A stretch of DNA of 64,000 bases, taken from the NCBI GenBank assembly GCA_963667255.1, contig OY762940.1:288001-352000 (forward strand), in the 5' to 3' direction. How positions within the stretch are numbered: the stretch's first letter is position 1; the number at the start of each line of letters is the position of its first letter. Below are positions 1 through 64,000 of the stretch, piece by piece. Origin of the DNA: Candidatus Cloacimonadota bacterium (GTDB lineage: Bacteria; Cloacimonadota; Cloacimonadia; G963667145). The position numbers and the translations under genes were made by a program. The notes under the pieces are model-generated. The model ran no database searches, was not told where the DNA came from, and saw nothing but the letters and a program-made list of their open reading frames with translations.

Positions 1-692
1 CTCCATTAGGTACAGGAAATGGAGGTCTAAATTGGAATAAAGTTAAACAAATATTAGAAAATCATTTGTCTAATGTTAATTGTGAAATATTTATATATGA
101 GCCAAATTCGACGATCAAAGAAGCATTAAAAAAAGAAAGAGTAAAACTTACACCTGCAAGAGCAATGCTTCTTTCTGTTTTATATGAATTAGTTCGTAAC
201 GGTGAATTTGTTTCTGAATTTGCAGCAGAAAAAGTTGCATATTTTCTTCAACGCTTTGGAGCAAAAGAAACTTTCAAATTAAATTTTCAACCTAATTTTT
301 ATGGACCCTATTCTGGGAAAGTAAAGTTTGTCTTATACCATCTAAATGGCAGTTACATTATGGGGTATAGCTCTAAAGATAAGAAACCTTTTGAGGAATT
401 AGGACTTGTTTGTGATGCAGAAAAAGATGTTGATGATTTTTTAAATAAACTGGAAAATGCAGAAAATAAAATGATTGTTGAAAAAACGAAAAAATTCTTA
501 ACTGGGTTTTATTCTCCATTTGGATTAGAACTTCTTTCAACAATTGACTTTATTACTACAGAAAAAAAAAATAGCAAACAAGATGAAATTACTCAAGAAT
601 TAAAGAATTGGAGTAACAGAAAAAAGACATTATTTAATAATCCGAAATTTATACAAGTAGCTACACAACATATCCATCTACATATTAAATAA
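1..692 (+). CDS. darG: Macrodomain protein, DarG-type antitoxin (5'-truncated by window edge)
   Basis: Frame is open from position 3: PLGTGNGGLNWNKVKQILENHL..EIFIYEP (end of macrodomain), followed by LTPARAMLL, YFLQ, YGPYS and GLELLSTIDF motifs typical of the DarG C-terminal region. Confidence 0.8.
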   Translation, partial: PLGTGNGGLNWNKVKQILENHLSNVNCEIFIYEPNSTIKEALKKERVKLTPARAMLLSVLYELVRNGEFVSEFAAEKVAYFLQRFGAKETFKLNFQPNFYGPYSGKVKFVLYHLNGSYIMGYSSKDKKPFEELGLVCDAEKDVDDFLNKLENAENKMIVEKTKKFLTGFYSPFGLELLSTIDFITTEKKNSKQDEITQELKNWSNRKKTLFNNPKFIQVATQHIHLHIK

Positions 693-955
693 AAAATTAT
701 AGGCATTATTTCCCATCAGCAATGGTATAAAATGCAAATTGTAAAATCTGTATTTTACCTAAAATTTTATCAAAATTGAAGAATTAACATAATACAAACC
801 AACCTCTTCTCTTACATTTTCTTGTCATCAATAATTTCTCCAAATAACACGCCTTAAACTCTCCAGCCTTATTCCATTTTATCATTGACACCAAAGCACC
901 TTTTCTTTCCTTTGCACGAAATATAAACTCAATAATACGAAAAGGAGTTACAATC

Positions 956-2188
956 ATGGAATCAACCTTTAGCAAAATCGGACAATGCCTCAGCAACTTC
1001 CAAGCTGGTCTCAAACAGCAAGGAATCACACTGGAAGAGTATATAAACGACAATTACAAAAATAAATGGCTTTCCGACGAATTGTATCATATTTTCAAAA
1101 TCAAAACAACTTTTATGAACGCAGCCACTCAATTTTTGGCAAACGAAGGCTTGATAAATTTGGAAAAACTCCTGATGAGCGTGGTTACAGACCCGTTGGC
1201 TCACGATATCGAGCACACACCGACTATCTCTTACAAAGGCAACAGCTATGTGACTACTCACTCAATGATTTACAGCAAATTCCTCGCTTGCTCCAATCCG
1301 AAAATTAAGGGCGTTTTCGTGGACTCTCCGAATATCCGTTTGGAGCTGGAAAGCCCGACTCATCAACAAAGAGGTCGCTATCTGATTGACTTTTCGCAAA
1401 TCGACATCGAGATGAAAAGAGACCGCTATGTTACTTTGGACGAATATTTTTCCAAAGAAGATGAAATCTTGGAGCTCATCAAGAACGATAGTGCCAAAGC
1501 CAGAAATTTGTTCGAAAGAATGATAAAGCACATCTGCGAGGAGCTCAACAAATATAACAAAGAGGATATGGACGCACTTGATGTGCAGTTCCCTGTTCCG
1601 GCTGTCCCTTTCCCCGAATACACCTACGACTACGCTGTGGGTAAATATGGTAAAAAAACAGGCGAAGAAGAGGTTGGCAACGAAACTGACGACCAATTCT
1701 TTTGGATTACAGGTATCAAACGCGAGAACTACGATTTGATTTACCCGTTCCACAAAAAGGATGGCTCCAGCGTTTCCTTGGAAGATGTTACTTCCGAAAA
1801 CATTTTCAACTACGATTTGGTGGCTAAGACCGTGAAAAAAGACGGCACGAGGCTCACTGCTAAAGAGATTTTGTCTGGCGGAGTGAGAGAGTGGCTCTAC
1901 GAACCGATTGTGCAAAGAATTTTGGCAAACAAAGTCTTGAATGTTCGCCCAAATATCAAAGACGGCTACTTAGAAAATATCGAAGAGATGGCAGGTTACG
2001 GACCGTTTTTGATGTTCGCCAGCATGAAAAAGGACGACGGCACTCCGGTATTCCCCTCAACCATGGGCGGAGGACTCGGTGTGGAGAGATTCCTCTTCGC
2101 TACACTTCGTGGCGACAATATCCAAAAAATCGACGATGTAACCTTCTTCGGGAAAAACCCCGATTCACATTCACTATATCTTTTCTAA
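956..2188 (+). CDS. Asparagine synthetase A, archaeal AsnRS-derived type (class II aaRS catalytic fold, no anticodon domain)
   Basis: TDPL, THSMI, SPNIRLE (motif 2), FSQIDIE, SGGVREW and GGGLGVER (motif 3); no N-terminal OB fold; RBS AAGGAG. Confidence 0.75.
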   Translation: MESTFSKIGQCLSNFQAGLKQQGITLEEYINDNYKNKWLSDELYHIFKIKTTFMNAATQFLANEGLINLEKLLMSVVTDPLAHDIEHTPTISYKGNSYVTTHSMIYSKFLACSNPKIKGVFVDSPNIRLELESPTHQQRGRYLIDFSQIDIEMKRDRYVTLDEYFSKEDEILELIKNDSAKARNLFERMIKHICEELNKYNKEDMDALDVQFPVPAVPFPEYTYDYAVGKYGKKTGEEEVGNETDDQFFWITGIKRENYDLIYPFHKKDGSSVSLEDVTSENIFNYDLVAKTVKKDGTRLTAKEILSGGVREWLYEPIVQRILANKVLNVRPNIKDGYLENIEEMAGYGPFLMFASMKKDDGTPVFPSTMGGGLGVERFLFATLRGDNIQKIDDVTFFGKNPDSHSLYLF

Positions 2189-2209
2189 TAAGTAAGCAAA
2201 ATTATGAGA

Positions 2210-2243
2210 AAAGGCTGAGAAAATTTCTCAGCCTTTACTTTTA
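2210..2243 (+). terminator. Intrinsic terminator
   Basis: AAAGGCTGAGAAA / TTTCTCAGCCTTT stem followed by a T-rich tract. Confidence 0.75.
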
Positions 2244-2383
2244 TTTCAAAAATCTAAACGACCAATTTTATCTCTCTATTTTAACTTAAACCATTAATCT
2301 TCAAATTTATTTCATACATAAATACCATTTAATTTAACTTTACAAATAAATACTCCTATTTATTTTTGTTTCGGAGGCATAAT

Positions 2384-3415
2384 ATGAAATTTACCAAAGA
2401 AATTGTGGGAGCAATTAAGCGATTCATAATAGAAAATATAGAAGCACACCCTAATGATATTTCCTCTGTTGTTGTGGGGCATTTTGAGATAACAAAACCA
2501 ACCTCATTAAAATATATTAATGAACTAATTGAAGATGATATTATTGAAAAAACAGGCAAAGGAAAATACCCTGCTTATATGCTTAAAAATAAGTCTTTTG
2601 AATTGAAGATAAAAATAACCAAAGAGTTGGAAGAAGATGCAATATGGCGAGAAGAAATTTCTTCTAAAGTAAAAGATTTGCCGGAAAATGTCAGGAAAAT
2701 CTGCCAGTATGGGTTTACTGAAATGGTAAATAATGTCATAGACCATTCTGATGGAAATTTTTTAACAATAACCCTTATAACTAACGCTAAAAAAATAGAA
2801 TTTTTGATTAGAGATGATGGAATAGGAATTTTCAACAAAATACAACAAGACCTTGAATTGGATAACCCAAAACATGCTATTTTAGAACTGGCAAAAGGAA
2901 AATTTACCTCTGACCCCAAAAACCACACAGGAGAAGGAATATTTTTTACTTCTAGAATGTTTGACTCATTTATGATTTTATCTGATGAACTCTACTTCTC
3001 AAGCAATAAAAATTCAGAAGACTGGCTATTTGAAAACAAAAAAGACAAAATAAACGGAACTTTTGTGTTTATGGCAATATCAAAAACATCAACTTTAGAT
3101 ATGATAGATGTTTTTAACGAATATGCAGACCCAAATAAAGTGCCGGGCTTTCATCGAACTGTAGTTCCAGTTAAACTCATGGAATACGAAGGAGAGTCGT
3201 TACTCTCAAGGTCTCAAGCAAAAAGATTAATAAATAGATTTGACCATTTCTTAGAAGTTATTCTTGATTTTGAGGGAGTAAAAATGATTGGGCAAGCATT
3301 TGCAGATCAGATATTTAGAGTTTTTACAAATGCACATCCAAATGTTAATCTTGTAGCGATAAACACAATTGATGAAGTGCAAAATATGATAAATTATGTA
3401 AAATCGAATAAGTGA
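2384..3415 (+). CDS. wHTH + HATPase_c-like + STAS-like (DUF4325) protein
   Basis: EMVNNVIDHS (N box), DDGIGIF (G1), HTGEGIFFTSR; C-terminal SRSQAKR..LDFEGV..IGQAFADQIFRVF; RBS GGAGG before ATG 2384. Confidence 0.8.
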   Translation: MKFTKEIVGAIKRFIIENIEAHPNDISSVVVGHFEITKPTSLKYINELIEDDIIEKTGKGKYPAYMLKNKSFELKIKITKELEEDAIWREEISSKVKDLPENVRKICQYGFTEMVNNVIDHSDGNFLTITLITNAKKIEFLIRDDGIGIFNKIQQDLELDNPKHAILELAKGKFTSDPKNHTGEGIFFTSRMFDSFMILSDELYFSSNKNSEDWLFENKKDKINGTFVFMAISKTSTLDMIDVFNEYADPNKVPGFHRTVVPVKLMEYEGESLLSRSQAKRLINRFDHFLEVILDFEGVKMIGQAFADQIFRVFTNAHPNVNLVAINTIDEVQNMINYVKSNK

Positions 3416-3437
3416 TTCTATTAGCTTTTTTTACAAA

Positions 3438-4148
3438 TCAACTACCCGCCACCGTCTCCAACGCAACTTCCATCATATTGGTGTAAGTGTTTTGTCGGCT
3501 CTCGGGGCTGTCGGCTTCGCCTGTCACCAAGCTGTCGCTGACGGTCAAAATTGCCAGTGCCTGCACTCCGAATTTGGCAGCAATAGTGTATAGTGCGGCA
3601 GCTTCCATCTCCACAGCGAGAACCCCAAATTCAGCCCACTTCTTCCACGCGTTCGGGTCGTCCTCATAAAAAATATCACTGGAAAAAATATTGCCGACCT
3701 TTGTTGGAACATTCTTCTTTTTCGCCTCGGAATAAGCCTTTTGCAGAAGGTCAAAATCGGCTGTAGGTGCAAAGTCAGCTCCACCGAAACGCAGTTTATT
3801 TACCGCCCAATTGCTTGAGGCAGCCATAGCCATTACCAAGCTACCCAACGGCAAATCGGCTTGCATACTCCCGCAAGAACCGACTCTTATCAACTTCTTC
3901 GCTCCAAACTCCTGAATAAGTTCCGTGGCATATATGCTGAACGAAGGCATCCCCATACCGGAGCCTTGCACTGAGACAGGTTTCCCCTTGTATGTGCCGG
4001 TGTAGCCCAGCATCCCTCTGACATCGTTGTGAAGAACAGCGTTATCCAGATAATTTTCGGCAATGAATTTGGCACGAAGAGGATCGCCCGGCATCAACAC
4101 CGCATCGGCGATTTTGACTCCACTTTTACAAGAAATATGCACTCCCAT
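3438..4148 (-). CDS. deoD: Purine-nucleoside phosphorylase
   Basis: VLMPGDPLRAKFIA, GMGMPS, VEMEAAALY motifs. Confidence 0.95.
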   Translation of the reverse strand: MGVHISCKSGVKIADAVLMPGDPLRAKFIAENYLDNAVLHNDVRGMLGYTGTYKGKPVSVQGSGMGMPSFSIYATELIQEFGAKKLIRVGSCGSMQADLPLGSLVMAMAASSNWAVNKLRFGGADFAPTADFDLLQKAYSEAKKKNVPTKVGNIFSSDIFYEDDPNAWKKWAEFGVLAVEMEAAALYTIAAKFGVQALAILTVSDSLVTGEADSPESRQNTYTNMMEVALETVAGS

Positions 4149-4151
4149 ACT

Positions 4152-5828
4152 TTACTCCTTGATTTTTTTCAGAGACTGAGCAATGTTCAAAGATTTGTCT
4201 CCGATATGCTCAAAAATTTGCAAGAGATCCATATAAATAAGCTCGCCGCGGATGTTTATCTCCTCGTTTTTTTCCAATCTATATTTGGAAGCCTTCCTGA
4301 GTTTATTCCGCAAACCGTTAATCTTGTCCTCTATCTCGTAGGCTCTTTTCAAATCCCGTGAATGCAATTTTTGCATAGAAATGTCCAAATGCTCTTTGAG
4401 GAAGTCGATAAATCCACCGACAATGCCAGAATAAACTTCCAACTCCCGCTTGGCTTTTTCATGAAATCGATACTTCTTCCGCTTAATCTTTTCCGTAAGA
4501 AAAACAAGCTGATAGCAATAATCGCAAATGCTCTCTATCTCGTTGACTACCCTCGTCATTATCAAAATATTGTTGGCAGTATCTTCGCTGATGTTTTCGC
4601 GATTACATTTATTCAGATATTTGGAAATCTCAATCTGCATCTTGTCAGACAAATCTTCTTGCTTTTTCGCATTATCAAGAGCCTTGCTCAAATCCTCCGT
4701 ATCATCAAAATACGCCTGTTTATAATTGCCATACATCTCGCCAGCAAGCACCAACATTTTGCGAATCTCATTCTTCGCCGTAATCAACTCCAACTCGGGA
4801 GCTTTTTGCAGATTAGTGGAAAGGTATTGCAAAGAGTATCCGTATTTTTTCTCCTTCTCGGATTTGAAAACCAATTTGGAAGAAACAACCGCAATATATT
4901 TAACCAAAAAGATGCAAATACAAGTGTTAACGATATTAAACAAAGTGTGGAACAAGGAGACATTGAGAGGAAAATTCGCCAATAAACTGGAATCCCAAGG
5001 GGTAATCTTTAGGACAAATTCAGAAAACGGACGGAACAAAACCAGCATCCACATCACACCGAAAACATTAAACAGAAAATGTGCTCGTGCCGCTGTTTTC
5101 GCCACCTTATTAGTCGTGATGGCAGCCAAATTGGCGGTAATGGTCGTTCCGATGTTTTCCCCCAAAACCATAGCCATAGCCAAGGGAAGAGGTATCCACC
5201 CTTTGTATAGCATAGTCACGGTAATCGCCATAGATGCGGAGGAAGACTGAACAACCAAAGTAAGAATAGTGCCTACCAAAACAAAAAGAATAATAGAGCC
5301 AAAACCAAATCCTGTATAAGCCGACAAAAAACTCATAACTTCCGGACTATGCTTGATGTCGGGAACAGAATTTTTGAGATAATCCAACCCGATGAACAAC
5401 AACCCAAAGCCGATAAGCAAACTGCCAATATCTTTCCATTTTTGATTTTTCATGAAAGAGAGAGGGAAACCGACACCAACTATTGCCAAAGCGATAGCGG
5501 AAATTTTGAACTTGAAGCCGAAAAAGGAGACAATCCAAGTCGTAACAGTAGTGCCGATATTGGCACCCATTATCACACCGATAGACTGTATCAGAGTCAG
5601 CATCCCTGCGTTAACGAAGCTAACCACCATCACCGTGGTAGCAGAAGAAGACTGAATAATCGCCGTCACCAAACAGCCGGTCAGCACACCCATAAAGCGA
5701 TTATTGGTCATGTAATTCAAAACCGTTTTGAGGCGACTGCCTGCGACTCTCTGCAAAGCATCGCTCATAATCTTCATTCCAAAAAGAAAAATTCCCAGTG
5801 AACCTAACAATTCCAAAAATTTTAACAT
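4152..5828 (-). CDS. Na+/phosphate cotransporter family protein with PhoU-like C-terminus
   Basis: Two QSSS repeats, GANIGTT and GENIGTT, C-terminal EHIGD helical bundle. Confidence 0.92.
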   Translation of the reverse strand: MLKFLELLGSLGIFLFGMKIMSDALQRVAGSRLKTVLNYMTNNRFMGVLTGCLVTAIIQSSSATTVMVVSFVNAGMLTLIQSIGVIMGANIGTTVTTWIVSFFGFKFKISAIALAIVGVGFPLSFMKNQKWKDIGSLLIGFGLLFIGLDYLKNSVPDIKHSPEVMSFLSAYTGFGFGSIILFVLVGTILTLVVQSSSASMAITVTMLYKGWIPLPLAMAMVLGENIGTTITANLAAITTNKVAKTAARAHFLFNVFGVMWMLVLFRPFSEFVLKITPWDSSLLANFPLNVSLFHTLFNIVNTCICIFLVKYIAVVSSKLVFKSEKEKKYGYSLQYLSTNLQKAPELELITAKNEIRKMLVLAGEMYGNYKQAYFDDTEDLSKALDNAKKQEDLSDKMQIEISKYLNKCNRENISEDTANNILIMTRVVNEIESICDYCYQLVFLTEKIKRKKYRFHEKAKRELEVYSGIVGGFIDFLKEHLDISMQKLHSRDLKRAYEIEDKINGLRNKLRKASKYRLEKNEEINIRGELIYMDLLQIFEHIGDKSLNIAQSLKKIKE

Positions 5829-5857
5829 TTTCTTTTCTCCGTTAAATTAGTCCAAAC

Positions 5858-6586
5858 TCAGATTCCCAAAACTTTGTCCAAAAACTTTTTAGTTCTCTCA
5901 TTTTGAGGATTGCCAAATAACTCTTGCGGAGTGTTTTCCTCTACGATAACGCCATCATCCATAAAGACCACACGGTCGGAAACTTCGTTGGCAAATCCCA
6001 TCTGATGAGTCACCAAAATCAGTGTCATCCCGTGATTAGCCAGAGATTTGATAATCTCCAAAACTTCCCCGATAACCTCAGGGTCGAGAGCGGAAGTCGG
6101 CTCATCAAAAAGCATAATCTCAGGCTCCATAGCCAAAGCTCTGGCGATAGCAACCCGCTGTTTTTGCCCACCGGACAGTGCGGAAGGATAAACATCTTTC
6201 TTGTCATCAAGCCCCACTTGCCCAAGCAGCTTCAGAGCCAACTCCTCAGCAACTTTGGGGTCAATTTTCTTCACTTTTCTCGGAGCCAATGTGATATTTT
6301 GCAAAACTGTCAAATGAGGGAAAAGATTGAAATGTTGGAAAACCATCCCCACCTTTTGTCTCATCTCCACCGGATTGTTGCTCGGGTCCAAAATATCCAT
6401 GTCCTTGATGTAAATATGACCACCTGTCGGCTCTTCCATCAGATTGATGCAGCGAAGAAATGTAGATTTGCCGGAGCCGGACGGACCTATTATGCAAATC
6501 GTGTCTTTCTCTTTAATATCGTAATCGATGCCTTTCAGGACCTGCAAGTCTCCGAAAGACTTTTGCAAATTTCTAACTTTAATCAT
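5858..6586 (-). CDS. Polar amino-acid ABC transporter ATP-binding subunit (GlnQ-like)
   Basis: [34 protein letters not shown]. Confidence 0.95.
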
Positions 6587-7253
6587 TATCCAACCTTTTC
6601 TCTAAATAAGATACCAATTTGGAAATAGCAAAAGTCATAACAAGATAAACTAAAGCCACACCTATATAAACCGTAAACGCCTCAAAAGTAACCGACACAT
6701 ACAATTGCCCCTTGCGAGTCAGTTCGGTAACGCCTATCACAGACAAGAGGGAAGTGTCCTTGAGCAAAATTATGAACTCGTTACCCAGAGGAGGCACTAT
6801 CCTTTTGAAAGCTTGTGGCAATATCACCAATCGCATCACCATTCTCGGAGGCATTCCCAATGATTTGGCGGCTTCCCACTGACCCTTGGCAATAGAAACT
6901 ATCCCCGCTCTGAAAATCTCCGCTACATACGCTCCACTATTGACAGAGCAAACGAAAATGCCCGCAAACATAGGCGACAAACGGATAGACTGCCCGAAAA
7001 TATCCGAGCAAAGAGACGGGAATCCAAAATAAACCAGCAATATCTGCACAAACAGAGGAGTCCCCCTGACCACATCTACATAAACACTAGCCGGATATCT
7101 TAAGAATTTACTGGAAGAAAGCTTGCCGAGACTCGTGAATAGACCGATAAGAACACCGAAGAAAACCGAAACACTGGTAATCTCTACCGTCAATATCGCC
7201 CCATCCAAGAGGCTCGGCAAAACATCTAAAAAAACACTAAAACTTTGAATCAA
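6579..7253 (-). CDS. Polar amino-acid ABC transporter permease
   Basis: [30 protein letters not shown]. Confidence 0.93.
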
Positions 7254-7268
7254 AACAAACCCGTCAGA

Positions 7269-8003
7269 TTAAAAGTATTTAGCCATAATTTTGTCATACT
7301 CACCGCTTTCGATAAGATTAGCAAGACCCTTATTCACTTTGCTCAAAAGCTCTTCGTTCTTCTTATTCATAGCAAAGCCGTAGCTTTCGCTTGTCAGAGT
7401 GCTACCGACCATCTTAACATCATCAGGTTTTTTGGAGACATACACTTTGGTTACAGGCAAGTCGTTGATTACAGCTTCCACTCCACCATTGACAAGGTCA
7501 AGCATCGCCATATCGATAGTATTGAAAGTAACTATTTTGCCGATTTTGCCCTCAGCTTGCAACTCTTCAGCTTTGATAGCCCCGGTCGTGCCGATTTGCA
7601 CACCGACAGTTTTACCTTGCAAATCGTCCACAGATTTGGTTACATCGTCATTAGCCTTCACAGCCAAAGCAAGACCTGCGTTTATATACGGCGAAGAGAA
7701 AGAGACCTTTTTCTCTCTTTCCTCAGTAATGGTCATCCCCGAAGCAGCGATGTCGATATTGCCGGCTTCCAAGGCAGGAATGAGCCCGTCAAATCCAAGA
7801 CCTTTGATTTCCACCTCAAACCCTTGGTCAGCAGCAATAGCTTTGATAAGGTCAATGTCAAATCCAACTATCTCTCCCGAAGATTTGTCAATATACTCAA
7901 ACGGGGGGAAAGTGGACTCTGTGCCCACAACCACAACAGATTTTTTCTTCGCACATGACAAAAGTGCAAAAGCAACTAGCACAAAACACATTATTTTCTT
8001 CAT
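7269..8003 (-). CDS. Polar amino-acid ABC transporter substrate-binding lipoprotein
   Basis: Lipobox LLSC, FPPFE, GFDIDL, GMTITEER. Confidence 0.93.
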   Translation of the reverse strand: MKKIMCFVLVAFALLSCAKKKSVVVVGTESTFPPFEYIDKSSGEIVGFDIDLIKAIAADQGFEVEIKGLGFDGLIPALEAGNIDIAASGMTITEEREKKVSFSSPYINAGLALAVKANDDVTKSVDDLQGKTVGVQIGTTGAIKAEELQAEGKIGKIVTFNTIDMAMLDLVNGGVEAVINDLPVTKVYVSKKPDDVKMVGSTLTSESYGFAMNKKNEELLSKVNKGLANLIESGEYDKIMAKYF

Positions 8004-8104
8004 TATTTTTCTCTCCTTTGGCGGACATGAAGAGGACTCCGCCTACATATTTGTGATTCCCATCTTTATCTCCAAATGAAAGCCGTCAAATAAAAATAAT
8101 GAAA

Positions 8105-8130
8105 AAGGCAGAAACAAAAGTTTCCGCCTT
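8105..8130 (-). terminator. Probable terminator of the 2-oxoacid oxidoreductase operon
   Basis: AAGGCAGAAAC-AAAA-GTTTCCGCCTT hairpin with an A-run on its left (U-tract on the minus strand). Confidence 0.55.
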
Positions 8131-8155
8131 CATTTATACTTAAGCATGTTATAGG

Positions 8156-8695
8156 CTATTCTTTGGCAAACTCCATACCTTTCTTTATCGCTTGCATATT
8201 AAGCTCCAACAAATCAGGATTCTTTTCCCCCATAAAAGCTACCAAATCTTCTTCCACAGATTCATGTTTGACCACTTTTGTAGCTTCTATGAAAATACCT
8301 ATTGCCAACATATTTACAATTTTCATACTTCCCATATCACTGGCAACCCTGCTCATGGGCATTTCTATTACTCTGATATCTTTCCGCTTTGTCCCGTTCG
8401 GACACATATCGGAATTCACTATCAAAACTCCGCCTTTTACTACCAGAGGTTCAAATTTATCAACGGAAGGTTGATTAAGAGCTATAACCACATCGGGAGT
8501 ATTGACTATCGGAGAAGCTATCTCTTCATCAGAGAAAATTACCGAGCAATTCGCTGTCCCGCCTCGCATAGCCGGACCGTATGAGGGTAACCAAGTAACC
8601 TCTTTCCCCTCTTTCATGGAGGCTTTAGCCAAAAATTTACCGATGGTCAATGCGCCTTGACCTCCGAAACCGGAACAAATTAATCTTACTTTCAT
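8156..8695 (-). CDS. 2-oxoacid:ferredoxin oxidoreductase gamma subunit
   Basis: GFGGQG, WLPSYGPAMRGG. Confidence 0.92.
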   Translation of the reverse strand: MKVRLICSGFGGQGALTIGKFLAKASMKEGKEVTWLPSYGPAMRGGTANCSVIFSDEEIASPIVNTPDVVIALNQPSVDKFEPLVVKGGVLIVNSDMCPNGTKRKDIRVIEMPMSRVASDMGSMKIVNMLAIGIFIEATKVVKHESVEEDLVAFMGEKNPDLLELNMQAIKKGMEFAKE

Positions 8696-9438
8696 TATTT
8701 TGCCCCCTTATCTCTTATCAATCCTATAGGGTAAACAGGCAACATCTCTTTTTTTGCCCAATTCGTTGCTTCCACAGCATCTTTGCCCCAATTAGTCGGG
8801 CAAGTTGAGATGAGTTCTACCAAGGAAAACCCCTTCCGCTCTTTATTGTATTGCAGAGCTTTTTTCACCGCTTTTTTAGCTTTGATAATGCTTGGGGCGT
8901 CCAAAAGTGAAACTCTCTCTATAAAAACTGGAGCTTCCAAAGAATCTATCAGTTCACACACTTTGATAGGATAACCCACATCATTTACATCCCTACCATA
9001 TGGAGAAGTCGTAGCTTTCATTCCTGCCAAAGTAGTCGGAGCCATTTGTCCGCCCGTCATGCCATAAATAGCATTATTGATAAAAAATACGGACATATTT
9101 TCGCCACGATTGGCAGCATGAATAATCTCGGCAGTGCCTATAGCTGCCAAATCACCATCTCCCTGATATGTGAACACAATAGAGTCAGGTCTGGAGCGAG
9201 ATATTCCCGTGGCAACAGCAGGAGCTCTACCATGAGCAGCAGAGGTAAAATCACAATTAAAAAATCGGTAAGCAAATACAGAACAACCTACCGGACAAAC
9301 TCCAATACATTTTTTCGTAATGCCCAATTCGTCCATACTCTCGGCAATCAACCTGTGAGCAACACCGTGTAAACACCCGGGACAGTAGGTAAATTGTCTG
9401 TCAGAAAGAGCTTTAGGTCTTGTAGCAATGATTTTCAT
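8695..9438 (-). CDS. 2-oxoacid:ferredoxin oxidoreductase beta (TPP-binding) subunit
   Basis: YCPGC, HGRAPAVATG, QGDGD, NNAIYGMTGGQ. Confidence 0.93.
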   Translation of the reverse strand: MKIIATRPKALSDRQFTYCPGCLHGVAHRLIAESMDELGITKKCIGVCPVGCSVFAYRFFNCDFTSAAHGRAPAVATGISRSRPDSIVFTYQGDGDLAAIGTAEIIHAANRGENMSVFFINNAIYGMTGGQMAPTTLAGMKATTSPYGRDVNDVGYPIKVCELIDSLEAPVFIERVSLLDAPSIIKAKKAVKKALQYNKERKGFSLVELISTCPTNWGKDAVEATNWAKKEMLPVYPIGLIRDKGAK

Positions 9439-10526
9439 TATTTCACCTCCCCAAGCTTACTATCTACATAATTCTTTACATCATCGGGAGTAAAAACCAT
9501 GCCTCCACTTCTGCCGTAAAAATCGACTTTTGTCATTCCTTCAATAGCCAAACGCACATCCTCTACCATTTGCCCTTTGGAAAGTTCAACAACAAAAACC
9601 TTTTTGACATTTTTGGCAGCTTTTTTGATGGCATTATAGGGGAAAGGCCAAAGAGTTTTGGGACGAATGAGACCTACACTTTTCCCTTCTTCTTTATACA
9701 TCTCAACAACTGTCTTAGCTATACGACCAGATGTCCCGTAAGCAACAAACAGGATTTCGTTGTCATTGCTAATGTTATCTTCCTCCCAGTCAGTTTCATT
9801 TCTGGCAATAACATCGTATTTCTTATATAGTGCTTCTACATTTTCTTCAAGTTTTTGGGGGTCAATCTCAAAAGATTTGATAACATTTTTGTCACTGTTG
9901 TCTTCTTCATCTCGCGGATGCATACACCAACTTTTATGCTGTTCCCTCAACGCCTTAATCTCATCGTCAGTCTTCATCGGAGGGAAGTCCGTCGGCTCCA
10001 TCATCTGCCCAATAAGACCATCAGTCAATATCATCACGGGAATCCTATACTTATCTGCCAAATCAAAAGCTTTGAACATCATATCCGCAGACTCTTGCAC
10101 AGATGCAGGTGCTAAAACTATCAAGTGATAATCTCCATGTCCACCACCCTTAGTAGCTTGAAAATAATCGGATTGAGCAGGTTGTATATCTCCAAGTCCT
10201 GGACCACCTCTAACCACATTTACAAAAACAAATGGCAAATGAGCTCCAGCACAATAAGAGACTCCTTCCATTTTGAGAGAAATCCCTGGGGAAGAAGAAG
10301 AGGTCAAACACCTAATACCGCAACCGGCAGCACCGTAAATCATGTTGATAGCAGAAATCTCGGATTCCGACTGTATAAATTTGCCTCCGCACTTTGGCAA
10401 CATTTTAGCCATATATTCAATAAGTTCACTTTGAGGAGTTATAGGATATCCAAAATAATTTCGACATCCGGCTCTCAAAGCAGCCTCTCCCAAAGCTTCA
10501 TTGCCTTTCATCAATACCTTAGACAT
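9438..10526 (-). CDS. 2-oxoacid:ferredoxin oxidoreductase alpha subunit (VorB-like)
   Basis: GNEALGEAA, GYPITPQSE, TSSSSPGISL, RGGPGLG. Confidence 0.92.
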   Translation of the reverse strand: MSKVLMKGNEALGEAALRAGCRNYFGYPITPQSELIEYMAKMLPKCGGKFIQSESEISAINMIYGAAGCGIRCLTSSSSPGISLKMEGVSYCAGAHLPFVFVNVVRGGPGLGDIQPAQSDYFQATKGGGHGDYHLIVLAPASVQESADMMFKAFDLADKYRIPVMILTDGLIGQMMEPTDFPPMKTDDEIKALREQHKSWCMHPRDEEDNSDKNVIKSFEIDPQKLEENVEALYKKYDVIARNETDWEEDNISNDNEILFVAYGTSGRIAKTVVEMYKEEGKSVGLIRPKTLWPFPYNAIKKAAKNVKKVFVVELSKGQMVEDVRLAIEGMTKVDFYGRSGGMVFTPDDVKNYVDSKLGEVK

Positions 10527-10534
10527 TTTCCCTC

Positions 10535-10738
10535 CTATTTTTCTATAGTTATTGCCACATCAGGACAAACCTGATAACACATCTTACAGGCAATACACTG
10601 AGACTGATCTGTGCATTCCGCATAATGATAGCCTTGTTGATTTATACCTTTGGAAAAAGAGATTAACTTCTTAGGACATGCCGCCATACACAGACCACAT
10701 CCCTTGCAATAAAAGGGATCAACTGTCATTTTCGCCAT
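10535..10738 (-). CDS. 2[4Fe-4S] ferredoxin, oxidoreductase delta subunit
   Basis: CKGCGLCMAACP and CIACKMCYQVCP; RBS GGAGG before ATG 10738. Confidence 0.93.
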   Translation of the reverse strand: MAKMTVDPFYCKGCGLCMAACPKKLISFSKGINQQGYHYAECTDQSQCIACKMCYQVCPDVAITIEK

Positions 10739-10873
10739 ATTATCCTCCAATACTCAATTAAAATCTGCCTATCTTTTGGATTACTAATGTGAAAATGTCA
10801 AGTCAATATTTTTTGAATTTACATTGTGGAACTAATTTTATACAGCTAATTAATTGATTTTCTTGGAGATATC

Positions 10874-10903
10874 AGAAAGTTCTCATAAGAGAACTTTCTT
10901 TTT
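10874..10903. terminator. Hairpin downstream of recA-recX
   Basis: Perfect 11-bp stem AGAAAGTTCTC-ATAA-GAGAACTTTCT. Confidence 0.6.
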
Positions 10904-10916
10904 ATCAAAATATAAA

Positions 10917-11555
10917 CTACTGTAAATTCCCCGAACTCTCCGCTATTTTTTTGCCCAACAAGTAGGCAACCTGCTCAAAACGGAAACCTCTGCGATGTAG
11001 CCAAGCAAGGCATTTTTGCTTCATTTTTGCCTTAGGGAATCTGCCGTATTTTTTGACAGCTTTTTGCACAGCCAACTCGACCACCGATAATTCATCTTTG
11101 TAAACTTTCGCCAGTGCCTCTTCGCACAGAGAAAACTCCAATCCGAAATATTCCATCCGCAAAAATGCCAACCCTTTAGCAATATTTTTGGCTTTGAGAG
11201 AGCGGGCAAAAGAGTAGGCAAACCGCTCCTGATTGATGAAGCCCAATCTTGACATCTCCCGAACCAAATCTTCGGCAATTGTCATATTGAGAGGCAACCT
11301 TATCAGATACTCAAGCGACTGCTTTTCGCACCGCTCCTGATAGCTGAGATATCGCAGAACTCGCTCTTTGGCAAAAGCGTAAGCCTCCTGTCGCAATTCT
11401 AACTCTTGGCTCGGAGAGACATCCCCCTGACGACTGCAGATAGCAAACAATTTATCCTGCGGAATCACGCCCAAAACAGCACCGTCCAACTCCACCTGCC
11501 ACAGCGTTTTCCTGCCAGCTTTCAGAAAGTAATTTACTTTGCTCAAACCAAACAA
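10917..11555 (-). CDS. recX: RecX-family regulatory protein
   Basis: Directly downstream of recA; LRYLSYQER, GFINQERFA, LHRRGF helical-repeat motifs. Start uncertain. Confidence 0.8.
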   Translation of the reverse strand: MFGLSKVNYFLKAGRKTLWQVELDGAVLGVIPQDKLFAICSRQGDVSPSQELELRQEAYAFAKERVLRYLSYQERCEKQSLEYLIRLPLNMTIAEDLVREMSRLGFINQERFAYSFARSLKAKNIAKGLAFLRMEYFGLEFSLCEEALAKVYKDELSVVELAVQKAVKKYGRFPKAKMKQKCLAWLHRRGFRFEQVAYLLGKKIAESSGNLQ

Positions 11556-11566
11556 ACTCCGTGGAA

Positions 11567-12568
11567 TTACTCCAATCCCATCAGTTGTTTCACTTTAGTT
11601 TCCAACTCGGCAAGAAGTTCGGGATTTTCACTGAAGAACACCTTAACCTTCTCCATGCCCTGACCGAGCTTGACATCGCCGTAAGAAAACCAAGCACCAC
11701 TGCGTTCCACCAATTTCTCTTGAATTGCCTTTTCCAAAAGAATGTCCACATGCGAAATGCCCTCGCCATAAATGATGGGAAAATCAACCGTTTTGAAAGG
11801 AGGAGCTAACTTATTTTTGACAATCTTTACTTTGGTCTCCGCACCCACAACATCGCTGGAATTGGTGGCATCTTTTATCGCTTTGCCTTTTCGCACTTCC
11901 AGTCGCACAGTCGAATAGAACTTGAGTGCGACACCACCCGTCGTGGTCTCGGGATTCATATACGGATTAATCATTCCACCGATTTTCATCCTGACCTGAT
12001 TGATAAAAATGACCGCCGTTTTCGACTTGCTGATAGCACTGGTCAACTTGCGAAGAGCCTGACTCATCAATCGTGCATGCAAACCCACATGAGCGTCGCC
12101 CATTTCGCCCTCCAACTCTGCACGAGGAACAAGAGCAGCTACGGAATCCAAGATTATCAAATCGAGCGAATTGCTCCTGACCAAAGCCTCCATAATCTCC
12201 AAAGCCTGTTCCCCGCAATCGGGTTGCGACAACAAAAGCTCTCCGACATTCACACCGATTTTGCTCGCATAACTCGGGTCGAGTGCATGCTCAGCATCGA
12301 TAAAAGCAACCATTCCACCCTTCTTTTGAGCTTGTGCAGTGATATGCAGAGATAGCGTGGTTTTGCCCGAAGCCTCCAATCCATATATCTCGGTAATTCG
12401 TCCCTTGGGAATACCCCCAATGCCAAGTGCTGCATCCAGATTGAGTGCTCCCGTAGAAATGAAGTCAACTTTGCTTACAGCAGCCTCATCTCCCAGCCGC
12501 ATAATCGCTCCGGCTCCAAATCGCTTCTCCAGTTGTGCCAAAGTTTCGTCTAAATTATCTCTACCCAT
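11567..12568 (-). CDS. recA: Recombinase A
   Basis: [43 protein letters not shown] before ATG 12568. Confidence 0.98.
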
Positions 12569-12692
12569 ATTCTCTCTCCTCATTCCAATTTTTTCAGTAT
12601 ATGAAATACTGCCAAAAATTTGTCAAGCGTTAATTCTTGACAAGTGAGTCAAATAATAAATTTTTAGCAAAATGCTCTATATGGACTGAGAA

Positions 12693-13712
12693 ATGAGAAG
12701 AATATTGGTATTCGCTGTGTTAACTTTTGTCGGCAATTTATTTGCCTCGGATATCATTTTCCCAAAAAATGCTGAAGAGATTTTCTGCACAGTGATTGGT
12801 ATCTCCTCAAAAAAAGTGACTTACTATCAAAAAGAGTCCAAACTTCTGTATCCGATTTTCACAATTCCCAAATACAAAGTTAAGCATATTATGCTCGAAT
12901 CTGGGGAAAAAATAGTCTTCAAACAAAAGGTTCGCAAGCCAAAACCAAAGCCAAAGCCGAAACCTAAAATTGTTATAGATACTTTGCCCGTTGACACAAT
13001 AAAAATCGATACCATTGCAGCTAAAAATTTAATTCTTGATAGCATCAGACGAGTTGACAGCATAGAGGTTGAAGAGATTTTGAAAATCGAGATTCCCAAA
13101 AAACGAGAGCCGATAACTTGCCAAAATAGACGATTTTATTCCTTCTTTGCTGGATACGGAATTTCCAACTCTTCTTTTGAACAGTCTGGTGGCAACTATT
13201 CGTCACCCCTTAGCTCTTTTACGGCAGGAGCTTATCGCAATTTCAAATTCAAATCGCCCTTTGTCCTAAAATTTGGAACATTTCTCACCTATCGCAAGGG
13301 AGAATTTGAGGAAACAATCACCAATACTTCCGCTTCTTATTCTTACACCAAAGAAACCGTAACCGTTTCTGCACTTGATTTAGATTTCCCTGTGCTAATC
13401 AATTTCAGCTTCGATGCGGGTGAGTCCAAAAACTTCAGAATTTACACAGATTTGGGAGCAAGGCTCGGTGTTTCCTTGCTTCGCAAATATTCCAGTGATT
13501 TACTGGCAAAAAACTTTGCAACCGCTACTCCGAAGTATGCAAAAAACGAATTGAGCCTATTCAATGCGGGTGGAATAATCTCGCTTGGAGCGGAAATCAA
13601 TGGCAAATATGTAGTGGAAACCAAATACGATTTCGACATCACGAACAGATATAAAACAGATAACAAATGCAAATTCCAAAGCGGTTGGTTGGTGATAGGC
13701 TACAAATTCTAA
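12693..13712 (+). CDS. Secreted/outer-membrane beta-barrel (porin-like) protein with Pro-Lys linker
   Basis: Signal peptide, KPKPKPKPKPK linker, alternating beta-strand pattern, C-terminal GYKF. Confidence 0.65.
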   Translation: MRRILVFAVLTFVGNLFASDIIFPKNAEEIFCTVIGISSKKVTYYQKESKLLYPIFTIPKYKVKHIMLESGEKIVFKQKVRKPKPKPKPKPKIVIDTLPVDTIKIDTIAAKNLILDSIRRVDSIEVEEILKIEIPKKREPITCQNRRFYSFFAGYGISNSSFEQSGGNYSSPLSSFTAGAYRNFKFKSPFVLKFGTFLTYRKGEFEETITNTSASYSYTKETVTVSALDLDFPVLINFSFDAGESKNFRIYTDLGARLGVSLLRKYSSDLLAKNFATATPKYAKNELSLFNAGGIISLGAEINGKYVVETKYDFDITNRYKTDNKCKFQSGWLVIGYKF

Positions 13713-13789
13713 TCCAAATTGTAAAAAGCACTTGACCAAATTTTTGCTACTCCCAATTTTTCAGCAACAAATTTCAAGGAGTTAATCTA

Positions 13790-14272
13790 ATGAACATTAT
13801 TGTTGAAAAAATCAAAGTTCCCAACGAAACAAATATCATTTTCGGGATAAGTCACTTCATAAAATCGGTGGAAGATTTATACGAAGTGATAGTCAACACA
13901 GTGCCGACCGTGAAATTCGGTCTCGCCTTCAACGAAGCCAGCGGTCCGTGTCTGGTGCGTTTCGATGGCAACGACGAAAAGCTGATAGAGGTTGCCAAAG
14001 AAAATCAGAAAAGAATCGGAGCGGGACACACTTTCCTCATCGTCCTCAAAGACGCTTTCCCTATCAATTTTCTGCCGGGCATCAAAGCCTGTCGCGAAGT
14101 TGCCACTGTGTTCTGTGCTACTGCCAATCCCGTGCAAGTCTTGCTCGTGGAGAACGACGGAGGTCGCGGAGTCATCGGAGTTATCGACGGACTCAGCCCC
14201 AAAGGCATAGAGCTTGCACACGAGAAAAAGGAAAGAATTGACCTTTTACGCAAAATAGGCTACAAGAGATAG
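13790..14272 (+). CDS. Adenosine-specific kinase family protein (DUF355)
   Basis: SHFIKSVEDL, FGLAFNEASG, FCATANP, GVIDG. Confidence 0.88.
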   Translation: MNIIVEKIKVPNETNIIFGISHFIKSVEDLYEVIVNTVPTVKFGLAFNEASGPCLVRFDGNDEKLIEVAKENQKRIGAGHTFLIVLKDAFPINFLPGIKACREVATVFCATANPVQVLLVENDGGRGVIGVIDGLSPKGIELAHEKKERIDLLRKIGYKR

Positions 14273-15844
14273 ATGAGCAATTATCGCGAAATCCCAGTCT
14301 CCAACCACATTCGTTACGGCAAAATCTACTCCTACTCACTGCTGGGGATAGATGCTTACCCTATCCAAATCGAAAGCGACATCAGGATTGGAATTGTTAA
14401 ATTTTCCATCGTCGGCTTGCCCTCATCGTCCGTAAAAGAGAGCAAGGAACGGGTCGCCGCAGCTATCAGAAATTCGGGATTTGAGTTCAAACCCTTCATC
14501 TACACGGTCAACCTCGCTCCTGCGGATTTGCCCAAAGACGGTGTCGCCACAGACTTGCCCATCGCCCTGTCCATCCTGCGAGCGTCCAAGCAGTTTCACT
14601 ACTCCAAGGACAAGAAATTTGCTTTTGTCGGAGAGCTTTCTCTGAACGGGAAATTGCGACCGGTCAAAGGTATCTTGCCCATGGTGATGCAAGCCAAAGA
14701 GAACAAACTCGATGCTATCATTATCCCCAAAGACAACGCCCGCGAGGCTTCCATCGTAAAGGGGGTCAACATCATCGGTGTGGAATCTCTGCGTGAGTGC
14801 GTGCAGTTTCTCCAAAAGGAAATCGTCATCGAGCCGACACCATTCAGCTTGGACAATACAAACCGTGCAGACCCGTATTTGCCAGATATGTTCGATGTGA
14901 AAGGGCAATTGCAAGTGAAAAGAGCTTTGGAGATTGCGGCTGCCGGTGGACACAATGTCCTGATGATAGGACCTCCCGGCTCGGGGAAAACTATGCTTGC
15001 CAAAAGGCTCACTTCCATTTTACCCGATATGGCTCTAGAGGAGATTTTGCAAACAACCAAGATTTACTCTATCGCCGGCAAACTGGTGAACAAAAACCAA
15101 AACATCATCTACTCCCGACCGTTCCGCTCGCCTCACCACACCATAAGCGACATCGCCCTCATCGGCGGAGGCTCGTATCCCAAACCAGGGGAGGTCTCTT
15201 TGGCTCACAACGGAGTTCTCTTTTTGGACGAATTGCCAGAGTTCAAAAAGAATGTTCTGGAAGTTTTGCGACAACCGCTTGAGGACGGAGAGGTCAGCAT
15301 CGCTCGTGCCAACTGCTCTCTCAGCTTCCCTGCCGATTTTATGCTCGTCGCCTCGATGAACCCCTGTCCGTGCGGATACTACGGCAGTAACATTCCCGGG
15401 CACGAATGCTCTTGCTCTCCGCTAGCTATACAACGCTACCGCTCCCGCATCTCCGGACCGCTCTTGGATAGATTTGACATTCACATAGAGGTCGGTGCTC
15501 TCAAGTATGAAGAGCTGGCTGCTCTGCCCAACGGCGAGAGTTCCGAGAAAATCAGAGAGCGAGTGAACAATGTCCGCCAAATGCAACGAGACAAGCTGGA
15601 AGGGATTTTCTCTAACTCCCAAATGTCCCCCAAACACATCAAGAAATATTGCCAAATCGACAAAGAAAGCTCCAAAATCTTGCAAACCGCCATCGAGCAA
15701 ATGGGACTGTCTGCCAGAGCTTACGACAAAATCTTGAAAATCTCTAGAACCATCGCCGATATGGAGGGCAAAGAGAACATCGAAGCTCATCACATCTCCG
15801 AAGCAATCCAGTATCGGAGCTTGGACAGGAAATTTTGGGAGTAG
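14273..15844 (+). CDS. comM: YifB/ComM Mg-chelatase-like AAA+ ATPase
   Basis: VNLAPA, GELSLNG, GPPGSGKT, PFRSPHH, GEVSLAHNGVLFLDE, NPCPCG, SGPLLDR. Confidence 0.95.
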   Translation: MSNYREIPVSNHIRYGKIYSYSLLGIDAYPIQIESDIRIGIVKFSIVGLPSSSVKESKERVAAAIRNSGFEFKPFIYTVNLAPADLPKDGVATDLPIALSILRASKQFHYSKDKKFAFVGELSLNGKLRPVKGILPMVMQAKENKLDAIIIPKDNAREASIVKGVNIIGVESLRECVQFLQKEIVIEPTPFSLDNTNRADPYLPDMFDVKGQLQVKRALEIAAAGGHNVLMIGPPGSGKTMLAKRLTSILPDMALEEILQTTKIYSIAGKLVNKNQNIIYSRPFRSPHHTISDIALIGGGSYPKPGEVSLAHNGVLFLDELPEFKKNVLEVLRQPLEDGEVSIARANCSLSFPADFMLVASMNPCPCGYYGSNIPGHECSCSPLAIQRYRSRISGPLLDRFDIHIEVGALKYEELAALPNGESSEKIRERVNNVRQMQRDKLEGIFSNSQMSPKHIKKYCQIDKESSKILQTAIEQMGLSARAYDKILKISRTIADMEGKENIEAHHISEAIQYRSLDRKFWE

Positions 15845-15867
15845 TGGACATAATGAAAATAATTGCA

Positions 15868-15922
15868 TTTAGAACACTCATTTGGGTAACTAAATTTAAT
15901 GTGGCTTAGATGGTAGTTAGCA
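15868..15922 (+). repeat. Conserved leader element (attI-like), copy A
   Basis: Ungapped 32/51 match to 18093-18143; both end in GTT at the start of an accessory gene unit. Confidence 0.6.
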
Positions 15923-15942
15923 CCTATTTAGAAAAACAGAAC

Positions 15943-16518
15943 ATGAAGCTACCTATATTAAAAATAGAAAATTCGGATTTAGTTGAATTCATTAGTTATT
16001 GGTCAAAGCTCTATGACTACCCATTAGAATCACTGTATAACGAAAGAATTTCAAAAAAAGAATTCGATAACGAAGACCTTCAACAATTATTTATATGGAA
16101 AAATGGAATGAAATTAAGTACTGGAAAGCAAAAGTCATTTGAGGAGAAAATTTTATCTAAACGAAAGGTTATAAATGACTTAAAAGCAAAAGAAAACATT
16201 GAGCTAAAAGAATTTCAAAACCATTTCAACAACCTTTCTGCTGTTTGGAAAATATTCCTTCTACATATAATCAGACCAAACAAATTTCCGATTTATGACC
16301 AACATATTAATCGAGCATTTAACTATATTCATGGACTTGCCTTTCATAATATCTCTGCGAATTCAATGACCAATAAAAGCAAAGAAGAATTTTATTTCAA
16401 TACATATTTAGGATTTATTGAATCATTGGATGGTATTGATTTAAAAGCATTAGATGAAGCTTTTTTTGCATTTGGACAATTTATAAATACAAAAACATAT
16501 ATTCAAATGATTAATTAA
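15943..16518 (+). CDS. Hypothetical protein (cassette-like, FPIYD motif)
   Basis: Clean AT-rich 191-aa ORF; no confident family assignment. Confidence 0.75.
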   Translation: MKLPILKIENSDLVEFISYWSKLYDYPLESLYNERISKKEFDNEDLQQLFIWKNGMKLSTGKQKSFEEKILSKRKVINDLKAKENIELKEFQNHFNNLSAVWKIFLLHIIRPNKFPIYDQHINRAFNYIHGLAFHNISANSMTNKSKEEFYFNTYLGFIESLDGIDLKALDEAFFAFGQFINTKTYIQMIN

Positions 16519-16592
16519 TAACAGCCCCTAACAATTTGTAAACACAATTAAAGTAATATAATAAAACAAACTCAACCCCACAGGAGACCTCA

Positions 16593-17222
16593 ATGACCAC
16601 ATATTTGTATGTATTAGACACACTCGCTGACTGGGAAATCGGCTACATCACCGCTGAGCTGAATAGTGGTAGATACCTCGACAAAACAAAACCGCCAGCA
16701 CAGATAATCAAAATCGGCAACACCACCGAGCCAATCAAAACGATGGGCGGAATGGCTATTACCCCTGATGCAAGTGTCAGCGAAATTGCTTTTGAAGACG
16801 GAGATTTGCTGATTTTGCCCGGAGCAGAGACTTGGGCAGACGAGAGCCACACCAAAATTCTGGATATGGTCCCCGATTTGCTGAGCAAAAATGTAATCGT
16901 CGCCGCTATCTGCGGTGCTACTATCGCTCTGGCGAACAAGGGGCTTTTGGACAATAGAGCCCACACAGGCAACGACAAAGAGGTCTTGAAGATGTTTTGC
17001 CCAAATTATGCAGGCGAGAAGTTTTACATCGACAAGCCTGCAGTGACAGATGGAAACTTGATAACAGCCTCAGGACTTGCTCCGCTTGAGTTTGCCTACG
17101 AAGTATTCAAAAAAACATCCGTGATGAGACCGAAAACTTTGGAAGCGTGGTATCAACTATACGCAACCAAAGAAGCCAAATATTTCTTCGTTCTGATGGA
17201 GTCGCTGGGAGATGGGAATTAG
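16593..17222 (+). CDS. DJ-1/PfpI family protein (type 1 glutamine amidotransferase-like)
   Basis: LADWE, LILPG, AAICG nucleophile elbow, DGNLITASG; RBS AGGAG. Confidence 0.9.
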   Translation: MTTYLYVLDTLADWEIGYITAELNSGRYLDKTKPPAQIIKIGNTTEPIKTMGGMAITPDASVSEIAFEDGDLLILPGAETWADESHTKILDMVPDLLSKNVIVAAICGATIALANKGLLDNRAHTGNDKEVLKMFCPNYAGEKFYIDKPAVTDGNLITASGLAPLEFAYEVFKKTSVMRPKTLEAWYQLYATKEAKYFFVLMESLGDGN

Positions 17223-17598
17223 ATGAGCAACATCAAACAATACAATCAACTCGACTTTTACACCAAAGTAGCTAATTTGCTGAAAGAATCTCGTAAAAGC
17301 GTTGTTCAAACTATCAACAAAACAATGGTTTGCACCTATTTTGAGATAGGACGAATGATTGTAGTAGAAGAACAAAACGGGAAAGAGCGTGCCGAATACG
17401 GGAAACAACAGACAGTGTCTGCTAAATCTGAAAATGCAATTATTTCAAAGGACAATTTGCAATTAAGCTGGTCTCATTATTTGTTGCTGATGCGAATAAA
17501 TAACTCCAACGAAAGAAAATTTTATGAAATTGAAAGTATTAATAATAATTGGAGCTTAAGAGTTAAAACAATTGATTGAAAACAAGATGAATGAATAA
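17223..17598 (+). pseudogene. YhcG/DUF1016 nuclease remnant with two internal deletions
   Basis: EEQNGKERAEYG and LSWSHY match the intact paralog at 19021; the C-terminal ELKQLIENKMNE* follows out of frame at 17560-17598. Confidence 0.85.
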
Positions 17599-17712
17599 CT
17601 TTTCAATTGCAATTATTATCGAATAGAGAAAATCGGTTGACGGCTTTGTCCAACTTATGAATATCAACAATCGGATAATTAAATAGCTTAGAAACGCAAA
17701 AGGAAACCCATA

Positions 17713-18060
17713 ATGAAACGGAAACTTTTTTTAATCATCACGCTTTCTTTGTTCACACTGCTTTTCGCACAACAAGCCGGTAGCACCATCGGCAACAAGC
17801 AAATCGGAGACATCAATTTATACAACTATCGCAAAGCAGCCATAGTCCAGTTCCCGTCAAAGATTTTGGAAGTCGGCTCGGAAAATTTAGTCTTAGACCC
17901 CAGCACCGTAAAGTTCATGGACAAATATCTTATCTTTGCGAGCAAAGCCAAACTCAGCGGTCAACTCTTTTACATCTTGACCGAAGAGAAAGCCTACTAC
18001 TATTATATCTCAACATCTTACAACGATAAATTTCCGGTTATACTGGAGATAGAAGATTAA
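17713..18060 (+). CDS. Hypothetical secreted protein
   Basis: Signal peptide MKRKLFLIITLSLFTLLFA; RBS AAGGA. Confidence 0.7.
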   Translation: MKRKLFLIITLSLFTLLFAQQAGSTIGNKQIGDINLYNYRKAAIVQFPSKILEVGSENLVLDPSTVKFMDKYLIFASKAKLSGQLFYILTEEKAYYYYISTSYNDKFPVILEIED

Positions 18061-18079
18061 ATTCGATATAAAGGAAAAT

Positions 18080-18153
18080 AAATGCAACTACGTTTAGACT
18101 GCCAATTTGGACAAATAAACACAATTAAGGTTATGCGGAAGTTGTGTGTAATG
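18080..18153 (+). repeat. Conserved leader element (attI-like), copy B
   Basis: Matches copy A (32/51 ungapped) and copy C (51/74, one gap); ends at the GTTGTGTGTA core. Confidence 0.7.
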
Positions 18154-18205
18154 CAATAAAAACACAGAAAACACTAAATACATAGACAAGAAGAAATTAC
18201 CTTAT

Positions 18206-18772
18206 ATGGAATACCAAGAAACTGGAAGATTTGGAAGAATAACAAAAAATCTCAGAAAACAAGGATTTGAATTAGAGATGAAAGAAATTCTTTACGACTC
18301 AAAAGATTTTCCTAAATTAAACAAGAAACTCCAAACAAAATACATTGCAACTGTAATGGATAGAATGGAAAATTCAATAGGAAAGAAAAATACGAAAAAT
18401 GTTTTGTTTTCTTGTGGAGTGCAATGTTGTGGAAAATCTTGGTCTAATTTTGTTAACGACATTTGGAAAAAATCTGAATCAATAGAAGAATTTATTAAAA
18501 ACTTAAATAAAGCAGAAGAAAAATACAGTACTTGTTTTTCATTTGACCGAATAAATAATTCAATATCAGTTTATAGAAAGAAGTGCATATGTGGCTTAAT
18601 AAATAAAGGAAACCATTTTGATGGCAATGCAAATTATTGTAATTGTAGCATTGGTCATATGTCAAAATTTTTCAATTCGGTTCTTCCCATTGATAATATC
18701 ACATTGAAACAAACAATTTTTAATGGAAACGACAAGTGTGAATGGGAAATAAAGATAATAAAACAAGAATAA
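18206..18772 (+). CDS. Cys-rich hypothetical protein (DUF6144/V4R-like)
   Basis: CGVQCC, CIC, YCNCSIG and G.DKCEWEI pattern. Confidence 0.65.
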   Translation: MEYQETGRFGRITKNLRKQGFELEMKEILYDSKDFPKLNKKLQTKYIATVMDRMENSIGKKNTKNVLFSCGVQCCGKSWSNFVNDIWKKSESIEEFIKNLNKAEEKYSTCFSFDRINNSISVYRKKCICGLINKGNHFDGNANYCNCSIGHMSKFFNSVLPIDNITLKQTIFNGNDKCEWEIKIIKQE

Positions 18773-18784
18773 AGAAACAATAAA

Positions 18785-18923
18785 GCACATACACACAACA
18801 ATGTGTCATACGTAATGGCGGCGAAAGTGCAAACATCAAGTTTTGACTCTCGCATCAACTTCATCTCGGTTTGAAAATGAGGTGCTCCGAAATCCGCCAC
18901 TACGCATACACTAACCGTTATCT
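18785..18923 (+). repeat. attC-like recombination site 1
   Basis: Starts ..CACACAAC just after the stop codon and ends CCGTTATCT; arms GTGT(C)ATACGTAATGGCGG / CCGCCACTACGCATACAC pair with one bulged base. Confidence 0.8.
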
Positions 18924-19020
18924 GCAAGCGGAAAACCAGCGACACAATCAACACAAAAAAAGATTTATTAGGAGTCGAAAAAAATAAAGTAACTTTGAAG
19001 ACTAAAATTTCGGAGAGCAT

Positions 19021-20043
19021 ATGACTAAATCAAATGATATAAAAATTGTTGCAGATAATTATGACAGCTTAGTTTCCCAAATATCTGATACATATTTACA
19101 AGGGAAAGATAATGCCGTAAAAGCAGTAAATTTAGAAATTGTAAATACCTATTGGAAAGTAGGAGAACATATCATTGAATATGAACAAAACGGAAAAGAA
19201 CGTGCGGAATATGGAAGTAAATTATTAGAAAAACTTTCAAAAGATTTATCATTAATGCACGGTAAAGGATTTAGCGTTAGCAATATTCAAAGAATGAGAC
19301 AATTATACGATGAATATCCAATTTATGCGACACTGTCGCACAAATTGAGTTGGTCACATTATGTTGAACTTCTAAAAATTGATGATAAGTTAGAAAGAAG
19401 CTTTTATGAAAAGCAAAGCATTCTTGAAAATTGGTCTATTCGTGAATTAAAAAGACAAAAGAAAACATCATTATTCTTGCGACTTGCAGCATCTAAAGAT
19501 AAAAAAGGAATTTTAGAATTAGCAAAACAAGGACAATTTGTTGAAAAGCCTGAAGATATAATTAGAGAACCTTACGTTTTAGATTTCCTACAAATTCCAG
19601 AGCCATATAATTTCAGCGAATCTGAATTAGAATCACGAATTATTGATAGCCTACAACATTTTTTATTGGAATTAGGAAAAGGGTTTGCTTTTGTTGGAAG
19701 ACAATACAGAATTACACTTGGAAACAGACATTTTCGAGTTGACTTAGTTTTTTATCATCGTATTTTGAAATGTTTTGTTCTTATTGACCTAAAAAAAGAA
19801 GAGGCTGGATATGAAGATATTGGGCAAATGAATATGTATATGGGATATTTTGAAGCCGAAGAAAATTCAGAAGGAGATAATCCTCCGATAGGAATTGTCC
19901 TTTCAAAAAACAAAGATGAATTACTTGTGAAATACGCAATGAACAAGGTAAATTCTCAATTATTTGTTTCAAAATATCAACTTTATCTCCCGAATCGAGA
20001 TGAATTAAAAGCATTGATTGAAAAACAATTAAATGAAGATTAA
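19021..20043 (+). CDS. YhcG/DUF1016 PD-(D/E)XK nuclease family protein
   Basis: RAEYG, LSWSHY, LLELGKGFAFVGRQ, VDLVFYH, LIDLK, GQMNMY, PPIGI. Confidence 0.93.
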   Translation: MTKSNDIKIVADNYDSLVSQISDTYLQGKDNAVKAVNLEIVNTYWKVGEHIIEYEQNGKERAEYGSKLLEKLSKDLSLMHGKGFSVSNIQRMRQLYDEYPIYATLSHKLSWSHYVELLKIDDKLERSFYEKQSILENWSIRELKRQKKTSLFLRLAASKDKKGILELAKQGQFVEKPEDIIREPYVLDFLQIPEPYNFSESELESRIIDSLQHFLLELGKGFAFVGRQYRITLGNRHFRVDLVFYHRILKCFVLIDLKKEEAGYEDIGQMNMYMGYFEAEENSEGDNPPIGIVLSKNKDELLVKYAMNKVNSQLFVSKYQLYLPNRDELKALIEKQLNED

Positions 20044-20066
20044 AAATATTAATATAGTGAACGAAA

Positions 20067-20205
20067 CCGCCAGCATAGAACATTTTGTATAAGCGATAGC
20101 GGGTGAATGCTCAATTCGTAGGTTTGTAACCCGCCCGAGCATTTTCTCGGTTTGAAAAGTTTAACTCACGAGAACCGCTACGCCACATACCGCCAACCGT
20201 TAACA
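20067..20205 (+). repeat. attC-like recombination site 2 (left core degenerate)
   Basis: Arms GTATAAGCGATAGCGG / CCGCTACGCCACATAC; shares TCTCGGTTTGAAAA and terminal AACCGTTA with site 1. Confidence 0.75.
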
Positions 20206-20227
20206 AAACATTTTTTAGGTGAATAAG

Positions 20228-20842
20228 ATGGAAAATTTATTTCTTGACCAAAAAAAAACACTTCACACTTGCAAGGAAGAAGATTGCAAAAATTGTAATG
20301 TATCAAAAGATATTAACTGTCATTTCAACTTAAAGCAGTTACTAAACTTTTTACTTATTGCTCTTCCCCCATTCATTATCGGTGGATATACCATTTATAC
20401 TCATAATTGGATATTTTTAGCAATTTGGATAGTAATTATTCTCTTATATTTCGGCTTAGTTGAAATTAGGGTAATGTGTTCTCACTGTCCGCATTATGCT
20501 GAGCCAAAACTAAAAACTCTCAAATGTTGGGCAAACTATGGTGCACCAAAATTGTGGAAATATAGACCGGGACCAATGAGCATAGCAGAAAAAACTATTT
20601 TTTTATTTGGAATGAGTGTTGCGTTTTTATACCCTATTATTTTCCTCGTCATAGTAAAAGAATGGTTTTTATTATTTATCTGCATAATGACCACTATCGC
20701 ATTTTTTGCCACTCTAAAAAATTTTTTGTGTGCACATTGTATAAATTTTGCATGCCCATTCAATACTGTTGATAATGATACAAGAAATAAATTCTTCGAT
20801 AAAAATGTGGTTGTAAAACAAGCATGGAAAAAAGAAGATTAA
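20228..20842 (+). CDS. Four-helix membrane protein with Cys/His clusters
   Basis: Two hydrophobic helix pairs followed by CSHCPHY and CAHCINFACPFN. Confidence 0.7.
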   Translation: MENLFLDQKKTLHTCKEEDCKNCNVSKDINCHFNLKQLLNFLLIALPPFIIGGYTIYTHNWIFLAIWIVIILLYFGLVEIRVMCSHCPHYAEPKLKTLKCWANYGAPKLWKYRPGPMSIAEKTIFLFGMSVAFLYPIIFLVIVKEWFLLFICIMTTIAFFATLKNFLCAHCINFACPFNTVDNDTRNKFFDKNVVVKQAWKKED

Positions 20843-21387
20843 TAATTGTAGGTGGAGCTAATGGTGTAGGCAAAACAACTTTTGCTTATCAATATCGAGA
20901 TGAATACAAAATTGATTATCTTGGAGCTGATGAAATTGCTTTGAGAATCAGCAAGACAGAAAAAAAAGATGTTGAATTAAAAGCAGGCAAAGAATTTTTC
21001 AAAACTCTTGATGAATATTACAATAAAAACAGATCAGTAATTATTGAATCAACTCTTTCTGGAATTGGATTATCAAAAAAACTTAAAAAATTTAAAGAAA
21101 ATGGTTTTACTATCCATCTACTGTATGTTTTTTTGGACGATATAAATTTATGTAAAAGTCGTGTTGCTGCAAGAGTCAAAAAAGGCGGACACGATGTCCC
21201 TTCTAAAGACATTGAAAGAAGATATTATCGCAGTTTTGCAAACTTAAAAAAAATATATCTTCCATTAGCAGATACTTGGCAAATTATATATAATGGATTG
21301 AAAAGACCTATTGAAATCGCTATTTCCGATAATAATTCAGAAATGATAGTTGATGAAGAATATTATAAAAAATTTTGGGAGCTTTAA
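20824..21387 (+). CDS. Zeta-toxin-like P-loop kinase/ATPase
   Basis: GGANGVGKTT, ESTLSG, RVAARVKKGGHDVP. Confidence 0.85.
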   Translation: MEKRRLIIVGGANGVGKTTFAYQYRDEYKIDYLGADEIALRISKTEKKDVELKAGKEFFKTLDEYYNKNRSVIIESTLSGIGLSKKLKKFKENGFTIHLLYVFLDDINLCKSRVAARVKKGGHDVPSKDIERRYYRSFANLKKIYLPLADTWQIIYNGLKRPIEIAISDNNSEMIVDEEYYKKFWEL

Positions 21388-21389
21388 AA

Positions 21390-21548
21390 ATGAATAAAAG
21401 TGATTTAAAAAAGACAAAAAAGAAAATCAGTGCTAAAGCATTGCAACAATTCGCTGACAATAGACGGATTTTTAATAAAGCCGTAGAAAAAGCGATTGAA
21501 GAGAACAAGAAAGCAAAAATATTAACTGAAAATCTTTATGCTAAATAG
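21390..21548 (+). CDS. Small basic protein, probable partner of the zeta-like ATPase (52 aa, not in ORF track)
   Basis: ATG 2 nt after the zeta-like stop; MNKSDLKK...AVEKAIEENKKA...LYAK*. Confidence 0.6.
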   Translation: MNKSDLKKTKKKISAKALQQFADNRRIFNKAVEKAIEENKKAKILTENLYAK

Positions 21549-21575
21549 TCCTTTAGAGAAAACCAAACCACCCTA

Positions 21576-22907
21576 TCATCGTCTCCGCAATCCCTTCGGT
21601 AAATAGTTGTTTAGTCTGCCGTTAGCGACCTTGCCCCAGCCAACTCCATAACCATCAACCGTAACCAAGCACCAACCTTTGGGCAAATGGACACTCAAGC
21701 TCTCACCTGCCAAATAGTCCGCCAATCCCAAATCACTACTCTCAAAATTCAAGCTGTTTACCACATCATTCGCCGTGAGATGCAAAGCCAAAGCATGCGA
21801 AGGCTCAAATCTATTCTTGGCGACTCCGCCCAAATGAAGCCCGAAATTTAGCACCCGCAAATCGCTCAAATCAAGATTTTGCTCAAAATCGTTTAGATAC
21901 AAATTGTCGTTCAGCAGGCACAACCGACCCGATAAACTCTCTCTCAAAAATTCTCGCTGGAATCCCTCCCACAGCTCATTTTTCTTGATACTCTTGGGGA
22001 ACTCTCTTTTGGATTTGGAAACAAATTTAGACGATTCATTCTTTTGCAAAACAGCCACAAAATGCCCCTCTCCCTTGTGGATATGCGGATAAATTTGCAG
22101 GGAGCTGAACTTGCCAAAGCAATCAACATTCTCAATCTCACTCCTAACAAAATCGGGATGTTCTTGCAAAAATTCGTCAATCTGTTTCTCGTTCTCCTCT
22201 GGGGCGAAAGTGCAAGTGGAATACACCAACCGACCACCATCGGCAAGCATCTTCGCTGCTTCGTGCAAGATTTGCTTTTGCCTCTTCGCACAACCGAGAA
22301 CGCTCTCTAAACTCCACTGACTTGTTGCTTCGGGATTTTTGCGAAACAACCCCTCTCCAGAGCACGGAGCATCCACCAAAATCTTATCAAAAAACAACAG
22401 GAATTTCTTCCCTAACTCCTCAGCCTCGTTATTGGTAACTATCGCTCTTCTTGTGCCAAACCGTTGCAAGTTTTCCCGCAAAATCTTCGCTCTGGAAAAC
22501 ACAACTTCGTTGGCAATAAGCAGTCCGCTATCCCCCAATTTGCTCGTTATCTGCGTAGATTTCCCCCCGGGAGCAGCACACAAATCAAGCACTCTCTCAC
22601 CCACTTTGACATCCAAAGCCTCCACCGGCAACATAGCCGACGGCTCTTGCAGATAATACAAACCCGCTTGATGATACGGATGCAAACTCGGACGAAACCT
22701 CTCCTCAAAATAGAATCCCTCATTGCACCACTGTATCTGCTCCAGCTCAAATTCATCTTTCAGAAACGGCAATCTATCCTTTATCTTCAGAGAGTTAACC
22801 CGCAACCCTTTGGTATGCTTACAATTATAACTATTCGAAAATTCCGAAAACTCCTCATCTCCGAGCTGCTTCTTCATCCTCTCCAAAAACAATTCAGGTA
22901 ATTTCAA
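21576..22907 (-). CDS. RsmB/RsmF (NOL1/NOP2/Sun) RNA m5C methyltransferase
   Basis: YLQEPSAM, LDLCAAPGGKS, VDAPCSGEG, YSTCTF..EENE; C-terminal RsmF-type domains. Confidence 0.93.
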   Translation of the reverse strand: MKLPELFLERMKKQLGDEEFSEFSNSYNCKHTKGLRVNSLKIKDRLPFLKDEFELEQIQWCNEGFYFEERFRPSLHPYHQAGLYYLQEPSAMLPVEALDVKVGERVLDLCAAPGGKSTQITSKLGDSGLLIANEVVFSRAKILRENLQRFGTRRAIVTNNEAEELGKKFLLFFDKILVDAPCSGEGLFRKNPEATSQWSLESVLGCAKRQKQILHEAAKMLADGGRLVYSTCTFAPEENEKQIDEFLQEHPDFVRSEIENVDCFGKFSSLQIYPHIHKGEGHFVAVLQKNESSKFVSKSKREFPKSIKKNELWEGFQREFLRESLSGRLCLLNDNLYLNDFEQNLDLSDLRVLNFGLHLGGVAKNRFEPSHALALHLTANDVVNSLNFESSDLGLADYLAGESLSVHLPKGWCLVTVDGYGVGWGKVANGRLNNYLPKGLRRR

Positions 22908-23501
22908 CTAATCCTCGATTTTGTCATTTTTAATTCGTAGCTCATTCATGACATTCAGAAAATCTTCCTCAATCTCAAGCGGAATAGCAACTTTCGCCGT
23001 AATCTTGTCCGAATACTTCGTGTCAAATATCTCCAAATTCAGCAAATTCAACTTGTAATTCAAACTATCCAAAAGACTGTAAGCCAACTCCACAGAGTAG
23101 GTCACCTTGCATATCAACTGCTCCAAACCGACAGTCTCCACAGCCTCCTCGGTCACAGAAGAATATGCGTCAATCAAGCCGGAAATCCCCAGTTTTACAC
23201 CCCCAAAATATCTGGTAATCATCACACACACATTCGTGATATTCTTGGAAAATAAAACTCCCAAAATCGGCTTGCCGGCTGTCCCTGACGGCTCTCCGTC
23301 ATCAGAAGAATGAAAAATCTCGCCATCAGCACCCACGATATACGCCCAGCAATTGTGACTGGCATTCTTGTGAGAGCGACTAATCTCCGAAATTCTCTCC
23401 TTCGCCATTTGGGCATCATCGACACAAAAAAGGTGAGTTATGAACTCGGAGCGTTTAATTTTAACACTCTTAGTCAACTCACCTTTCAATATATACTTCA
23501 T
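22908..23501 (-). CDS. YigZ/IMPACT family protein
   Basis: ASHNCWAY, SDDGEPSGTAG, RYFGGVKLG. Confidence 0.93.
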   Translation of the reverse strand: MKYILKGELTKSVKIKRSEFITHLFCVDDAQMAKERISEISRSHKNASHNCWAYIVGADGEIFHSSDDGEPSGTAGKPILGVLFSKNITNVCVMITRYFGGVKLGISGLIDAYSSVTEEAVETVGLEQLICKVTYSVELAYSLLDSLNYKLNLLNLEIFDTKYSDKITAKVAIPLEIEEDFLNVMNELRIKNDKIED

Positions 23502-23508
23502 CTAATTA

Positions 23509-25971
23509 TCAGAAAATTTGCTCCTGTTCCATCACATCCGGCTCCTCTTCCTGCACAATCTTGGTAACATCATACACAAAATCTTCGTCCTGCAAACTAA
23601 TCAACCGCACGCCTTGTGTGTTCTTGTTAAAGATGGAAATCTTTTCCACAGACTGACGATTTATTATCCCATTTTTGGTCACGATAATGATGTTGTCATC
23701 ATCAGCCACTTCCAGAAGTTTCACCAATTTCCCGTTCCGTGCAGTCGTCTTGATAGTGATATATCCCTTGGAAGCTCTACGGGTTTTCTTGTAATCGTCC
23801 GCATCAGTTCGCTTGCCATAGCCATTACCACATATGGAAAGAAGAGTTACATTTTCTCTCTTCAAGATAATCATCGAAACCACTTCGTCGCCATCTCGCA
23901 AAGTAATGCCACGCACACCTTTGGAGTTCCGCCCGACAGTCCGCACCTCTTCCTCGCTAAAGCGGTTGGAGTAACCGTTGGTAGTCGCCAAAAGCACATC
24001 GTTGGTGCCATCGGAAATCGCCACATCCACCAGTCTGTCGCCTTGAGTAAGATTGATGGAGATAATTCCGTTAGCTCTCGGCTTGGAAAAACTGCTCAAA
24101 GCAGACTTCTTCACTATTCCGTCTTTGGTAGACATTATGATGTTTTGCGAATCGGAGAACTCGGAAACATTCAAAAACGCCTGTATCTTCTCGCCAGTCT
24201 GCAACGGCAACAAGTTAATTATCGGTCTGCCCTTGGCTATTCTGCTACCCTGAGGCAAATCGTAAACCTTTTGCCAGTAGCACTTACCTGAGTTGGAGAA
24301 GAACAAAATGTAGTCGTGAGTGGAGGCAACAAAGATGTTCTTGATGAAATCGTCCTCTTTCAGAGTAGAGCCGGACAGTCCGCGACCACCTCTATTTTGC
24401 GTGCGGTAAGTATCCGCCGGAATCCTCTTGATGTAGCCCTCGTTGGAGATAGTAACCACAACCTCTTCCTTAGCAATAAGGTCTTCGATTTTCATATCAA
24501 CCGTATTTTTGCCAATCATCGTCCGACGGTCATCACCAAACTTGTCTTTGATTTCCAAAGTCTCATCTTTGATGATGTTCATCCTCAACTCTTTTTTCCC
24601 CAAAATCTCTTCCAACTCTTTTACCAAAATCAAAGTCGCTTGGTAGTCAGATTCGATTTTATCCCTTTCCATTCCGGTCAAGCGTTGCAATCTCATTTCC
24701 AAAATGCTCTTGGATTGTATCTCGCTCAAATTGAACTTGGTAATCAATTGCTCTTGTGCTTCACTATTCGTAGCCGAAGCCCTGATAGTGCTGATAACCT
24801 CGTCCAGATTGTCCAAAGCAATCTTAAATCCTTCCAAAATATGAAGTTTATGTTTGGCATTTTTCAGCCTAAACTGAGTTCTCCGCTCCACAACCTCATG
24901 CCTAAATTCGATGAAATTTTGAACTAACTCAGGCATAGAGAGAATTTTCGGTTCGCCGTTTACCAAAGCCAAATTGATAACGCTGAAAGTCTGTTGCAGT
25001 TGCGTATATTTGAAGAGCTTATTTAGCACCACATCCGCATTAAAGCCTTTCTTCACCTTCACAACCAAACGCATTCCCTGACGCCCACTCTCATCTCGCA
25101 CATCAGAAATATCTTCGATTTTTTTGGTTTTCACAAGCTCCGCTATCTTCTCTATCAGCAAGGTCTTATTCAGTTGATAAGGTATCTCGTGAATAATAAT
25201 TTGTTGCTGATTGTTGGGCTTGTTCTCGATAAACGCCTTGCCTTTCAGCTTGATTTTGCCTCTACCCGTAGCGAAGTATTCATCAATCCCCGATGTTCCT
25301 GCGATAATGCCGCCGGTCGGGAAATCAGGACCTTTTATATATTTTCGCAAATCTTTGTCGTCCAACTCGGGATTGTCCACTTTGGCAATGATGGCATCAC
25401 AAATCTCCTTGATATTGTGAGGAGGCATAGATGTCGCCATACCCACGGCGATACCGGAACTCCCGTTCACCAAGAGGTTAGGGAATTTCGTAGGGAATAC
25501 TTCTGGCTCTTTTTGAGTCTCATCGTAGTTAAACTTGAAGTCAACCGTCTCTTCGCCCAAATCTTCCAAAAGCTCCATAGCAGCTTTTTGCAATTTCGCC
25601 TCGGTGTAACGCATAGCAGCTGGTGGGTCGCCATCTATCGAGCCGAAGTTTCCTTGCCCGTTAACCAACATATAACGCATAATCCAAGGTTGTGCCAAAC
25701 GAACCAAAGTCGGATAAACCACTTGCTCACCGTGAGGGTGGAAGTTACCCGATGTATCTCCGGCAATCTTGGCACACTTCCTAAATCCGCCACCTGGTCG
25801 CAAATTCAACTGCTCCATGGCGTATAAAATCCTGCGTTGCGAAGGCTTAAGACCGTCTCTAATATCCGGCAAAGCCCTTGCCACAATAACGCTCATGGAG
25901 TATTCCATGTAGGACTTTTTCAGTTGATCTTCTATCTCTACATTTACTATCTTGGAACTTTCATCAAACAT
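23509..25971 (-). CDS. gyrA: DNA gyrase subunit A
   Basis: RDGLKP, HPHG, AAMRYTE, GyrA-box QNRGGRG, C-terminal pinwheel repeats. Confidence 0.97.
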
Positions 25972-25995
25972 ATTATCTACTTCCTTTAATCTATC

Positions 25996-27969
<1,974 letters not shown>

Positions 27970-27984
27970 TCAAGCTAAAAAAAG

Positions 27985-28020
27985 AAAAACACCATTAAAA
28001 AGCGTTTTAATGGTGTTTTT
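27985..28020. terminator. Bidirectional-type terminator between tyrS and gyrB
   Basis: Perfect 16-bp stem AAAAACACCATTAAAA-AGCG-TTTTAATGGTGTTTTT. Confidence 0.75.
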
Positions 28021-28156
28021 CAGTATTTTATGTTTTTTAAAGTCCCTACCTTTCAAAAAATGAAATTCCCTGAAATAACATAAATTTCAAATCTTTTTCT
28101 ACAAGTTAGCCCAAAATTTCAGAAAATTCACCTTCAAAAAAAGCATAACTAACTTC

Positions 28157-29386
28157 TTAGATTACCTTTACCAAGAAGTATCTTTTTTTACCAGCTTTCA
28201 AAATAATTTGCCCATCTTTTATCATCTCTTTGCCAACAATAGCTTCTATATCGCTTATCGTTTCCTCGTTGATTTTAGCTCCGCCCTGCTCTATCAGCCG
28301 TCTGGCAGCAGATTTGGATTTGCACAAATCGGTCATCGCATACAAATCGGTCACCTTGAAATCGGCATTTAGTGCAGACTCGGCAATCTCTGTACTCGGC
28401 ATCCCCTCCAAATCTACCTCACCACCTGCGGAAAACATCGATTTGGCAGCAGACAACGCTTTGTCAGCTTCATCTTGCCCGTGAATTATTTTGGTCTGCT
28501 CATACGCAAGCAACTCTTTTACCCGATTAAGCTCCTGACCTTGCAAATCCTCATACTTGGCTATCTCTTCCAAAGGCAAAAAAGTGAACATCTTCAAAAA
28601 CCTCACGGCATCTTCGTCAGGCACATTTCTCCAATATTGGAAATACTCATACGGAGTAAACTTGTTCGCATCCAAAAAGACAGCACCTTTTTCGCTCTTG
28701 CCCATCTTCTTGCCGTCAGCTCTGGTAATCAGAGGAAATGTCATCCCAAAAGCCTCTTTACCCGAAATCCTCCGAATCAAATCCACTCCGGCAACGATAT
28801 TGCCCCACTGGTCGTCTCCGCCCATCTGGATATTGCAACCGTAATCCCTATTCAACACCATAAAATCGTAAGACTGCAAAAGTTGATAGTTGAACTCAAT
28901 AAAAGACAACCCCTTCTCCAAGCGAAGTTTATACGCCTCAAAAGAGAGCATCTTGTTTACGGAAAAGTGCTTGCCAATATCTCGCAGAAAATCGATATAA
29001 TTCAAATCCGCCAGCCAATCTTTGTTGTTGGCAGTTTGAGCTGTCTCTCTGGTAAAATCAACCACTTTCCCCAACTGCTTAATAATTTTTTGGGAATTGG
29101 ACGCAATCTGCTCTTTGCTCAACATCTTACGCATCTCAGTTTTGCCAGATGGGTCGCCTATCATCGCAGTGCCTTCGCCCAAAAGCACGATAACCTTGTT
29201 ACCGCCCTCTTGCAAATGATGAAAAGCAAAAAAAGGAACAATGTGCCCGATGTGCAAAGAATCTCCGGTAGGGTCAACGCCAACATAAACCGTTGCCTTG
29301 CCACTATTTAACAAATCCCTAACCTTCGCTTCGTCTGTGCATTGTTTAAAAAAACCTCTCGCTTTCAAAGTCTCAAAAACTCCCAT
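28157..29386 (-). CDS. tyrS: Tyrosine--tRNA ligase
   Basis: HIGH, GGDDQWGN, KMGKS, C-terminal S4 domain. Confidence 0.97.
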   Translation of the reverse strand: MGVFETLKARGFFKQCTDEAKVRDLLNSGKATVYVGVDPTGDSLHIGHIVPFFAFHHLQEGGNKVIVLLGEGTAMIGDPSGKTEMRKMLSKEQIASNSQKIIKQLGKVVDFTRETAQTANNKDWLADLNYIDFLRDIGKHFSVNKMLSFEAYKLRLEKGLSFIEFNYQLLQSYDFMVLNRDYGCNIQMGGDDQWGNIVAGVDLIRRISGKEAFGMTFPLITRADGKKMGKSEKGAVFLDANKFTPYEYFQYWRNVPDEDAVRFLKMFTFLPLEEIAKYEDLQGQELNRVKELLAYEQTKIIHGQDEADKALSAAKSMFSAGGEVDLEGMPSTEIAESALNADFKVTDLYAMTDLCKSKSAARRLIEQGGAKINEETISDIEAIVGKEMIKDGQIILKAGKKRYFLVKVI

Positions 29387-29434
29387 TTCTACCTCACAAA
29401 TTATTTTTTCTAATCTATATTACAAAATCAACCG

Positions 29435-30538
29435 CTAACAGGCACTCTTTACCAAGAAGCCTCTAACCAACTTCGCCGTCTCTTCCGAAGCAGATTTGTC
29501 CCCGATGTTTTCCCTAATCGCATCTATATCCGCCTTCAGCTTGTCGTGATGTTTGCCCTCTTCCAAATAATAGTCGATATTCTTGCAGATATTCGCAAAA
29601 CTCACCTCATCTTGTAGCAACTCCGGCACAACCAGTTTCCGCATAATGATATTGGGCAAACCGACATAATTGAGCTTCACGAACTTTTTCGCCAAATAAT
29701 ACATAAAAAAATCGGCGATGTAAACTATGACAAAAGGCGTTTCGCACAGAGCAGCCTCCAAAGTGGTCGTTCCCGATTTTACCACCAAAAAGTCGCTGTA
29801 TTTCAGCACATCATAGTTGTTGCCCCTCGCCAAAGACACATTCTCCATATTTCTAAAAAATCCCGAATCCACAGAATCGCTGACAGCTATGATAAATTCG
29901 TAATTCTCATAAGCCTTGCAAACCTTCTTAAAAACAGGCAACAACCTCTTAACCTCCGAATTGCGACTCCCCGGGAACAGCCCGATAACTTTTTTCCCCG
30001 ATGCCAAATGGAACTTCTTTCGGAAATCTTCCTTGCAAAACGACGGAGTCAACTGCTCAACTACAGGATTGCCGACATACACCGAGTTTATGCCCTTTCT
30101 CTGCAACAAATCGTATTCAAACGGGAAAATGGAAGCCACAACATTCACATACTTCTTAATATCCTTCAACCGCTTGGCTTTCCACGCCCAAAATTTCGGA
30201 CAAATATAATAAACAACCGGAATCCCCAACTCGTGAGCGTATTTCGCCAAAATCATATTGAACCCGGGGAAATCCACCAGCACCACCAAATCGGGGCGTT
30301 CATATTTGAAAATCGTTAATATCTTTCGCTTGAGTTTCCAAAAAGAGACGAATTTTTTCAGCACATCGACAAACCCCATCACACTCAAAGAATCGCAATT
30401 TTTGATGAGCTTGCACCCCGCTATTTCCATATTAATTCCACCCAAACCGAAATTGCGAAAGCTGGGAAGCCGCTTGATAACATAGCTGGCATGCACATCG
30501 CCGGACTTCTCTCCAGCAGACCAAAAAATGCTCTTCAT
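29435..30538 (-). CDS. lpxB: Lipid-A-disaccharide synthase
   Basis: AGEKSGD, VDFPGFN, WAW, PGSR, SGTTTLE. Confidence 0.93.
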   Translation of the reverse strand: MKSIFWSAGEKSGDVHASYVIKRLPSFRNFGLGGINMEIAGCKLIKNCDSLSVMGFVDVLKKFVSFWKLKRKILTIFKYERPDLVVLVDFPGFNMILAKYAHELGIPVVYYICPKFWAWKAKRLKDIKKYVNVVASIFPFEYDLLQRKGINSVYVGNPVVEQLTPSFCKEDFRKKFHLASGKKVIGLFPGSRNSEVKRLLPVFKKVCKAYENYEFIIAVSDSVDSGFFRNMENVSLARGNNYDVLKYSDFLVVKSGTTTLEAALCETPFVIVYIADFFMYYLAKKFVKLNYVGLPNIIMRKLVVPELLQDEVSFANICKNIDYYLEEGKHHDKLKADIDAIRENIGDKSASEETAKLVRGFLVKSAC

Positions 30539-31527
30539 CGAATTCTCCTACATATTTTGACTACAATAGTTCGTAGCACGACCCGCTGATTTATGGTGGA
30601 ACTTTTCAGCAATCTGTCCGCTTTTTGCAATAACAAAAAAATCTGCAAAATCTCTTTTTTCGTGTATCTCCGCCCATACTGCAAGTAGTCTTTGCGATAA
30701 TACGCATGCACATCTCCCAAGTGATTTGCCAGAATTTCCGCATCGCTGGTCTTCCCGCTCAAAGCAACCACTTTGAACAAAGCGTTAAAAAATTTGAACA
30801 AAACACCAACTATCATCACACCGGAGACACCATTTTCCAAAATCTGCTCCAGGAACAGCAACGCCTTCCCACATTTCCTCTCGCCCAAGCAATTTTGCAT
30901 CTCAAACACCGAATGCTCCCGCGAACCAAGCAAATACTTTTTGATATCCTCGTCAGTTATAATCTCTTTCTTGCCAAACAACAAAAAAAGTTTTTCGCAC
31001 TCTTTGGAAATTTGTGCGTAGTCGAGCTCCACACTTCTGGCAAAAATCTGCAAAGCATCGTCCGTAAATCGCAATCCTGTTGACTTCAAATATTTGATAA
31101 CCTCGCCCGAATTGTAAGGCTTCTTGCAACTAACCTCAAGATAATCTTTGCACAATTTCGCACAATTTTTGTCTCTCTTGTCAAATTTGTCGGCGGTAAT
31201 CACCACACTGACATTGGTAGGCACACCTTGTGCAAGGTATTGTAAAATATTGTCTTTGTCCGATTTGGAACCGATTTTGTTGAAATAGCTGAGCAAAACA
31301 AATTTGTCGGAAGAAAAAAAGGAGATGCTCTCCAGAGCAGAAAAAAACTCCTGTGCCACAGTCTCATCGCCATACAACCTCACAAACTCCGTCGCCTTGG
31401 CATCGCACAGAGATTCAGCCCTCTTCACCACTCTATCCATCAGATATGTGTCGTCTCCATTCACCAAGGTAAGAGGAGCACTGACGAGTGTTTTGTCTTT
31501 TAAATATTTATCTGCATAAATCAACAT
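30535..31527 (-). CDS. holA: DNA polymerase III delta subunit
   Basis: Length, SFFSSDK, DKR, ECEKL and ADRLLKSS features typical of HolA. Confidence 0.8.
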   Translation of the reverse strand: MLIYADKYLKDKTLVSAPLTLVNGDDTYLMDRVVKRAESLCDAKATEFVRLYGDETVAQEFFSALESISFFSSDKFVLLSYFNKIGSKSDKDNILQYLAQGVPTNVSVVITADKFDKRDKNCAKLCKDYLEVSCKKPYNSGEVIKYLKSTGLRFTDDALQIFARSVELDYAQISKECEKLFLLFGKKEIITDEDIKKYLLGSREHSVFEMQNCLGERKCGKALLFLEQILENGVSGVMIVGVLFKFFNALFKVVALSGKTSDAEILANHLGDVHAYYRKDYLQYGRRYTKKEILQIFLLLQKADRLLKSSTINQRVVLRTIVVKICRRIR

Positions 31528-31534
31528 TTTGCAT

Positions 31535-32335
31535 TCAATTTCCCGACAATATCAAAACGAAACTAAGCAAAGAAAAGCAAAAACAATAATAAGCAAAATA
31601 TTTCAGCTTGGCAGCCGAAATCATTTTTAACAATACGGATATCACCAAATAACCACTCACAAAAGCAAAACACGCTCCCAGCAAGCAATCTGCCAAACTG
31701 ACGGAAGCGGAAATTTCGTCCAATTTCAAAAAAAACGCTCCACCAATGGCGGGTATAGACAGCAAAAAAGAGAATCTGGCAGCATCTACCCGGTTAATCC
31801 CCAAAAATACGGAAGTGCAAACCGTGAGTCCGCTTCGGGAAATCCCGGGGATGATAGCCAAAGCCTGTGCAATCCCAATAAAAAATGCTCTACCGAAACC
31901 CATACTTCCTGCATCCAATTTCTCCCAGTTCACTCTGTCCGACAGCAAAAGCACGGCACCCGTTACAAGCAACATACCGCAAACAAGCAACGGCTTGGAA
32001 AAAATCTTCTCAAAGGTGTCTTCAAACAACAAACCCAAAATACCCGTCACAAATGTTGCCGACAAAAGAAAGAGAACTTCCCGACGAGCCGAGAGTGTCT
32101 CCACATCTTTGTTGCCAAACTTAAAAAATTTGCAAATCAATCTCGCCAAATCTCGACGAAAATAGATTAAAACCGCCAACAACGAGCCAAGATGCAAAAC
32201 GATTTCCAAAGAGACATTGTTGCTCTCCATTCCCAAAAAATGCTGAAAGATTACCAAATGCCCCGAAGAACTAATCGGCAGAAATTCACTCAACCCTTGG
32301 ATAATCCCCAAACCAATAATTTTCAAATAATGCAC
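31535..32335 (-). CDS. uppP: Undecaprenyl-diphosphatase
   Basis: QGLSEFLPISSSGH, PGISRSG, FSFLLSIP. Confidence 0.95.
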   Translation of the reverse strand: MHYLKIIGLGIIQGLSEFLPISSSGHLVIFQHFLGMESNNVSLEIVLHLGSLLAVLIYFRRDLARLICKFFKFGNKDVETLSARREVLFLLSATFVTGILGLLFEDTFEKIFSKPLLVCGMLLVTGAVLLLSDRVNWEKLDAGSMGFGRAFFIGIAQALAIIPGISRSGLTVCTSVFLGINRVDAARFSFLLSIPAIGGAFFLKLDEISASVSLADCLLGACFAFVSGYLVISVLLKMISAAKLKYFAYYCFCFSLLSFVLILSGN

Positions 32336-32359
32336 GCAATCCTCCGAAACAAAAACCCG

Positions 32360-33553
32360 CTAATATCTGTTCCCATACACAAACAGCTCTGAAACTGGAA
32401 CAAGCTCGTATCCCAACTTCTTCGCCTCATTCACAAACAAAATCAGATTGTCCAACCGCTCTTGGTCGAAACAGTGGGAAATCACGACAACTTCCTTACG
32501 ACTACCCTTCCACTTCTTCAGGATTTTGAGGTTATTCATTACACCTGCTCTACCTGGATCAGGATCATCCAAAAACAAATCCCGTTTCGCTGTCGGCATC
32601 AGCTTTTCTCTCGCCATATCGTAAGCCTTGGACTCCGAAATAGTGCGACTATCCACAAAGAACATATCCATCTCTTTCAACTCATCCAAGACTATATTCA
32701 TCACCCGCTCATCCTGAGTCGCTCTCGAACCCATATGGTTATTGGCACCGATGGCTTTCGGAAGAGTCGTAAAATAGCTTTTCATTCGTTTTTTAATCTC
32801 GGCATCGCCCAAATCAACCATAATCGCATTTTCTCCAGGGGAGTTCTTCGGATAGCTCAGAGGCTCCATCGGTATGTGAATAAGCACCTCGTGTCCACTG
32901 GCAACCGCAGCATCCATCACCTCTTTGGAATACTGCAAATCCGGCAAAACAGCAAAAGCTATCTCCTTGTAAGATTTGCAAAAATTGAACAGAAGCTCGC
33001 CTCTGTATTCCCCGAAATCGTCTATGATAACAGCAAATTTCGGAGATTGGCTCTCTATCTCAGATTGCTTGAGATAACCGATAGAAATCGAATAAATTCC
33101 TCCGTCTTTCGCTCTGGCAATTATTTGATGTTCCCTATCCTCCAAAAGCACCGAAGACTCCAAAACAGAACTACCCTCGTCCTTCAGCAATTTATCGAGA
33201 GCAAGTGTCATAAAAGTAATTTCCAACTTGGATTTATCCAATCTAATCCGCAAAATTACCGAACCGTCCACATCGGAATCAAAAGAAAAATTTTTCCCCA
33301 TTTTGAGATTCATCTTGATTAGAATCTCAGCCAATTTCCCTTTCAGCCCTTCGAAACCGGATGTCGCAATTTCTGTCTCTTCAACTTTTTGAGTTTCTCC
33401 CTTATCTCCCAACCCTATATATTTGCTGAGGTCAAATCTCTCCTCGCTACCTCGCCACAAATAGTAACCACCCATAACTATCACAAAGACAACGAGAAGA
33501 TGAATCCCAACCACAAAAAGATTGCTCTTCTTCTTCCGCAGTTTCTTACTCAT
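32360..33553 (-). CDS. Divergent polysaccharide deacetylase family protein (YibQ-like) with N-terminal anchor
   Basis: IIDDFG, HIPMEP, NNHMGS, FVDSRT, RDLFLD. Confidence 0.88.
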   Translation of the reverse strand: MSKKLRKKKSNLFVVGIHLLVVFVIVMGGYYLWRGSEERFDLSKYIGLGDKGETQKVEETEIATSGFEGLKGKLAEILIKMNLKMGKNFSFDSDVDGSVILRIRLDKSKLEITFMTLALDKLLKDEGSSVLESSVLLEDREHQIIARAKDGGIYSISIGYLKQSEIESQSPKFAVIIDDFGEYRGELLFNFCKSYKEIAFAVLPDLQYSKEVMDAAVASGHEVLIHIPMEPLSYPKNSPGENAIMVDLGDAEIKKRMKSYFTTLPKAIGANNHMGSRATQDERVMNIVLDELKEMDMFFVDSRTISESKAYDMAREKLMPTAKRDLFLDDPDPGRAGVMNNLKILKKWKGSRKEVVVISHCFDQERLDNLILFVNEAKKLGYELVPVSELFVYGNRY

Positions 33554-33839
33554 CACTCTCTCCTTCCTCGATAAATTTGACGACCGTCTCCCCTTCCTTC
33601 TGCAAGCCATACTCCTCTCTGGCGATTTTTTCCAGTTGCAAATCACCCTTTTTCATCTCATCATATTGCACTTTCAGTTTCGCATTTCCCACATTCAATT
33701 TCTCTTCAATTCTCCGTAACTCATGCAATTTTTTGGAAGAGGAATAGCGACTATAAAAACTTCCTGAACCCCAAAACAAAATCTTAACAAGCAAAAACAA
33801 AGTAAACACAGCCAGCCCAACAAAAATAACTCTTTTCAT
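33546..33839 (-). CDS. Septum formation initiator (FtsB/DivIC family)
   Basis: TM helix, coiled coil, EKIAREEYGLQKEGE. Confidence 0.8.
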   Translation of the reverse strand: MKRVIFVGLAVFTLFLLVKILFWGSGSFYSRYSSSKKLHELRRIEEKLNVGNAKLKVQYDEMKKGDLQLEKIAREEYGLQKEGETVVKFIEEGESDE

Positions 33840-34399
33840 TTCCTCACTTTCTCATAAAAATCAACAATCTCTTCCCGCACTTCCATCGGAAGAAACGAAG
33901 AGAACCTTCTCGGATTTTCTCGGATTTGGGATGAACTTACATTGACCAAATCCATACCGACAAACTCCAATCTATCCAAATGGTTAAGCCCGTGCCAACA
34001 ATCTTTGTTCTTTCTGGAAACCACCACAAACTGAATGTTCTCCAGTAGCCACTCGATGTCGTGCCACTCTCCCAATCCACCAACATTATCTTCGCCAATG
34101 ATGAAGTAATATTTATGCCCGAGAGAAAATATTTTCTTTATCAACTCCGCTGTATAACTCACTTCCCCCGCACTCTTGTCAAAATCCATAACCTTGAATT
34201 TATCGTAACTCGCCACAGCTCCAACCAGCCACTTCTTCCGTGTCTCAAAATCTGCAAACTCATCTTTGAACCGATGATTTCCCGAGGGCAAAAACCAAAT
34301 CTCGTTAAGCCCAAGAGCTTTTTGCACAGTGTCCGCCGCCGACAAATGCCCGATATGCACAGGGTCGAAAGCACCGCCCAAAAGCCCTATTCGCTTCAT
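33836..34399 (-). CDS. nadD: Nicotinate-nucleotide adenylyltransferase
   Basis: GGAFDPVHIGH, SYT, IIGED, WH, VSSSQIR. Confidence 0.93.
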   Translation of the reverse strand: MKRIGLLGGAFDPVHIGHLSAADTVQKALGLNEIWFLPSGNHRFKDEFADFETRKKWLVGAVASYDKFKVMDFDKSAGEVSYTAELIKKIFSLGHKYYFIIGEDNVGGLGEWHDIEWLLENIQFVVVSRKNKDCWHGLNHLDRLEFVGMDLVNVSSSQIRENPRRFSSFLPMEVREEIVDFYEKVRK

Positions 34400-35124
34400 A
34401 AACTCTTTAGTCTTCGCTCTATGTCCAAAGCCTCGGAACTCTTGGGAAAATAGTAACTCAAATCTTCGGAATAAGATTTGGCATCCACCTTATTTTTCCG
34501 CACAATATACATCCGGCACAAGTAATACAAACTCATCTTGACGGCATCCACGCTCTCTCCGCTCAGCTCGTCCAAAACCTCTTTGAAATAAAGCTCCGCA
34601 GAAGAATAGTCGTGAATCTTAAAATAGATGTATCCGTTGTAATATTTTTTCAGACTGAGTTGGAAATTCGCCTCTTCCAAAAGCTTTTTGACCTCATCGA
34701 CCCTCTCATCATAAGGAAACGATGTCAAAAACTGCTCCAAAATTTTTATCTCTTCGCAGCGTTCTTTTTGGTCATAATGCGGACTCAACGCTATATTCTT
34801 GTAGCAAATAGCCAAATTGAAATAAACCTCGTTTAGCTTGTCAAATCGCGGATAATCGGCGATAATCTGCTTATATTCCAGAGAAGCCAAATCGTATTCC
34901 TCCCTCTGCATATAGCAGTCCGCCAACTTGAAACTGACCTCTTCCGTGTTGCTACCTATCTTTTGGAAAACTACCGCATCGTAATAAGGAATCGCCTTGC
35001 CGAATTTGCCCATCTCATAATATTTATCCCCCTCGGCGATTTTCTCCTCCAAACTCATCTTGTCAATTTTCGCTCCGGCACAACCGAAGAAAAGCACAAC
35101 CAAAAATAAAGAAAGATACCTCAT
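34396..35124 (-). CDS. bamD: Outer membrane protein assembly lipoprotein BamD
   Basis: Lipobox FFGC, TPR helices, YDQ motif. Confidence 0.82.
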   Translation of the reverse strand: MRYLSLFLVVLFFGCAGAKIDKMSLEEKIAEGDKYYEMGKFGKAIPYYDAVVFQKIGSNTEEVSFKLADCYMQREEYDLASLEYKQIIADYPRFDKLNEVYFNLAICYKNIALSPHYDQKERCEEIKILEQFLTSFPYDERVDEVKKLLEEANFQLSLKKYYNGYIYFKIHDYSSAELYFKEVLDELSGESVDAVKMSLYYLCRMYIVRKNKVDAKSYSEDLSYYFPKSSEALDIERRLKSL

Positions 35125-36618
35125 CTACATCATCCCCCGCTTGGGCACATAGTCAAAAAATTCGTGTCGATTGTCCTCAATCCTCAAGCCTCTGACTTGC
35201 TCGGAAAACCACATATTGAAGTCGTTATAACTTTTGGATTGCTTAATCGACTTGCGTAAAGACTCCTCTCTCTTGCCAAACTCTTTCCAGTCAAGCTCCG
35301 GTCTGGCGGACACATAGCCGATGACAGCACCTCTGCCTGCCAATGTATCGACTATCAACCCCGTATATTCGCCCTTATTCAAATCGAACAAAGCGTCCGA
35401 CAAAGTCGGGAAAGAACCCAACTCGGGAAGAGCATCGCCAACTTTTATCCGCTTGGCAGTAACAACCTCAGCACCCTTCTCTTTCTTGGCTCTGGTCAGA
35501 TAGTTCGTCTTGCCCTCATAAAATTTTTGAGCATTGTTTATACCAGTCCGAATTTGATTTTGGAAATCCAAAGCCTTTCTCAAATTGTCCTTGATTTGCT
35601 CGAAAGAGAAGATAGGCGAAATGTCAATCCCGCTCAAACAAAAGACAACCAAAGACTTTTCCGTCTCCAAAATCTGTGAACAATCGCCGACAGCAGCAGT
35701 CGTGAACATTTGAGCAGTCAAAGAATCGTTAGCACCCACTACGGGGAAAACAGGCGATGCCTTCAGCACAAACTCACTCTTCTCGGACTTCAGCCCCAGC
35801 TCTTTTACAGCCAATTTGAAACCCTTCTCTTTGCTCAGAGCCAGCAAATTTTCCAACTTCTTCTTGGCACTCTTTTTCGTCTTGGGACCATTGAACTTCA
35901 AACTAACATAATCAAAACTTCTGCTCTCGCCTTTTTGGAAACCTTGCTTGTTAGCCTCGTAAAATTGCTCCAACTCCTCATCAGTAACCCTTTTAACATT
36001 CGTCACTTTTTGCGGATTGAACCAAATAATTTTGGCATCTATCATCTGATTATCGTCGATATATTTTTGGCGGACATCGTCATCGGAAACAAAAATCTCG
36101 CCGACAACCTCTTTCTGCAAATTCTCTATCATCAATCTTTGCTTGTAGATAGACTCCAGAGCCGTGAGATTAAGCTGTCCCAAACGCAAAGCCTGAAGGT
36201 ATTTCTCCTTGTCAAACTTGCCATCGGTAAGAAACTCCTTCATCTTCATCACTTCCGGCAAAGGCTCGTCCTTGATAGCTTGAGCAAGTTGCTTGGCACT
36301 CACCTCAACATCATAGTCATCAATAGCTTTGTCGATAATGTAGTCCTGTATCATCTGAAACCAAACTCGCTCGTTTATCTCCGCCACTTGCTTATTGGTC
36401 AGTTGGACATCATCTCCCAAAGAAGATTTGTAGTTATAAAGTGCCGCTTCCAAATTTTTGGCAAACTCTTGAACGGTTATTTTTTTATTTCCAATGCGAC
36501 CCAAGTTATTCTTACTCTTGGACATCACTCCGCTAAGTCCCATCAAAGCCATTCCACCCACAAACAAAACAGCAGTGATAATAATTACCACCTTGGAATG
36601 TTTTCTCAAAATATGCAT
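35125..36618 (-). CDS. PpiD/SurA N-terminal-domain periplasmic chaperone
   Basis: N-terminal anchor, F.TDGKFD.EKY motif, degenerate parvulin-like region; RBS AAGGAG before ATG 36618. Confidence 0.75.
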   Translation of the reverse strand: MHILRKHSKVVIIITAVLFVGGMALMGLSGVMSKSKNNLGRIGNKKITVQEFAKNLEAALYNYKSSLGDDVQLTNKQVAEINERVWFQMIQDYIIDKAIDDYDVEVSAKQLAQAIKDEPLPEVMKMKEFLTDGKFDKEKYLQALRLGQLNLTALESIYKQRLMIENLQKEVVGEIFVSDDDVRQKYIDDNQMIDAKIIWFNPQKVTNVKRVTDEELEQFYEANKQGFQKGESRSFDYVSLKFNGPKTKKSAKKKLENLLALSKEKGFKLAVKELGLKSEKSEFVLKASPVFPVVGANDSLTAQMFTTAAVGDCSQILETEKSLVVFCLSGIDISPIFSFEQIKDNLRKALDFQNQIRTGINNAQKFYEGKTNYLTRAKKEKGAEVVTAKRIKVGDALPELGSFPTLSDALFDLNKGEYTGLIVDTLAGRGAVIGYVSARPELDWKEFGKREESLRKSIKQSKSYNDFNMWFSEQVRGLRIEDNRHEFFDYVPKRGMM

Positions 36619-36817
36619 AATAAAATTCGCTCCTTTCAAATCACACTATTTTTGACTAACTCTCAGCATTCTCAAATCTTGACAAGACAAAAAAACAAAT
36701 TTCCCAAGTTTAACAAAAGAACCATCCAAAATGGTTGTATTTTTTGTCCGATAAATGTCTTGACAAAGATTTCCAACTCGAAATCCTCTACGAAATTTTA
36801 TGAATAAGGTGGATTTT

Positions 36818-37633
36818 ATGACAAACAGTCTAAAATTGGGTTCAAAAGCAAGTAAAAAAGACAGCACAATTATCGAAGTGAACGGTGTAAAAATCGGCAA
36901 AGATTTCGTTTTGATGGCTGGTCCCTGTGCTGTGGAATCCTTGGAACAAACTGTGCAAACTGCCAAAATGGTAAAATCTGCCGGAGCCAATTTCCTCAGA
37001 GGCGGTGCTTTCAAGCCGAGAACTTCTCCTTACGACTTCCAAGGCTTAGGCTTGGAAGGTCTGAAAATATTGGAAGAAGCAAAAAAAGAAACCGGTTTGC
37101 CGATTGTCTCCGAGGTTATCGACCCGAGAGATGTAAACTGGATATGCCAATATGTGGACATCCTGCAAGTCGGTGCTCGCAATATGCAAAACTTCTCTCT
37201 GCTCAAAGAGATAGGAAAATCGAAAAAGCCAGTAATCCTCAAACGAGGTATGTATTCCACCCTCAAAGAGTGGCTCAATTGTGCGGAATATATCCTCTCC
37301 GAAGGCAACCCCAATGTTATCCTCTGCGAGCGAGGCATCAGGACTTTTGAGACTTACACTCGCAATACCTTGGACTTGAGCATCGTTCCTGCGGCAAAAG
37401 AGACCTCGCATCTGCCTATCATCGTTGACCCATCGCACGCTACTGGCAAATTGTCCCTAATCGAGCCGATGTCACTTGCTGCACTGGCTGCCGGAGCAGA
37501 CGGACTCATCGTGGAGGCACACATCAACCCATCCTGTGCACTGTGTGACGGTCCACAACAATTGGACGGCGAGATGTTCCCCGCTTTTGCCAAGAAAATG
37601 AAGAAAATGCACTCACTTTTAAAAGAATTATAA
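36818..37633 (+). CDS. aroF: DAHP synthase (type I-beta, no N-terminal regulatory domain)
   Basis: AGPCAVES, GGAFKPRTSPYDFQG, GARNMQN, CERGIRTFE, DPSH. Confidence 0.93.
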   Translation: MTNSLKLGSKASKKDSTIIEVNGVKIGKDFVLMAGPCAVESLEQTVQTAKMVKSAGANFLRGGAFKPRTSPYDFQGLGLEGLKILEEAKKETGLPIVSEVIDPRDVNWICQYVDILQVGARNMQNFSLLKEIGKSKKPVILKRGMYSTLKEWLNCAEYILSEGNPNVILCERGIRTFETYTRNTLDLSIVPAAKETSHLPIIVDPSHATGKLSLIEPMSLAALAAGADGLIVEAHINPSCALCDGPQQLDGEMFPAFAKKMKKMHSLLKEL

Positions 37634-37645
37634 TCGGAAGAACTA

Positions 37646-38716
37646 ATGAAAAAAGAACAAAATTTGGAAATTTTACGCCAAAAAATCGACTCGGTTGACA
37701 AGCAAATCTTGAGCCTGATAAATCAGAGAATGGAATTTGCCATCAGAACCACCAAATACAAAAAAGAGATTAAAGATGCCGAGAGAGAAAAATTTATCTT
37801 AGACAACATTAACAAATCCGATTACCCGTTGCTTGGCAAGGAGTTGCCACAAAAAATATACAATGCTATCCTTGAGCATAGTTGCGGATTGCAAGACAAG
37901 AAAGTCCCGACTATCGGCTTCCAAGGTGTGCACGGAGCGTATAGCCAAATGGCTGCAAAACAATGGGATGAGGATATGATAACTTTGCCCTGCAAGAGTT
38001 TTGAAGAGATATTTGAAGGCGTGCAAAACGACATCTTCGACTACGGTATCGTCCCCATAGAAAACAACTTGGGTGGAGTAATCGGCGGAGTGAATGCACT
38101 CCTGCTCAGTCACGAAGATATCAGCATTATTGGCGGGATGAACTTCCCCGTAAACCACTGCCTGCTCTGCAACCAAAATGCCAACTATCGCGATTTGAAA
38201 AATGTCTATTCGCATTATCAGGCTTTGGCTCAATGTAGCGATTTCATAGAAGATTTGGAGTTGATTACCCATATTTACTACGATACCGCCGGTGCAGCGA
38301 AAATGATTAGCGAAAAAGACCCCGACTCTTCTGCCGCCATCGCCAGTGAATTGGCTGCTGAGTTTTACGGACTGAAGATTCTCAAAAAGAACATCGCCAA
38401 CACGCCTCACAATCGCACTCGCTTCTTCATCATCTCCAAGAATGAAAAGCCCAAAACGACAAACCGCTGTTCCATAGTCTTTTCTTGCCCACACACCGTC
38501 GGCTCTTTGGGAGAGATTATCAAAATATTCTCCGACAACAAAATCAACCTCACTCGTTTGGAATCTTTTTATCCTGGCGATGGTAGCCTCAAGTTTTTTA
38601 CAGATTTCCAACTTCCAGAAAACCCCGAAGCGTTCGACAAACTTCTCGACATTTTGGGAGAAGCAACCATAGAATTAAAAATCCTGGGCAAATATCAGGA
38701 AAAAGAAGAAAAATGA
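37646..38716 (+). CDS. pheA: Chorismate mutase / prephenate dehydratase
   Basis: LRQKIDSVD (AroQ), GAYS, PIEN, SHYQALAQC, NRTRF, ACT INLTRLES. Confidence 0.92.
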   Translation: MKKEQNLEILRQKIDSVDKQILSLINQRMEFAIRTTKYKKEIKDAEREKFILDNINKSDYPLLGKELPQKIYNAILEHSCGLQDKKVPTIGFQGVHGAYSQMAAKQWDEDMITLPCKSFEEIFEGVQNDIFDYGIVPIENNLGGVIGGVNALLLSHEDISIIGGMNFPVNHCLLCNQNANYRDLKNVYSHYQALAQCSDFIEDLELITHIYYDTAGAAKMISEKDPDSSAAIASELAAEFYGLKILKKNIANTPHNRTRFFIISKNEKPKTTNRCSIVFSCPHTVGSLGEIIKIFSDNKINLTRLESFYPGDGSLKFFTDFQLPENPEAFDKLLDILGEATIELKILGKYQEKEEK

Positions 38717-39489
38717 AAATAGTAATCCTCGGTGCCGGACACATGGGTTCTTGGATAGCCAAAGAGTTGTCCAAAGAGCACCAAACCTACATTTATGACA
38801 AAGACAGTGACCGCTTGGCACAGATAAAAAGTTCTAAAATTTTGAACAGCTTGGAAGAGATAAGAGAGATTGACCCCGAACTATTGATAAATGCGGTCAG
38901 CTTGCCCAAGACAAAAGAGGTTTTTAACGCTGTAATCCCTTTGCTCTCAAAGAGATGTATGCTCTGCGACTTAGCCTCGGTAAAAGGAGATTTGGGAGCT
39001 TTCTACCAAGAAACAGGCTTCCCGTTCGTCTCTATCCATCCGATGTTCGGACCGACCTTTGCCAATGTTGAAAACTTAGCTAACGAAAATGTAATCATCA
39101 TCAAAGAATCTTGCGAAAAAGGCAAAAAGTTCTTCATCGAGTTCTCCAATAAACTGGGACTGAAGATTTTCAACTACACCTTCCAGCAACACGACGAAGA
39201 GGTCGCTTACTCCTTGGGTATCCCCTTCTCCGCTTCGTTGGTCTTTGCCTCGTGCATCAGCAATATCGATGCTCCGGGCACTACTCATCGCAAGCATATG
39301 CAAACAGCCAGAGGTGTCCTGAGCGAAGACGATTTTCTTCTGTCGGAGATACTCTTCAACCCGAAAGTAATCCCTCAAATAGAAAACATCAACTCCAAAC
39401 TTTCGTATCTGACACACATCATAAAAAGCCGTAACACTGCGATTATGAAAGAGTTTTTGGACGAACTGCGAAAAAATATCGGTTTATGA
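38713..39489 (+). CDS. tyrA: Prephenate dehydrogenase
   Basis: GAGHMG, DLASVK, HPMFGP, HD. Confidence 0.9.
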   Translation: MKIVILGAGHMGSWIAKELSKEHQTYIYDKDSDRLAQIKSSKILNSLEEIREIDPELLINAVSLPKTKEVFNAVIPLLSKRCMLCDLASVKGDLGAFYQETGFPFVSIHPMFGPTFANVENLANENVIIIKESCEKGKKFFIEFSNKLGLKIFNYTFQQHDEEVAYSLGIPFSASLVFASCISNIDAPGTTHRKHMQTARGVLSEDDFLLSEILFNPKVIPQIENINSKLSYLTHIIKSRNTAIMKEFLDELRKNIGL

Positions 39490-40553
39490 ACAAACTCTCT
39501 CTAGAAATACCCTCTTTTACCAAGATTTCTACGATAAATTTTCTGGAAGACCTGCCCAAAATCGATTTCCAAGATAGACCGTCCGCCGTGATTACAGACA
39601 AAAATCTTCACGACCTCTACGGCAATTGGCTGAAACGAAGCTTCCCGAACGCTCTTCTCCACATCATCTCACCCGGGGAACTTAGCAAGAGTCGCCAAGA
39701 AAAAAGCAAAATCGAAGATTTCCTCTTGTCTCACAACTTCCCAAGAAGCGGACAAATAATCGCTTTCGGTGGAGGCGTAGTCGGAGATTTGGCAGGATAT
39801 GTCGCCGCCACCTACAAAAGAGGTGTCGATTTTATCCAAATCCCAACCTCACTCTTGGCAATGGTTGACTCCAGCGTAGGCGGAAAGACAGCCATAAACA
39901 CACCCGCTGGGAAAAATCTCATAGGTGCGTTTTGGCAACCGAAAACCGTGGAAATCTCGCCAAATTTCTTGCAAACTTTAGACCAAGAGCAATTCCTCGG
40001 AGGACTGGCGGAAGTCATCAAAATTGCTATCACTTTCGATGCGGATTTGCTGAACTTCATCAAGCTGAACAAAGACGAAATCCTGAACAAAGAGAAAAAA
40101 ACTATCTTGTATCTCATCCAACAATCCGTCAGCAAGAAGGCTGAGGTGGTGCAAAAAGACGAAACGGAAAAAGGACTGCGAGCATTACTCAACTTCGGAC
40201 ACACCGTCGCTCACGGCATAGAGATTATCTCCGCACACAAAATAATCCACGGAAACGCCGTAGCCCTCGGGATCGCCATCGAATCGATTTTGTCATACCA
40301 AGCAAATAAATTGCCCGAAACCGATTTGCACGAAATTCTGACAATCTTAAAAGAGTTCGGCTATTTAATTCCAATAAACTACGACACCGATGAGCTCATC
40401 GCCATTATGCACAACGACAAGAAAAACAAAGCTAACGATATCCTTTTCGTGGACATTGCGACTATCGGCAAAGCGAACGAGGAGCTAATCTCATTCACTC
40501 CCGAGCAAATATCAGAAGCAATCTCATACTACCAAAAGCATGTTGCAAATTAA
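39486..40553 (+). CDS. aroB: 3-dehydroquinate synthase
   Basis: GGGVVGD, PTSLLAMVDSSVGGK, LNFGHT, HGNAVA. Confidence 0.95.
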   Translation: MNKLSLEIPSFTKISTINFLEDLPKIDFQDRPSAVITDKNLHDLYGNWLKRSFPNALLHIISPGELSKSRQEKSKIEDFLLSHNFPRSGQIIAFGGGVVGDLAGYVAATYKRGVDFIQIPTSLLAMVDSSVGGKTAINTPAGKNLIGAFWQPKTVEISPNFLQTLDQEQFLGGLAEVIKIAITFDADLLNFIKLNKDEILNKEKKTILYLIQQSVSKKAEVVQKDETEKGLRALLNFGHTVAHGIEIISAHKIIHGNAVALGIAIESILSYQANKLPETDLHEILTILKEFGYLIPINYDTDELIAIMHNDKKNKANDILFVDIATIGKANEELISFTPEQISEAISYYQKHVAN

Positions 40554-41799
40554 ACGAAAATCCAAAGCCGAATTACGCAAAATTTTAGACAATCCCGCTA
40601 TCCCCGGTAGCAAATATGAAGCTGTGCGATTGCTCTTTCTTGCTGCTCTGTCCAGCGGCGAAAGCGTTTTAACCGGACTTCCCGATGCACAAGATATATT
40701 GGACGCTATCCAAGTTCTGCAAGATTTGGGAATAGAGATTGAGCACAACGGCTCAACCGCCACAATTCAAGGCTCTAATGGGAAATTTACCCCCAAAAGC
40801 GACAAAATCTATCTCGGCAAATCGGGGACTTTGGCTCGCTTCGTGATACCGTTCGTTGCTCTGCAAAATCAGCCGATTTTCGTAGATGCCGACTCACAAC
40901 TCTGCCTCAGACCAATGCAAGAGATATTCACTGCACTCGCTGAACAAGGCGTGAAAATCACATCAAGAGACGGACACTTGCCGGCAACTATCCAAGGTGG
41001 CACACTTGGCGGAAAGAGAATCGAAATCGATGTCTCCCGAAGTAGCCAATTCTTGAGCGGACTCCTCTTGATAGCCCCAATAGTCGGACTGGAAATAACG
41101 CCGATAGGCAAAATGGTCTCCAAAAGTTTCATCGAGCTAACCCTCGATTTGATGAGAAAATTCGGTGCAACTCCACTCAACACAGAGGGAAGCTACTCAT
41201 TTGCTCCGAGCGGATACAAGCCTCAACGCTACCAACTATCTGCCGACTGGTCATCCGTCAGCTACTTTTTGGGACTGGCTGCCATCACAAACACTCCCGC
41301 AAAAATCGGCAATCTTGACTTCGACAGCAAGCAAGGCGAAGCCGAATTTTACACTCTGCTCTGCCAAATGGGTTGCGAGATTGTCAAAAAAGAAAACAGC
41401 TTGATTTTCAAAAGATGCGATTTGTTGCAAGGCATCGAAGTTGATATGAACTTGCTCCCCGATGTAGTGCCAACTCTAGCGATTATCGCTACTTTTGCCG
41501 AAACCAAAACAACCATTTACAACATCGAACATCTGCGATACAAGGAGTGCGACCGTCTGAATTTGGTTGTCGAAGAGATAAACAAACTCGGTGGATACGC
41601 TCAGGCTTTCGCCGACAAGATGGTCATCTATCCGCAAAAACCGAAAGGTGGCGAAGTAAACACCTATGACGACCACCGCATGGCGATGAGTTTCGCACTT
41701 TTGGGACTCGCCGGCATCCCCTGCTCTATGCAAAATCCCGACTGCGTAAACAAATCTTTCCCCTCATTTTGGGAAATGATGAGAGTCGGAAAATCGTGA
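40540..41799 (+). CDS. aroA: EPSP synthase
   Basis: PGSK, SGT.ARF, RPM, SSQFLS, RYKECDRL, DDHRMAM. Confidence 0.92.
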   Translation: MLQIKRKSKAELRKILDNPAIPGSKYEAVRLLFLAALSSGESVLTGLPDAQDILDAIQVLQDLGIEIEHNGSTATIQGSNGKFTPKSDKIYLGKSGTLARFVIPFVALQNQPIFVDADSQLCLRPMQEIFTALAEQGVKITSRDGHLPATIQGGTLGGKRIEIDVSRSSQFLSGLLLIAPIVGLEITPIGKMVSKSFIELTLDLMRKFGATPLNTEGSYSFAPSGYKPQRYQLSADWSSVSYFLGLAAITNTPAKIGNLDFDSKQGEAEFYTLLCQMGCEIVKKENSLIFKRCDLLQGIEVDMNLLPDVVPTLAIIATFAETKTTIYNIEHLRYKECDRLNLVVEEINKLGGYAQAFADKMVIYPQKPKGGEVNTYDDHRMAMSFALLGLAGIPCSMQNPDCVNKSFPSFWEMMRVGKS

Positions 41800-42031
41800 T
41801 TGAAATCACAAAATAGCAAAGTCAACTTGACAAGATTTTTGGGCGTTCTAAAAAGGACGCCTTTAATTTAAAATAACATACTCAACTTGTTACATTCAAG
41901 ATTGTTACAGCGAAACAATTTTGCCAAAAATCTGCATAAACTTTTGGATTATGCAACCTCAAAATCAATTAAATTGAACTTGCAAATTGTATAAAATTTG
42001 TCAGAATCAAAAACAATAAGGAGAGAAATAT

Positions 42032-43294
42032 ATGAGTAAAATAGTAAAAAATTCGAGAAACACGGGGAACGCTCCCAAATGTGCTTTTTCTACACAAACA
42101 GTAGCTTTTTCCCACTACAACAACATTTCCGCTCAATTGCCTATCGATGCAAAAAGTAGCAAAACCGTTGCAGGTGGAGTGAAAGAACAAGCCGCTCAAT
42201 GCCTCAAAAATATCCAAGCGATTGTGGAGAGCGTTGGTCACATTATGTCTGATGTTGTCAGAGTTAATGTTTACCTCAAAAACATCACTGACCTTGATGC
42301 TGTGAACGAAGTTTACGCAGGCTTCTTCTCTGGCTATTTGCCGACAAGAACAGCTTTTGCCGTGAACGAATTGCCTATGAGCGATGCCCTGGTGATGATG
42401 GATGCCCTTATCTCCAACGGCGAGGGAACAACTCCACAAGACCCTTGTGACTTGGTGAAACTCGTCCGCAACACAAACGATGCTCCATTGAGTGCCATCT
42501 CTACTCAAACTGTCGCTTTTTCTCACTACAATAACATCTCAGCTCAATTGCCTATCGATGCTAAATCTGGCAAAATCGTAGGAGAGAACGCAAAAGACCA
42601 AGCCACTCAATGTTTGAAGAACATCAAGGCGATAATGGAAGCTATCGATGCTCCGTTTGATGACATCGTGAAAATAAACATCCAACTCAGAAATCTTGCC
42701 GACATAGATGCAGTTAATGAAGCTTACAAAACTTTCTTCCCCGATTCTGCGATTGCCAGAGCAGTGGGATATATGCCTGCCCGTTCAGTAGTAGCTGCTA
42801 CAGGCTTGCCGATGGACGCTCTCGTGCAAATCGATGCGACCCTCTCTCACGGAGACGGCACACCGCCACAAGCTGTGGAAGACAGGCACAAACTCGGCAT
42901 CAGTGCTAAAAACACAAGCAACGCTCCTGTAAGCCCAGTCTCTACACAAACTGTGGCTTTCTCCCACTACAACAACATCTCAGGTCAATTGCCTATCGAT
43001 GCTAAGACCGGCAAAATCGTGGGAAGCAACGCCAAAGAGCAAGCTACACAATGTTTGAAAAATCTCCAAGCAATTGTGGAGAGTATTGGTCATGTGATGG
43101 ACGATGCCGTTAAGGTCAACATTCAGCTCAAAAATATCGCCGACCTTGATGCCGTGAACGAGGCTTACACCACATTCTTTAGTGGCGACCTGCCTGCCAG
43201 AACTGTTCTCGGAGTTTCCGAAATCCCGATGAACGCTCTCGTGCAAATTGATGTTATCATTTCCAACGCTGAGAGCACACCACCACAAGCATAA
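42032..43294 (+). CDS. RidA/YjgF family protein with three tandem domains
   Basis: STQTVAFSHYNNIS(A/G)QLPIDAK occurs three times, each followed by Q..QCLKN, AVNE.Y and P(T/A)R. Confidence 0.9.
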   Translation: MSKIVKNSRNTGNAPKCAFSTQTVAFSHYNNISAQLPIDAKSSKTVAGGVKEQAAQCLKNIQAIVESVGHIMSDVVRVNVYLKNITDLDAVNEVYAGFFSGYLPTRTAFAVNELPMSDALVMMDALISNGEGTTPQDPCDLVKLVRNTNDAPLSAISTQTVAFSHYNNISAQLPIDAKSGKIVGENAKDQATQCLKNIKAIMEAIDAPFDDIVKINIQLRNLADIDAVNEAYKTFFPDSAIARAVGYMPARSVVAATGLPMDALVQIDATLSHGDGTPPQAVEDRHKLGISAKNTSNAPVSPVSTQTVAFSHYNNISGQLPIDAKTGKIVGSNAKEQATQCLKNLQAIVESIGHVMDDAVKVNIQLKNIADLDAVNEAYTTFFSGDLPARTVLGVSEIPMNALVQIDVIISNAESTPPQA

Positions 43295-43313
43295 TCTGAA
43301 AAAGAATAATATC

Positions 43314-43344
43314 AAAAGGAACAGGTTTTTCTGTTCCTTTTTTT
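43314..43344 (+). terminator. Intrinsic terminator
   Basis: AAAAGGAACAG-GTTTTT-CTGTTCCTTTT plus T-run. Confidence 0.85.
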
Positions 43345-43740
43345 ATGGGGCATCGATTACTCCTCAAAGTTTTGCTTGACGGAAGAAACAACACATACTT
43401 TTCTGCTGTTATTATTATAGTTAACTACTGGAGATAGATTTTAAACTTAAATTTATGAAATGAAAAATATGAACCTTACAATCATTATTGGCATCATATT
43501 GATAGCCGTAGGAACTTTTCTAACATATTTTGGTAGCCAAAAAAAAGCAAAAGACAGTGAAGATAGAATTATTCAAAAAATTAACCAAACAGAAATCAAA
43601 TTAGAAAATGTTTTAAAAGAGGAAAATCTATCCGACGACGCAAAAAAAAAAGTAATTAAAATAGAAAATGAGTTTGTAGGTTGGGCTGAAAATATTTTTC
43701 AACACATTAATATTCGACGATTAGAAATTACAAAAAATGA

Positions 43741-44851
43741 GGGAGTGTGCAAATAACTGGGTCTGAAATAAGACCTAATTATGTTTGACAGAATAAGTTA
43801 TGAACATTTATTAAAATGCCATGAGTATAATCAAAAAAAACGCTGTCCAAATTGTGATAGCTTAAACACAAAAAAGAAGGGATATATTTTCTCTGAAAGA
43901 ACAACTAATCGTGGGAAAATTAAAGTCAAAACTCAACGATTTTATTGTAAAGATTGCCAAATAAGTTTTACCAATTTTGGATATAATAAGAGAACTCATT
44001 TTGCACCAAAATTCAAAGATAAGGTTGTTACTGACTATATTTCAACCAAAAGTTCTCTTTCTGAAGTTGCTAAAAGACATGGGATTTGTAAAAATAGTAC
44101 TCTTAATTGGATACCTCAGCGAGCTAATTTATATCAGGATAATGTGTTACACAGCAATATAGATGAGACAACAATTTATATTGATGGCAAGGAAATTAAG
44201 ATAAACGGTAAGCGAAAAGTTGTCTTAGTCGCCAGTAGCAAACTACTTGATAAACCAATATATTACAAGATTTATGATAGAGAACATAGTAGTTCATCTG
44301 AAGACTTTTTGAATAGACTAAAAAAAATGTATGACAACAAAATAATTGGGATTGTGTCAGATTTTGGGCGAGGGAAGTGCTTTGTTAAGCCAGTTAACCA
44401 ACTTTTTGAAGATGTTCCACATCAAATTTGCTTGGTTCATTATTTAAGAAGCGTTAATATCAATGTTCCTAAAACAAAAAAGAGTAAGTTTTTTAGACGA
44501 AATATTTTCTTTAAGAACTTGATTAAGAGCATTTTAAATGCTGAAACTTTACAAGAAGCTGAAAATAATTTAAGTTCGCTTAATCACTATGAAAAATTTT
44601 TTCGCCTAAAAATTCATAAGCGTTTTATTAAATCAATTAATCGAAACTTTGGTTTATTAACTGCTCATTTTCATTACGATTTTTTGGATAAAACAACAAA
44701 TAAAATTGAAAATATTAATCGACAATTGAATAGGAAATTAAAAAATTTAGACGGATTTAAATCTGAAAAAAATATGAATCATTTTTTGAAAATTTGGTTC
44801 AATAATTATTCAAAAGGAGTGGAAATTAGACCCAATTAAATGCACGCTCCC
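43741..44851 (+). mobile_element. IS256-family insertion sequence (1111 bp)
   Basis: 24-bp imperfect terminal IRs GGGAGTGTGCAAATAACTGGGTCT / revcomp GGGAGCGTGCATTTAATTGGGTCT; 8-bp target duplication AAAAATGA at 43733-43740 and 44852-44859. Confidence 0.9.
43781..44839 (+). CDS. Transposase (Zn ribbon + HTH + Mutator-like DDE)
   Basis: CPNC..CKDC, YIDG, VSD, HQICLVH, TTNKIENINR. Confidence 0.88.
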   Translation: MFDRISYEHLLKCHEYNQKKRCPNCDSLNTKKKGYIFSERTTNRGKIKVKTQRFYCKDCQISFTNFGYNKRTHFAPKFKDKVVTDYISTKSSLSEVAKRHGICKNSTLNWIPQRANLYQDNVLHSNIDETTIYIDGKEIKINGKRKVVLVASSKLLDKPIYYKIYDREHSSSSEDFLNRLKKMYDNKIIGIVSDFGRGKCFVKPVNQLFEDVPHQICLVHYLRSVNINVPKTKKSKFFRRNIFFKNLIKSILNAETLQEAENNLSSLNHYEKFFRLKIHKRFIKSINRNFGLLTAHFHYDFLDKTTNKIENINRQLNRKLKNLDGFKSEKNMNHFLKIWFNNYSKGVEIRPN

Positions 44852-45429
44852 AAAAATGAGATTCATACTGAGTCTTTAAGAATTGAACTAAACGAAAAAT
44901 GGAAAAGTATATATTTTGATTTTTTCAATAACACTAAAAATATAATCAAAGCCCTCAATAAAACAAATAATTTTCAAATAGAATATAGTTTCCCTACTCT
45001 ACCAACTAATGTTTTTTCTACCAATTATAAAAAATACCAAGCAAAAATAAACTTTAAAAATAATATTCAATGGCTAATTTCTTTAATTCCAAGAAAAAAC
45101 TCAGGTGATAATTTCTTTCCTGCAATAAATATAGAAGTACTGATTGATAATCGTAAACAAGATGAAATAACAATCATACTATATCCTGAAGAAAATAGAT
45201 TTGTTCAACACATTTTATATAGTCCTTATTTGAATTTACCACTAGAGAGTAAAGAAAGAACGATATCTAATTTAATAGAAAACATTAAAGAAATGGTTGA
45301 GTTACAACTAATAAAAATTAATTCAAGCAAATAATTTCTTTTAACTCTTTCCCCCATCTTCCCTCAAAAATTCTTGACATTCTCACGGTTACTTTTGAAC
45401 CTAACTGAAAAACAAAACAGGAAGATAAA

Positions 45430-46203
45430 ATGAAAAAGACCATCATTGCAGGTAACTGGAAAATGAACAAAAACTTGGCGGAAGCTAAAGATTTTTTTAC
45501 ACAAATCAACGCTAAAATCAAGAACTCACCTCTCGTCAATTCGCAATGTATTTTGTGCACGCCATCCCTCTACTTGGTGGAAGCCGCCGACTACAAAATC
45601 GCTCCGCACTTGCTCTTCGGTGGAGAAGATATCTCCGCTCACGACAACGGTGCCTACACTGGCGAAATCTCTGCCGATATGCTCGCCTCTGCCGACTGTG
45701 ACTATTGCATCGTTGGGCACTCCGAGAGACGCGAATACCACGGCGAAACCAACGAACTCTTGAACCAAAAGCTTTTCCGCCTTCAAGAAAAAAATATAAC
45801 TCCAATCTACTGCATCGGCGAGAGTTTGGAGCAACGAGAAAGTGGCGACACCGAGAAAGTCTTGCAAACTCAACTCGAAGAAGGCTTAAAAGATTTCGAC
45901 GCTACCAAAGGTCTTGTCATCGCCTACGAACCCATCTGGGCTATCGGCACGGGCAAAGCCGCCACAGCAGAAATGGCACAAGAAGTCCACGCATTCATCA
46001 GAAACTGGCTCTCCGCAAGATACTCCGATGCCATCGCTCAGCAAATCCCCATCCTCTACGGTGGCAGTATGAAACCGGAGAATATCGCAGAGCTCATCAA
46101 ACAAACTGACATTGACGGAGGACTAATCGGCGGAGCAGCTCTGAAAATCGACAGCTACTGGAAAATGGTGGAGATTGCCGAAGGAAAAGGAAAGAAATGT
46201 TAG
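45430..46203 (+). CDS. tpiA: Triosephosphate isomerase
   Basis: AGNWKMN, GHSERR, AYEPIWAIGTG, LYGGS. Confidence 0.97.
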   Translation: MKKTIIAGNWKMNKNLAEAKDFFTQINAKIKNSPLVNSQCILCTPSLYLVEAADYKIAPHLLFGGEDISAHDNGAYTGEISADMLASADCDYCIVGHSERREYHGETNELLNQKLFRLQEKNITPIYCIGESLEQRESGDTEKVLQTQLEEGLKDFDATKGLVIAYEPIWAIGTGKAATAEMAQEVHAFIRNWLSARYSDAIAQQIPILYGGSMKPENIAELIKQTDIDGGLIGGAALKIDSYWKMVEIAEGKGKKC

Positions 46204-47459
46204 ATATCAAATTTGTCTGTGAAAACCAAGATAAAGTCAAAACCAACCTTGTGGCGAAGAAAGTCGATTTGGACTTGGACGAACTGATTGATTTGGAAGA
46301 GAACCGCAAAAAAGCTCTCTTCGCCTATGAGACTAAGAAAGCCGAGCAAAACAAAATCTCCAAGCTAATCGGGCAATACAAGAGCGAGAGCAAAGACACG
46401 AAAGAGATTTTTGACCAAGTGCAAGATTTGTCCAAGCAACTGAAAGACGAAGCCAACGAAATCTCGGAAATCCAAAAGAGTATCCGAGAGCTCAGTCTGA
46501 AGCTACCCAATATGTTGGACGAAGATGTGCCAGCGGGAAATTCCGACCAAGACAACCGTTTCCTCAAGGAATGGGGCAAGAAGAAAGAATTCAATTTCGA
46601 GCCGAAAAACCACTTGGAATTGGCTAAGATAAACAACCTCTTGGATTTCGATGTTGCCGCCAAGCTCAGCGGTAGCGGGTTCGCACTCCACACGGGCATC
46701 GGTGCTAAAATAGAACGGGGGCTGATAAATTTCATGCTCGACTTCCACGCCACCAAGCACGGCTATCACGAACTGAATATTCCATTCGTGGTAAACACCA
46801 AAGCTATGACAGCCACGGGGCAACTCCCTAAGATGCAAGAAGATATGTATAAGATAGAATGCGAAGACCTCTACCTGATTCCCACTGCGGAAGTGCCTGT
46901 TACCAACTATTTTGCCGACTGTGCTCTCTCCTACAAAGATTTGCCCAAGAAATTTATGGCATACTCCGCCTGTTTCCGCAAAGAGGCTGGTTCTTACGGC
47001 AAAGAAACCAAGGGTTTACAGCGACTACACCAATTCAACAAAGTGGAGTTAGTGCAAATATCCAAGCCGAGCCAATCACCTTTGGCACTGGAAAACATTT
47101 TGTCCGATGCTTGCGAAATACTGGAAGCTCTCAATCTGCATTACAGAGTAGTTACCCTGTGTAGCGGAGACACAAGTTTCTCTTCTGCCAAGACTTACGA
47201 CATCGAGATATGGGCTCCAGGAGAACAAAAATATTTGGAAGTCTCCTCCGTGAGCAACTTTAGAGATTTCCAAGCCAGACGCGCCAACATCAGATACAAA
47301 GACGAAAACGGCAAACCCCAATTCGCACACACATTGAACGGCTCAGGCGTGGCTCTCCCTCGCTTATTTATCGCCCTGATAGAGACATACCAAAAAGAAG
47401 ACGGAACTATCGAATTACCAAACATACTCAAACCATACATTAACGGAGGAATCTCATGA
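46197..47459 (+). CDS. serS: Serine--tRNA ligase
   Basis: LIPTAEVP, FRKEAG, RLHQFNKVE, HTLNGSG. Confidence 0.97.
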   Translation: MLDIKFVCENQDKVKTNLVAKKVDLDLDELIDLEENRKKALFAYETKKAEQNKISKLIGQYKSESKDTKEIFDQVQDLSKQLKDEANEISEIQKSIRELSLKLPNMLDEDVPAGNSDQDNRFLKEWGKKKEFNFEPKNHLELAKINNLLDFDVAAKLSGSGFALHTGIGAKIERGLINFMLDFHATKHGYHELNIPFVVNTKAMTATGQLPKMQEDMYKIECEDLYLIPTAEVPVTNYFADCALSYKDLPKKFMAYSACFRKEAGSYGKETKGLQRLHQFNKVELVQISKPSQSPLALENILSDACEILEALNLHYRVVTLCSGDTSFSSAKTYDIEIWAPGEQKYLEVSSVSNFRDFQARRANIRYKDENGKPQFAHTLNGSGVALPRLFIALIETYQKEDGTIELPNILKPYINGGIS

Positions 47460-47917
47460 ATAAAAAAATATCCCTTATTGTAGGAGTCGTTCTCATTATT
47501 TTGGTAATTGCAATTTATTTTGTAACCAGACCAATTCCTTTGGTTAAACCGCTGGAGCTGAAAAATGTTTTGGCAAAAAATTTGGCTGAAAACGGCACCG
47601 GAACTATCATCGACCTCAAAACCGTCGGCGATTTCGATTGGGACGAACTCTACATCTTGTCCCCATATCGCAAGAACATAAAAGGGCTGAAAGGGCAAGA
47701 GGAACTCCTCGGCAAAATCAATATCGACCCAAACACCTGCATTCTCGTTTTTGCCAAAGGCAAAGTGGTTAACGGATTTTCCGCTATTCCCAGAGACCTC
47801 GTGGATTTTACACTGCTCAACGAAAACTACCCGAAAGAGAAAGCCAGATTTAGACTGCAAAAGAGACCTTTCAACGGACCCGGCAACAAACCTTGGTATA
47901 ATGTCATAACATTCTAA
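47456..47917 (+). CDS. Hypothetical membrane-anchored protein
   Basis: N-terminal TM, FDWDELYILSPY; overlaps the serS stop (ATGA). Confidence 0.7.
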   Translation: MNKKISLIVGVVLIILVIAIYFVTRPIPLVKPLELKNVLAKNLAENGTGTIIDLKTVGDFDWDELYILSPYRKNIKGLKGQEELLGKINIDPNTCILVFAKGKVVNGFSAIPRDLVDFTLLNENYPKEKARFRLQKRPFNGPGNKPWYNVITF

Positions 47918-48877
47918 ATGGGTAAATCTCCGAAAATAGTCTTTGCCGGTTCTCCCGAATTTGCACTTCCCACGCTGCAAGCACTTGCCAAGACGGAGCT
48001 ATGCCCGTGCCTTGTGATTACTATGCCGGACAGCAAACAGGGACGAGGCAAAAAGCTGACTCCGACTCCCGTGAAAATCCTCGCAGAAAAGTTGGGGATA
48101 GAATTGAGAGCCTCTGCCAACATAAACGAAAATTACGAAGAACTGGAAAAAATCGCTCCCGATATCTTGGTGACTGTTGCCTACGGCGGATATCTGCAAG
48201 CAAAAATCAGAAAACTCCCCCAATACGGTTGCCTAAACCTTCATCCATCCCTGCTTCCCCTATATCGAGGTGCAAATCCCATCAAGTATCCGCTTCTGCA
48301 CGGAGACAAAACAAGCGGTTACACTATTTTCAAGATGGTCGCCAAAATGGATGCAGGTCCTATTTATCATCAAGAAAAAATCAGTATCGAGCCTAACGAC
48401 AACTTCCAGTCTCTTCACGACAAACTCGCAAGTCACGGAGCAAAAGGGATGATAAGCACCATCAGGGAGATTTTGAACGGCAATCTCGAAGCAACTCCAC
48501 AAAGCGATGCGCTGGCTACCTACACGGAAAAGACTGCCAAAGAAGACACTTATATAGATTGGGACAGCTCAGCGGAAAACATCCGCAATTTCATCAGAGC
48601 CTACAGCCCAACTCCTGGAGCTATCGCCTTTTTGGGTGGCTCTCCCATAAAAATATTGGCAAGTCAACTCACGGAAAGCAAAGCAACCTCTGCTCCCGGG
48701 ACTATCTGCGAGATTGTCAAAAACCAAGGGTTTGTTGTCGCTACCAGAGATTCCGATTTGCTCATCACACTCGTGCAACCGGCTGGGAAAAAACCGATGC
48801 CGGCTTTCGACTTTACCCTGGGGCAAAAAGAGTTGCTCCATAAAAATTTCGAGAAAAGCAATGGCTCTAATTCTTAG
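47918..48877 (+). CDS. fmt: Methionyl-tRNA formyltransferase
   Basis: FAGSPEFA, VAYG, NLHPSLLP.YRGA, MDAG, QPAGKK. Confidence 0.95.
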   Translation: MGKSPKIVFAGSPEFALPTLQALAKTELCPCLVITMPDSKQGRGKKLTPTPVKILAEKLGIELRASANINENYEELEKIAPDILVTVAYGGYLQAKIRKLPQYGCLNLHPSLLPLYRGANPIKYPLLHGDKTSGYTIFKMVAKMDAGPIYHQEKISIEPNDNFQSLHDKLASHGAKGMISTIREILNGNLEATPQSDALATYTEKTAKEDTYIDWDSSAENIRNFIRAYSPTPGAIAFLGGSPIKILASQLTESKATSAPGTICEIVKNQGFVVATRDSDLLITLVQPAGKKPMPAFDFTLGQKELLHKNFEKSNGSNS

Positions 48878-49373
48878 ATTTCTGCTAAATCTCGGCTTCT
48901 CATTGCTGTTAGTCCCTGCCAAAATCTTCGGCATAAAAACACAACTCCGCACCAAATACATCGCTCTTTCCAACAAATTGAGTAGCAAAGGGAAAGTGAA
49001 AGCGGAAAATATTCTGCTCCTGCTACCGCACTGTTTTCAGATTAGCGATTGCCCTATCCGCATCACGACCGACATCCGCAACTGCAAAAAATGTGGTCGT
49101 TGTCAAATGACGGAAGTGCTGAATTTGCAAGAAAAATACGGAATAGGGGTCGCCATCGCCACAGGTGGTTCGTTGGCACGCAAGAAAATCATCGAAGCGA
49201 AACCCAAGCTGGTAATCGCTGCTGCCTGCTACAGAGACCTCTCCGAGGGAATCCACGATATCTATCCCATGCAAGTCATCGGCTCGCTCATCTCCAGACC
49301 AAACGGACCTTGCCAAGACACCAAGCTGAACATAGAAGAAATCGAAGCCATTATCAAAAAAAACACAAAATGA
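48861..49373 (+). CDS. DUF116 domain protein
   Basis: LLLPHC, CKKCGRC, ATGG, AC.RDL..G, NGPC.DT; follows fmt. Confidence 0.85.
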   Translation: MALILRFLLNLGFSLLLVPAKIFGIKTQLRTKYIALSNKLSSKGKVKAENILLLLPHCFQISDCPIRITTDIRNCKKCGRCQMTEVLNLQEKYGIGVAIATGGSLARKKIIEAKPKLVIAAACYRDLSEGIHDIYPMQVIGSLISRPNGPCQDTKLNIEEIEAIIKKNTK

Positions 49374-51067
49374 AAAAGAACAACCCTGACTTCTCTATCC
49401 GAGAATTTGAAAAACTCTCTTCGTGCTTCACGCTCTCCGATATGGAAATTTTCGTCTTCCCCGAGCTTTTTTACTCGCTCGTCCTCGCCAATATCTGCTC
49501 TCCCATAATTTGGGAATGGAGAAACGACCCGTGGTTCAAGGATATCGACAAAAAAAACGATTTGCAAAAAGTTAACCGCATCAAGCAGTTCATCATGGAC
49601 AATTTCCAATTCAACCTCGATTTGCAAACTTGGGGACTCACGAACAAACTGACCGAAGTAAACCGCTTCAAAGAGTTTGTCGATATGGACATCTTGGCAA
49701 AATCCAACGCCCTCTTCGGCTATCACGGCGACAAATACTATTTCGACATCGACATCCGCAAGCACTTCGGCTTGGACAAATACAACGGCGACACTATCCC
49801 CTACTGGAAAACGGAAACCGTGGAAGCCATGAGTGCTTTTTGCCACAAACCAGAATACGAAAACGGAGCAGGCGAGTGCGTCTCCTTTGCCTGTCTATAC
49901 GCCGCAGCCCTTTTCATCATCGGGAAAATACCACTGGAAAAAATCTACCTAATGGCGACACCCTTGCACTCACAAAATTTCATCGACATCGACCAAGGCA
50001 TCCTGACCAACAATCGCCGAATAGTCACCAAAAATATGTGGTATAACGGCACAGAACTCTCCGACAAAGCCAGACGCGCACTGGAAAACGAGCAAATCAC
50101 AATGGTCTGCCATCTCAGCGGTTATGTCCACTCCATCTACAACGACGCCTCCATCGACTCCGAGGCGTTTCGATATTTTCGGCAAAAATTGTCCTCTTTC
50201 CTCTCGCATCAACCCGATTCGGACACCTTCCGCAACTTCCTTCGCACAAAGCCGGAATTTCAGCAATATTTCCAATTCCCTTTCAAAATCAAAGAGACAA
50301 CATACTACATCGAAGTGGAAAAATTGTTCGCCTATGAGCAAAACTCCAAAAACAACTTTTCGGACAAATCAAAAAAAGCCCTTTTGCAAGAGATAAATAC
50401 CGCAAAATTGAGCCAATCTCCTCTCGAAAATCGGACAAATTTGAAAGATTTTGAGAAGCACTTGATAAAGAAGAAAGGAAAATTTTCCTGCCAAAAAGCG
50501 TTGGATATCTTGGAGCAATATCAACAATTCATCCATGTTAACCCGCATTTCCCCTGTGTGATGAAGAACTATCTGCAAACCCCAACTTTGGAAATAAACT
50601 CGGAGATGACCCGAGAACAAATCTTGGACTACCTCGTCTCATCCGCCGAGCAAAACAAAACAGCCGAATATTTTCTCTACACTTACCGCCTGATGAACAA
50701 AATCGATTGGGAGCCGTTTTTATACGCCTGCTTTACCCGCAGTCCCATCTGCTTGGAAACTTTCGGCACATTGGACGAGGAGCAATTATATAACGAACTC
50801 GGCAAAATGAGCAACAACTCCATCTACGATGCCTCACGGCTTGCCACTCCAGACGAAGCCTGCAACTTCAAGACAGCAGACGGCATAGAAAAAGCTATCA
50901 TCATGGCAACCTGCTTCCCGAAGAAAGCCAAAAAAATTGAGATTACAGAAAAGGAAGCGACTATTGCTATCGGCAATAACGCCTACAAATTTCAGTCAGA
51001 TAAGAGTATCACGAAAACTCTTGATTTGAAAAAAATCTTTTCTCTGATAAAATCCCTCAGAAGTTAG
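49370..51067 (+). CDS. Large hypothetical protein (565 aa), possible transglutaminase-like Cys protease
   Basis: True start is ATG 49370, overlapping the previous stop; host-like codon usage; GAGECVS..H..D motifs. Confidence 0.75.
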   Translation: MKKNNPDFSIREFEKLSSCFTLSDMEIFVFPELFYSLVLANICSPIIWEWRNDPWFKDIDKKNDLQKVNRIKQFIMDNFQFNLDLQTWGLTNKLTEVNRFKEFVDMDILAKSNALFGYHGDKYYFDIDIRKHFGLDKYNGDTIPYWKTETVEAMSAFCHKPEYENGAGECVSFACLYAAALFIIGKIPLEKIYLMATPLHSQNFIDIDQGILTNNRRIVTKNMWYNGTELSDKARRALENEQITMVCHLSGYVHSIYNDASIDSEAFRYFRQKLSSFLSHQPDSDTFRNFLRTKPEFQQYFQFPFKIKETTYYIEVEKLFAYEQNSKNNFSDKSKKALLQEINTAKLSQSPLENRTNLKDFEKHLIKKKGKFSCQKALDILEQYQQFIHVNPHFPCVMKNYLQTPTLEINSEMTREQILDYLVSSAEQNKTAEYFLYTYRLMNKIDWEPFLYACFTRSPICLETFGTLDEEQLYNELGKMSNNSIYDASRLATPDEACNFKTADGIEKAIIMATCFPKKAKKIEITEKEATIAIGNNAYKFQSDKSITKTLDLKKIFSLIKSLRS

Positions 51068-51779
51068 ACAACGAATCTAACCGCAAAAATTCGTGCAAAA
51101 ACTTCTTGCTCTCTTCCGATTGAAAACGGCTATCTTTGAGCAAGAACTCCGAACCCTCGCTTCTGAACTGCTCAGCAGAGCTGACGATATGATTTAGAAT
51201 GTCCTCTATCCTAGCCTCTATCACCCAGCGGACAAACCCCATGGAAAGCAAATTGTTCACGAACTTACTCTCGTTGAACACATAGACCCGCAACACATAG
51301 TGGCAACCGACAGCAGACGAGTCTATATCCAGCAATGCCAAGACCGTTCCGGACAGATGCCACCACAAAAAATTCCCTTCACCCGAACCGTAATAAATCC
51401 TCTTATCCACTTGCTCGAAAGACGACAAAAAAACCATCTGCCCCGTGAGACCTTTCACTCTCGCCAAAAAATTCCTCTTGTCACCACTCGTATATTTCAC
51501 TTCATAATCCGTCTGCTGACAAACATTGACCATCTCAGCAGTCATCGGCAAATTTTCAAAAAGAAAATTCAGAGTCGGCACACTTAGCGGGACATCACCT
51601 TGCAGGGAGTATTCAACGCGATTGGGAATCTTCAACTCCTCCTGCACTCTCCACCCCCAATATCCCGAAAAATCGAAGTCCCTTTCACATAACCTCGAAC
51701 GCAAAGAGTCGCTCTCCGCCCACAAAGAACAGAGAAGCAAACTGCAAAAAACAACACAAATTTTTTTCAACTGTAACAC
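51057..51779 (-). CDS. Hypothetical secreted protein
   Basis: Signal-peptide-like N-terminus; fills the gap between convergent/divergent neighbours. Confidence 0.65.
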   Translation of the reverse strand: MLQLKKICVVFCSLLLCSLWAESDSLRSRLCERDFDFSGYWGWRVQEELKIPNRVEYSLQGDVPLSVPTLNFLFENLPMTAEMVNVCQQTDYEVKYTSGDKRNFLARVKGLTGQMVFLSSFEQVDKRIYYGSGEGNFLWWHLSGTVLALLDIDSSAVGCHYVLRVYVFNESKFVNNLLSMGFVRWVIEARIEDILNHIVSSAEQFRSEGSEFLLKDSRFQSEESKKFLHEFLRLDSLSNF

Positions 51780-51890
51780 TCCAATCTCAAAAACACTCTA
51801 ATTCATTAATTTATAAAATATTTACTTGACAAATAGCCTACCAAAACCAGCATATTTGGAAATCAAAACAAATTCGGAGAAAAAATAGAA

Positions 51891-52583
51891 ATGATCCAAA
51901 AAAAATATCTAGCACCAAACGGATGCACTTTGTCAAGCCTTATAGTCGGACTTATCGCCATGCAGCAAGTCGTCAACCACGAATATATACAAGCATGCTG
52001 GCTCATAACTCTTTGCATGATTTTCGACCTCTTCGACGGCAAATTAGCCCGCAAATTCGAGGCTTTTAGCGATTTCGGAGCGGAACTCGACTCGCTCGTG
52101 GATTTCCTAAGTTTCGGAGTTGCCCCAGCTTTTTTGGCTTACAACCTGCTACTAATCAAAAAACCTCTGCTTGGAGGTATTCTCTGCATCTTCTATGTGA
52201 TTTGTGCCGTCTCCAGACTCGCTAGATTTAATGTCAATCTCACCGATATGGAAGTCAAGCACGATTTCAAAGGATTACCCGTTCCGGCTGCCGCAGCACT
52301 CATCGTGGCATACATAATATTCTCTACTCGTTTCCCGCACAAAGGATTTGCAACTTACCTCACAGCCATCATCTTAGCCACCTCGTTCATGATGATTAGC
52401 AACATCCAGTTCCGACCCATAAAGGCGTCAGGTGGAAAAAAGATTTACGGAAAAGTCTTCGTCCTCCTCATCCTCATCGCTTCCATAGAATACGCCTCTT
52501 ACATCTACTTCCCGCTCTGTATCTTCTTGCTTTTAAAAAATTTGATTTTGAACATTGGACAAAAAAATCAAAAAAGCGATTAA
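51891..52583 (+). CDS. pssA: CDP-diacylglycerol--serine O-phosphatidyltransferase
   Basis: DLFDGKLAR..S.FGAELDSLVD, RLARFN, F.GLPVP. Confidence 0.9.
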   Translation: MIQKKYLAPNGCTLSSLIVGLIAMQQVVNHEYIQACWLITLCMIFDLFDGKLARKFEAFSDFGAELDSLVDFLSFGVAPAFLAYNLLLIKKPLLGGILCIFYVICAVSRLARFNVNLTDMEVKHDFKGLPVPAAAALIVAYIIFSTRFPHKGFATYLTAIILATSFMMISNIQFRPIKASGGKKIYGKVFVLLILIASIEYASYIYFPLCIFLLLKNLILNIGQKNQKSD

Positions 52584-53226
52584 AAATCTAACCGAGGACA
52601 TTCTTAATCTGCTTTTCCCCAAGGTTTGTTATTCCTGCTATGAGTCTCTTCCAAATCAAAAAGAAGCCGTTTACATCTGTCCGAACTGCCTACAACAGAT
52701 AGAACTGATTGAGAAACAAGACGATAGCATTTTTTCGCTATACAAGTTCAACCCAACTCTCCGAAAACTAATTCATCAAATAAAATACAAAGACAAGAAA
52801 AGATTAGCTAAACAGCTTTGTTTTTTGCAAAAAGAGAACATAAAAAAGATGCTGACTCCTCTGAACATCAAGAGCATCATTCCCGTTCCGCTCTACTCCA
52901 CGAGATTTAGAGAAAGAGGCTACAACCAGTCCGTGCAGATAGGGGAGTCCATAAGCACCATCCTGAACATCCCTCTTTTCCCCTCTGCCTGCAAAAGAAC
53001 CCGCTACACTCGTTCACAAGCCAAACTATCCAAAAGTGAAAGAGAGAGCAACCTCGTTAATGCGTTTCGGGCAAAGTCGATAAAATCTCTGCAAGACGGA
53101 AACATCCTGCTAATAGACGATGTGCTCACCACAGGCTCCACTCTCAAGCAAGTTTCCCTCGCAGTGCAAAAAATAACCACAGGCAATATCTACGCCTTTA
53201 CCTTAGCCTCGGCAAAAGAAAAATGA
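52555..53226 (+). CDS. comF: ComF family phosphoribosyltransferase-like protein
   Basis: Zn ribbon CYSC..CPNC, PVPL, RGYNQS, IDDVLTTGST. Confidence 0.9.
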   Translation: MDKKIKKAIKNLTEDILNLLFPKVCYSCYESLPNQKEAVYICPNCLQQIELIEKQDDSIFSLYKFNPTLRKLIHQIKYKDKKRLAKQLCFLQKENIKKMLTPLNIKSIIPVPLYSTRFRERGYNQSVQIGESISTILNIPLFPSACKRTRYTRSQAKLSKSERESNLVNAFRAKSIKSLQDGNILLIDDVLTTGSTLKQVSLAVQKITTGNIYAFTLASAKEK

Positions 53227-53789
53227 ACTACTACACATTTCTAACCATCTTTTTGGCAAACCTGCTCATCCTCGGTGCTATACCGTCTTTGGTAAAATTT
53301 CTCCTCTTCTGCAAACTCCACTCCTTCTTGGGCATCAAACTATTCTTCACACCCGGGATCGTCATCCGCAAAGAAGAATGGCTGAACAACAAAATCAACA
53401 ATGCTATCATTGAGTATCAAAAATTTTGCCTTGACAAAGAAAGCCAGTCCATCATAAAAGCTGAAAAAAAACTTAACGATATTATTTACGAAAAAACAAA
53501 ATTCATCTTGTCTATTCACTTCTTACCGACTTTTGTTTGCAAATTTCTGCATAAATTTATCGGGAAAATGGTTTACCTGCTGACCACCCAATCGGTGAAA
53601 GAGATTACTCCGAGACTGGTAAGCAAATACGAAATCGAGTCACACCTATTGGAAATTAGAAATAAAATCAGCCCTGAATTTGTAGAAGAGATAAGCCAAA
53701 AATACTTGTTCAGATATCTGACCTATTTCTTCGTCGCTTTGGGACTTTTTACAGGAATAATAAATTTGTTAATTATATGGATATTATGA
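53223..53789 (+). CDS. Hypothetical membrane protein (N- and C-terminal TM, DUF445-like layout)
   Basis: Operonic ATGA overlaps at both ends; terminal hydrophobic helices. Confidence 0.6.
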   Translation: MNYYTFLTIFLANLLILGAIPSLVKFLLFCKLHSFLGIKLFFTPGIVIRKEEWLNNKINNAIIEYQKFCLDKESQSIIKAEKKLNDIIYEKTKFILSIHFLPTFVCKFLHKFIGKMVYLLTTQSVKEITPRLVSKYEIESHLLEIRNKISPEFVEEISQKYLFRYLTYFFVALGLFTGIINLLIIWIL

Positions 53790-55021
53790 AAAAAATCGTT
53801 TTTACTTTTTTGCTCACTCTTTGCTCTTGGGGGTTTGCAGTTGAGTTTAGTCAATTGGACTCCGCCTATCTCAGCGGAAATATCAACTACATCAGAGAAA
53901 ACTTGGACAACATCGCCATCTTGACACAGGAAGACAAGGAACGCCTTGAGTATTTCCGAGCCATCGTCCTCACTTCTCCCAAATTCATCAAAGAGTTGGA
54001 AAACATCTCCAAGCAACAAGACAACAAATATTCTCAAGCCTCTCTTTTGGAATTGGCTAAGGTTTACTATTTGGAGCAAAAATACCAAAAAGCGAAAGAG
54101 CTTTTGGGAAAAGTTACCGCCCAAAATCTGCAAGCGGAAAAATACTACTGGCTGGCATATTGCGAATACTCCCTCGGAGAATATATAAACAGCATCTATT
54201 ACGCTCAAAAATTCCTGACTACCACCACGGACAACGACAAAATCGAGAACATCTACATCCTGATTAGCAATTGCTATCTCAAGCAAAATCAATACAAACT
54301 TGCTTTGGAACTGCTGAAAACCGTAGATAATCTCAACCTTTTCTCCGCTCAAAAAGCTGCCGCTCTTTACAATATCGGTCTCTGCTATCAATTGCTTGGC
54401 GACACCGAAAAACAAAACGAAAGTTTTTTCACTCTGAAAAGGGACTTTCCCTACAGCAAATACACACAAATGTTGGGCGAAGTGCCTGAACACGCTGAAG
54501 CGATTGCCAACACAAATCAAAACGCTGAGCCCTCTTCCGGCAATTATTATCTGCAAGTGGGAGCTTTCCAAAACAACGAAAACGCTTTGGAACTCGCGGA
54601 GTTTCTAAAACAAAACAACTTTGCCTCCACCATAAAAAAAGATTTGAAAAACAACACCTTGCTCTACAAAGTAATGGTTGGACCTTTGGCATCGCAAGAC
54701 GAGATTAACCAAAACAAAAGCAAGCTCTTGAGCCACAACTATCCGAGCTTTACCGTGCAACCGGAAAAAGAGGAAGAAAGCGCACTCAGCCAAAAAAGTT
54801 ACTATCTGCAATGTGGCGTTTTCAAAGACCCTTCAAAATTGCGGGGAAGAATAGAAACTCTCGCCAAACTGGGAGTAGAGGCAAAGGCGTATCGCAGAAC
54901 CATAAACAAAGAGGTTTACAACTACGGCGTTATCGGACCTTTCCCCGACAAAGAAAAGGCTCTGATACAGCAACAAGAACTGGTAAAGCAAAATATCAAC
55001 ACCAACCTTTTCGTAAAATAG
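53786..55021 (+). CDS. TPR + double SPOR domain protein
   Basis: Signal peptide, TPR helices, YYLQVGAF and YYLQCGVF. Confidence 0.85.
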   Translation: MKKIVFTFLLTLCSWGFAVEFSQLDSAYLSGNINYIRENLDNIAILTQEDKERLEYFRAIVLTSPKFIKELENISKQQDNKYSQASLLELAKVYYLEQKYQKAKELLGKVTAQNLQAEKYYWLAYCEYSLGEYINSIYYAQKFLTTTTDNDKIENIYILISNCYLKQNQYKLALELLKTVDNLNLFSAQKAAALYNIGLCYQLLGDTEKQNESFFTLKRDFPYSKYTQMLGEVPEHAEAIANTNQNAEPSSGNYYLQVGAFQNNENALELAEFLKQNNFASTIKKDLKNNTLLYKVMVGPLASQDEINQNKSKLLSHNYPSFTVQPEKEEESALSQKSYYLQCGVFKDPSKLRGRIETLAKLGVEAKAYRRTINKEVYNYGVIGPFPDKEKALIQQQELVKQNINTNLFVK

Positions 55022-55028
55022 CCTCTGC

Positions 55029-57632
55029 ATGGACTCCCAAAAAACCACTCCGATGCTGAAGCAATTTTTGAAGTTCAAAAACCAGCATCCCGATAAAATC
55101 GTTCTCTTTAGAATGGGAGATTTTTACGAGACATTCTTCGAAGATGCAAGGCTCTGCTCCAAAATCCTCAACATTACACTTACCTCGAGAGACAAAAACA
55201 AAGAAAACTCCGTGCCATTGGCAGGATTTCCCTATCACTCTCTGCCCAGCTATCTGCCAAGACTAATCGCCGCTAATCAAAAAATTGTTATTTGTGAACA
55301 AGTGGAAGACCCGAAAAATGCCAAAGGCTTGGTCAAAAGAGAAATCGTAGATATCATCACTCCGGGCAGCATTGTCGATACTGAATACATCCACTCGACT
55401 GCGGACAACTACCTGACATCACTCGTCAAAGAAGGCTCGGAATACGGCGTCGCCAGTGTCGATATCTCCACCGGAAATTTCATCTTCACACAAATCAACA
55501 ACGACCAATTGAGTGCCGAACTAGAGCGACTCTCGCCAAAAGAGTTGCTTGTCATGGAAGAGAACGAAAACGAAATAAAGAACTCGTTCGACCCCAAAGT
55601 TACCCTCAGCCGTTACGAAGACGAAGAGATTGACCTGCCACACGCTGAAAACATCTTGAAAAGCCACTTCTCTCTGCTCTCACTCTCGGGAGTCGGAAGT
55701 TTTGAACATCCCTTGGCAACAAAAGCCGCCGCAATGGCTATCTCTCACTTGAAAAATCTGAAGAAAAACGATTTGAAACATATAAACAAAATCGAATTTT
55801 ATACCCTCGGCTCCAGAGTGCAACTGGACAAATCCACCGTAGCAAATCTGGAACTAACCAAATCTTTGATAGAAGGGACAACGCACGGAACACTTTTGCA
55901 AGTCCTCGACCAAACCTGCACACCCATGGGAAGTCGCCTTTTGAAAAAATGGATACTGCGACCCCTTTTGGAACAAGAAAGTATCGAAAAAAGATTGGAA
56001 ATCGTAGAGGAATTAATCGAGAAAATCGAGCGGACTGCTTACTTGCGGACATCACTCGACCAAGTCGGAGACATCGCCAGATTGGCAAGCAAGCTCTCCA
56101 CAGGCTCTATCAACCCCAGAGAAATCTTGGCAATCGCCGAATACCTGAAAATCAGCAAGCACATCAAGAACACATTGAACTTCTTCGGCTCTTCCTCATT
56201 GCTCCAAATCAAAGACAACATCAAAGATTACCAAGAAATCACCGAAAAAATCGAAGTCACTATTTGCGAAAATCCCCAAAAACTCATCACTCAAGGCGGA
56301 ATAATAAAAAGCGAAGTAAACGACGAATTGAGCGAACTTCACGAAATCAGCCGTCAGGGAAAATCGTGGATAATCAATTTGGAAAAGGAAGAGAAAGAGA
56401 AATCGGGAATTTCCACCCTCAAAATCAACTACAACAAGGTGTTCGGCTACTACATAGAGATTAGCAAACGGCAAGCGGACACCGTGCCGGAAAACTACAT
56501 CAGAAAACAAACTCTGGTAAATTGCGAGAGGTTCATCTCGCCCGAACTCAAAGAATACGAAAGCAAAGTGCTGGGAGCGGAAGAGAGAATAAAAGAGTTG
56601 GAATACGAACTCTTCTGCCAACTGCGAGACTATCTGCAAGAGAGAATCGATAGCATTTTGGAGTTCGCTGAGACCATTGCTCTGCTTGATGTTTACGCCA
56701 ATTTCGCTCAAATCAGTTTCTTGCGTGGCTACTGCAAACCGACCTTCAACGACAAAAATATTCTGACGCTCAAAGACTCGTTTCATCCCGTCATCAAGGA
56801 GTTGCTGAAAGAGCAGAAGTTCGTCCCCAACGACATCTACCTCGACAACGAGCAAAGCAACATCATCCTCATCACAGGTCCGAATATGGCGGGGAAATCT
56901 ACATATCTCAGGCAAATAGCCATCACTGCTCTCATGGCACAAATCGGCTGTTTCGTTCCGGCAAAAGAGGCTTCCATGCCGATTTTCGACAAAATTTTCA
57001 CTCGGGTCGGAGCATCGGACAACTTGGCAAAGGGACAAAGCACCTTCTTGGTGGAGATGCTGGAGACAGCCTCCATCCTCAACTTTGCCACCAAAAACTC
57101 CTTGGTAATCTTGGACGAAATCGGACGAGGAACCAGCACCTACGATGGTCTGTCTCTCGCTTGGGCGATTATCGAGTACTTGCACACCAGCCACATGAAA
57201 GGCGTAAAGACCTTGTTCGCAACGCATTACCACGAATTGACATACTTACCAAAAATTTTACCGAGAGTGAAAAACTACAATGTTCTCGTGGAAAAAGATG
57301 AGAACAAAATTCTCTTTTTGCACAAAGTCGTGCCCGGACACGCATCGCAAAGCTACGGAATAGATGTCGCCCGTCTGGCAGGCATCCCGATGGCTGTGAT
57401 AGACCGAGCCAAAGAAATCTTGGTAGAGCTGGAAGAGCCCAACCACAACGAAAAGAAAGAGAAAGCTCTTTCCCAATTGCAAGCCTTCCCTCAACCGCAA
57501 AAAACAAAAATCCCTAAAAATCTGCTGACCTTGCAAAAAGAGGTCGAGAAAATCTCTCCCGACAATCTCACTCCGCTTGAGGCGTTACAGAAATTGGCGG
57601 AACTCAAAAAAATCTTGTCTCAAGACTTCTGA
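55029..57632 (+). CDS. mutS: DNA mismatch repair protein MutS
   Basis: TPMLKQF, GDFYE, TGPNMAGKST, STFLVEM, DEIGRGTST, FATHYHEL. Confidence 0.98.
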   Translation: MDSQKTTPMLKQFLKFKNQHPDKIVLFRMGDFYETFFEDARLCSKILNITLTSRDKNKENSVPLAGFPYHSLPSYLPRLIAANQKIVICEQVEDPKNAKGLVKREIVDIITPGSIVDTEYIHSTADNYLTSLVKEGSEYGVASVDISTGNFIFTQINNDQLSAELERLSPKELLVMEENENEIKNSFDPKVTLSRYEDEEIDLPHAENILKSHFSLLSLSGVGSFEHPLATKAAAMAISHLKNLKKNDLKHINKIEFYTLGSRVQLDKSTVANLELTKSLIEGTTHGTLLQVLDQTCTPMGSRLLKKWILRPLLEQESIEKRLEIVEELIEKIERTAYLRTSLDQVGDIARLASKLSTGSINPREILAIAEYLKISKHIKNTLNFFGSSSLLQIKDNIKDYQEITEKIEVTICENPQKLITQGGIIKSEVNDELSELHEISRQGKSWIINLEKEEKEKSGISTLKINYNKVFGYYIEISKRQADTVPENYIRKQTLVNCERFISPELKEYESKVLGAEERIKELEYELFCQLRDYLQERIDSILEFAETIALLDVYANFAQISFLRGYCKPTFNDKNILTLKDSFHPVIKELLKEQKFVPNDIYLDNEQSNIILITGPNMAGKSTYLRQIAITALMAQIGCFVPAKEASMPIFDKIFTRVGASDNLAKGQSTFLVEMLETASILNFATKNSLVILDEIGRGTSTYDGLSLAWAIIEYLHTSHMKGVKTLFATHYHELTYLPKILPRVKNYNVLVEKDENKILFLHKVVPGHASQSYGIDVARLAGIPMAVIDRAKEILVELEEPNHNEKKEKALSQLQAFPQPQKTKIPKNLLTLQKEVEKISPDNLTPLEALQKLAELKKILSQDF

Positions 57633-58318
57633 TGGCGATATTTGCAGACAGTTCGTCTGCTGATTTTTATCCCCTCGCCCTGTAAAACTTCCGCAATCTC
57701 CCTGTCGTTCTTCCCGCTTTCAGCGAGATTTTTTACCCTATAAACCAACTTTTTCAAGCTGACTTTTCCTTGACCTTTGACCAACAAATCCCGCAAATCT
57801 CGGAACTCTTCCCTAAATTTGACCCGCTTGTTTTTCACCAAAGAGTAAAAAACATTTTTGGAAATCTCCAACTCCTCACACACCTTGTCCGAAGAGATTG
57901 GCAAAAACACCAACCCCTGTTGCAAAGCAATCTCTTGGAATTTGCAAAGATAAAATCCGACCTTGTGCAAAAGCTTTTCTCGGGAATTTAGAATATTCAA
58001 AAGCAATTTGACCCGCTTCCTTCTCTCCAAAAAAAACGGCTCCGTGCAAGCGGCATACTCGGGATTTAGCACCAACTCCGGCAAGTAAACACCATTGACC
58101 AGACACTCTCTGCCATCCCAAATCAAATCCACCTGCTCCTGCGAATAGTCGTAATTTTCGACCTTGCTCATATCCAGCAGAGGATTGTCCCAAATCTCGT
58201 GCTTCACAAACAAGCTAAGCTCCCGCAAATCCATCTTATACAACTCCAAGAAAAGCGGAGATTGCCCCACTTTTCTCCCCACAACGATGTCTTCAAAATT
58301 GATTAGCGAATTGCTCAT
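57620..58318 (-). CDS. Truncated sigma-54 (RpoN)-like protein
   Basis: Region-I-like EL...EIWDNPLL and RpoN-box-like DREIAEVL..EGIKISRRTVCKYR, but only 232 aa. Confidence 0.75.
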   Translation of the reverse strand: MSNSLINFEDIVVGRKVGQSPLFLELYKMDLRELSLFVKHEIWDNPLLDMSKVENYDYSQEQVDLIWDGRECLVNGVYLPELVLNPEYAACTEPFFLERRKRVKLLLNILNSREKLLHKVGFYLCKFQEIALQQGLVFLPISSDKVCEELEISKNVFYSLVKNKRVKFREEFRDLRDLLVKGQGKVSLKKLVYRVKNLAESGKNDREIAEVLQGEGIKISRRTVCKYRHQKS

Positions 58319-58330
58319 AACGGGCTTCTC

Positions 58331-58936
58331 TTACTGAACTCGGAGTTTGGCAGCCTCAAAAAGCTCTTGCGTGTTGAGATTTTCCGTGATGCCCACATCC
58401 AAAACATCCACATACACAGCGTCCTTGTAATACGGCATCAGCACATCGCGAAAAGTCGGACTGACACTGTCATCCAGAACTTTTTGCACGAAATCAGCTG
58501 AAAACAAAATCGGATGACCCTTCTTCGGACGACCATCTTTGCGACCCACGGGAATGACAAACGGAGCGTTCCCCACGAAAGCATCCATTATCGTCCGATA
58601 GCTCGACGGCAAAACAAACGGCTGGTCAATCAGATTCAGCATCACCGGACTCCCTGCATCCACACTCTCAAACCCCTTCTTGATAGACGACAGCATACCC
58701 CCTTCGAGATGATTCGGATTTAGCACAGGATAAGCAAATCTTTCGTATCTATCGCCCAGATAATCGGATACCGCTTGGAAATTGTCGCCCAAGACAACAA
58801 CGACCTTTTCCGAAAAAACCTGCAATTTCTTCAAAACCATATCGATGGTTTTCGCCTTACCGACCGTCAAAAGAGCTTTGTCCTCGCCCATTCTGGACGA
58901 TTGCCCTGCACAGAGCAATATGGAAGTAATTTTCAT
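58331..58936 (-). CDS. MobA/MocA-like nucleotidyltransferase
   Basis: LCAGQSSRMGEDKALL, GMLSSI, DQP, GHPILF. Confidence 0.88.
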   Translation of the reverse strand: MKITSILLCAGQSSRMGEDKALLTVGKAKTIDMVLKKLQVFSEKVVVVLGDNFQAVSDYLGDRYERFAYPVLNPNHLEGGMLSSIKKGFESVDAGSPVMLNLIDQPFVLPSSYRTIMDAFVGNAPFVIPVGRKDGRPKKGHPILFSADFVQKVLDDSVSPTFRDVLMPYYKDAVYVDVLDVGITENLNTQELFEAAKLRVQ

Positions 58937-59127
58937 ACTCAAATCCTTATTTGTAATTCTCTCGCCAAAGTTGAGTTAGCGGTGCACAAAGTCAAGTGGT
59001 AGTTATCGTTATGTGCTTTCCCAGAGGGTCTTCATATCTGACCTCATAAATGAAGCCTCAAATGATTAACCGTATTTATGTGGTCAGGCTACGACAAAAA
59101 AAGAACAGATAAGCACGAAAATAAGAA

Positions 59128-59220
59128 TGGGTCCCCGTTTTCACGAGGACGAAGAATAGAGAGCAAGAAGACAAAGAAGAACAAGAAGCCCACCTCATTC
59201 CCGCGTAGGCGGGAATCCAG
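59128..59220. repeat. Inverted pair of REP-like palindromes
   Basis: TCATTCCCGCGTAGGCGGGAATCCA (59195-59219) and the reverse complement of 59128-59152 (TCGTCCTCGTGAAAACGGGGACCCA), 16/25 identical, both hairpins. Confidence 0.7.
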
Positions 59221-59366
59221 CCGGAGACTAACAAGGACAACAGCAGTCATTACGAGTCACCAATGCAGTTGCTACTTTGCAAATTCCAAAAATCCTTTGA
59301 CTAAAAAATTTCAAATCCTATTTGGGTTTAAAATTGGAAGGAAGAAGAAAATAAGAGAAAGGAATT

Positions 59367-59440
59367 AAATGCAATTGTAGTTGACCTGCCAATTTCGGAT
59401 GACTAAATATCATTGAAATTATGCTGATATTGTTTGCAAT
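59367..59440 (+). repeat. Conserved leader element (attI-like), copy C
   Basis: 51/74 identity with one gap to 18080-18153, including AAATGCAA, CTGCCAATTT and TTATGC. Confidence 0.65.
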
Positions 59441-59495
59441 AGTGGGGTATTTTTTAAAAACCTCCCATCCGTGGCGATTATTAAAGGCGAATAAA

Positions 59496-60302
59496 ATGGA
59501 ACCAATTTTTATAAATTATGTAAGAGAAAACGCAGATATCATCGAAAAAATCTGTGCTTCCTTAAAAAGAGAAAATATACCTTACTGGATAGATAGAGAA
59601 AAAATTAATCCTGGAAAATTGTGGAAAACATCAATAAGAGAAGCAATTAAAAAAGGCTCATTATTTATAGCTTGTTTTTCAAATGAATCTGTAAACAAAT
59701 CCGAATCAGTAATGAATGAAGAATTAACTATAGCTACTGATGTTTTAAGAAAAAAACAATTTGATTCTGGATGGCTTATACCTATTAAATTAAATAAATG
59801 TACAATACCAGATATTGAAATTGGAGGAGGGCGACATTTCTCAGATATTCAATATATTGAACTTTACCCTGATTTCAGTACAGGTGTAGAGAGGCTTATT
59901 GATTATATAAAAAACAAATTTGATCTTAATGATAAAAAAGAAGATGAATATTATAAACGGATGGAAGATATTTACAATCAATACAAAGCTTATAAAGCAT
60001 TAATTGATAACTGTGATGGCGAATATTTTCATAATGGTGACTTAGGACATCCTGTATATATGGCAGGAGCTTATGGGAAACCCGATGGATATTGGAAATA
60101 TGCAGATTCGAAAGATAATAATTACCTTTTTAAGAAATTGTCCTCTCTAACACAGGAACTAAAGAAAAATGGTATTGAAAAACAAAGATATATTTGGTGG
60201 TATGACTTCTCTGATTGGCAATCATTTTGCCTATATGTAATTAAAACATATAGACAAAAAATGGGATATAAAGATATTGATTTGACGGCAAATCATAGTT
60301 AA
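59496..60302 (+). CDS. TIR-domain protein with unknown C-terminal domain
   Basis: IFINYVRE, WIDRE.I.PG..W...I..AI, FIACFS..S, EEL, LIPI; AT-rich. Confidence 0.85.
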   Translation: MEPIFINYVRENADIIEKICASLKRENIPYWIDREKINPGKLWKTSIREAIKKGSLFIACFSNESVNKSESVMNEELTIATDVLRKKQFDSGWLIPIKLNKCTIPDIEIGGGRHFSDIQYIELYPDFSTGVERLIDYIKNKFDLNDKKEDEYYKRMEDIYNQYKAYKALIDNCDGEYFHNGDLGHPVYMAGAYGKPDGYWKYADSKDNNYLFKKLSSLTQELKKNGIEKQRYIWWYDFSDWQSFCLYVIKTYRQKMGYKDIDLTANHS

Positions 60303-60323
60303 GAGGGCATTCTGCTTCATTCA

Positions 60324-60356
60324 AAACCAGTTTGTCGTCCTAAACAAAACTGGTTT
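60324..60356. other. Hairpin after the TIR gene (possible terminator)
   Basis: AAACCAGTTTGT...ACAAAACTGGTTT imperfect stem. Confidence 0.4.
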
Positions 60357-60404
60357 AAAAAACACATCCACTACAGTCAAACAACCTCTACCTCTGAGGA
60401 GAAA

Positions 60405-60848
60405 ATGAAAAAAAATCTAACCATAAAAAACAGCACGGCTGAATTTCTTATTTTTACCAAGCAAAACGGTAAAGGGACAATAGATGTTCGTGTCGAAGAT
60501 GAAAATATTTGGCTCACGCAGAAGCTAATTGCCAAACTTTTCGGAGTGGAAATCCCAACCATCAATGAGCATTTGAAAAATATTTTTAAAAGTGGAGAAC
60601 TACAAGATAATTCAGTTATTAGGAATTCCCTAATAACTGCCGATGACGGGAAAAATTACCAAACAAAACATTACAATCTGGAAGCGATTATTGCTGTCGG
60701 CTTTCGGGTTAATTCGCAAGAAACAACCAATTTTCGCAGATGGGCAAATGCCGTGCTCAAAGATTTTACCCTCAAAGGATATGTGCTGGACGATGTGAGA
60801 CTAAAAAACGGAGCTTACCTCAGCAAAGAATATTTTAGAATAATATAA
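60405..60848 (+). pseudogene. RhuM-family protein, 3'-truncated
   Basis: IWLTQK.IA.LF, TINEHLKNIF..GEL, YNLEAIIAVGFRVNS, FRRWA; ends at KEYF, where full-length members continue for about half the protein. Confidence 0.8.
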
Positions 60849-60850
60849 CC

Positions 60851-61726
60851 ATGCTCCATACTATTGAAAACAAAGACCTTATCTGCACCATCGAATCTAA
60901 AGGTGCAGAAATCCGCTCTCTGAAAAACAAAGCGACCAGCGAAGAATATATCTGGCAGATAGATAACAAGATTTGGGGAAGCAGTTCGCCAGTGCTATTT
61001 CCCTACATCGGCAATGTCAAAGAGGGCAAAATCATTTTTAATGGGAAAGAGTATCCCGCTCCCAAGCATGGAATTATTAGGAATAATGAGCACTTGATTT
61101 TTCAACAAAACGGAGCTTCTGCCTGCTCTTTTTGTCTTACAAGTTCGATGGAAACTCTGAAACATTATCCTTTCAAATTTTTGTTCACGGTCGAATATGC
61201 CCTCATCGAAAAGCGACTAATTATGACATATCGAATTAAAAACAGAGACTCCATTCCGATGAATTTTCTTTGTGGAGGGCACACAGCATACTCTTGTCCT
61301 CTAGGCGATGAGACGAACTTGTCCGACTATCTTATTGAATTTCCCCATAAAATAAACCTCAAATCTTTGACTCTCGGGACTTCGGGCTTGCTTAGCAAAC
61401 ATAAAAGGGAAATTAAAAGTTGTGGCAATTTTCTTCCGCTTTCGGATACCATATTTGACGAAGATGCACTGATATTCCCAAACATCGAATGTGATTGGGT
61501 GAGATTGCGAAAAAAAGATGCCGAAAAAGGTATCATCGTCCGCTTTCCAAGCTATCCGCATCTTGCCTTGTGGTCAAAGCCATCAGCCGACTATGTCTGC
61601 ATAGAACCTTGGCTCGGACTCCCTGATAGCGAAGATGAGGCGATTGATTTGAGCCAAAAGCCTGAATACAAAACCATTGAACCCAACACGGAATTTGCAA
61701 TCGCCATTGAGACGGAAATAGAGTAG
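60851..61726 (+). CDS. Aldose 1-epimerase family protein (LacX-like)
   Basis: GAEIRSL, PVLFP, KHG, YPF.F, GGH, VCIEPW. Confidence 0.9.
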   Translation: MLHTIENKDLICTIESKGAEIRSLKNKATSEEYIWQIDNKIWGSSSPVLFPYIGNVKEGKIIFNGKEYPAPKHGIIRNNEHLIFQQNGASACSFCLTSSMETLKHYPFKFLFTVEYALIEKRLIMTYRIKNRDSIPMNFLCGGHTAYSCPLGDETNLSDYLIEFPHKINLKSLTLGTSGLLSKHKREIKSCGNFLPLSDTIFDEDALIFPNIECDWVRLRKKDAEKGIIVRFPSYPHLALWSKPSADYVCIEPWLGLPDSEDEAIDLSQKPEYKTIEPNTEFAIAIETEIE

Positions 61727-61728
61727 CT

Positions 61729-63237
61729 ATGACCAACAAAATCCTAACCTTAGCGATGCCGACCGCATATACTCCAGAGGAGTTGACCAAAGCAGTTCAA
61801 AAGAAAATCGGAACTTTGCCTTACCGAATTGCCAAACAAAGTTTGGACTGTCGGAAAAAAAGTCGTATTCATTGGGTCGTGCAAATAGAGATGTTGGACA
61901 AGCTCAATCCTCTAACTGATGCTAAGCCTTGCTTCCCTAAAAATGTCAAAAATCCAAAATCGGTAACAATCATCGGCTCAGGTCCAGCAGGAATTTTCAG
62001 TGCAATTGTTTTGGCGGAAGCGGGCTTCCCCGTGACCTTGTTGGAACGAGGACATCATATTGAACAAAGAAAACAAGCCATCTCCGAATTTGAACAAGGC
62101 AAGCAATTCTGTGAGCAAGGAAACTATGCTTTTGGAGAAGGAGGAGCAGGAGCTTTTTCGGACGGTAAACTGACCAGCCGCTCCAAAAATATTTCAGCAG
62201 AGCGGGAGTTTGTCCATCAAGCCTATATCGAAGCCAGAGCACCGCAAGAGATTGCTTATTTGGCTCATCCCCATGTTGGCTCTGACATTCTGTTTGCCGT
62301 GACTAAATCTCTGCGAAAACGATTTCAGGAAGCTGGCGGAACGATTATTTTTGATAGCAAGGCTGAGAATTTCCGACAAAAAGGCAAAGAATGGTTAATC
62401 GATTTTTCAGGTGGTCAATTATCCTCATCATACATCATTGCGGCACCCGGACACTCCGCTCGTGATACTCTGAAGGCAATAATTCGCTGTGGGATTCCTT
62501 TTCAACCAAAAGCTTTCGCTCTGGGAATGAGGGCTGAGCATCCCCAACAACTCATCAACCAATCACAATGGGGGCAAACTCATTTGGCAGGGATAAAAGC
62601 AGCCGAATATCGTCTGACAGCTAACGGCGGAGTTTACAGTTTTTGCATGTGCCCGGGAGGCAGAATTATCCAAGCAGCTCCCTTTGATGATGTGAATATC
62701 GTCAACGGAATGAGCCTGTATGCCAGAGATGGTCGGTGGGCGAATGCCGCCGTCGTTGCGACTTATAACCCTCTCGAAGATTGCCAACAAAATGCAGATG
62801 CCCTGACAATTTTGGAGTGGCTCACAGACTTGGAGCGAAAATTCAAAACTAATTTCGGCTTTCAAGCTCCCTGCATTTCTATTCAGGATTTTATTCAGGG
62901 CAAAAGCACCCGCCACTTGCCAAAAGAAAGTTCGTATCTTCTTGGTATGACTCCTTTTGACCCGTGGGATTATCTGCCCAAAAGCATCTTGCCACGACTA
63001 AAAGACGGCTTAAGCGATTTCTGTCGAAAATTGAAAGGGTATGAAACAGGCTTCCTCTTGGGACTGGAGAGCAAAACATCTTCCCCAATACAAGCCTTGC
63101 GAGACGACAATGGAGAGAGCCTTGGCTGTCAGGGATTTTATGTCGTTGGAGAAGCTTCGGGACGAGCAGGAGGGATTGTCAGTTCAGCAGCCGATGGCAT
63201 CAAAGCCGCTTTGTCCATTATCAAGAAATGCAACTGA
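61729..63237 (+). CDS. FAD-dependent oxidoreductase (uncharacterised family)
   Basis: IIGSGPAG, FGEGGAGAFSDGKL, HPHVGSD, YSFCMCPGG, AGGIVSSAADG. Confidence 0.88.
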   Translation: MTNKILTLAMPTAYTPEELTKAVQKKIGTLPYRIAKQSLDCRKKSRIHWVVQIEMLDKLNPLTDAKPCFPKNVKNPKSVTIIGSGPAGIFSAIVLAEAGFPVTLLERGHHIEQRKQAISEFEQGKQFCEQGNYAFGEGGAGAFSDGKLTSRSKNISAEREFVHQAYIEARAPQEIAYLAHPHVGSDILFAVTKSLRKRFQEAGGTIIFDSKAENFRQKGKEWLIDFSGGQLSSSYIIAAPGHSARDTLKAIIRCGIPFQPKAFALGMRAEHPQQLINQSQWGQTHLAGIKAAEYRLTANGGVYSFCMCPGGRIIQAAPFDDVNIVNGMSLYARDGRWANAAVVATYNPLEDCQQNADALTILEWLTDLERKFKTNFGFQAPCISIQDFIQGKSTRHLPKESSYLLGMTPFDPWDYLPKSILPRLKDGLSDFCRKLKGYETGFLLGLESKTSSPIQALRDDNGESLGCQGFYVVGEASGRAGGIVSSAADGIKAALSIIKKCN

Positions 63238-63306
63238 CAAAGACCCAAAATTATTTTTAAATATTAATTTGACATTTAAACAAGTAATTTTGTCTAAATT
63301 CCCATT

Positions 63307-64000
63307 ATGAAGACATTTAGACTTGGAATAGATGTTGGTTCCACCACAGCAAAAATTATTTTGACAGACGACTCTAATGCAGTAGTTTTTTCAGATTATA
63401 TCAGGCACAACACACGCATTTTAGAGACTCTTCTAAATTTGTTAGAAAAAATCCACAACAACTTTGGGAACATCATATTGCAACCTGCACTTTCAGGCTC
63501 AGCCGCCATGGGAATAGCCGAAAAAACGAACTCTTTGTTTGTGCAGGAAGTGATAGCGGCCGCTTCTCTTGTCGTAAATCAATATCCCAATGTAAAGAGC
63601 CTTATCGATATAGGTGGAGAAGACGCTAAGTTGGTGCTGTTCAATGAGCTGGAAAACGCTGATATGCGGATGAACGGGAATTGTGCCGGAGGAACCGGTG
63701 CTTATATCGACCAAATGGCAGCCTTATTGAATATCTCTATCGCCGAACTCAACGATTTGGCATGGCAATCCTCGAAAATTTATCCGATAGCTTCTCGTTG
63801 CGGTGTTTTCGCCAAAACCGATGTCCAAAATCTCGTCAGCCGAAAAATCAATGTCGCCGATATTGCGGCCTCTATCTTTGAAGCCGTTGCCAGCCAAACA
63901 ATAAACAGCCTCGCACGAGGATGCACTATTGAACCCGACATCCTATTTTGCGGAGGACCTCTAACATATATAAGTTACTTGCGAGAATCTTTTGCCAAAC
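63307..64000 (+). CDS. 2-hydroxyacyl-CoA dehydratase activase (ASKHA, BadF/BcrAD type), runs off window
   Basis: Read directly: MKTFRLGIDVGSTTAK, VQEV, IDIGGEDAK, MNGNCAGGTGAYIDQ, IASRCGVFAKTD. Confidence 0.92.
   Translation, partial: MKTFRLGIDVGSTTAKIILTDDSNAVVFSDYIRHNTRILETLLNLLEKIHNNFGNIILQPALSGSAAMGIAEKTNSLFVQEVIAAASLVVNQYPNVKSLIDIGGEDAKLVLFNELENADMRMNGNCAGGTGAYIDQMAALLNISIAELNDLAWQSSKIYPIASRCGVFAKTDVQNLVSRKINVADIAASIFEAVASQTINSLARGCTIEPDILFCGGPLTYISYLRESFAK

Follow-up and report, generated by a model that had tools for sequence, protein, structure and literature searches.

A 75-base mirror-repeat sequence occurs in eight copies (A–H) in the 1.59-Mb genome of a Candidatus Cloacimonadota bacterium, and three of these (A, B and C) lie within the window, the 64,000-nucleotide stretch that was analysed. 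All eight copies end at a GTT (once, in copy C, an ATT) that opens an AT-rich unit; the DNA behind them has a GC content of 27–33% vs. 39% for the genome, and the accessory stretches that follow often carry phage-defence-type genes. Since the site ends at the first base of a cassette and, in other genomes, directly follows a rAID-1-like recombinase gene, the copies are likely of the attI type. Based on these sequence comparisons, the eight copies probably belonged to an integron-like platform as its attI-type sites and became orphans when the recombinase gene was deleted. This reading supports the proposal in the initial annotation of an attI-like primary site that is present in several chromosomal copies in a genome lacking a cognate recombinase.

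Table 1. Features of the window discussed in the text (positions are those of the window).
Feature	Position	Strand	Remarks
comM	14273..15844	+	Pfam Mg_chelatase/ChlI; left flank of variable islet
Copy A, degenerate attI-like site	15846..15918	+	Predicted crossover G15916|TT; 32/51 to B; anchored-window rank 5–6
Decayed cassette behind A (likely)	15916..16532	+	191-aa ORF 15943–16518; 5-base complement of opening core at 16528–16532; no intact attC
Copy B, attI-like site	18066..18143	+	Dyad centred on 18106; predicted crossover G18141|TT
25-codon leader ORF crossing site B	18082..18159	+	Ribosome-binding-like motif; possible ORF-11 analogue, weak
Cassette 1 behind B	18141..18916	+	DUF6144-like ORF 18206–18772; closed by long attC-like hairpin 18791–18923
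Cassette 2 behind B	18917..20203	+	YhcG/DUF1016 ORF 19021–20043; second attC-like hairpin 20079–20203
TTGACT, -35-like box	59297..59302	+	Upstream segment common to copies C, E and G
Copy C, decayed attI-like site	59354..59431	+	Core drifted to ATT (59429–59431); 52/73 to B, two gaps
TIR-domain gene behind C	59496..60302	+	Pfam TIR_2; PADLOC TIR models

The similarity of the copies was assessed by profile searches and shuffled controls, as the initial annotation had suggested. A profile of the three window copies retrieved four more full copies with E-values between 2e-9 and 7e-8, plus a fifth with an E-value of 0.009, whereas the best E-values of the eight-copy profile in two locally shuffled genomes were only 1.0 and 1.4. 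An outside profile, built from 28 recombinase-linked metagenome sites and containing no sequence of this genome, recovered copies H, E, G, F, D and B at E ≤ 3.2e-7, with copy B at 3e-7; copy C was only recovered weakly by outside profiles, which counts against the orphan-attI reading. When the copy in question was left out of the HMM, copy C was recovered at E 1e-6 (seven genome copies) or 1.5e-4 (41 sites), and copy A scored 0.22 or was missed altogether, likewise a point against that reading. Using three weight matrices that excluded A, this copy ranked fifth to sixth among 53,489 GTT-anchored windows with only true copies ahead of it; because of this anchored rank, and despite the weak left-out HMM, A is probably a degenerate but true copy. 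Excluded before counting were seven of 28 weak matches without the core in register (L149, L151, L152, L155, L156, L158 and L159), the duplicate L134, reverse-strand and weak profile matches, and 11 duplicate metagenome matches. No Rfam match was found in the window at the gathering threshold, and BLAST with copy B against 61 relatives, a search too insensitive for this purpose, returned short matches alone.

The 32 of 51 ungapped identities reported earlier between 15868–15918 and 18093–18143 were reproduced, both segments ending at GTT. The third copy said to precede the TIR gene does exist and has the core ATT, but it lies at 59358–59431 and not at 59367–59440; the latter segment gives 25/74 identities to copy B in an ungapped comparison instead of the 51/74 claimed, and the former aligns with B at 52 of 73 columns with two 1-base gaps. 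A chance likeness among AT-rich intergenic stretches could draw on the weakness of copy A taken alone and on a seemingly unrelated window that also scored 32/51, but it is contradicted by the shuffled-genome control, the outside-trained profiles and the anchored ranks; hence it is extremely improbable overall and is refuted for copies B–H. The seemingly unrelated window proved to be copy H read backwards.

The description of the repeat as non-palindromic was mistaken, since profile matches occur on both strands of the copies and the site forms a dyad with CCAA-T-TTGG at its centre. Among 21 dyad positions, 15 are paired in E (p 0.0005), 14 in H (p 0.002) and 12 each in B, D and G (p 0.02–0.04); ungapped pairing in A (11/21), C (8/21) and F (7/21) was not significant. 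A metagenome scan using the dyad only identified 95 distinct sites, with GTT at the expected offset in 80 and ATT in nine, and with recombinase DNA immediately 5' of the site in 31. Single-strand folding was not seen for the site (z +1.1 to -0.3) but was seen for the attCs (z -2.0 to -2.7). The dyad symmetry, the lack of single-strand folding, and the -35-like box and ribosome-binding-like motif 5' of many copies would also suit an ordinary operator or promoter element of an accessory-gene regulator; such an element would leave unexplained the fixed-offset GTT in those 80 sites, the R'/R'' closure, the GTT cassette borders and the position at the 3' end of the recombinase gene, and we consider it very unlikely, though the dyad may have a secondary operator role.

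The units that follow the orphaned sites resemble cassettes. Behind comM, different genes were found in all five sister genomes, and one of these (G003) has an intact recombinase gene, the site and a cassette array at this position. The first nine bases of the hairpin closing cassette 1 behind B complement the opening core of this cassette, which is 97.2% identical over 780 nt in G003; in samples X3 and X4, homology to the cassette begins exactly at 18141, behind an attC end. The 191-aa ORF behind A had no Pfam or PADLOC match, and a search of the 231 remaining genomes of the class yielded no homologue; an attC-profile search revealed no recognisable attC at the TIR gene behind C. Genome-wide, all four significant long-attC matches are located within 4.2 kb behind a copy and on the same strand. 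The attCs without a nearby integrase comprise two behind B and one each behind E, D (truncated) and H; a truncated attC also occurs at G. The absence of an intact attC behind A, C, F and G counts against the orphan-attI reading, as does the restriction of exact 8-base closure beside a stop codon or hairpin to B, D, G and H. Over a larger set, the complement of the site's own opening 8-mer was found downstream in 17 of 54 sites, compared with a mean of 1.4 (maximum 5) after permutation. The cargo includes DNA methyltransferases, TIR, PLD-like, NOV_C and Ppx-like proteins, and unknowns.

The attCs that close the cassettes have the arrangement R''-L''...L'-R' with an extrahelical base and bottom-strand folding, the strand bias being weak (37/53, mean -1.2 kcal/mol), which speaks against the orphan-attI reading. 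These attC calls were made with our own profile and scorer; the latter gives dozens of genome-wide false matches and was applied only at anchored positions. A first detector was too strict and yielded three matches, and fold z-scores 5' of GTTAT motifs showed only a modest enrichment (16/36 vs. 4/28 controls). None of the eight copies has the GTTAT cassette-like start that many solo sites show on their 5' side, a further point against the orphan-attI reading; an apparent GTTAT start 5' of B was rejected as a junction because it is part of an orthologous gene. No excised or empty form of the site was seen in contigs of the source sample, which drop rare variants.

The only tyrosine recombinases encoded by the genome are XerC and XerD; a tblastn search with 80 family recombinases found nothing beyond these two and no remnant beside any of the eight copies, the latter being another point against the orphan-attI reading. 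In other genomes, the primary site ending in G|TT adjoins the 3' end of a co-oriented tyrosine recombinase gene, the gene that is missing here; a site next to such a gene is what the initial annotation had named as support. At locus L036, a full-length site (E 7.6e-11) is located 18 nt after the recombinase stop codon, and copy H is identical at 29 of 29 positions to the DNA behind the L047 recombinase. The site-linked recombinases L036, L047, L227 and L261 form one clade (support 98/99), to whose stubs the site is also tied, and by sequence this enzyme is rAID-1-like. An alignment with three true IntIs showed that the IntI-specific insertion of the catalytic domain is missing in all six family proteins aligned; the recombinase scores 204–218 bits, below the TIGR02249 cut-off of 265. 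An integron-type recombinase with this insertion was found neither among the family proteins nor in this genome, and because the insertion has been reported as essential for integron function, its lack counts against the orphan-attI reading. A strict pattern of the B–G subtype matched no metagenome stretch, so that a recombinase of exactly this subtype was not found, and a looser pattern matched no viral contigs. The standalone, integrase-free landing site of the initial annotation is correct as to the absence of the gene here, but the site belongs to a rAID-1-like family without the IntI insertion and would have become solitary by deletion.

It could be argued that the sites are used by another enzyme, either a transient classical IntI or the resident XerC/XerD. 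Consistent with this, a solo site occupies the second cassette position in the classical integron of L252 (IntI 367 bits, over the cut-off), a true IntI is present in five of 41 relatives, though not in this genome, and XerC/D are its sole tyrosine recombinases. A dif/XerCD site has two 11-bp arms and an inner ATAA-N6-TTAT. The dif-type inner motif occurs in 0/8 copies, however, and the site is tied to the one recombinase clade and its stubs, making the involvement of another enzyme improbable.

A decay series leading from the intact gene through a 3' stub to a promoter fused to the site was observed in relatives. G003, of the same genus and with a second site type, has one intact platform and two others in which the gene is broken or reduced to a stub; in G004, also with the second site type, the recombinase promoter is joined to the last bases of the gene and the site. 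Stubs and solo sites are preceded by the same promoter. Platform copies occur at several loci within one genome, some sites sit as cassettes behind attC sites, and most copies of the present genome are at lineage-specific positions. These comparisons show that an intact platform consists of a promoter, the recombinase gene, the site and co-oriented cassettes, each opened by GTT and closed by an attC-like hairpin. By analogy with IntI biochemistry, the recombinase would bind the double-stranded site and insert a cassette via its folded bottom-strand attC at G|TT. Platforms found at several loci may have travelled as a cassette-like unit or by DNA uptake, whilst internal deletions leave a 3' stub of the gene or nothing of it, in many cases with the promoter still beside the site; this would keep the cargo expressed and stop shuffling.

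Given a family recombinase acting in trans, solo sites might still swap cassettes, and we lean slightly towards their having this capacity. A possible natural case is G007, with a single intact family recombinase and, on other contigs, four sites of this kind. Up to the GTT, copy H matches its G001 orthologue, the promoter-to-site junction included, and after it the two hold different cassettes; since neither genome has a family recombinase, this suggests exchange in trans. In G062, three solo blocks that are 91–96% identical carry three different cassettes, and two of the three share the sequence that adjoins them on the right. These differences suggest that the sites may still work as a distributed capture system, as put forward in the initial annotation; the copies in this genome are probably frozen today. 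The rival to the in-trans step alone holds that solo sites are inert fossils, their cassettes gained with the recombinase in cis and whole islets later replaced by homologous recombination. This deserves appreciable, if minority, weight, as the family recombinase is absent from G000, G001, G002, G004 and G005, the core of C has drifted, the attCs of D and G are truncated, and positions are mostly lineage-specific; DNA uptake is also plausible given the presence of ComEC, ComF-like and comM genes. Against inert fossils are the split of H and G001 exactly at GTT, the G062 blocks, and the 97% identity of cassette B to G003 compared with 75% for comM DNA. Exchange in trans could form part of a wider scheme, possible but rather doubtful, in which the platform itself is a mobile cassette that inserts at GTT behind attCs, even within classical integrons, seeds several chromosomal loci and sheds its recombinase through deletions that pass the promoter on to the site, giving a landing-pad network restocked in trans by one transient insertion-less enzyme with defence cassettes or, in other hosts, resistance cassettes. 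Work on IntI1 indicated that attI-carrying DNA does not self-insert into genomes (Loot bioRxiv 2022.09.11.507474), a further point against the orphan-attI reading.

The TTGACT segment shared by copies C, E and G is likely the former recombinase promoter. A TTGAC box was found 5' of 21 of the 30 Cloacimonadia-set solo sites vs. none of 11 recombinase-linked sites (background 9% and 138/480), but 5' of just 4/37 metagenome solo sites, which counts against the orphan-attI reading. The strict promoter scan did not call the box at C and gave no excess over shuffles at A, B and C; a Bacteroidota-type promoter motif was not enriched (2/37 vs. 1/37). The leader ORF is open in 69 of 77 sites, compared with 62.6 (maximum 68) when columns were shuffled; entropy is flat by codon position, giving no codon-position sign of protein-level selection over these sites, and the ORF is broken or missing in A, C, D and F.

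We did not find orphaned multi-copy sites of this kind described in the literature; the recombinase family itself is known. According to the text of Ross et al. (bioRxiv 10.1101/471110), rAID-1 elements consist of low-GC genes in one orientation with integron-like repeats between them, preceded on the 5' side by a XerD-like recombinase that is >44% identical to BF9343_RS08045; motif enrichment was run on the sequence directly downstream of the recombinase stop codon. With a plasmid-borne recombinase of Bacteroides ovatus, located ahead of orphan immunity genes, as a stand-in for BF9343_RS08045, identities are 55% for the L036 and 45% for the G003 recombinase. At least two co-directional downstream genes with GC ≤ 41% are present at B, D, E, F, G and the G003 array. 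The present sites differ in their Cloacimonadales host, in a cargo of restriction-modification, TIR and other genes rather than orphan immunity genes, and in being multiple and without a recombinase; the passages of 10.1101/471110 describing rAID-1 define no attI, crossover point or solo sites. Integron-like traits are the G|TT crossover core, R''...R' hairpins in which a base is extrahelical and the bottom strand slightly favoured, a primary site that is double-stranded, and a short ORF across it (cf. ORF-11/ORF-17). Unlike in integrons, the recombinase is without the IntI-specific insertion and runs in the same direction as the array, with the site at its 3' end; this long dyad is conserved across phyla and present in many copies per genome.

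For CALINs and SALINs, integrase loss is one proposed origin (Neron 2022; Ghaly 2021; Loot bioRxiv 2022.09.11.507474), and no intI pseudogene lies near 95% of CALINs (Loot bioRxiv 2022.09.11.507474). The present genome resembles these in having cassettes and attC sites without an integrase, but here the primary site is kept before every recognisable array and a deletion series is visible, indicating how integrase-less arrays can arise, i.e. by deletion with promoter fusion and perhaps by a platform travelling as a cassette. Cassettes sit at a conserved 75-base site and not at short GWT attG sites. The site may serve as a marker with which to search Cloacimonadota and further phyla for integrase-less arrays. 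Outside class 1 integrons, attI sites have received little description (Neron 2022), and integron function is considered to depend on the IntI insertion. A base-precise candidate primary site, together with attC hairpins that match it and intact cognate recombinases devoid of the insertion, makes the need for it in cassette capture directly testable.

A comparable arrangement is found in the xerD/tnpF-tet(X3) unit of Acinetobacter plasmids, where a 5'-truncated family recombinase (56% to L036) is followed by a dyad, a spacer of 7 bases and a GTT that immediately precedes tet(X3); the dyad sequence is different and the unit is ISVsa3-mobilised. The term attI is absent from the main text of a paper on the tetX-XerD cluster of Chryseobacterium. 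As the same site architecture precedes tet(X3), it may help to trace the origin of such resistance cassettes.

The repeated 75-base sequence is best regarded as a set of orphaned primary sites that belong to an rAID-1-like cassette system, with eight copies (A to H) in this genome. The initial annotation had aligned copies A (15868-15918) and B (18093-18143), and this likeness was confirmed: 32 of 51 positions agree without gaps and both copies end in GTT. A third copy (C) had been placed before a TIR gene at 59367-59440; the copy exists and its core is ATT, but at those coordinates only 25/74 positions match. Its true position is 59358-59431, where 52 of 73 aligned columns are identical to B, with two gaps and a terminal ATT. 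The description of the site as non-palindromic had to be abandoned, as it forms a dyad around CCAA-T-TTGG. When the eight copies were compared without gaps, the symmetry exceeded that of shuffles in five, and did not do so in A, C and F. Pairing was also seen, in 75-87 of 89 metagenome sites, at four positions of the arms with 3' letters that lay outside the search pattern. Single-strand folding of the site was not detected (z +1.1 to -0.3).

A profile of the three copies, run against the 1.59-Mb single-contig genome, located five additional copies (table below). With the eight-copy profile, E values ranged from 1e-18 to 1e-10, and the best hits in two shuffled genomes reached 1.0 and 1.4. Leave-one-out searches regained copy C (E 1e-6 and 1.5e-4) and did not regain copy A (E 0.22; absent with 41 sites). 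Because A ranked fifth or sixth among 53,489 GTT-anchored windows under three matrices from which it had been excluded, with only true copies above it, it is counted as a putative degenerate copy.

Additional genomic copies of the attI-like site
Copy	Genome position (last T)	Strand	Found with
D	592905	-	three-copy profile
E	250034	+	three-copy profile
F	1228190	-	three-copy profile
G	485399	-	three-copy profile
H	685507	-	three-copy profile

An independent metagenome scan used a pattern of the central dyad only and yielded 105 loci, or 95 distinct sites. At the expected offset 80 of these carried GTT, nine ATT and five neither, with no room in one; the chance level is roughly estimated at 1/10. 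Recombinase DNA lay immediately upstream in 31/95 (2 full, 23 classed as truncated, L290 among them being nearly full-length, and 6 cut by a contig end), while 37 had none in at least 300 nt upstream, several of them showing tiny stubs by eye, and 27 had too little upstream DNA to classify. A profile of 28 recombinase-linked metagenome sites regained H, E, G, F, D and B (E<=3.2e-7), reached C at 0.055 and missed A. The complement of a site's own opening 8-mer was present downstream in 17 of 54 sites (permutation mean 1.4). The site model matched 29/101 relatives (E<=0.01) and 32/151 genomes of the phylum (E<=1e-4); this genome is among the matches in each count.

The initial annotation's view that the copies stand without an integrase was borne out, since the genome holds two PF00589 genes, XerD-like and XerC-like, and no remnant of any third gene of that type. 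In the sister genome G003, a tyrosine recombinase lies directly behind the orthologous comM, with a related site and then a cassette array after it. The anticipated neighborhood of site and tyrosine recombinase gene was encountered in locus L036, 18 nt past the stop codon (E 7.6e-11), and copy H is identical at 29/29 positions to DNA behind the recombinase gene of L047. The recombinases of L036, L047, L227 and L261 form one clade (support 98/99). Members of the family retain the catalytic Arg and H-x-x-R motifs, lack the IntI insertion and score under the TIGR02249 cut-off. The L036 protein shares 55% identity with a Bacteroides ovatus recombinase heading orphan immunity genes, a relationship that fits rAID-1, which is described as having hallmarks in common with integrons (Ross et al., bioRxiv 10.1101/471110). 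The site is a real feature that, judged from sequence, would work like an integron attI; it does not belong to a canonical integron, the IntI insertion being missing from the recombinase. Among 42 family loci whose downstream DNA extends for 1.5 kb or more, 22 had a same-strand hairpin there and 0 an opposite-strand one, the profile being partly trained on these loci. The family recombinase (E<=1e-45) occurs in 16/101 relatives. The best 80 relatives of the G003 enzyme are mostly from Bacteroidota; among loci L026-L105, family members are present in cyanobacterial records too, and many contigs stop no more than ~1 kb past the recombinase, a pattern to be expected where repeats break assemblies.

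The DNA 3' of all eight copies has a GC content of 27-33%. Cassette B, behind copy B, contains a DUF6144-like gene and closes with a hairpin of 125 bases, the first 9 of which are complementary to the opening core; a YhcG gene and a second hairpin follow. Both hairpins fold at z -2.0 to -2.7, the bottom strand being slightly more stable. A 53-hairpin profile gave four significant matches in the genome, namely B (two), D and E, and the hairpin behind H is shorter. Like that of B, the D, G and H units finish with a sequence complementary to their own core; in A, C and F this sequence has been lost from the cassette end. Cassette B is 97.2% identical to its G003 counterpart, compared with 75% for comM DNA between the same genomes, and in sequencing runs X3 and X4 its homology starts exactly at 18141, preceded by an attC end. 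Close to its beginning, at 18159, it is 9 bases longer than in those runs, apparently through a short tandem duplication. The cargo is mostly defence-like, with DNA methyltransferases (D, E, G), a TIR protein (C), and PLD-like, NOV_C and Ppx-like domains. A truncated DUF1016/YhcG gene (17223-17579) precedes, by 1.4 kb, its intact counterpart in the second cassette behind B.

The copies are likely attI-type sites orphaned by deletion, the solo state presumably arising through loss of the recombinase gene beside a primary site. Relatives carry recombinase 3' stubs of varying length ahead of the site, and the promoter found before a stub in L141 and in L168 also stands ahead of the site alone in L163 and L140. 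The genus also has a second type of site. It is represented in G003 by one intact platform (promoter, recombinase gene, site and cassettes) and by two copies, 98-100% identical, in which the gene is broken or reduced to a stub, and in the sister genome G004 by the recombinase promoter fused to the gene's last bases and the site. This type (L347, L348, L349, L350) has multiplied independently in the two sisters. One of its copies adjoins the lgt/RidA genes that also neighbor copy G, and a G004 solo site lies near the same genes as a further low-GC patch at 43000-45334, where a Mutator-family transposase gene precedes triosephosphate isomerase. A TTGAC box occurs ahead of 21/30 solo and 0/11 recombinase-linked sites of the Cloacimonadia set, whose members are kin and not independent (backgrounds 9% and 138/480), and before only 4/37 solo sites of the metagenome set. 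It is present before C-H and absent before A and B.

In the site tree B-G appear to group, weakly (80/90), H falls with sites of other genomes and A forms a long branch, so the eight copies probably have two or three origins. The E locus is empty in G001, the F locus in G004 and G005, and the D locus in four sisters; copy B is absent from G001, yet the gene preceding it is present there. The C locus of G001 is occupied by a decayed site with a single dyad, belonging to another subtype (L186, upstream of an NTP-transferase gene), and then by two genes that form a low-GC unit with a partial attC.

Only copy H is common to orthologous loci of the sister genomes. Over 154 nt that span promoter and site, this copy and the G001 orthologue are 86% alike, and they diverge at the GTT, beyond which different cassettes each close with a hairpin and then GTTAC, a motif of only 5 bases; the family recombinase was found in neither genome. 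The relative G062 has three solo blocks, 91-96% identical, with three cassettes. Together, these cases point to precise cassette exchange after local gene loss, by an enzyme encoded elsewhere, for instance on a G003-like platform at comM that may later have been lost. We lean slightly towards the use of solo sites in trans; a self-spreading, in-trans network of sites is less likely than not. G001 also carries an extra low-GC block of 4.3 kb (L179:1770-6094), which has an attC of its own and lies before the promoter of the H orthologue.

A GTTAT-type core was found 15-170 nt upstream of 13/35 metagenome solo sites (1/35 in two controls) and ~25 nt ahead of the start codon of the intact recombinase genes of L036, L227 and L261. 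An attC-like hairpin ended exactly at the core in 11 of 32 examined (score >=9), compared with 3% of 600 random GTTs. In a classical integron (L252:1900-2900, - strand), whose IntI exceeds the TIGR02249 cut-off, a solo site of this family forms the start of the second cassette, at a GTT, and precedes a 293-aa gene. The platform can thus be arranged as a cassette. The intact recombinase gene in L261:987-2060 begins ~25 nt past the GTT of a classical-type attC, and hence the whole platform sits there as an array cassette. It may also move as one. The upstream core is kept by 0/8 copies of this genome, and DNA uptake, for which ComEC is present, would be an alternative route of spread.

A definition of the rAID-1 primary site, solo multi-copy sites and a cassette-borne platform were not found in the open-access texts, including Ross, Neron, Ghaly, Loot, Smyshlyaev et al., PMC11511950 and PMC11194056; a 3' motif of rAID-1 may stand in the bioRxiv figures or supplements. 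On an Acinetobacter plasmid (L340:3196-3386), a truncated family recombinase is followed by a dyad of different sequence, a GTT core and tet(X3).

Follow-up and report, generated by a model that had tools for sequence, protein, structure and literature searches.

Can two genes be regarded as integron cassettes when no integrase accompanies them, and which enzyme would have moved them? The question is raised by a window of 64,000 nucleotides (the whole stretch of DNA that was analysed) from a Cloacimonadota bacterium, in which a ComM/Mg-chelatase-like gene (14273..15844, plus strand; Pfam PF01078, PF13541, PF13335) and an RsmF rRNA methyltransferase gene (21576..22907, minus strand; PF01189 and others) are the conserved left and right flanks of a variable interval of 5.7 kb (15845..21575), with every ORF of the interval on the plus strand. 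A preliminary description of this DNA had proposed excisable cassettes of an atypical attC family, served by a recombinase encoded elsewhere or lost. From the analysis below, the locus is very probably a two-site CALIN, a term that Cury et al. (2016, PMC4889954), in the part used here, give to clustered attC sites without an integron integrase. It would lie in a chromosomal hotspot and would have lost its integrase, with an integrase relative that lacks the IntI-specific insertion as the cognate enzyme.

Cassette A (18142..18917, plus strand, 776 bp) carries a gene (18206..18772, plus strand) for a Cys-rich protein of 188 aa, whose weak match to DUF6144 (PF19641) is just below the cut-off (28.6 vs. 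28.8 bits). The complementarity between the start and the end of this unit is exact over 10 nt, as first described: GTTGTGTGTA occupies 18141-18150, and 18790-18799 reads as its reverse complement. There is no third copy of the 10-mer in the window; 0.03 matches are expected by chance, and two or more were present in 0 of 100 shuffles. Site 1 (18793..18919, 127 nt, minus strand as the folding strand) begins with ACACAAC (18793-18799) and ends with GTT (18917-18919); the terminal GTT had been recognized earlier with 18917 as its position, which is that of its G, the site itself ending at 18919. Cassette B (18918..20199, plus strand, 1282 bp), which extends from the G|TT point of site 1 to that of site 2, carries a gene (19021..20043, plus strand) for a YhcG/DUF1016 PDDEXK nuclease-like protein of 340 aa (PF06250, 1.1e-57; PF17761, 2.8e-42). 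It starts with GTTATCTGCAAGCGG (18917-18931), and the opening of its site, CCGCCAGCATAGAAC (20067-20081), agrees with the expected complement at 11 of 15 positions when recounted by hand, the same figure as before. Site 2 (20075..20201, 127 nt, minus strand as the folding strand) extends from ATAGAAC (20075-20081) to GTT (20199-20201). The two sites are 1.3 kb apart on the same strand and align end to end with 77% column identity; both contain TCTCGGTTTGAAAA and AACCGTTA, the motifs by which the two repeats had been related to each other. Elsewhere in the interval, an internally deleted paralogue of the YhcG gene (17223..17579, plus strand; PF17761) retains DUF1016_N only and shares direct repeats D2, D7, and D8 with the beginning and the extreme end of the cassette B gene. 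Past the last attC site are three ORFs (20219..21548, plus strand), which according to domain matches encode a membrane-like protein of 207 aa, a zeta-toxin/AAA_33-like kinase of 187 aa, and a product of 52 aa.

The details of pairing that had been noted in site 1 are borne out. When the site is read by hand, GTGT (18803-06) is paired with ACAC (18908-11), and C18807 of the top strand, a G on the bottom strand, is the one bulged base. The A.C mismatches of the top strand, A18810/C18905 and A18815/C18900, become G.T pairs on the bottom strand. The minimum-energy fold of site 2 contains bulged T-containing positions. The folding of the bottom strands, which had been suggested as a check, gives -19.1 and -22.8 kcal/mol for sites 1 and 2, compared with -17.0 and -20.2 kcal/mol for the top strands; the bottom strand is thus the more stable at both sites, although z-scores from -1.6 to -2.4 make this a modest signal when taken alone. 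The case for the structure rests on family-wide covariation and not on energy.

The reading of A and B as integron-type gene cassettes with genuine attC sites is supported at the level of sequence comparison, by the recurrence of cassette A in the congener G003 and by a covarying family of sites. The window and G003 (L057, 13490-14260) share 97.2% identity across 780 aligned positions, and the sequences on either side of this block are unrelated. The block opens precisely with the GTT of 18141..18143 (plus strand), which forms the left boundary of cassette A, and ends precisely with the GTT of 18917-18919. Because the bounds of the shared unit are exact, the crossover can be placed between the G and the TT of the terminal GTT. 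The core genes of the two species are far more diverged than the cassette (98.4% protein identity for the cassette A protein vs. 84% for ComM and 61% for RsmF), and it is this natural comparison that shows the cassette nature of the unit. No close copy of cassette B was found among the 150 other genomes of the class, where the best match is 66-72% identical within the gene. In contigs from public sequencing runs, X5 and X6 cover 18141-18911 only and have the same attC tail before the cassette as G003; they are not independent evidence, since the runs probably represent G003-like strains. Run X3 has the form of the window up to 20159, and X1 provided short attC-like or partial pieces only. A joint in X6 that seems to go back was considered as a circle and rejected, as it connects a pair of attC-like stretches that lie on the same contig, 2.7 kb from each other, and represents an array.

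The distribution of the sites was studied with a covariance model, R1, in 151 genomes of the class, including this one (G000) and its congeners G001-G005. Since R1 was built from three sites, it detects close family members only. Run on the window with filters off, it finds exactly two sites (129.7 bits for site 1 and 126.4 bits for site 2), with no further or decayed site at E<1 and no match after the ORFs at 20219..21548. In the class, R1 matches at E<=0.01 are present in 39 of the 151 genomes, this genome counted; when it is excluded, the positive genomes amount to 4/5 in family f1, 15/21 in f3, 12/27 in f6, and 2/65 in f4. A covariance model was needed to reveal the family, because a sequence-only nhmmer search with a two-site profile retrieved just the two window sites from this genome and none from five contigs with IntI. 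The family is often found in arrays with one gene per site, such as six consecutive ORF-plus-site units in G043 (contig C249), and further members that flank single ORFs are thus present in related genomes. A home-made scanner for AAC...GTT hairpins, which is blind to orientation and gives scattered other matches, recovered 2/2 of the window sites and 5/6 of the G043 sites.

In an alignment of 46 sites (A5, with 43 distinct sequences), which was fitted to the model's own structure so that pairing counts are inflated, 84.2% of cells are paired vs. 71.0% in shuffles, and changes on both sides are present in 25 of 33 pairs. Within the 16-bp stem of this model-fitted alignment, 95.3% of cells are paired and 13 of 16 pairs are compensated, values that none of 500 shuffles attain; when partner columns are slid, pairing falls to 37-52%. 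Of the 43 sequences, 40 have a G.U-type pair at one position of the stem and 39 at a second, where the opposite strand would have A.C. The bottom strand is the more stable in 32 of 43 sites, with a mean of 1.31 kcal/mol (Wilcoxon p = 1.9e-5, which overstates the support since the sequences are related). Generally, an attC site is an imperfect inverted repeat with the outer ends AAC (inverse core) and GTT (core), and its inner stem, as in the alignment above, is preserved in structure rather than in sequence. The three AAC/GTT end pairs are standard in 39-42 of the 43 sites, and at the 3' end of the bottom strand GTT is followed by A/G, T/G, and G/C. Extrahelical bases count among the hallmarks of classical attC sites and show no conservation in this family: a G bulge of the site 1 type is present in 5 of 46 aligned sites, and of the 36 sites whose minimum-energy folds contain a long-range stem, 20 have no pure bulge. 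The lengths of attC sites in chromosomal integrons include ~127 nt. Of the 'atypical attC family' of the preliminary description, the word atypical holds for the recombinase that accompanies the family in related genomes, and not for the sites, which are not very atypical in that their length is within the chromosomal-integron range and their ends obey the AAC...GTT rule. As a separate observation, interrupted half-sites in G005 carry an insert. A group II intron or an IS was considered for it and rejected, as Rfam gave nothing at the gathering threshold (a single chance match to a microRNA model, E=0.003) and no transposase ORF adjoins.

Gene order is not constant across relatives, a point on which the cassette proposal had been made to depend. 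The ComM-RsmF interval is 3.2 kb in G001, 5.0 kb in G002, 19.2 kb in G003, and 3.8 kb in G005, with different gene content in each. ComM is present in all five congeners (82-95% protein identity) and RsmF in four (60-81%); in G004 this query retrieved no RsmF. A homologue of the 207-aa ORF (51% identity) lies in the G002 interval. G001 was tried as an empty site and rejected; its homology to the window ends at the stop of a 115-aa ORF, and the insertion point is therefore not definable there. In G003, a recombinase gene directly follows ComM, where the interval begins that contains the cassettes in the window; ComM adjoins a recombinase in G003 alone among 18 loci checked.

An integron integrase was found neither in the window nor in the closed 1.59-Mb genome, by TIGR02249 or by tblastn with the G003 recombinase, which extends the earlier statement that none accompanies the cassettes. 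TIGR02249 retrieved two Xer-like genes, of 295 and 314 aa, with scores far under its cut-off, and tblastn retrieved the same two together with a stretch that is merely the 3' end of ComM. The locus is not a complete integron, since neither intI nor a recognisable remnant of it is present in the window or genome and no attI-like sequence was recognized upstream of 18141; no match to the attI-like ends of relatives was found there. There is also no attC upstream of 18141, the region 18055-18150 being without an R1 match and unfolded (z +0.4 to +0.6). With the integrase absent from window and genome and two sites on one strand, the locus is thus a two-site CALIN. Of the two options given for the recombinase, encoded elsewhere or lost, the latter is the better one because the congener G003 has a recombinase right after ComM.

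Which recombinase this may have been is suggested by the relatives. The G003-type query has 42 matching places in 26 of the 151 genomes at E<=1e-45, and at three of these places R1 sites lie on the same contig (G003; G043, C249; G096, C5). In all three, the array begins within ~3 kb downstream of the recombinase gene and is co-directional with it. In 6 of 14 cases, the sequence downstream of the recombinase gene runs for no more than 250 nt before the contig ends, which is expected from a repeat or from a first cassette that varies in the population. No R1 site at E<=0.1 was found in the 6.9-8.4 kb of sequence available downstream of the integrase relative in G015, G039, G131, and G137 or in the ~1 kb downstream in G125. 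Outside the class, R1 sites are present at 4 of 79 loci with relatives of the recombinase (in three cases downstream and in the same direction, in one case upstream and divergent) and none at the other 75. Integron integrases are defined by an additional domain. In alignment A6, ~50 residues of three true IntI of the class are missing from the G003-type proteins, and TIGR02249 matches the G003 protein with 207 bits vs. a cut-off of 265 bits, in two pieces that skip profile positions 180-238. Being below this cut-off and without the additional domain, the G003-type recombinase is not a member of IntI; among solved structures, the best match is to an archaeal XerC-like protein (4a8e).

The most probable scheme for the locus can be described as follows. 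Each cassette consists of a single gene followed by a ~127-nt attC site, whose minus (bottom) strand is predicted to form a long imperfect hairpin with ends of AAC/GTT, a spacer in which 7-8 nt on one side and 5 nt opposite are unpaired, a stem of 16 bp, and a tip that varies. The interval after ComM may be a former cassette platform, or may have received its cassettes from one such as that of G003, where a tyrosine recombinase gene is followed by a co-directional array of R1-family sites. In this genome the recombinase would be gone, and the cassettes are probably static passengers transcribed with their neighbours, which would move only with a cognate integrase supplied in trans. The cognate enzyme would be the integrase relative without the IntI-specific insertion that stands beside the arrays in G003, G043, and G096, a link that is drawn from these three adjacencies within the class.

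That the sites are other intergenic palindromes, whose likeness to attC would be superficial (REP-like elements, terminators, or some RNA motif), is hardly credible, even though single-site z-scores are modest, the sites lie directly past stop codons, which is also the place of terminators, and the genome has a different 50-nt hairpin repeat. Such palindromes would not be expected to bound a shared unit exactly by GTT...GTT with its start complementing the start of its own site, to retain the AAC/GTT ends across the family, or to be arranged with one ORF per site in arrays, some of which adjoin a tyrosine recombinase; moreover, no Rfam family was matched at threshold in the two related G005 loci scanned. 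As for the enzyme, canonical IntI from other families of the class could serve the sites, with the domain-less recombinase as an unrelated neighbour or a decayed integrase. True IntI over the TIGR02249 cut-off are present in 5 of 41 related genomes, four of which have R1 sites on other contigs, and the home-made scanner found a classical-looking attC hairpin upstream of the IntI gene in G009. However, R1 has no match at E<1 on any of the five IntI contigs, and a repeat search on them gave nothing attC-like; the domain-less type, on the other hand, is intact with catalytic-region motifs conserved in 10 aligned members, recurs in 26 of the 151 genomes, heads the array in 3/3 cases with visible linkage, and is followed in 6 of 14 cases by the contig ends described above. 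Service by IntI is improbable on this evidence, the short IntI contigs being compatible with it.

Less probable again is that the cassettes are still mobile here, with one or both host Xer-like recombinases recruited to the folded sites in the way that a filamentous phage borrows host XerCD. Two Xer-like genes are retained in the genome, and the apparent integrase of the family is itself Xer-like and lacks the integron-specific domain. The stem is nearly fully paired in most sites, like the site of phage CTX, which is said to mimic duplex DNA for XerCD in the relevant part of Escudero et al. (PMC4792948). Against this, the host's own Xer-like proteins are just 33-34% identical to the G003-type enzyme, and neither an excised-circle junction nor an empty site is present in the assembled public-run contigs, which cannot show rare joints. 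The dedicated enzyme is absent from four of five congeners, three of which have sites, a pattern that fits decay and activity alike.

Read as a CALIN that has lost its integrase, the window alone is an ordinary two-cassette locus, although an unusually clean one, with the same unit and exact G|TT ends in two species. It adds one locus and a useful genome pair to the R1-family cassette system, of which no description for this phylum was found in the literature searched (partly by title). The chances are about even that the family represents a novel cassette system that works as an integron does, through a folded single-strand site, a G|TT crossover, and one-gene cassettes, but with a Xer-like integrase without the extra domain and a reactive strand marked by conserved G.T pairs and the asymmetric spacer in place of extrahelical bases; the two sites of the window would be stranded members of it. 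Such a system would be either another way of recombining cassettes through a single strand or a living link between Xer recombinases and integron integrases. In the prevailing view, the extra domain enables integron integrases to handle folded single-strand sites. If the domain-less relative does recombine the sites of this family, that requirement needs qualifying, and site 1 together with the G003 enzyme would be a simple pair for testing.

A two-site CALIN is a known and common kind of locus, with only two cassettes in 1362 of 2961 CALINs in the portion of the preprint of Loot et al. used here (10.1101/2022.09.11.507474). The window resembles CALINs in its two attC sites clustered on one strand, in the absence of intI nearby and genome-wide, and in cassettes of unknown or non-resistance function; it differs in that its sites form part of a family specific to the lineage, for which the apparent enzyme is other than a canonical IntI. 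At its left junction, cassette A has a plain GTT within sequence that is not att, as expected for SALINs and small CALINs from attC x attG insertion, which in that part of the preprint takes place at a genomic site with a G-W-T core, the CRGM flank at positions 6-9 being important (Loot et al., 10.1101/2022.09.11.507474). An attG insertion and the deletion of an upstream site or attI would both account for this junction and are equally possible.

The layout in G003, G043, and G096 matches that of the rAID-1 clusters of Bacteroidales, for which the section of the preprint of Ross et al. drawn on here (10.1101/471110) gives a 5' XerD-like recombinase at least 44% identical to that of B. fragilis and at least two co-directional downstream genes with repetitive intergenic sequences. 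The comparison covers the gene layout; Bacteroidales MAGs have relatives 45-49% identical to the G003-type query. The cargo of rAID-1 in that section is immunity genes, whereas here it includes DUF6144 and YhcG proteins, and in the G003 array SIR2-HerA and a type I restriction system. Folded attC-type sites and exact cassette bounds, which characterize the present family, are absent from the description of rAID-1 in the same section.

The sedentary chromosomal integrons are similar in several respects: a site of ~127 nt with high similarity within the lineage, one ORF per site, a G|TT crossover, and a bottom-strand fold that is favoured. Vibrio cholerae repeats, for example, are long and homogeneous attC sites. 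In contrast to these integrons, the arrays of the relatives are downstream of and co-directional with the recombinase gene, their recombinase is without the IntI-specific insertion, and the strand, in place of conserved extrahelical bases, is marked by two conserved G.T pairs and an asymmetric spacer.

The two long attC-like sites of the window lie within a 5.7-kb run of plus-strand ORFs that extends from a ComM-like gene (14273-15844) to a convergent RsmF gene (21576-22907), with recA and recX further upstream and gyrA and gyrB downstream. The run contains, in order, a 202-aa ORF with no known identity, a DJ-1/PfpI gene, an internally deleted YhcG paralogue of 118 aa (17223-17579), a 115-aa ORF with no known identity, and then a DUF6144-like gene with site 1 after it and a full YhcG gene with site 2 after it. 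It ends with three ORFs: one membrane-like (207 aa), one resembling a zeta-toxin/AAA_33 kinase (187 aa) and one of 52 aa. Domain searches found no recombinase in the run. The start of the 118-aa ORF shows about 71% DNA identity to 19147-19214 of the full YhcG gene and its last codons (17560-17595) match 20002-20037, while the middle part is gone and no attC follows. At 20824-21548, the 187-aa kinase ORF overlaps the end of the 207-aa ORF, and the 52-aa ORF starts 3 nt later; this could be a small toxin-antitoxin-like pair.

Direct reading of the sequence places the proposed cassette-start motif GTTGTGTGTA at 18141-18150; its exact complement lies at 18790-18799, and the motif occurs nowhere else in the window in either orientation (shuffle expectation, 0.03). 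The sites span 18793-18919 and 20075-20201, both start with ...AAC and finish with GTT, and the likeness claimed for them amounts to 77% column identity in an end-to-end alignment. Reading by hand also confirmed that the stem of site 1 has one bulged base (C18807, top strand) and two A.C oppositions on the top strand that become G.T on the minus strand. Thus, the motifs, the likeness and the stem features of the preliminary description are all present. Single-sequence folding is moderately better than that of shuffles (z -1.6 to -2.4), and in both sites the minus strand is more stable than the plus strand by about 2 kcal/mol. Cumulative GC skew of the genome is lowest near 440 kb and highest near 1220 kb; on skew alone, leftward replication would be expected across the window (288-352 kb), with the minus strand, on which both sites fold, serving as the lagging-strand template.

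The decisive evidence that the sites are cassette ends comes from comparison with the five congeners. ComM is kept in all five and RsmF was found in four, in which the interval between the two genes measures 3.2, 5.0, 19.2, and 3.8 kb and its gene content is unrelated. Between the congener G003 and the window, protein identity is 98.4% for the DUF6144 gene, 84% for ComM and 61% for RsmF. Near-identity at the DNA level begins at the G of the start motif (18141) and stops at the terminal GTT (18917-18919); this common block has 97.2% identity over 780 aligned positions and a single 9-nt indel, and its flanks are unrelated on both sides. By these exact bounds, 18142-18917 is a discrete, exchangeable cassette (cassette A), and crossover falls at the G|TT of successive sites. 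The integron-type reading of the unit is therefore upheld by its copy in G003. By the same rule applied to the next site, cassette B, which carries the full YhcG gene, spans 18918-20199; the 150 other genomes of the class yielded no close copy.

The family to which the sites belong was modelled from the minus strands of the two window sites and one homologue in another genome of the class, G029. This covariance model, R1, has matches (E<=0.01) in 39 of the 151 genomes of the class including the present one, concentrated in three families. Many matches form arrays, such as G043:C249, in which six sites each follow one same-strand ORF. In an alignment of 46 sites (43 distinct) that was fitted to R1, a procedure that favours high pairing, 95.3% of the 16-bp inner stem is paired and 13 of its 16 pairs show compensatory change; on all five structure measures, every one of the 500 shuffles and every slid control scores lower. 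Of the 43 sites, 39-42 preserve the AAC/GTT end pairs, and the spacer between them and the stem is asymmetric (7-8 nt versus 5 nt). Two stem positions are of G.T type in 40 and 39 of the 43, which gives mismatches on the opposite strand, and in 32 of the 43 the modelled strand gives the better fold. The bulged G of site 1 is kept in only 5 of 46 sites, and the folds of about half of the sites contain no pure bulge. In the congener G005 (L026 9487-10181; L025 11071-10308), two family sites are represented by 5' halves, both cut at an identical position by a non-coding repeat of about 700 nt; searches there for a transposase, an intron or an Rfam family gave nothing. The 50-nt hairpin at the opening of this repeat has at least eight copies in the genome studied here, one at 59038-59088 of the window.

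The genome is a single contig of 1,587,896 bases (39% G+C, 98.9% complete), in which the integron-integrase profile TIGR02249 gives just two Xer-like genes far under its cut-off. Searched by tblastn with the G003 recombinase described below, the window has no recombinase remnant, and the genome returns the same two genes and a third match, which is the conserved ComM 3' end overlapping the long reading frame of the query. A weak match to the attC model at C1:253835-253962, outside the window (24.8 bits, E 0.003), is possibly a decayed single site. The claim of integron-style cassettes with no integrase is thus supported: the locus is a CALIN, that is, an attC cluster without integrase (Cury et al. 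2016), and a clean but ordinary one. CALINs most often contain two cassettes (Loot et al. preprint). Because there is no integrase, the cassettes are most likely static in this genome. Directly before cassette A, G003 has the 3' end of another family site and the window has ordinary sequence; the left junction thus consists of a GTT alone, with no att sequence around it. This GTT could mark insertion at a secondary site, of the attG kind of Loot et al., or it could be the scar of a deletion that took an upstream site or attI.

The position directly after ComM, which unrelated ORFs occupy in the window, is taken in G003 by a tyrosine recombinase gene. Downstream and co-directional with it are two ORFs with no known identity, a site, the DUF6144 cassette, a second site, a SIR2-HerA pair, a decayed site, a type I restriction-modification system interrupted by RhuM and transposase genes, and another site; the cargo between sites at L057 2421-13489 is of defence type. 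A protein of the same type stands at the head of two further co-directional arrays, one of six cassettes in G043:C249 and one of two in G096:C5. For 6 of 14 such genes (L068, L070, L071, L073, L075, and L076), the contig ends within 250 nt of the gene (93-247 nt past the stop), several exactly at ...ATTA or ...GTTA preceded by two copies of a short motif. This junction resembles an attI-type site whose first cassette varies within the population, which would make assemblies break just there. Against a link between recombinase and arrays stand the absence of R1 sites within 6.9-8.4 kb downstream of the recombinase genes of G015, G039, G131, and G137 and within about 1 kb of that of G125, the narrowness of R1, and the presence of true IntI genes in 5 of 41 related genomes; no R1 site lies on the contigs with these five genes. 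Relatives at 40-55% identity are widespread, above all in Bacteroidota, and R1-type sites occur at 4 of 79 loci around them.

The G003-type protein has the tyrosine-recombinase catalytic motifs and, like the true IntI of the class, a C-terminal SPLD motif, but it is without the insertion of about 50 residues that these IntI carry. TIGR02249 matches it in two pieces (207 bits; cut-off 265). Among proteins of solved structure, it comes closest to an archaeal XerC-like protein and next closest to the Vibrio integron integrase, which it matches in two stretches. In G009, a 114-nt hairpin with classical-looking attC ends (L023 75-188) lies on the upstream, divergent side of a canonical IntI gene, which has an in-frame TAG; therefore, classical integrons and the domain-less type seem to occur side by side in the class.

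Judged by title, none of the papers retrieved for integrons or attC sites in this phylum deals with such a system. The attC family is little described and lineage-wide, and its likely integrase is unusual. Compared with integron attC cassettes, the window sites show the features tested except for conserved extrahelical bases. The enzyme beside the arrays of relatives, in contrast, lacks both features tested for integron integrases; therefore, the wider system, which appears to work like an integron, is not filed as a classical one. According to Escudero et al. (PMC4792948), the extra domain and the extrahelical bases are adaptations for single-strand sites, whereas the paired stem of phage CTX is handled by plain XerCD. 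The present family, whose stems are mostly paired and whose apparent enzyme is domain-less, would stand between these two cases. In layout, it also resembles rAID-1 of Bacteroidales, in which genes separated by integron-like repeats form an array downstream of an XerD-like recombinase and in its direction (preprint 10.1101/471110).
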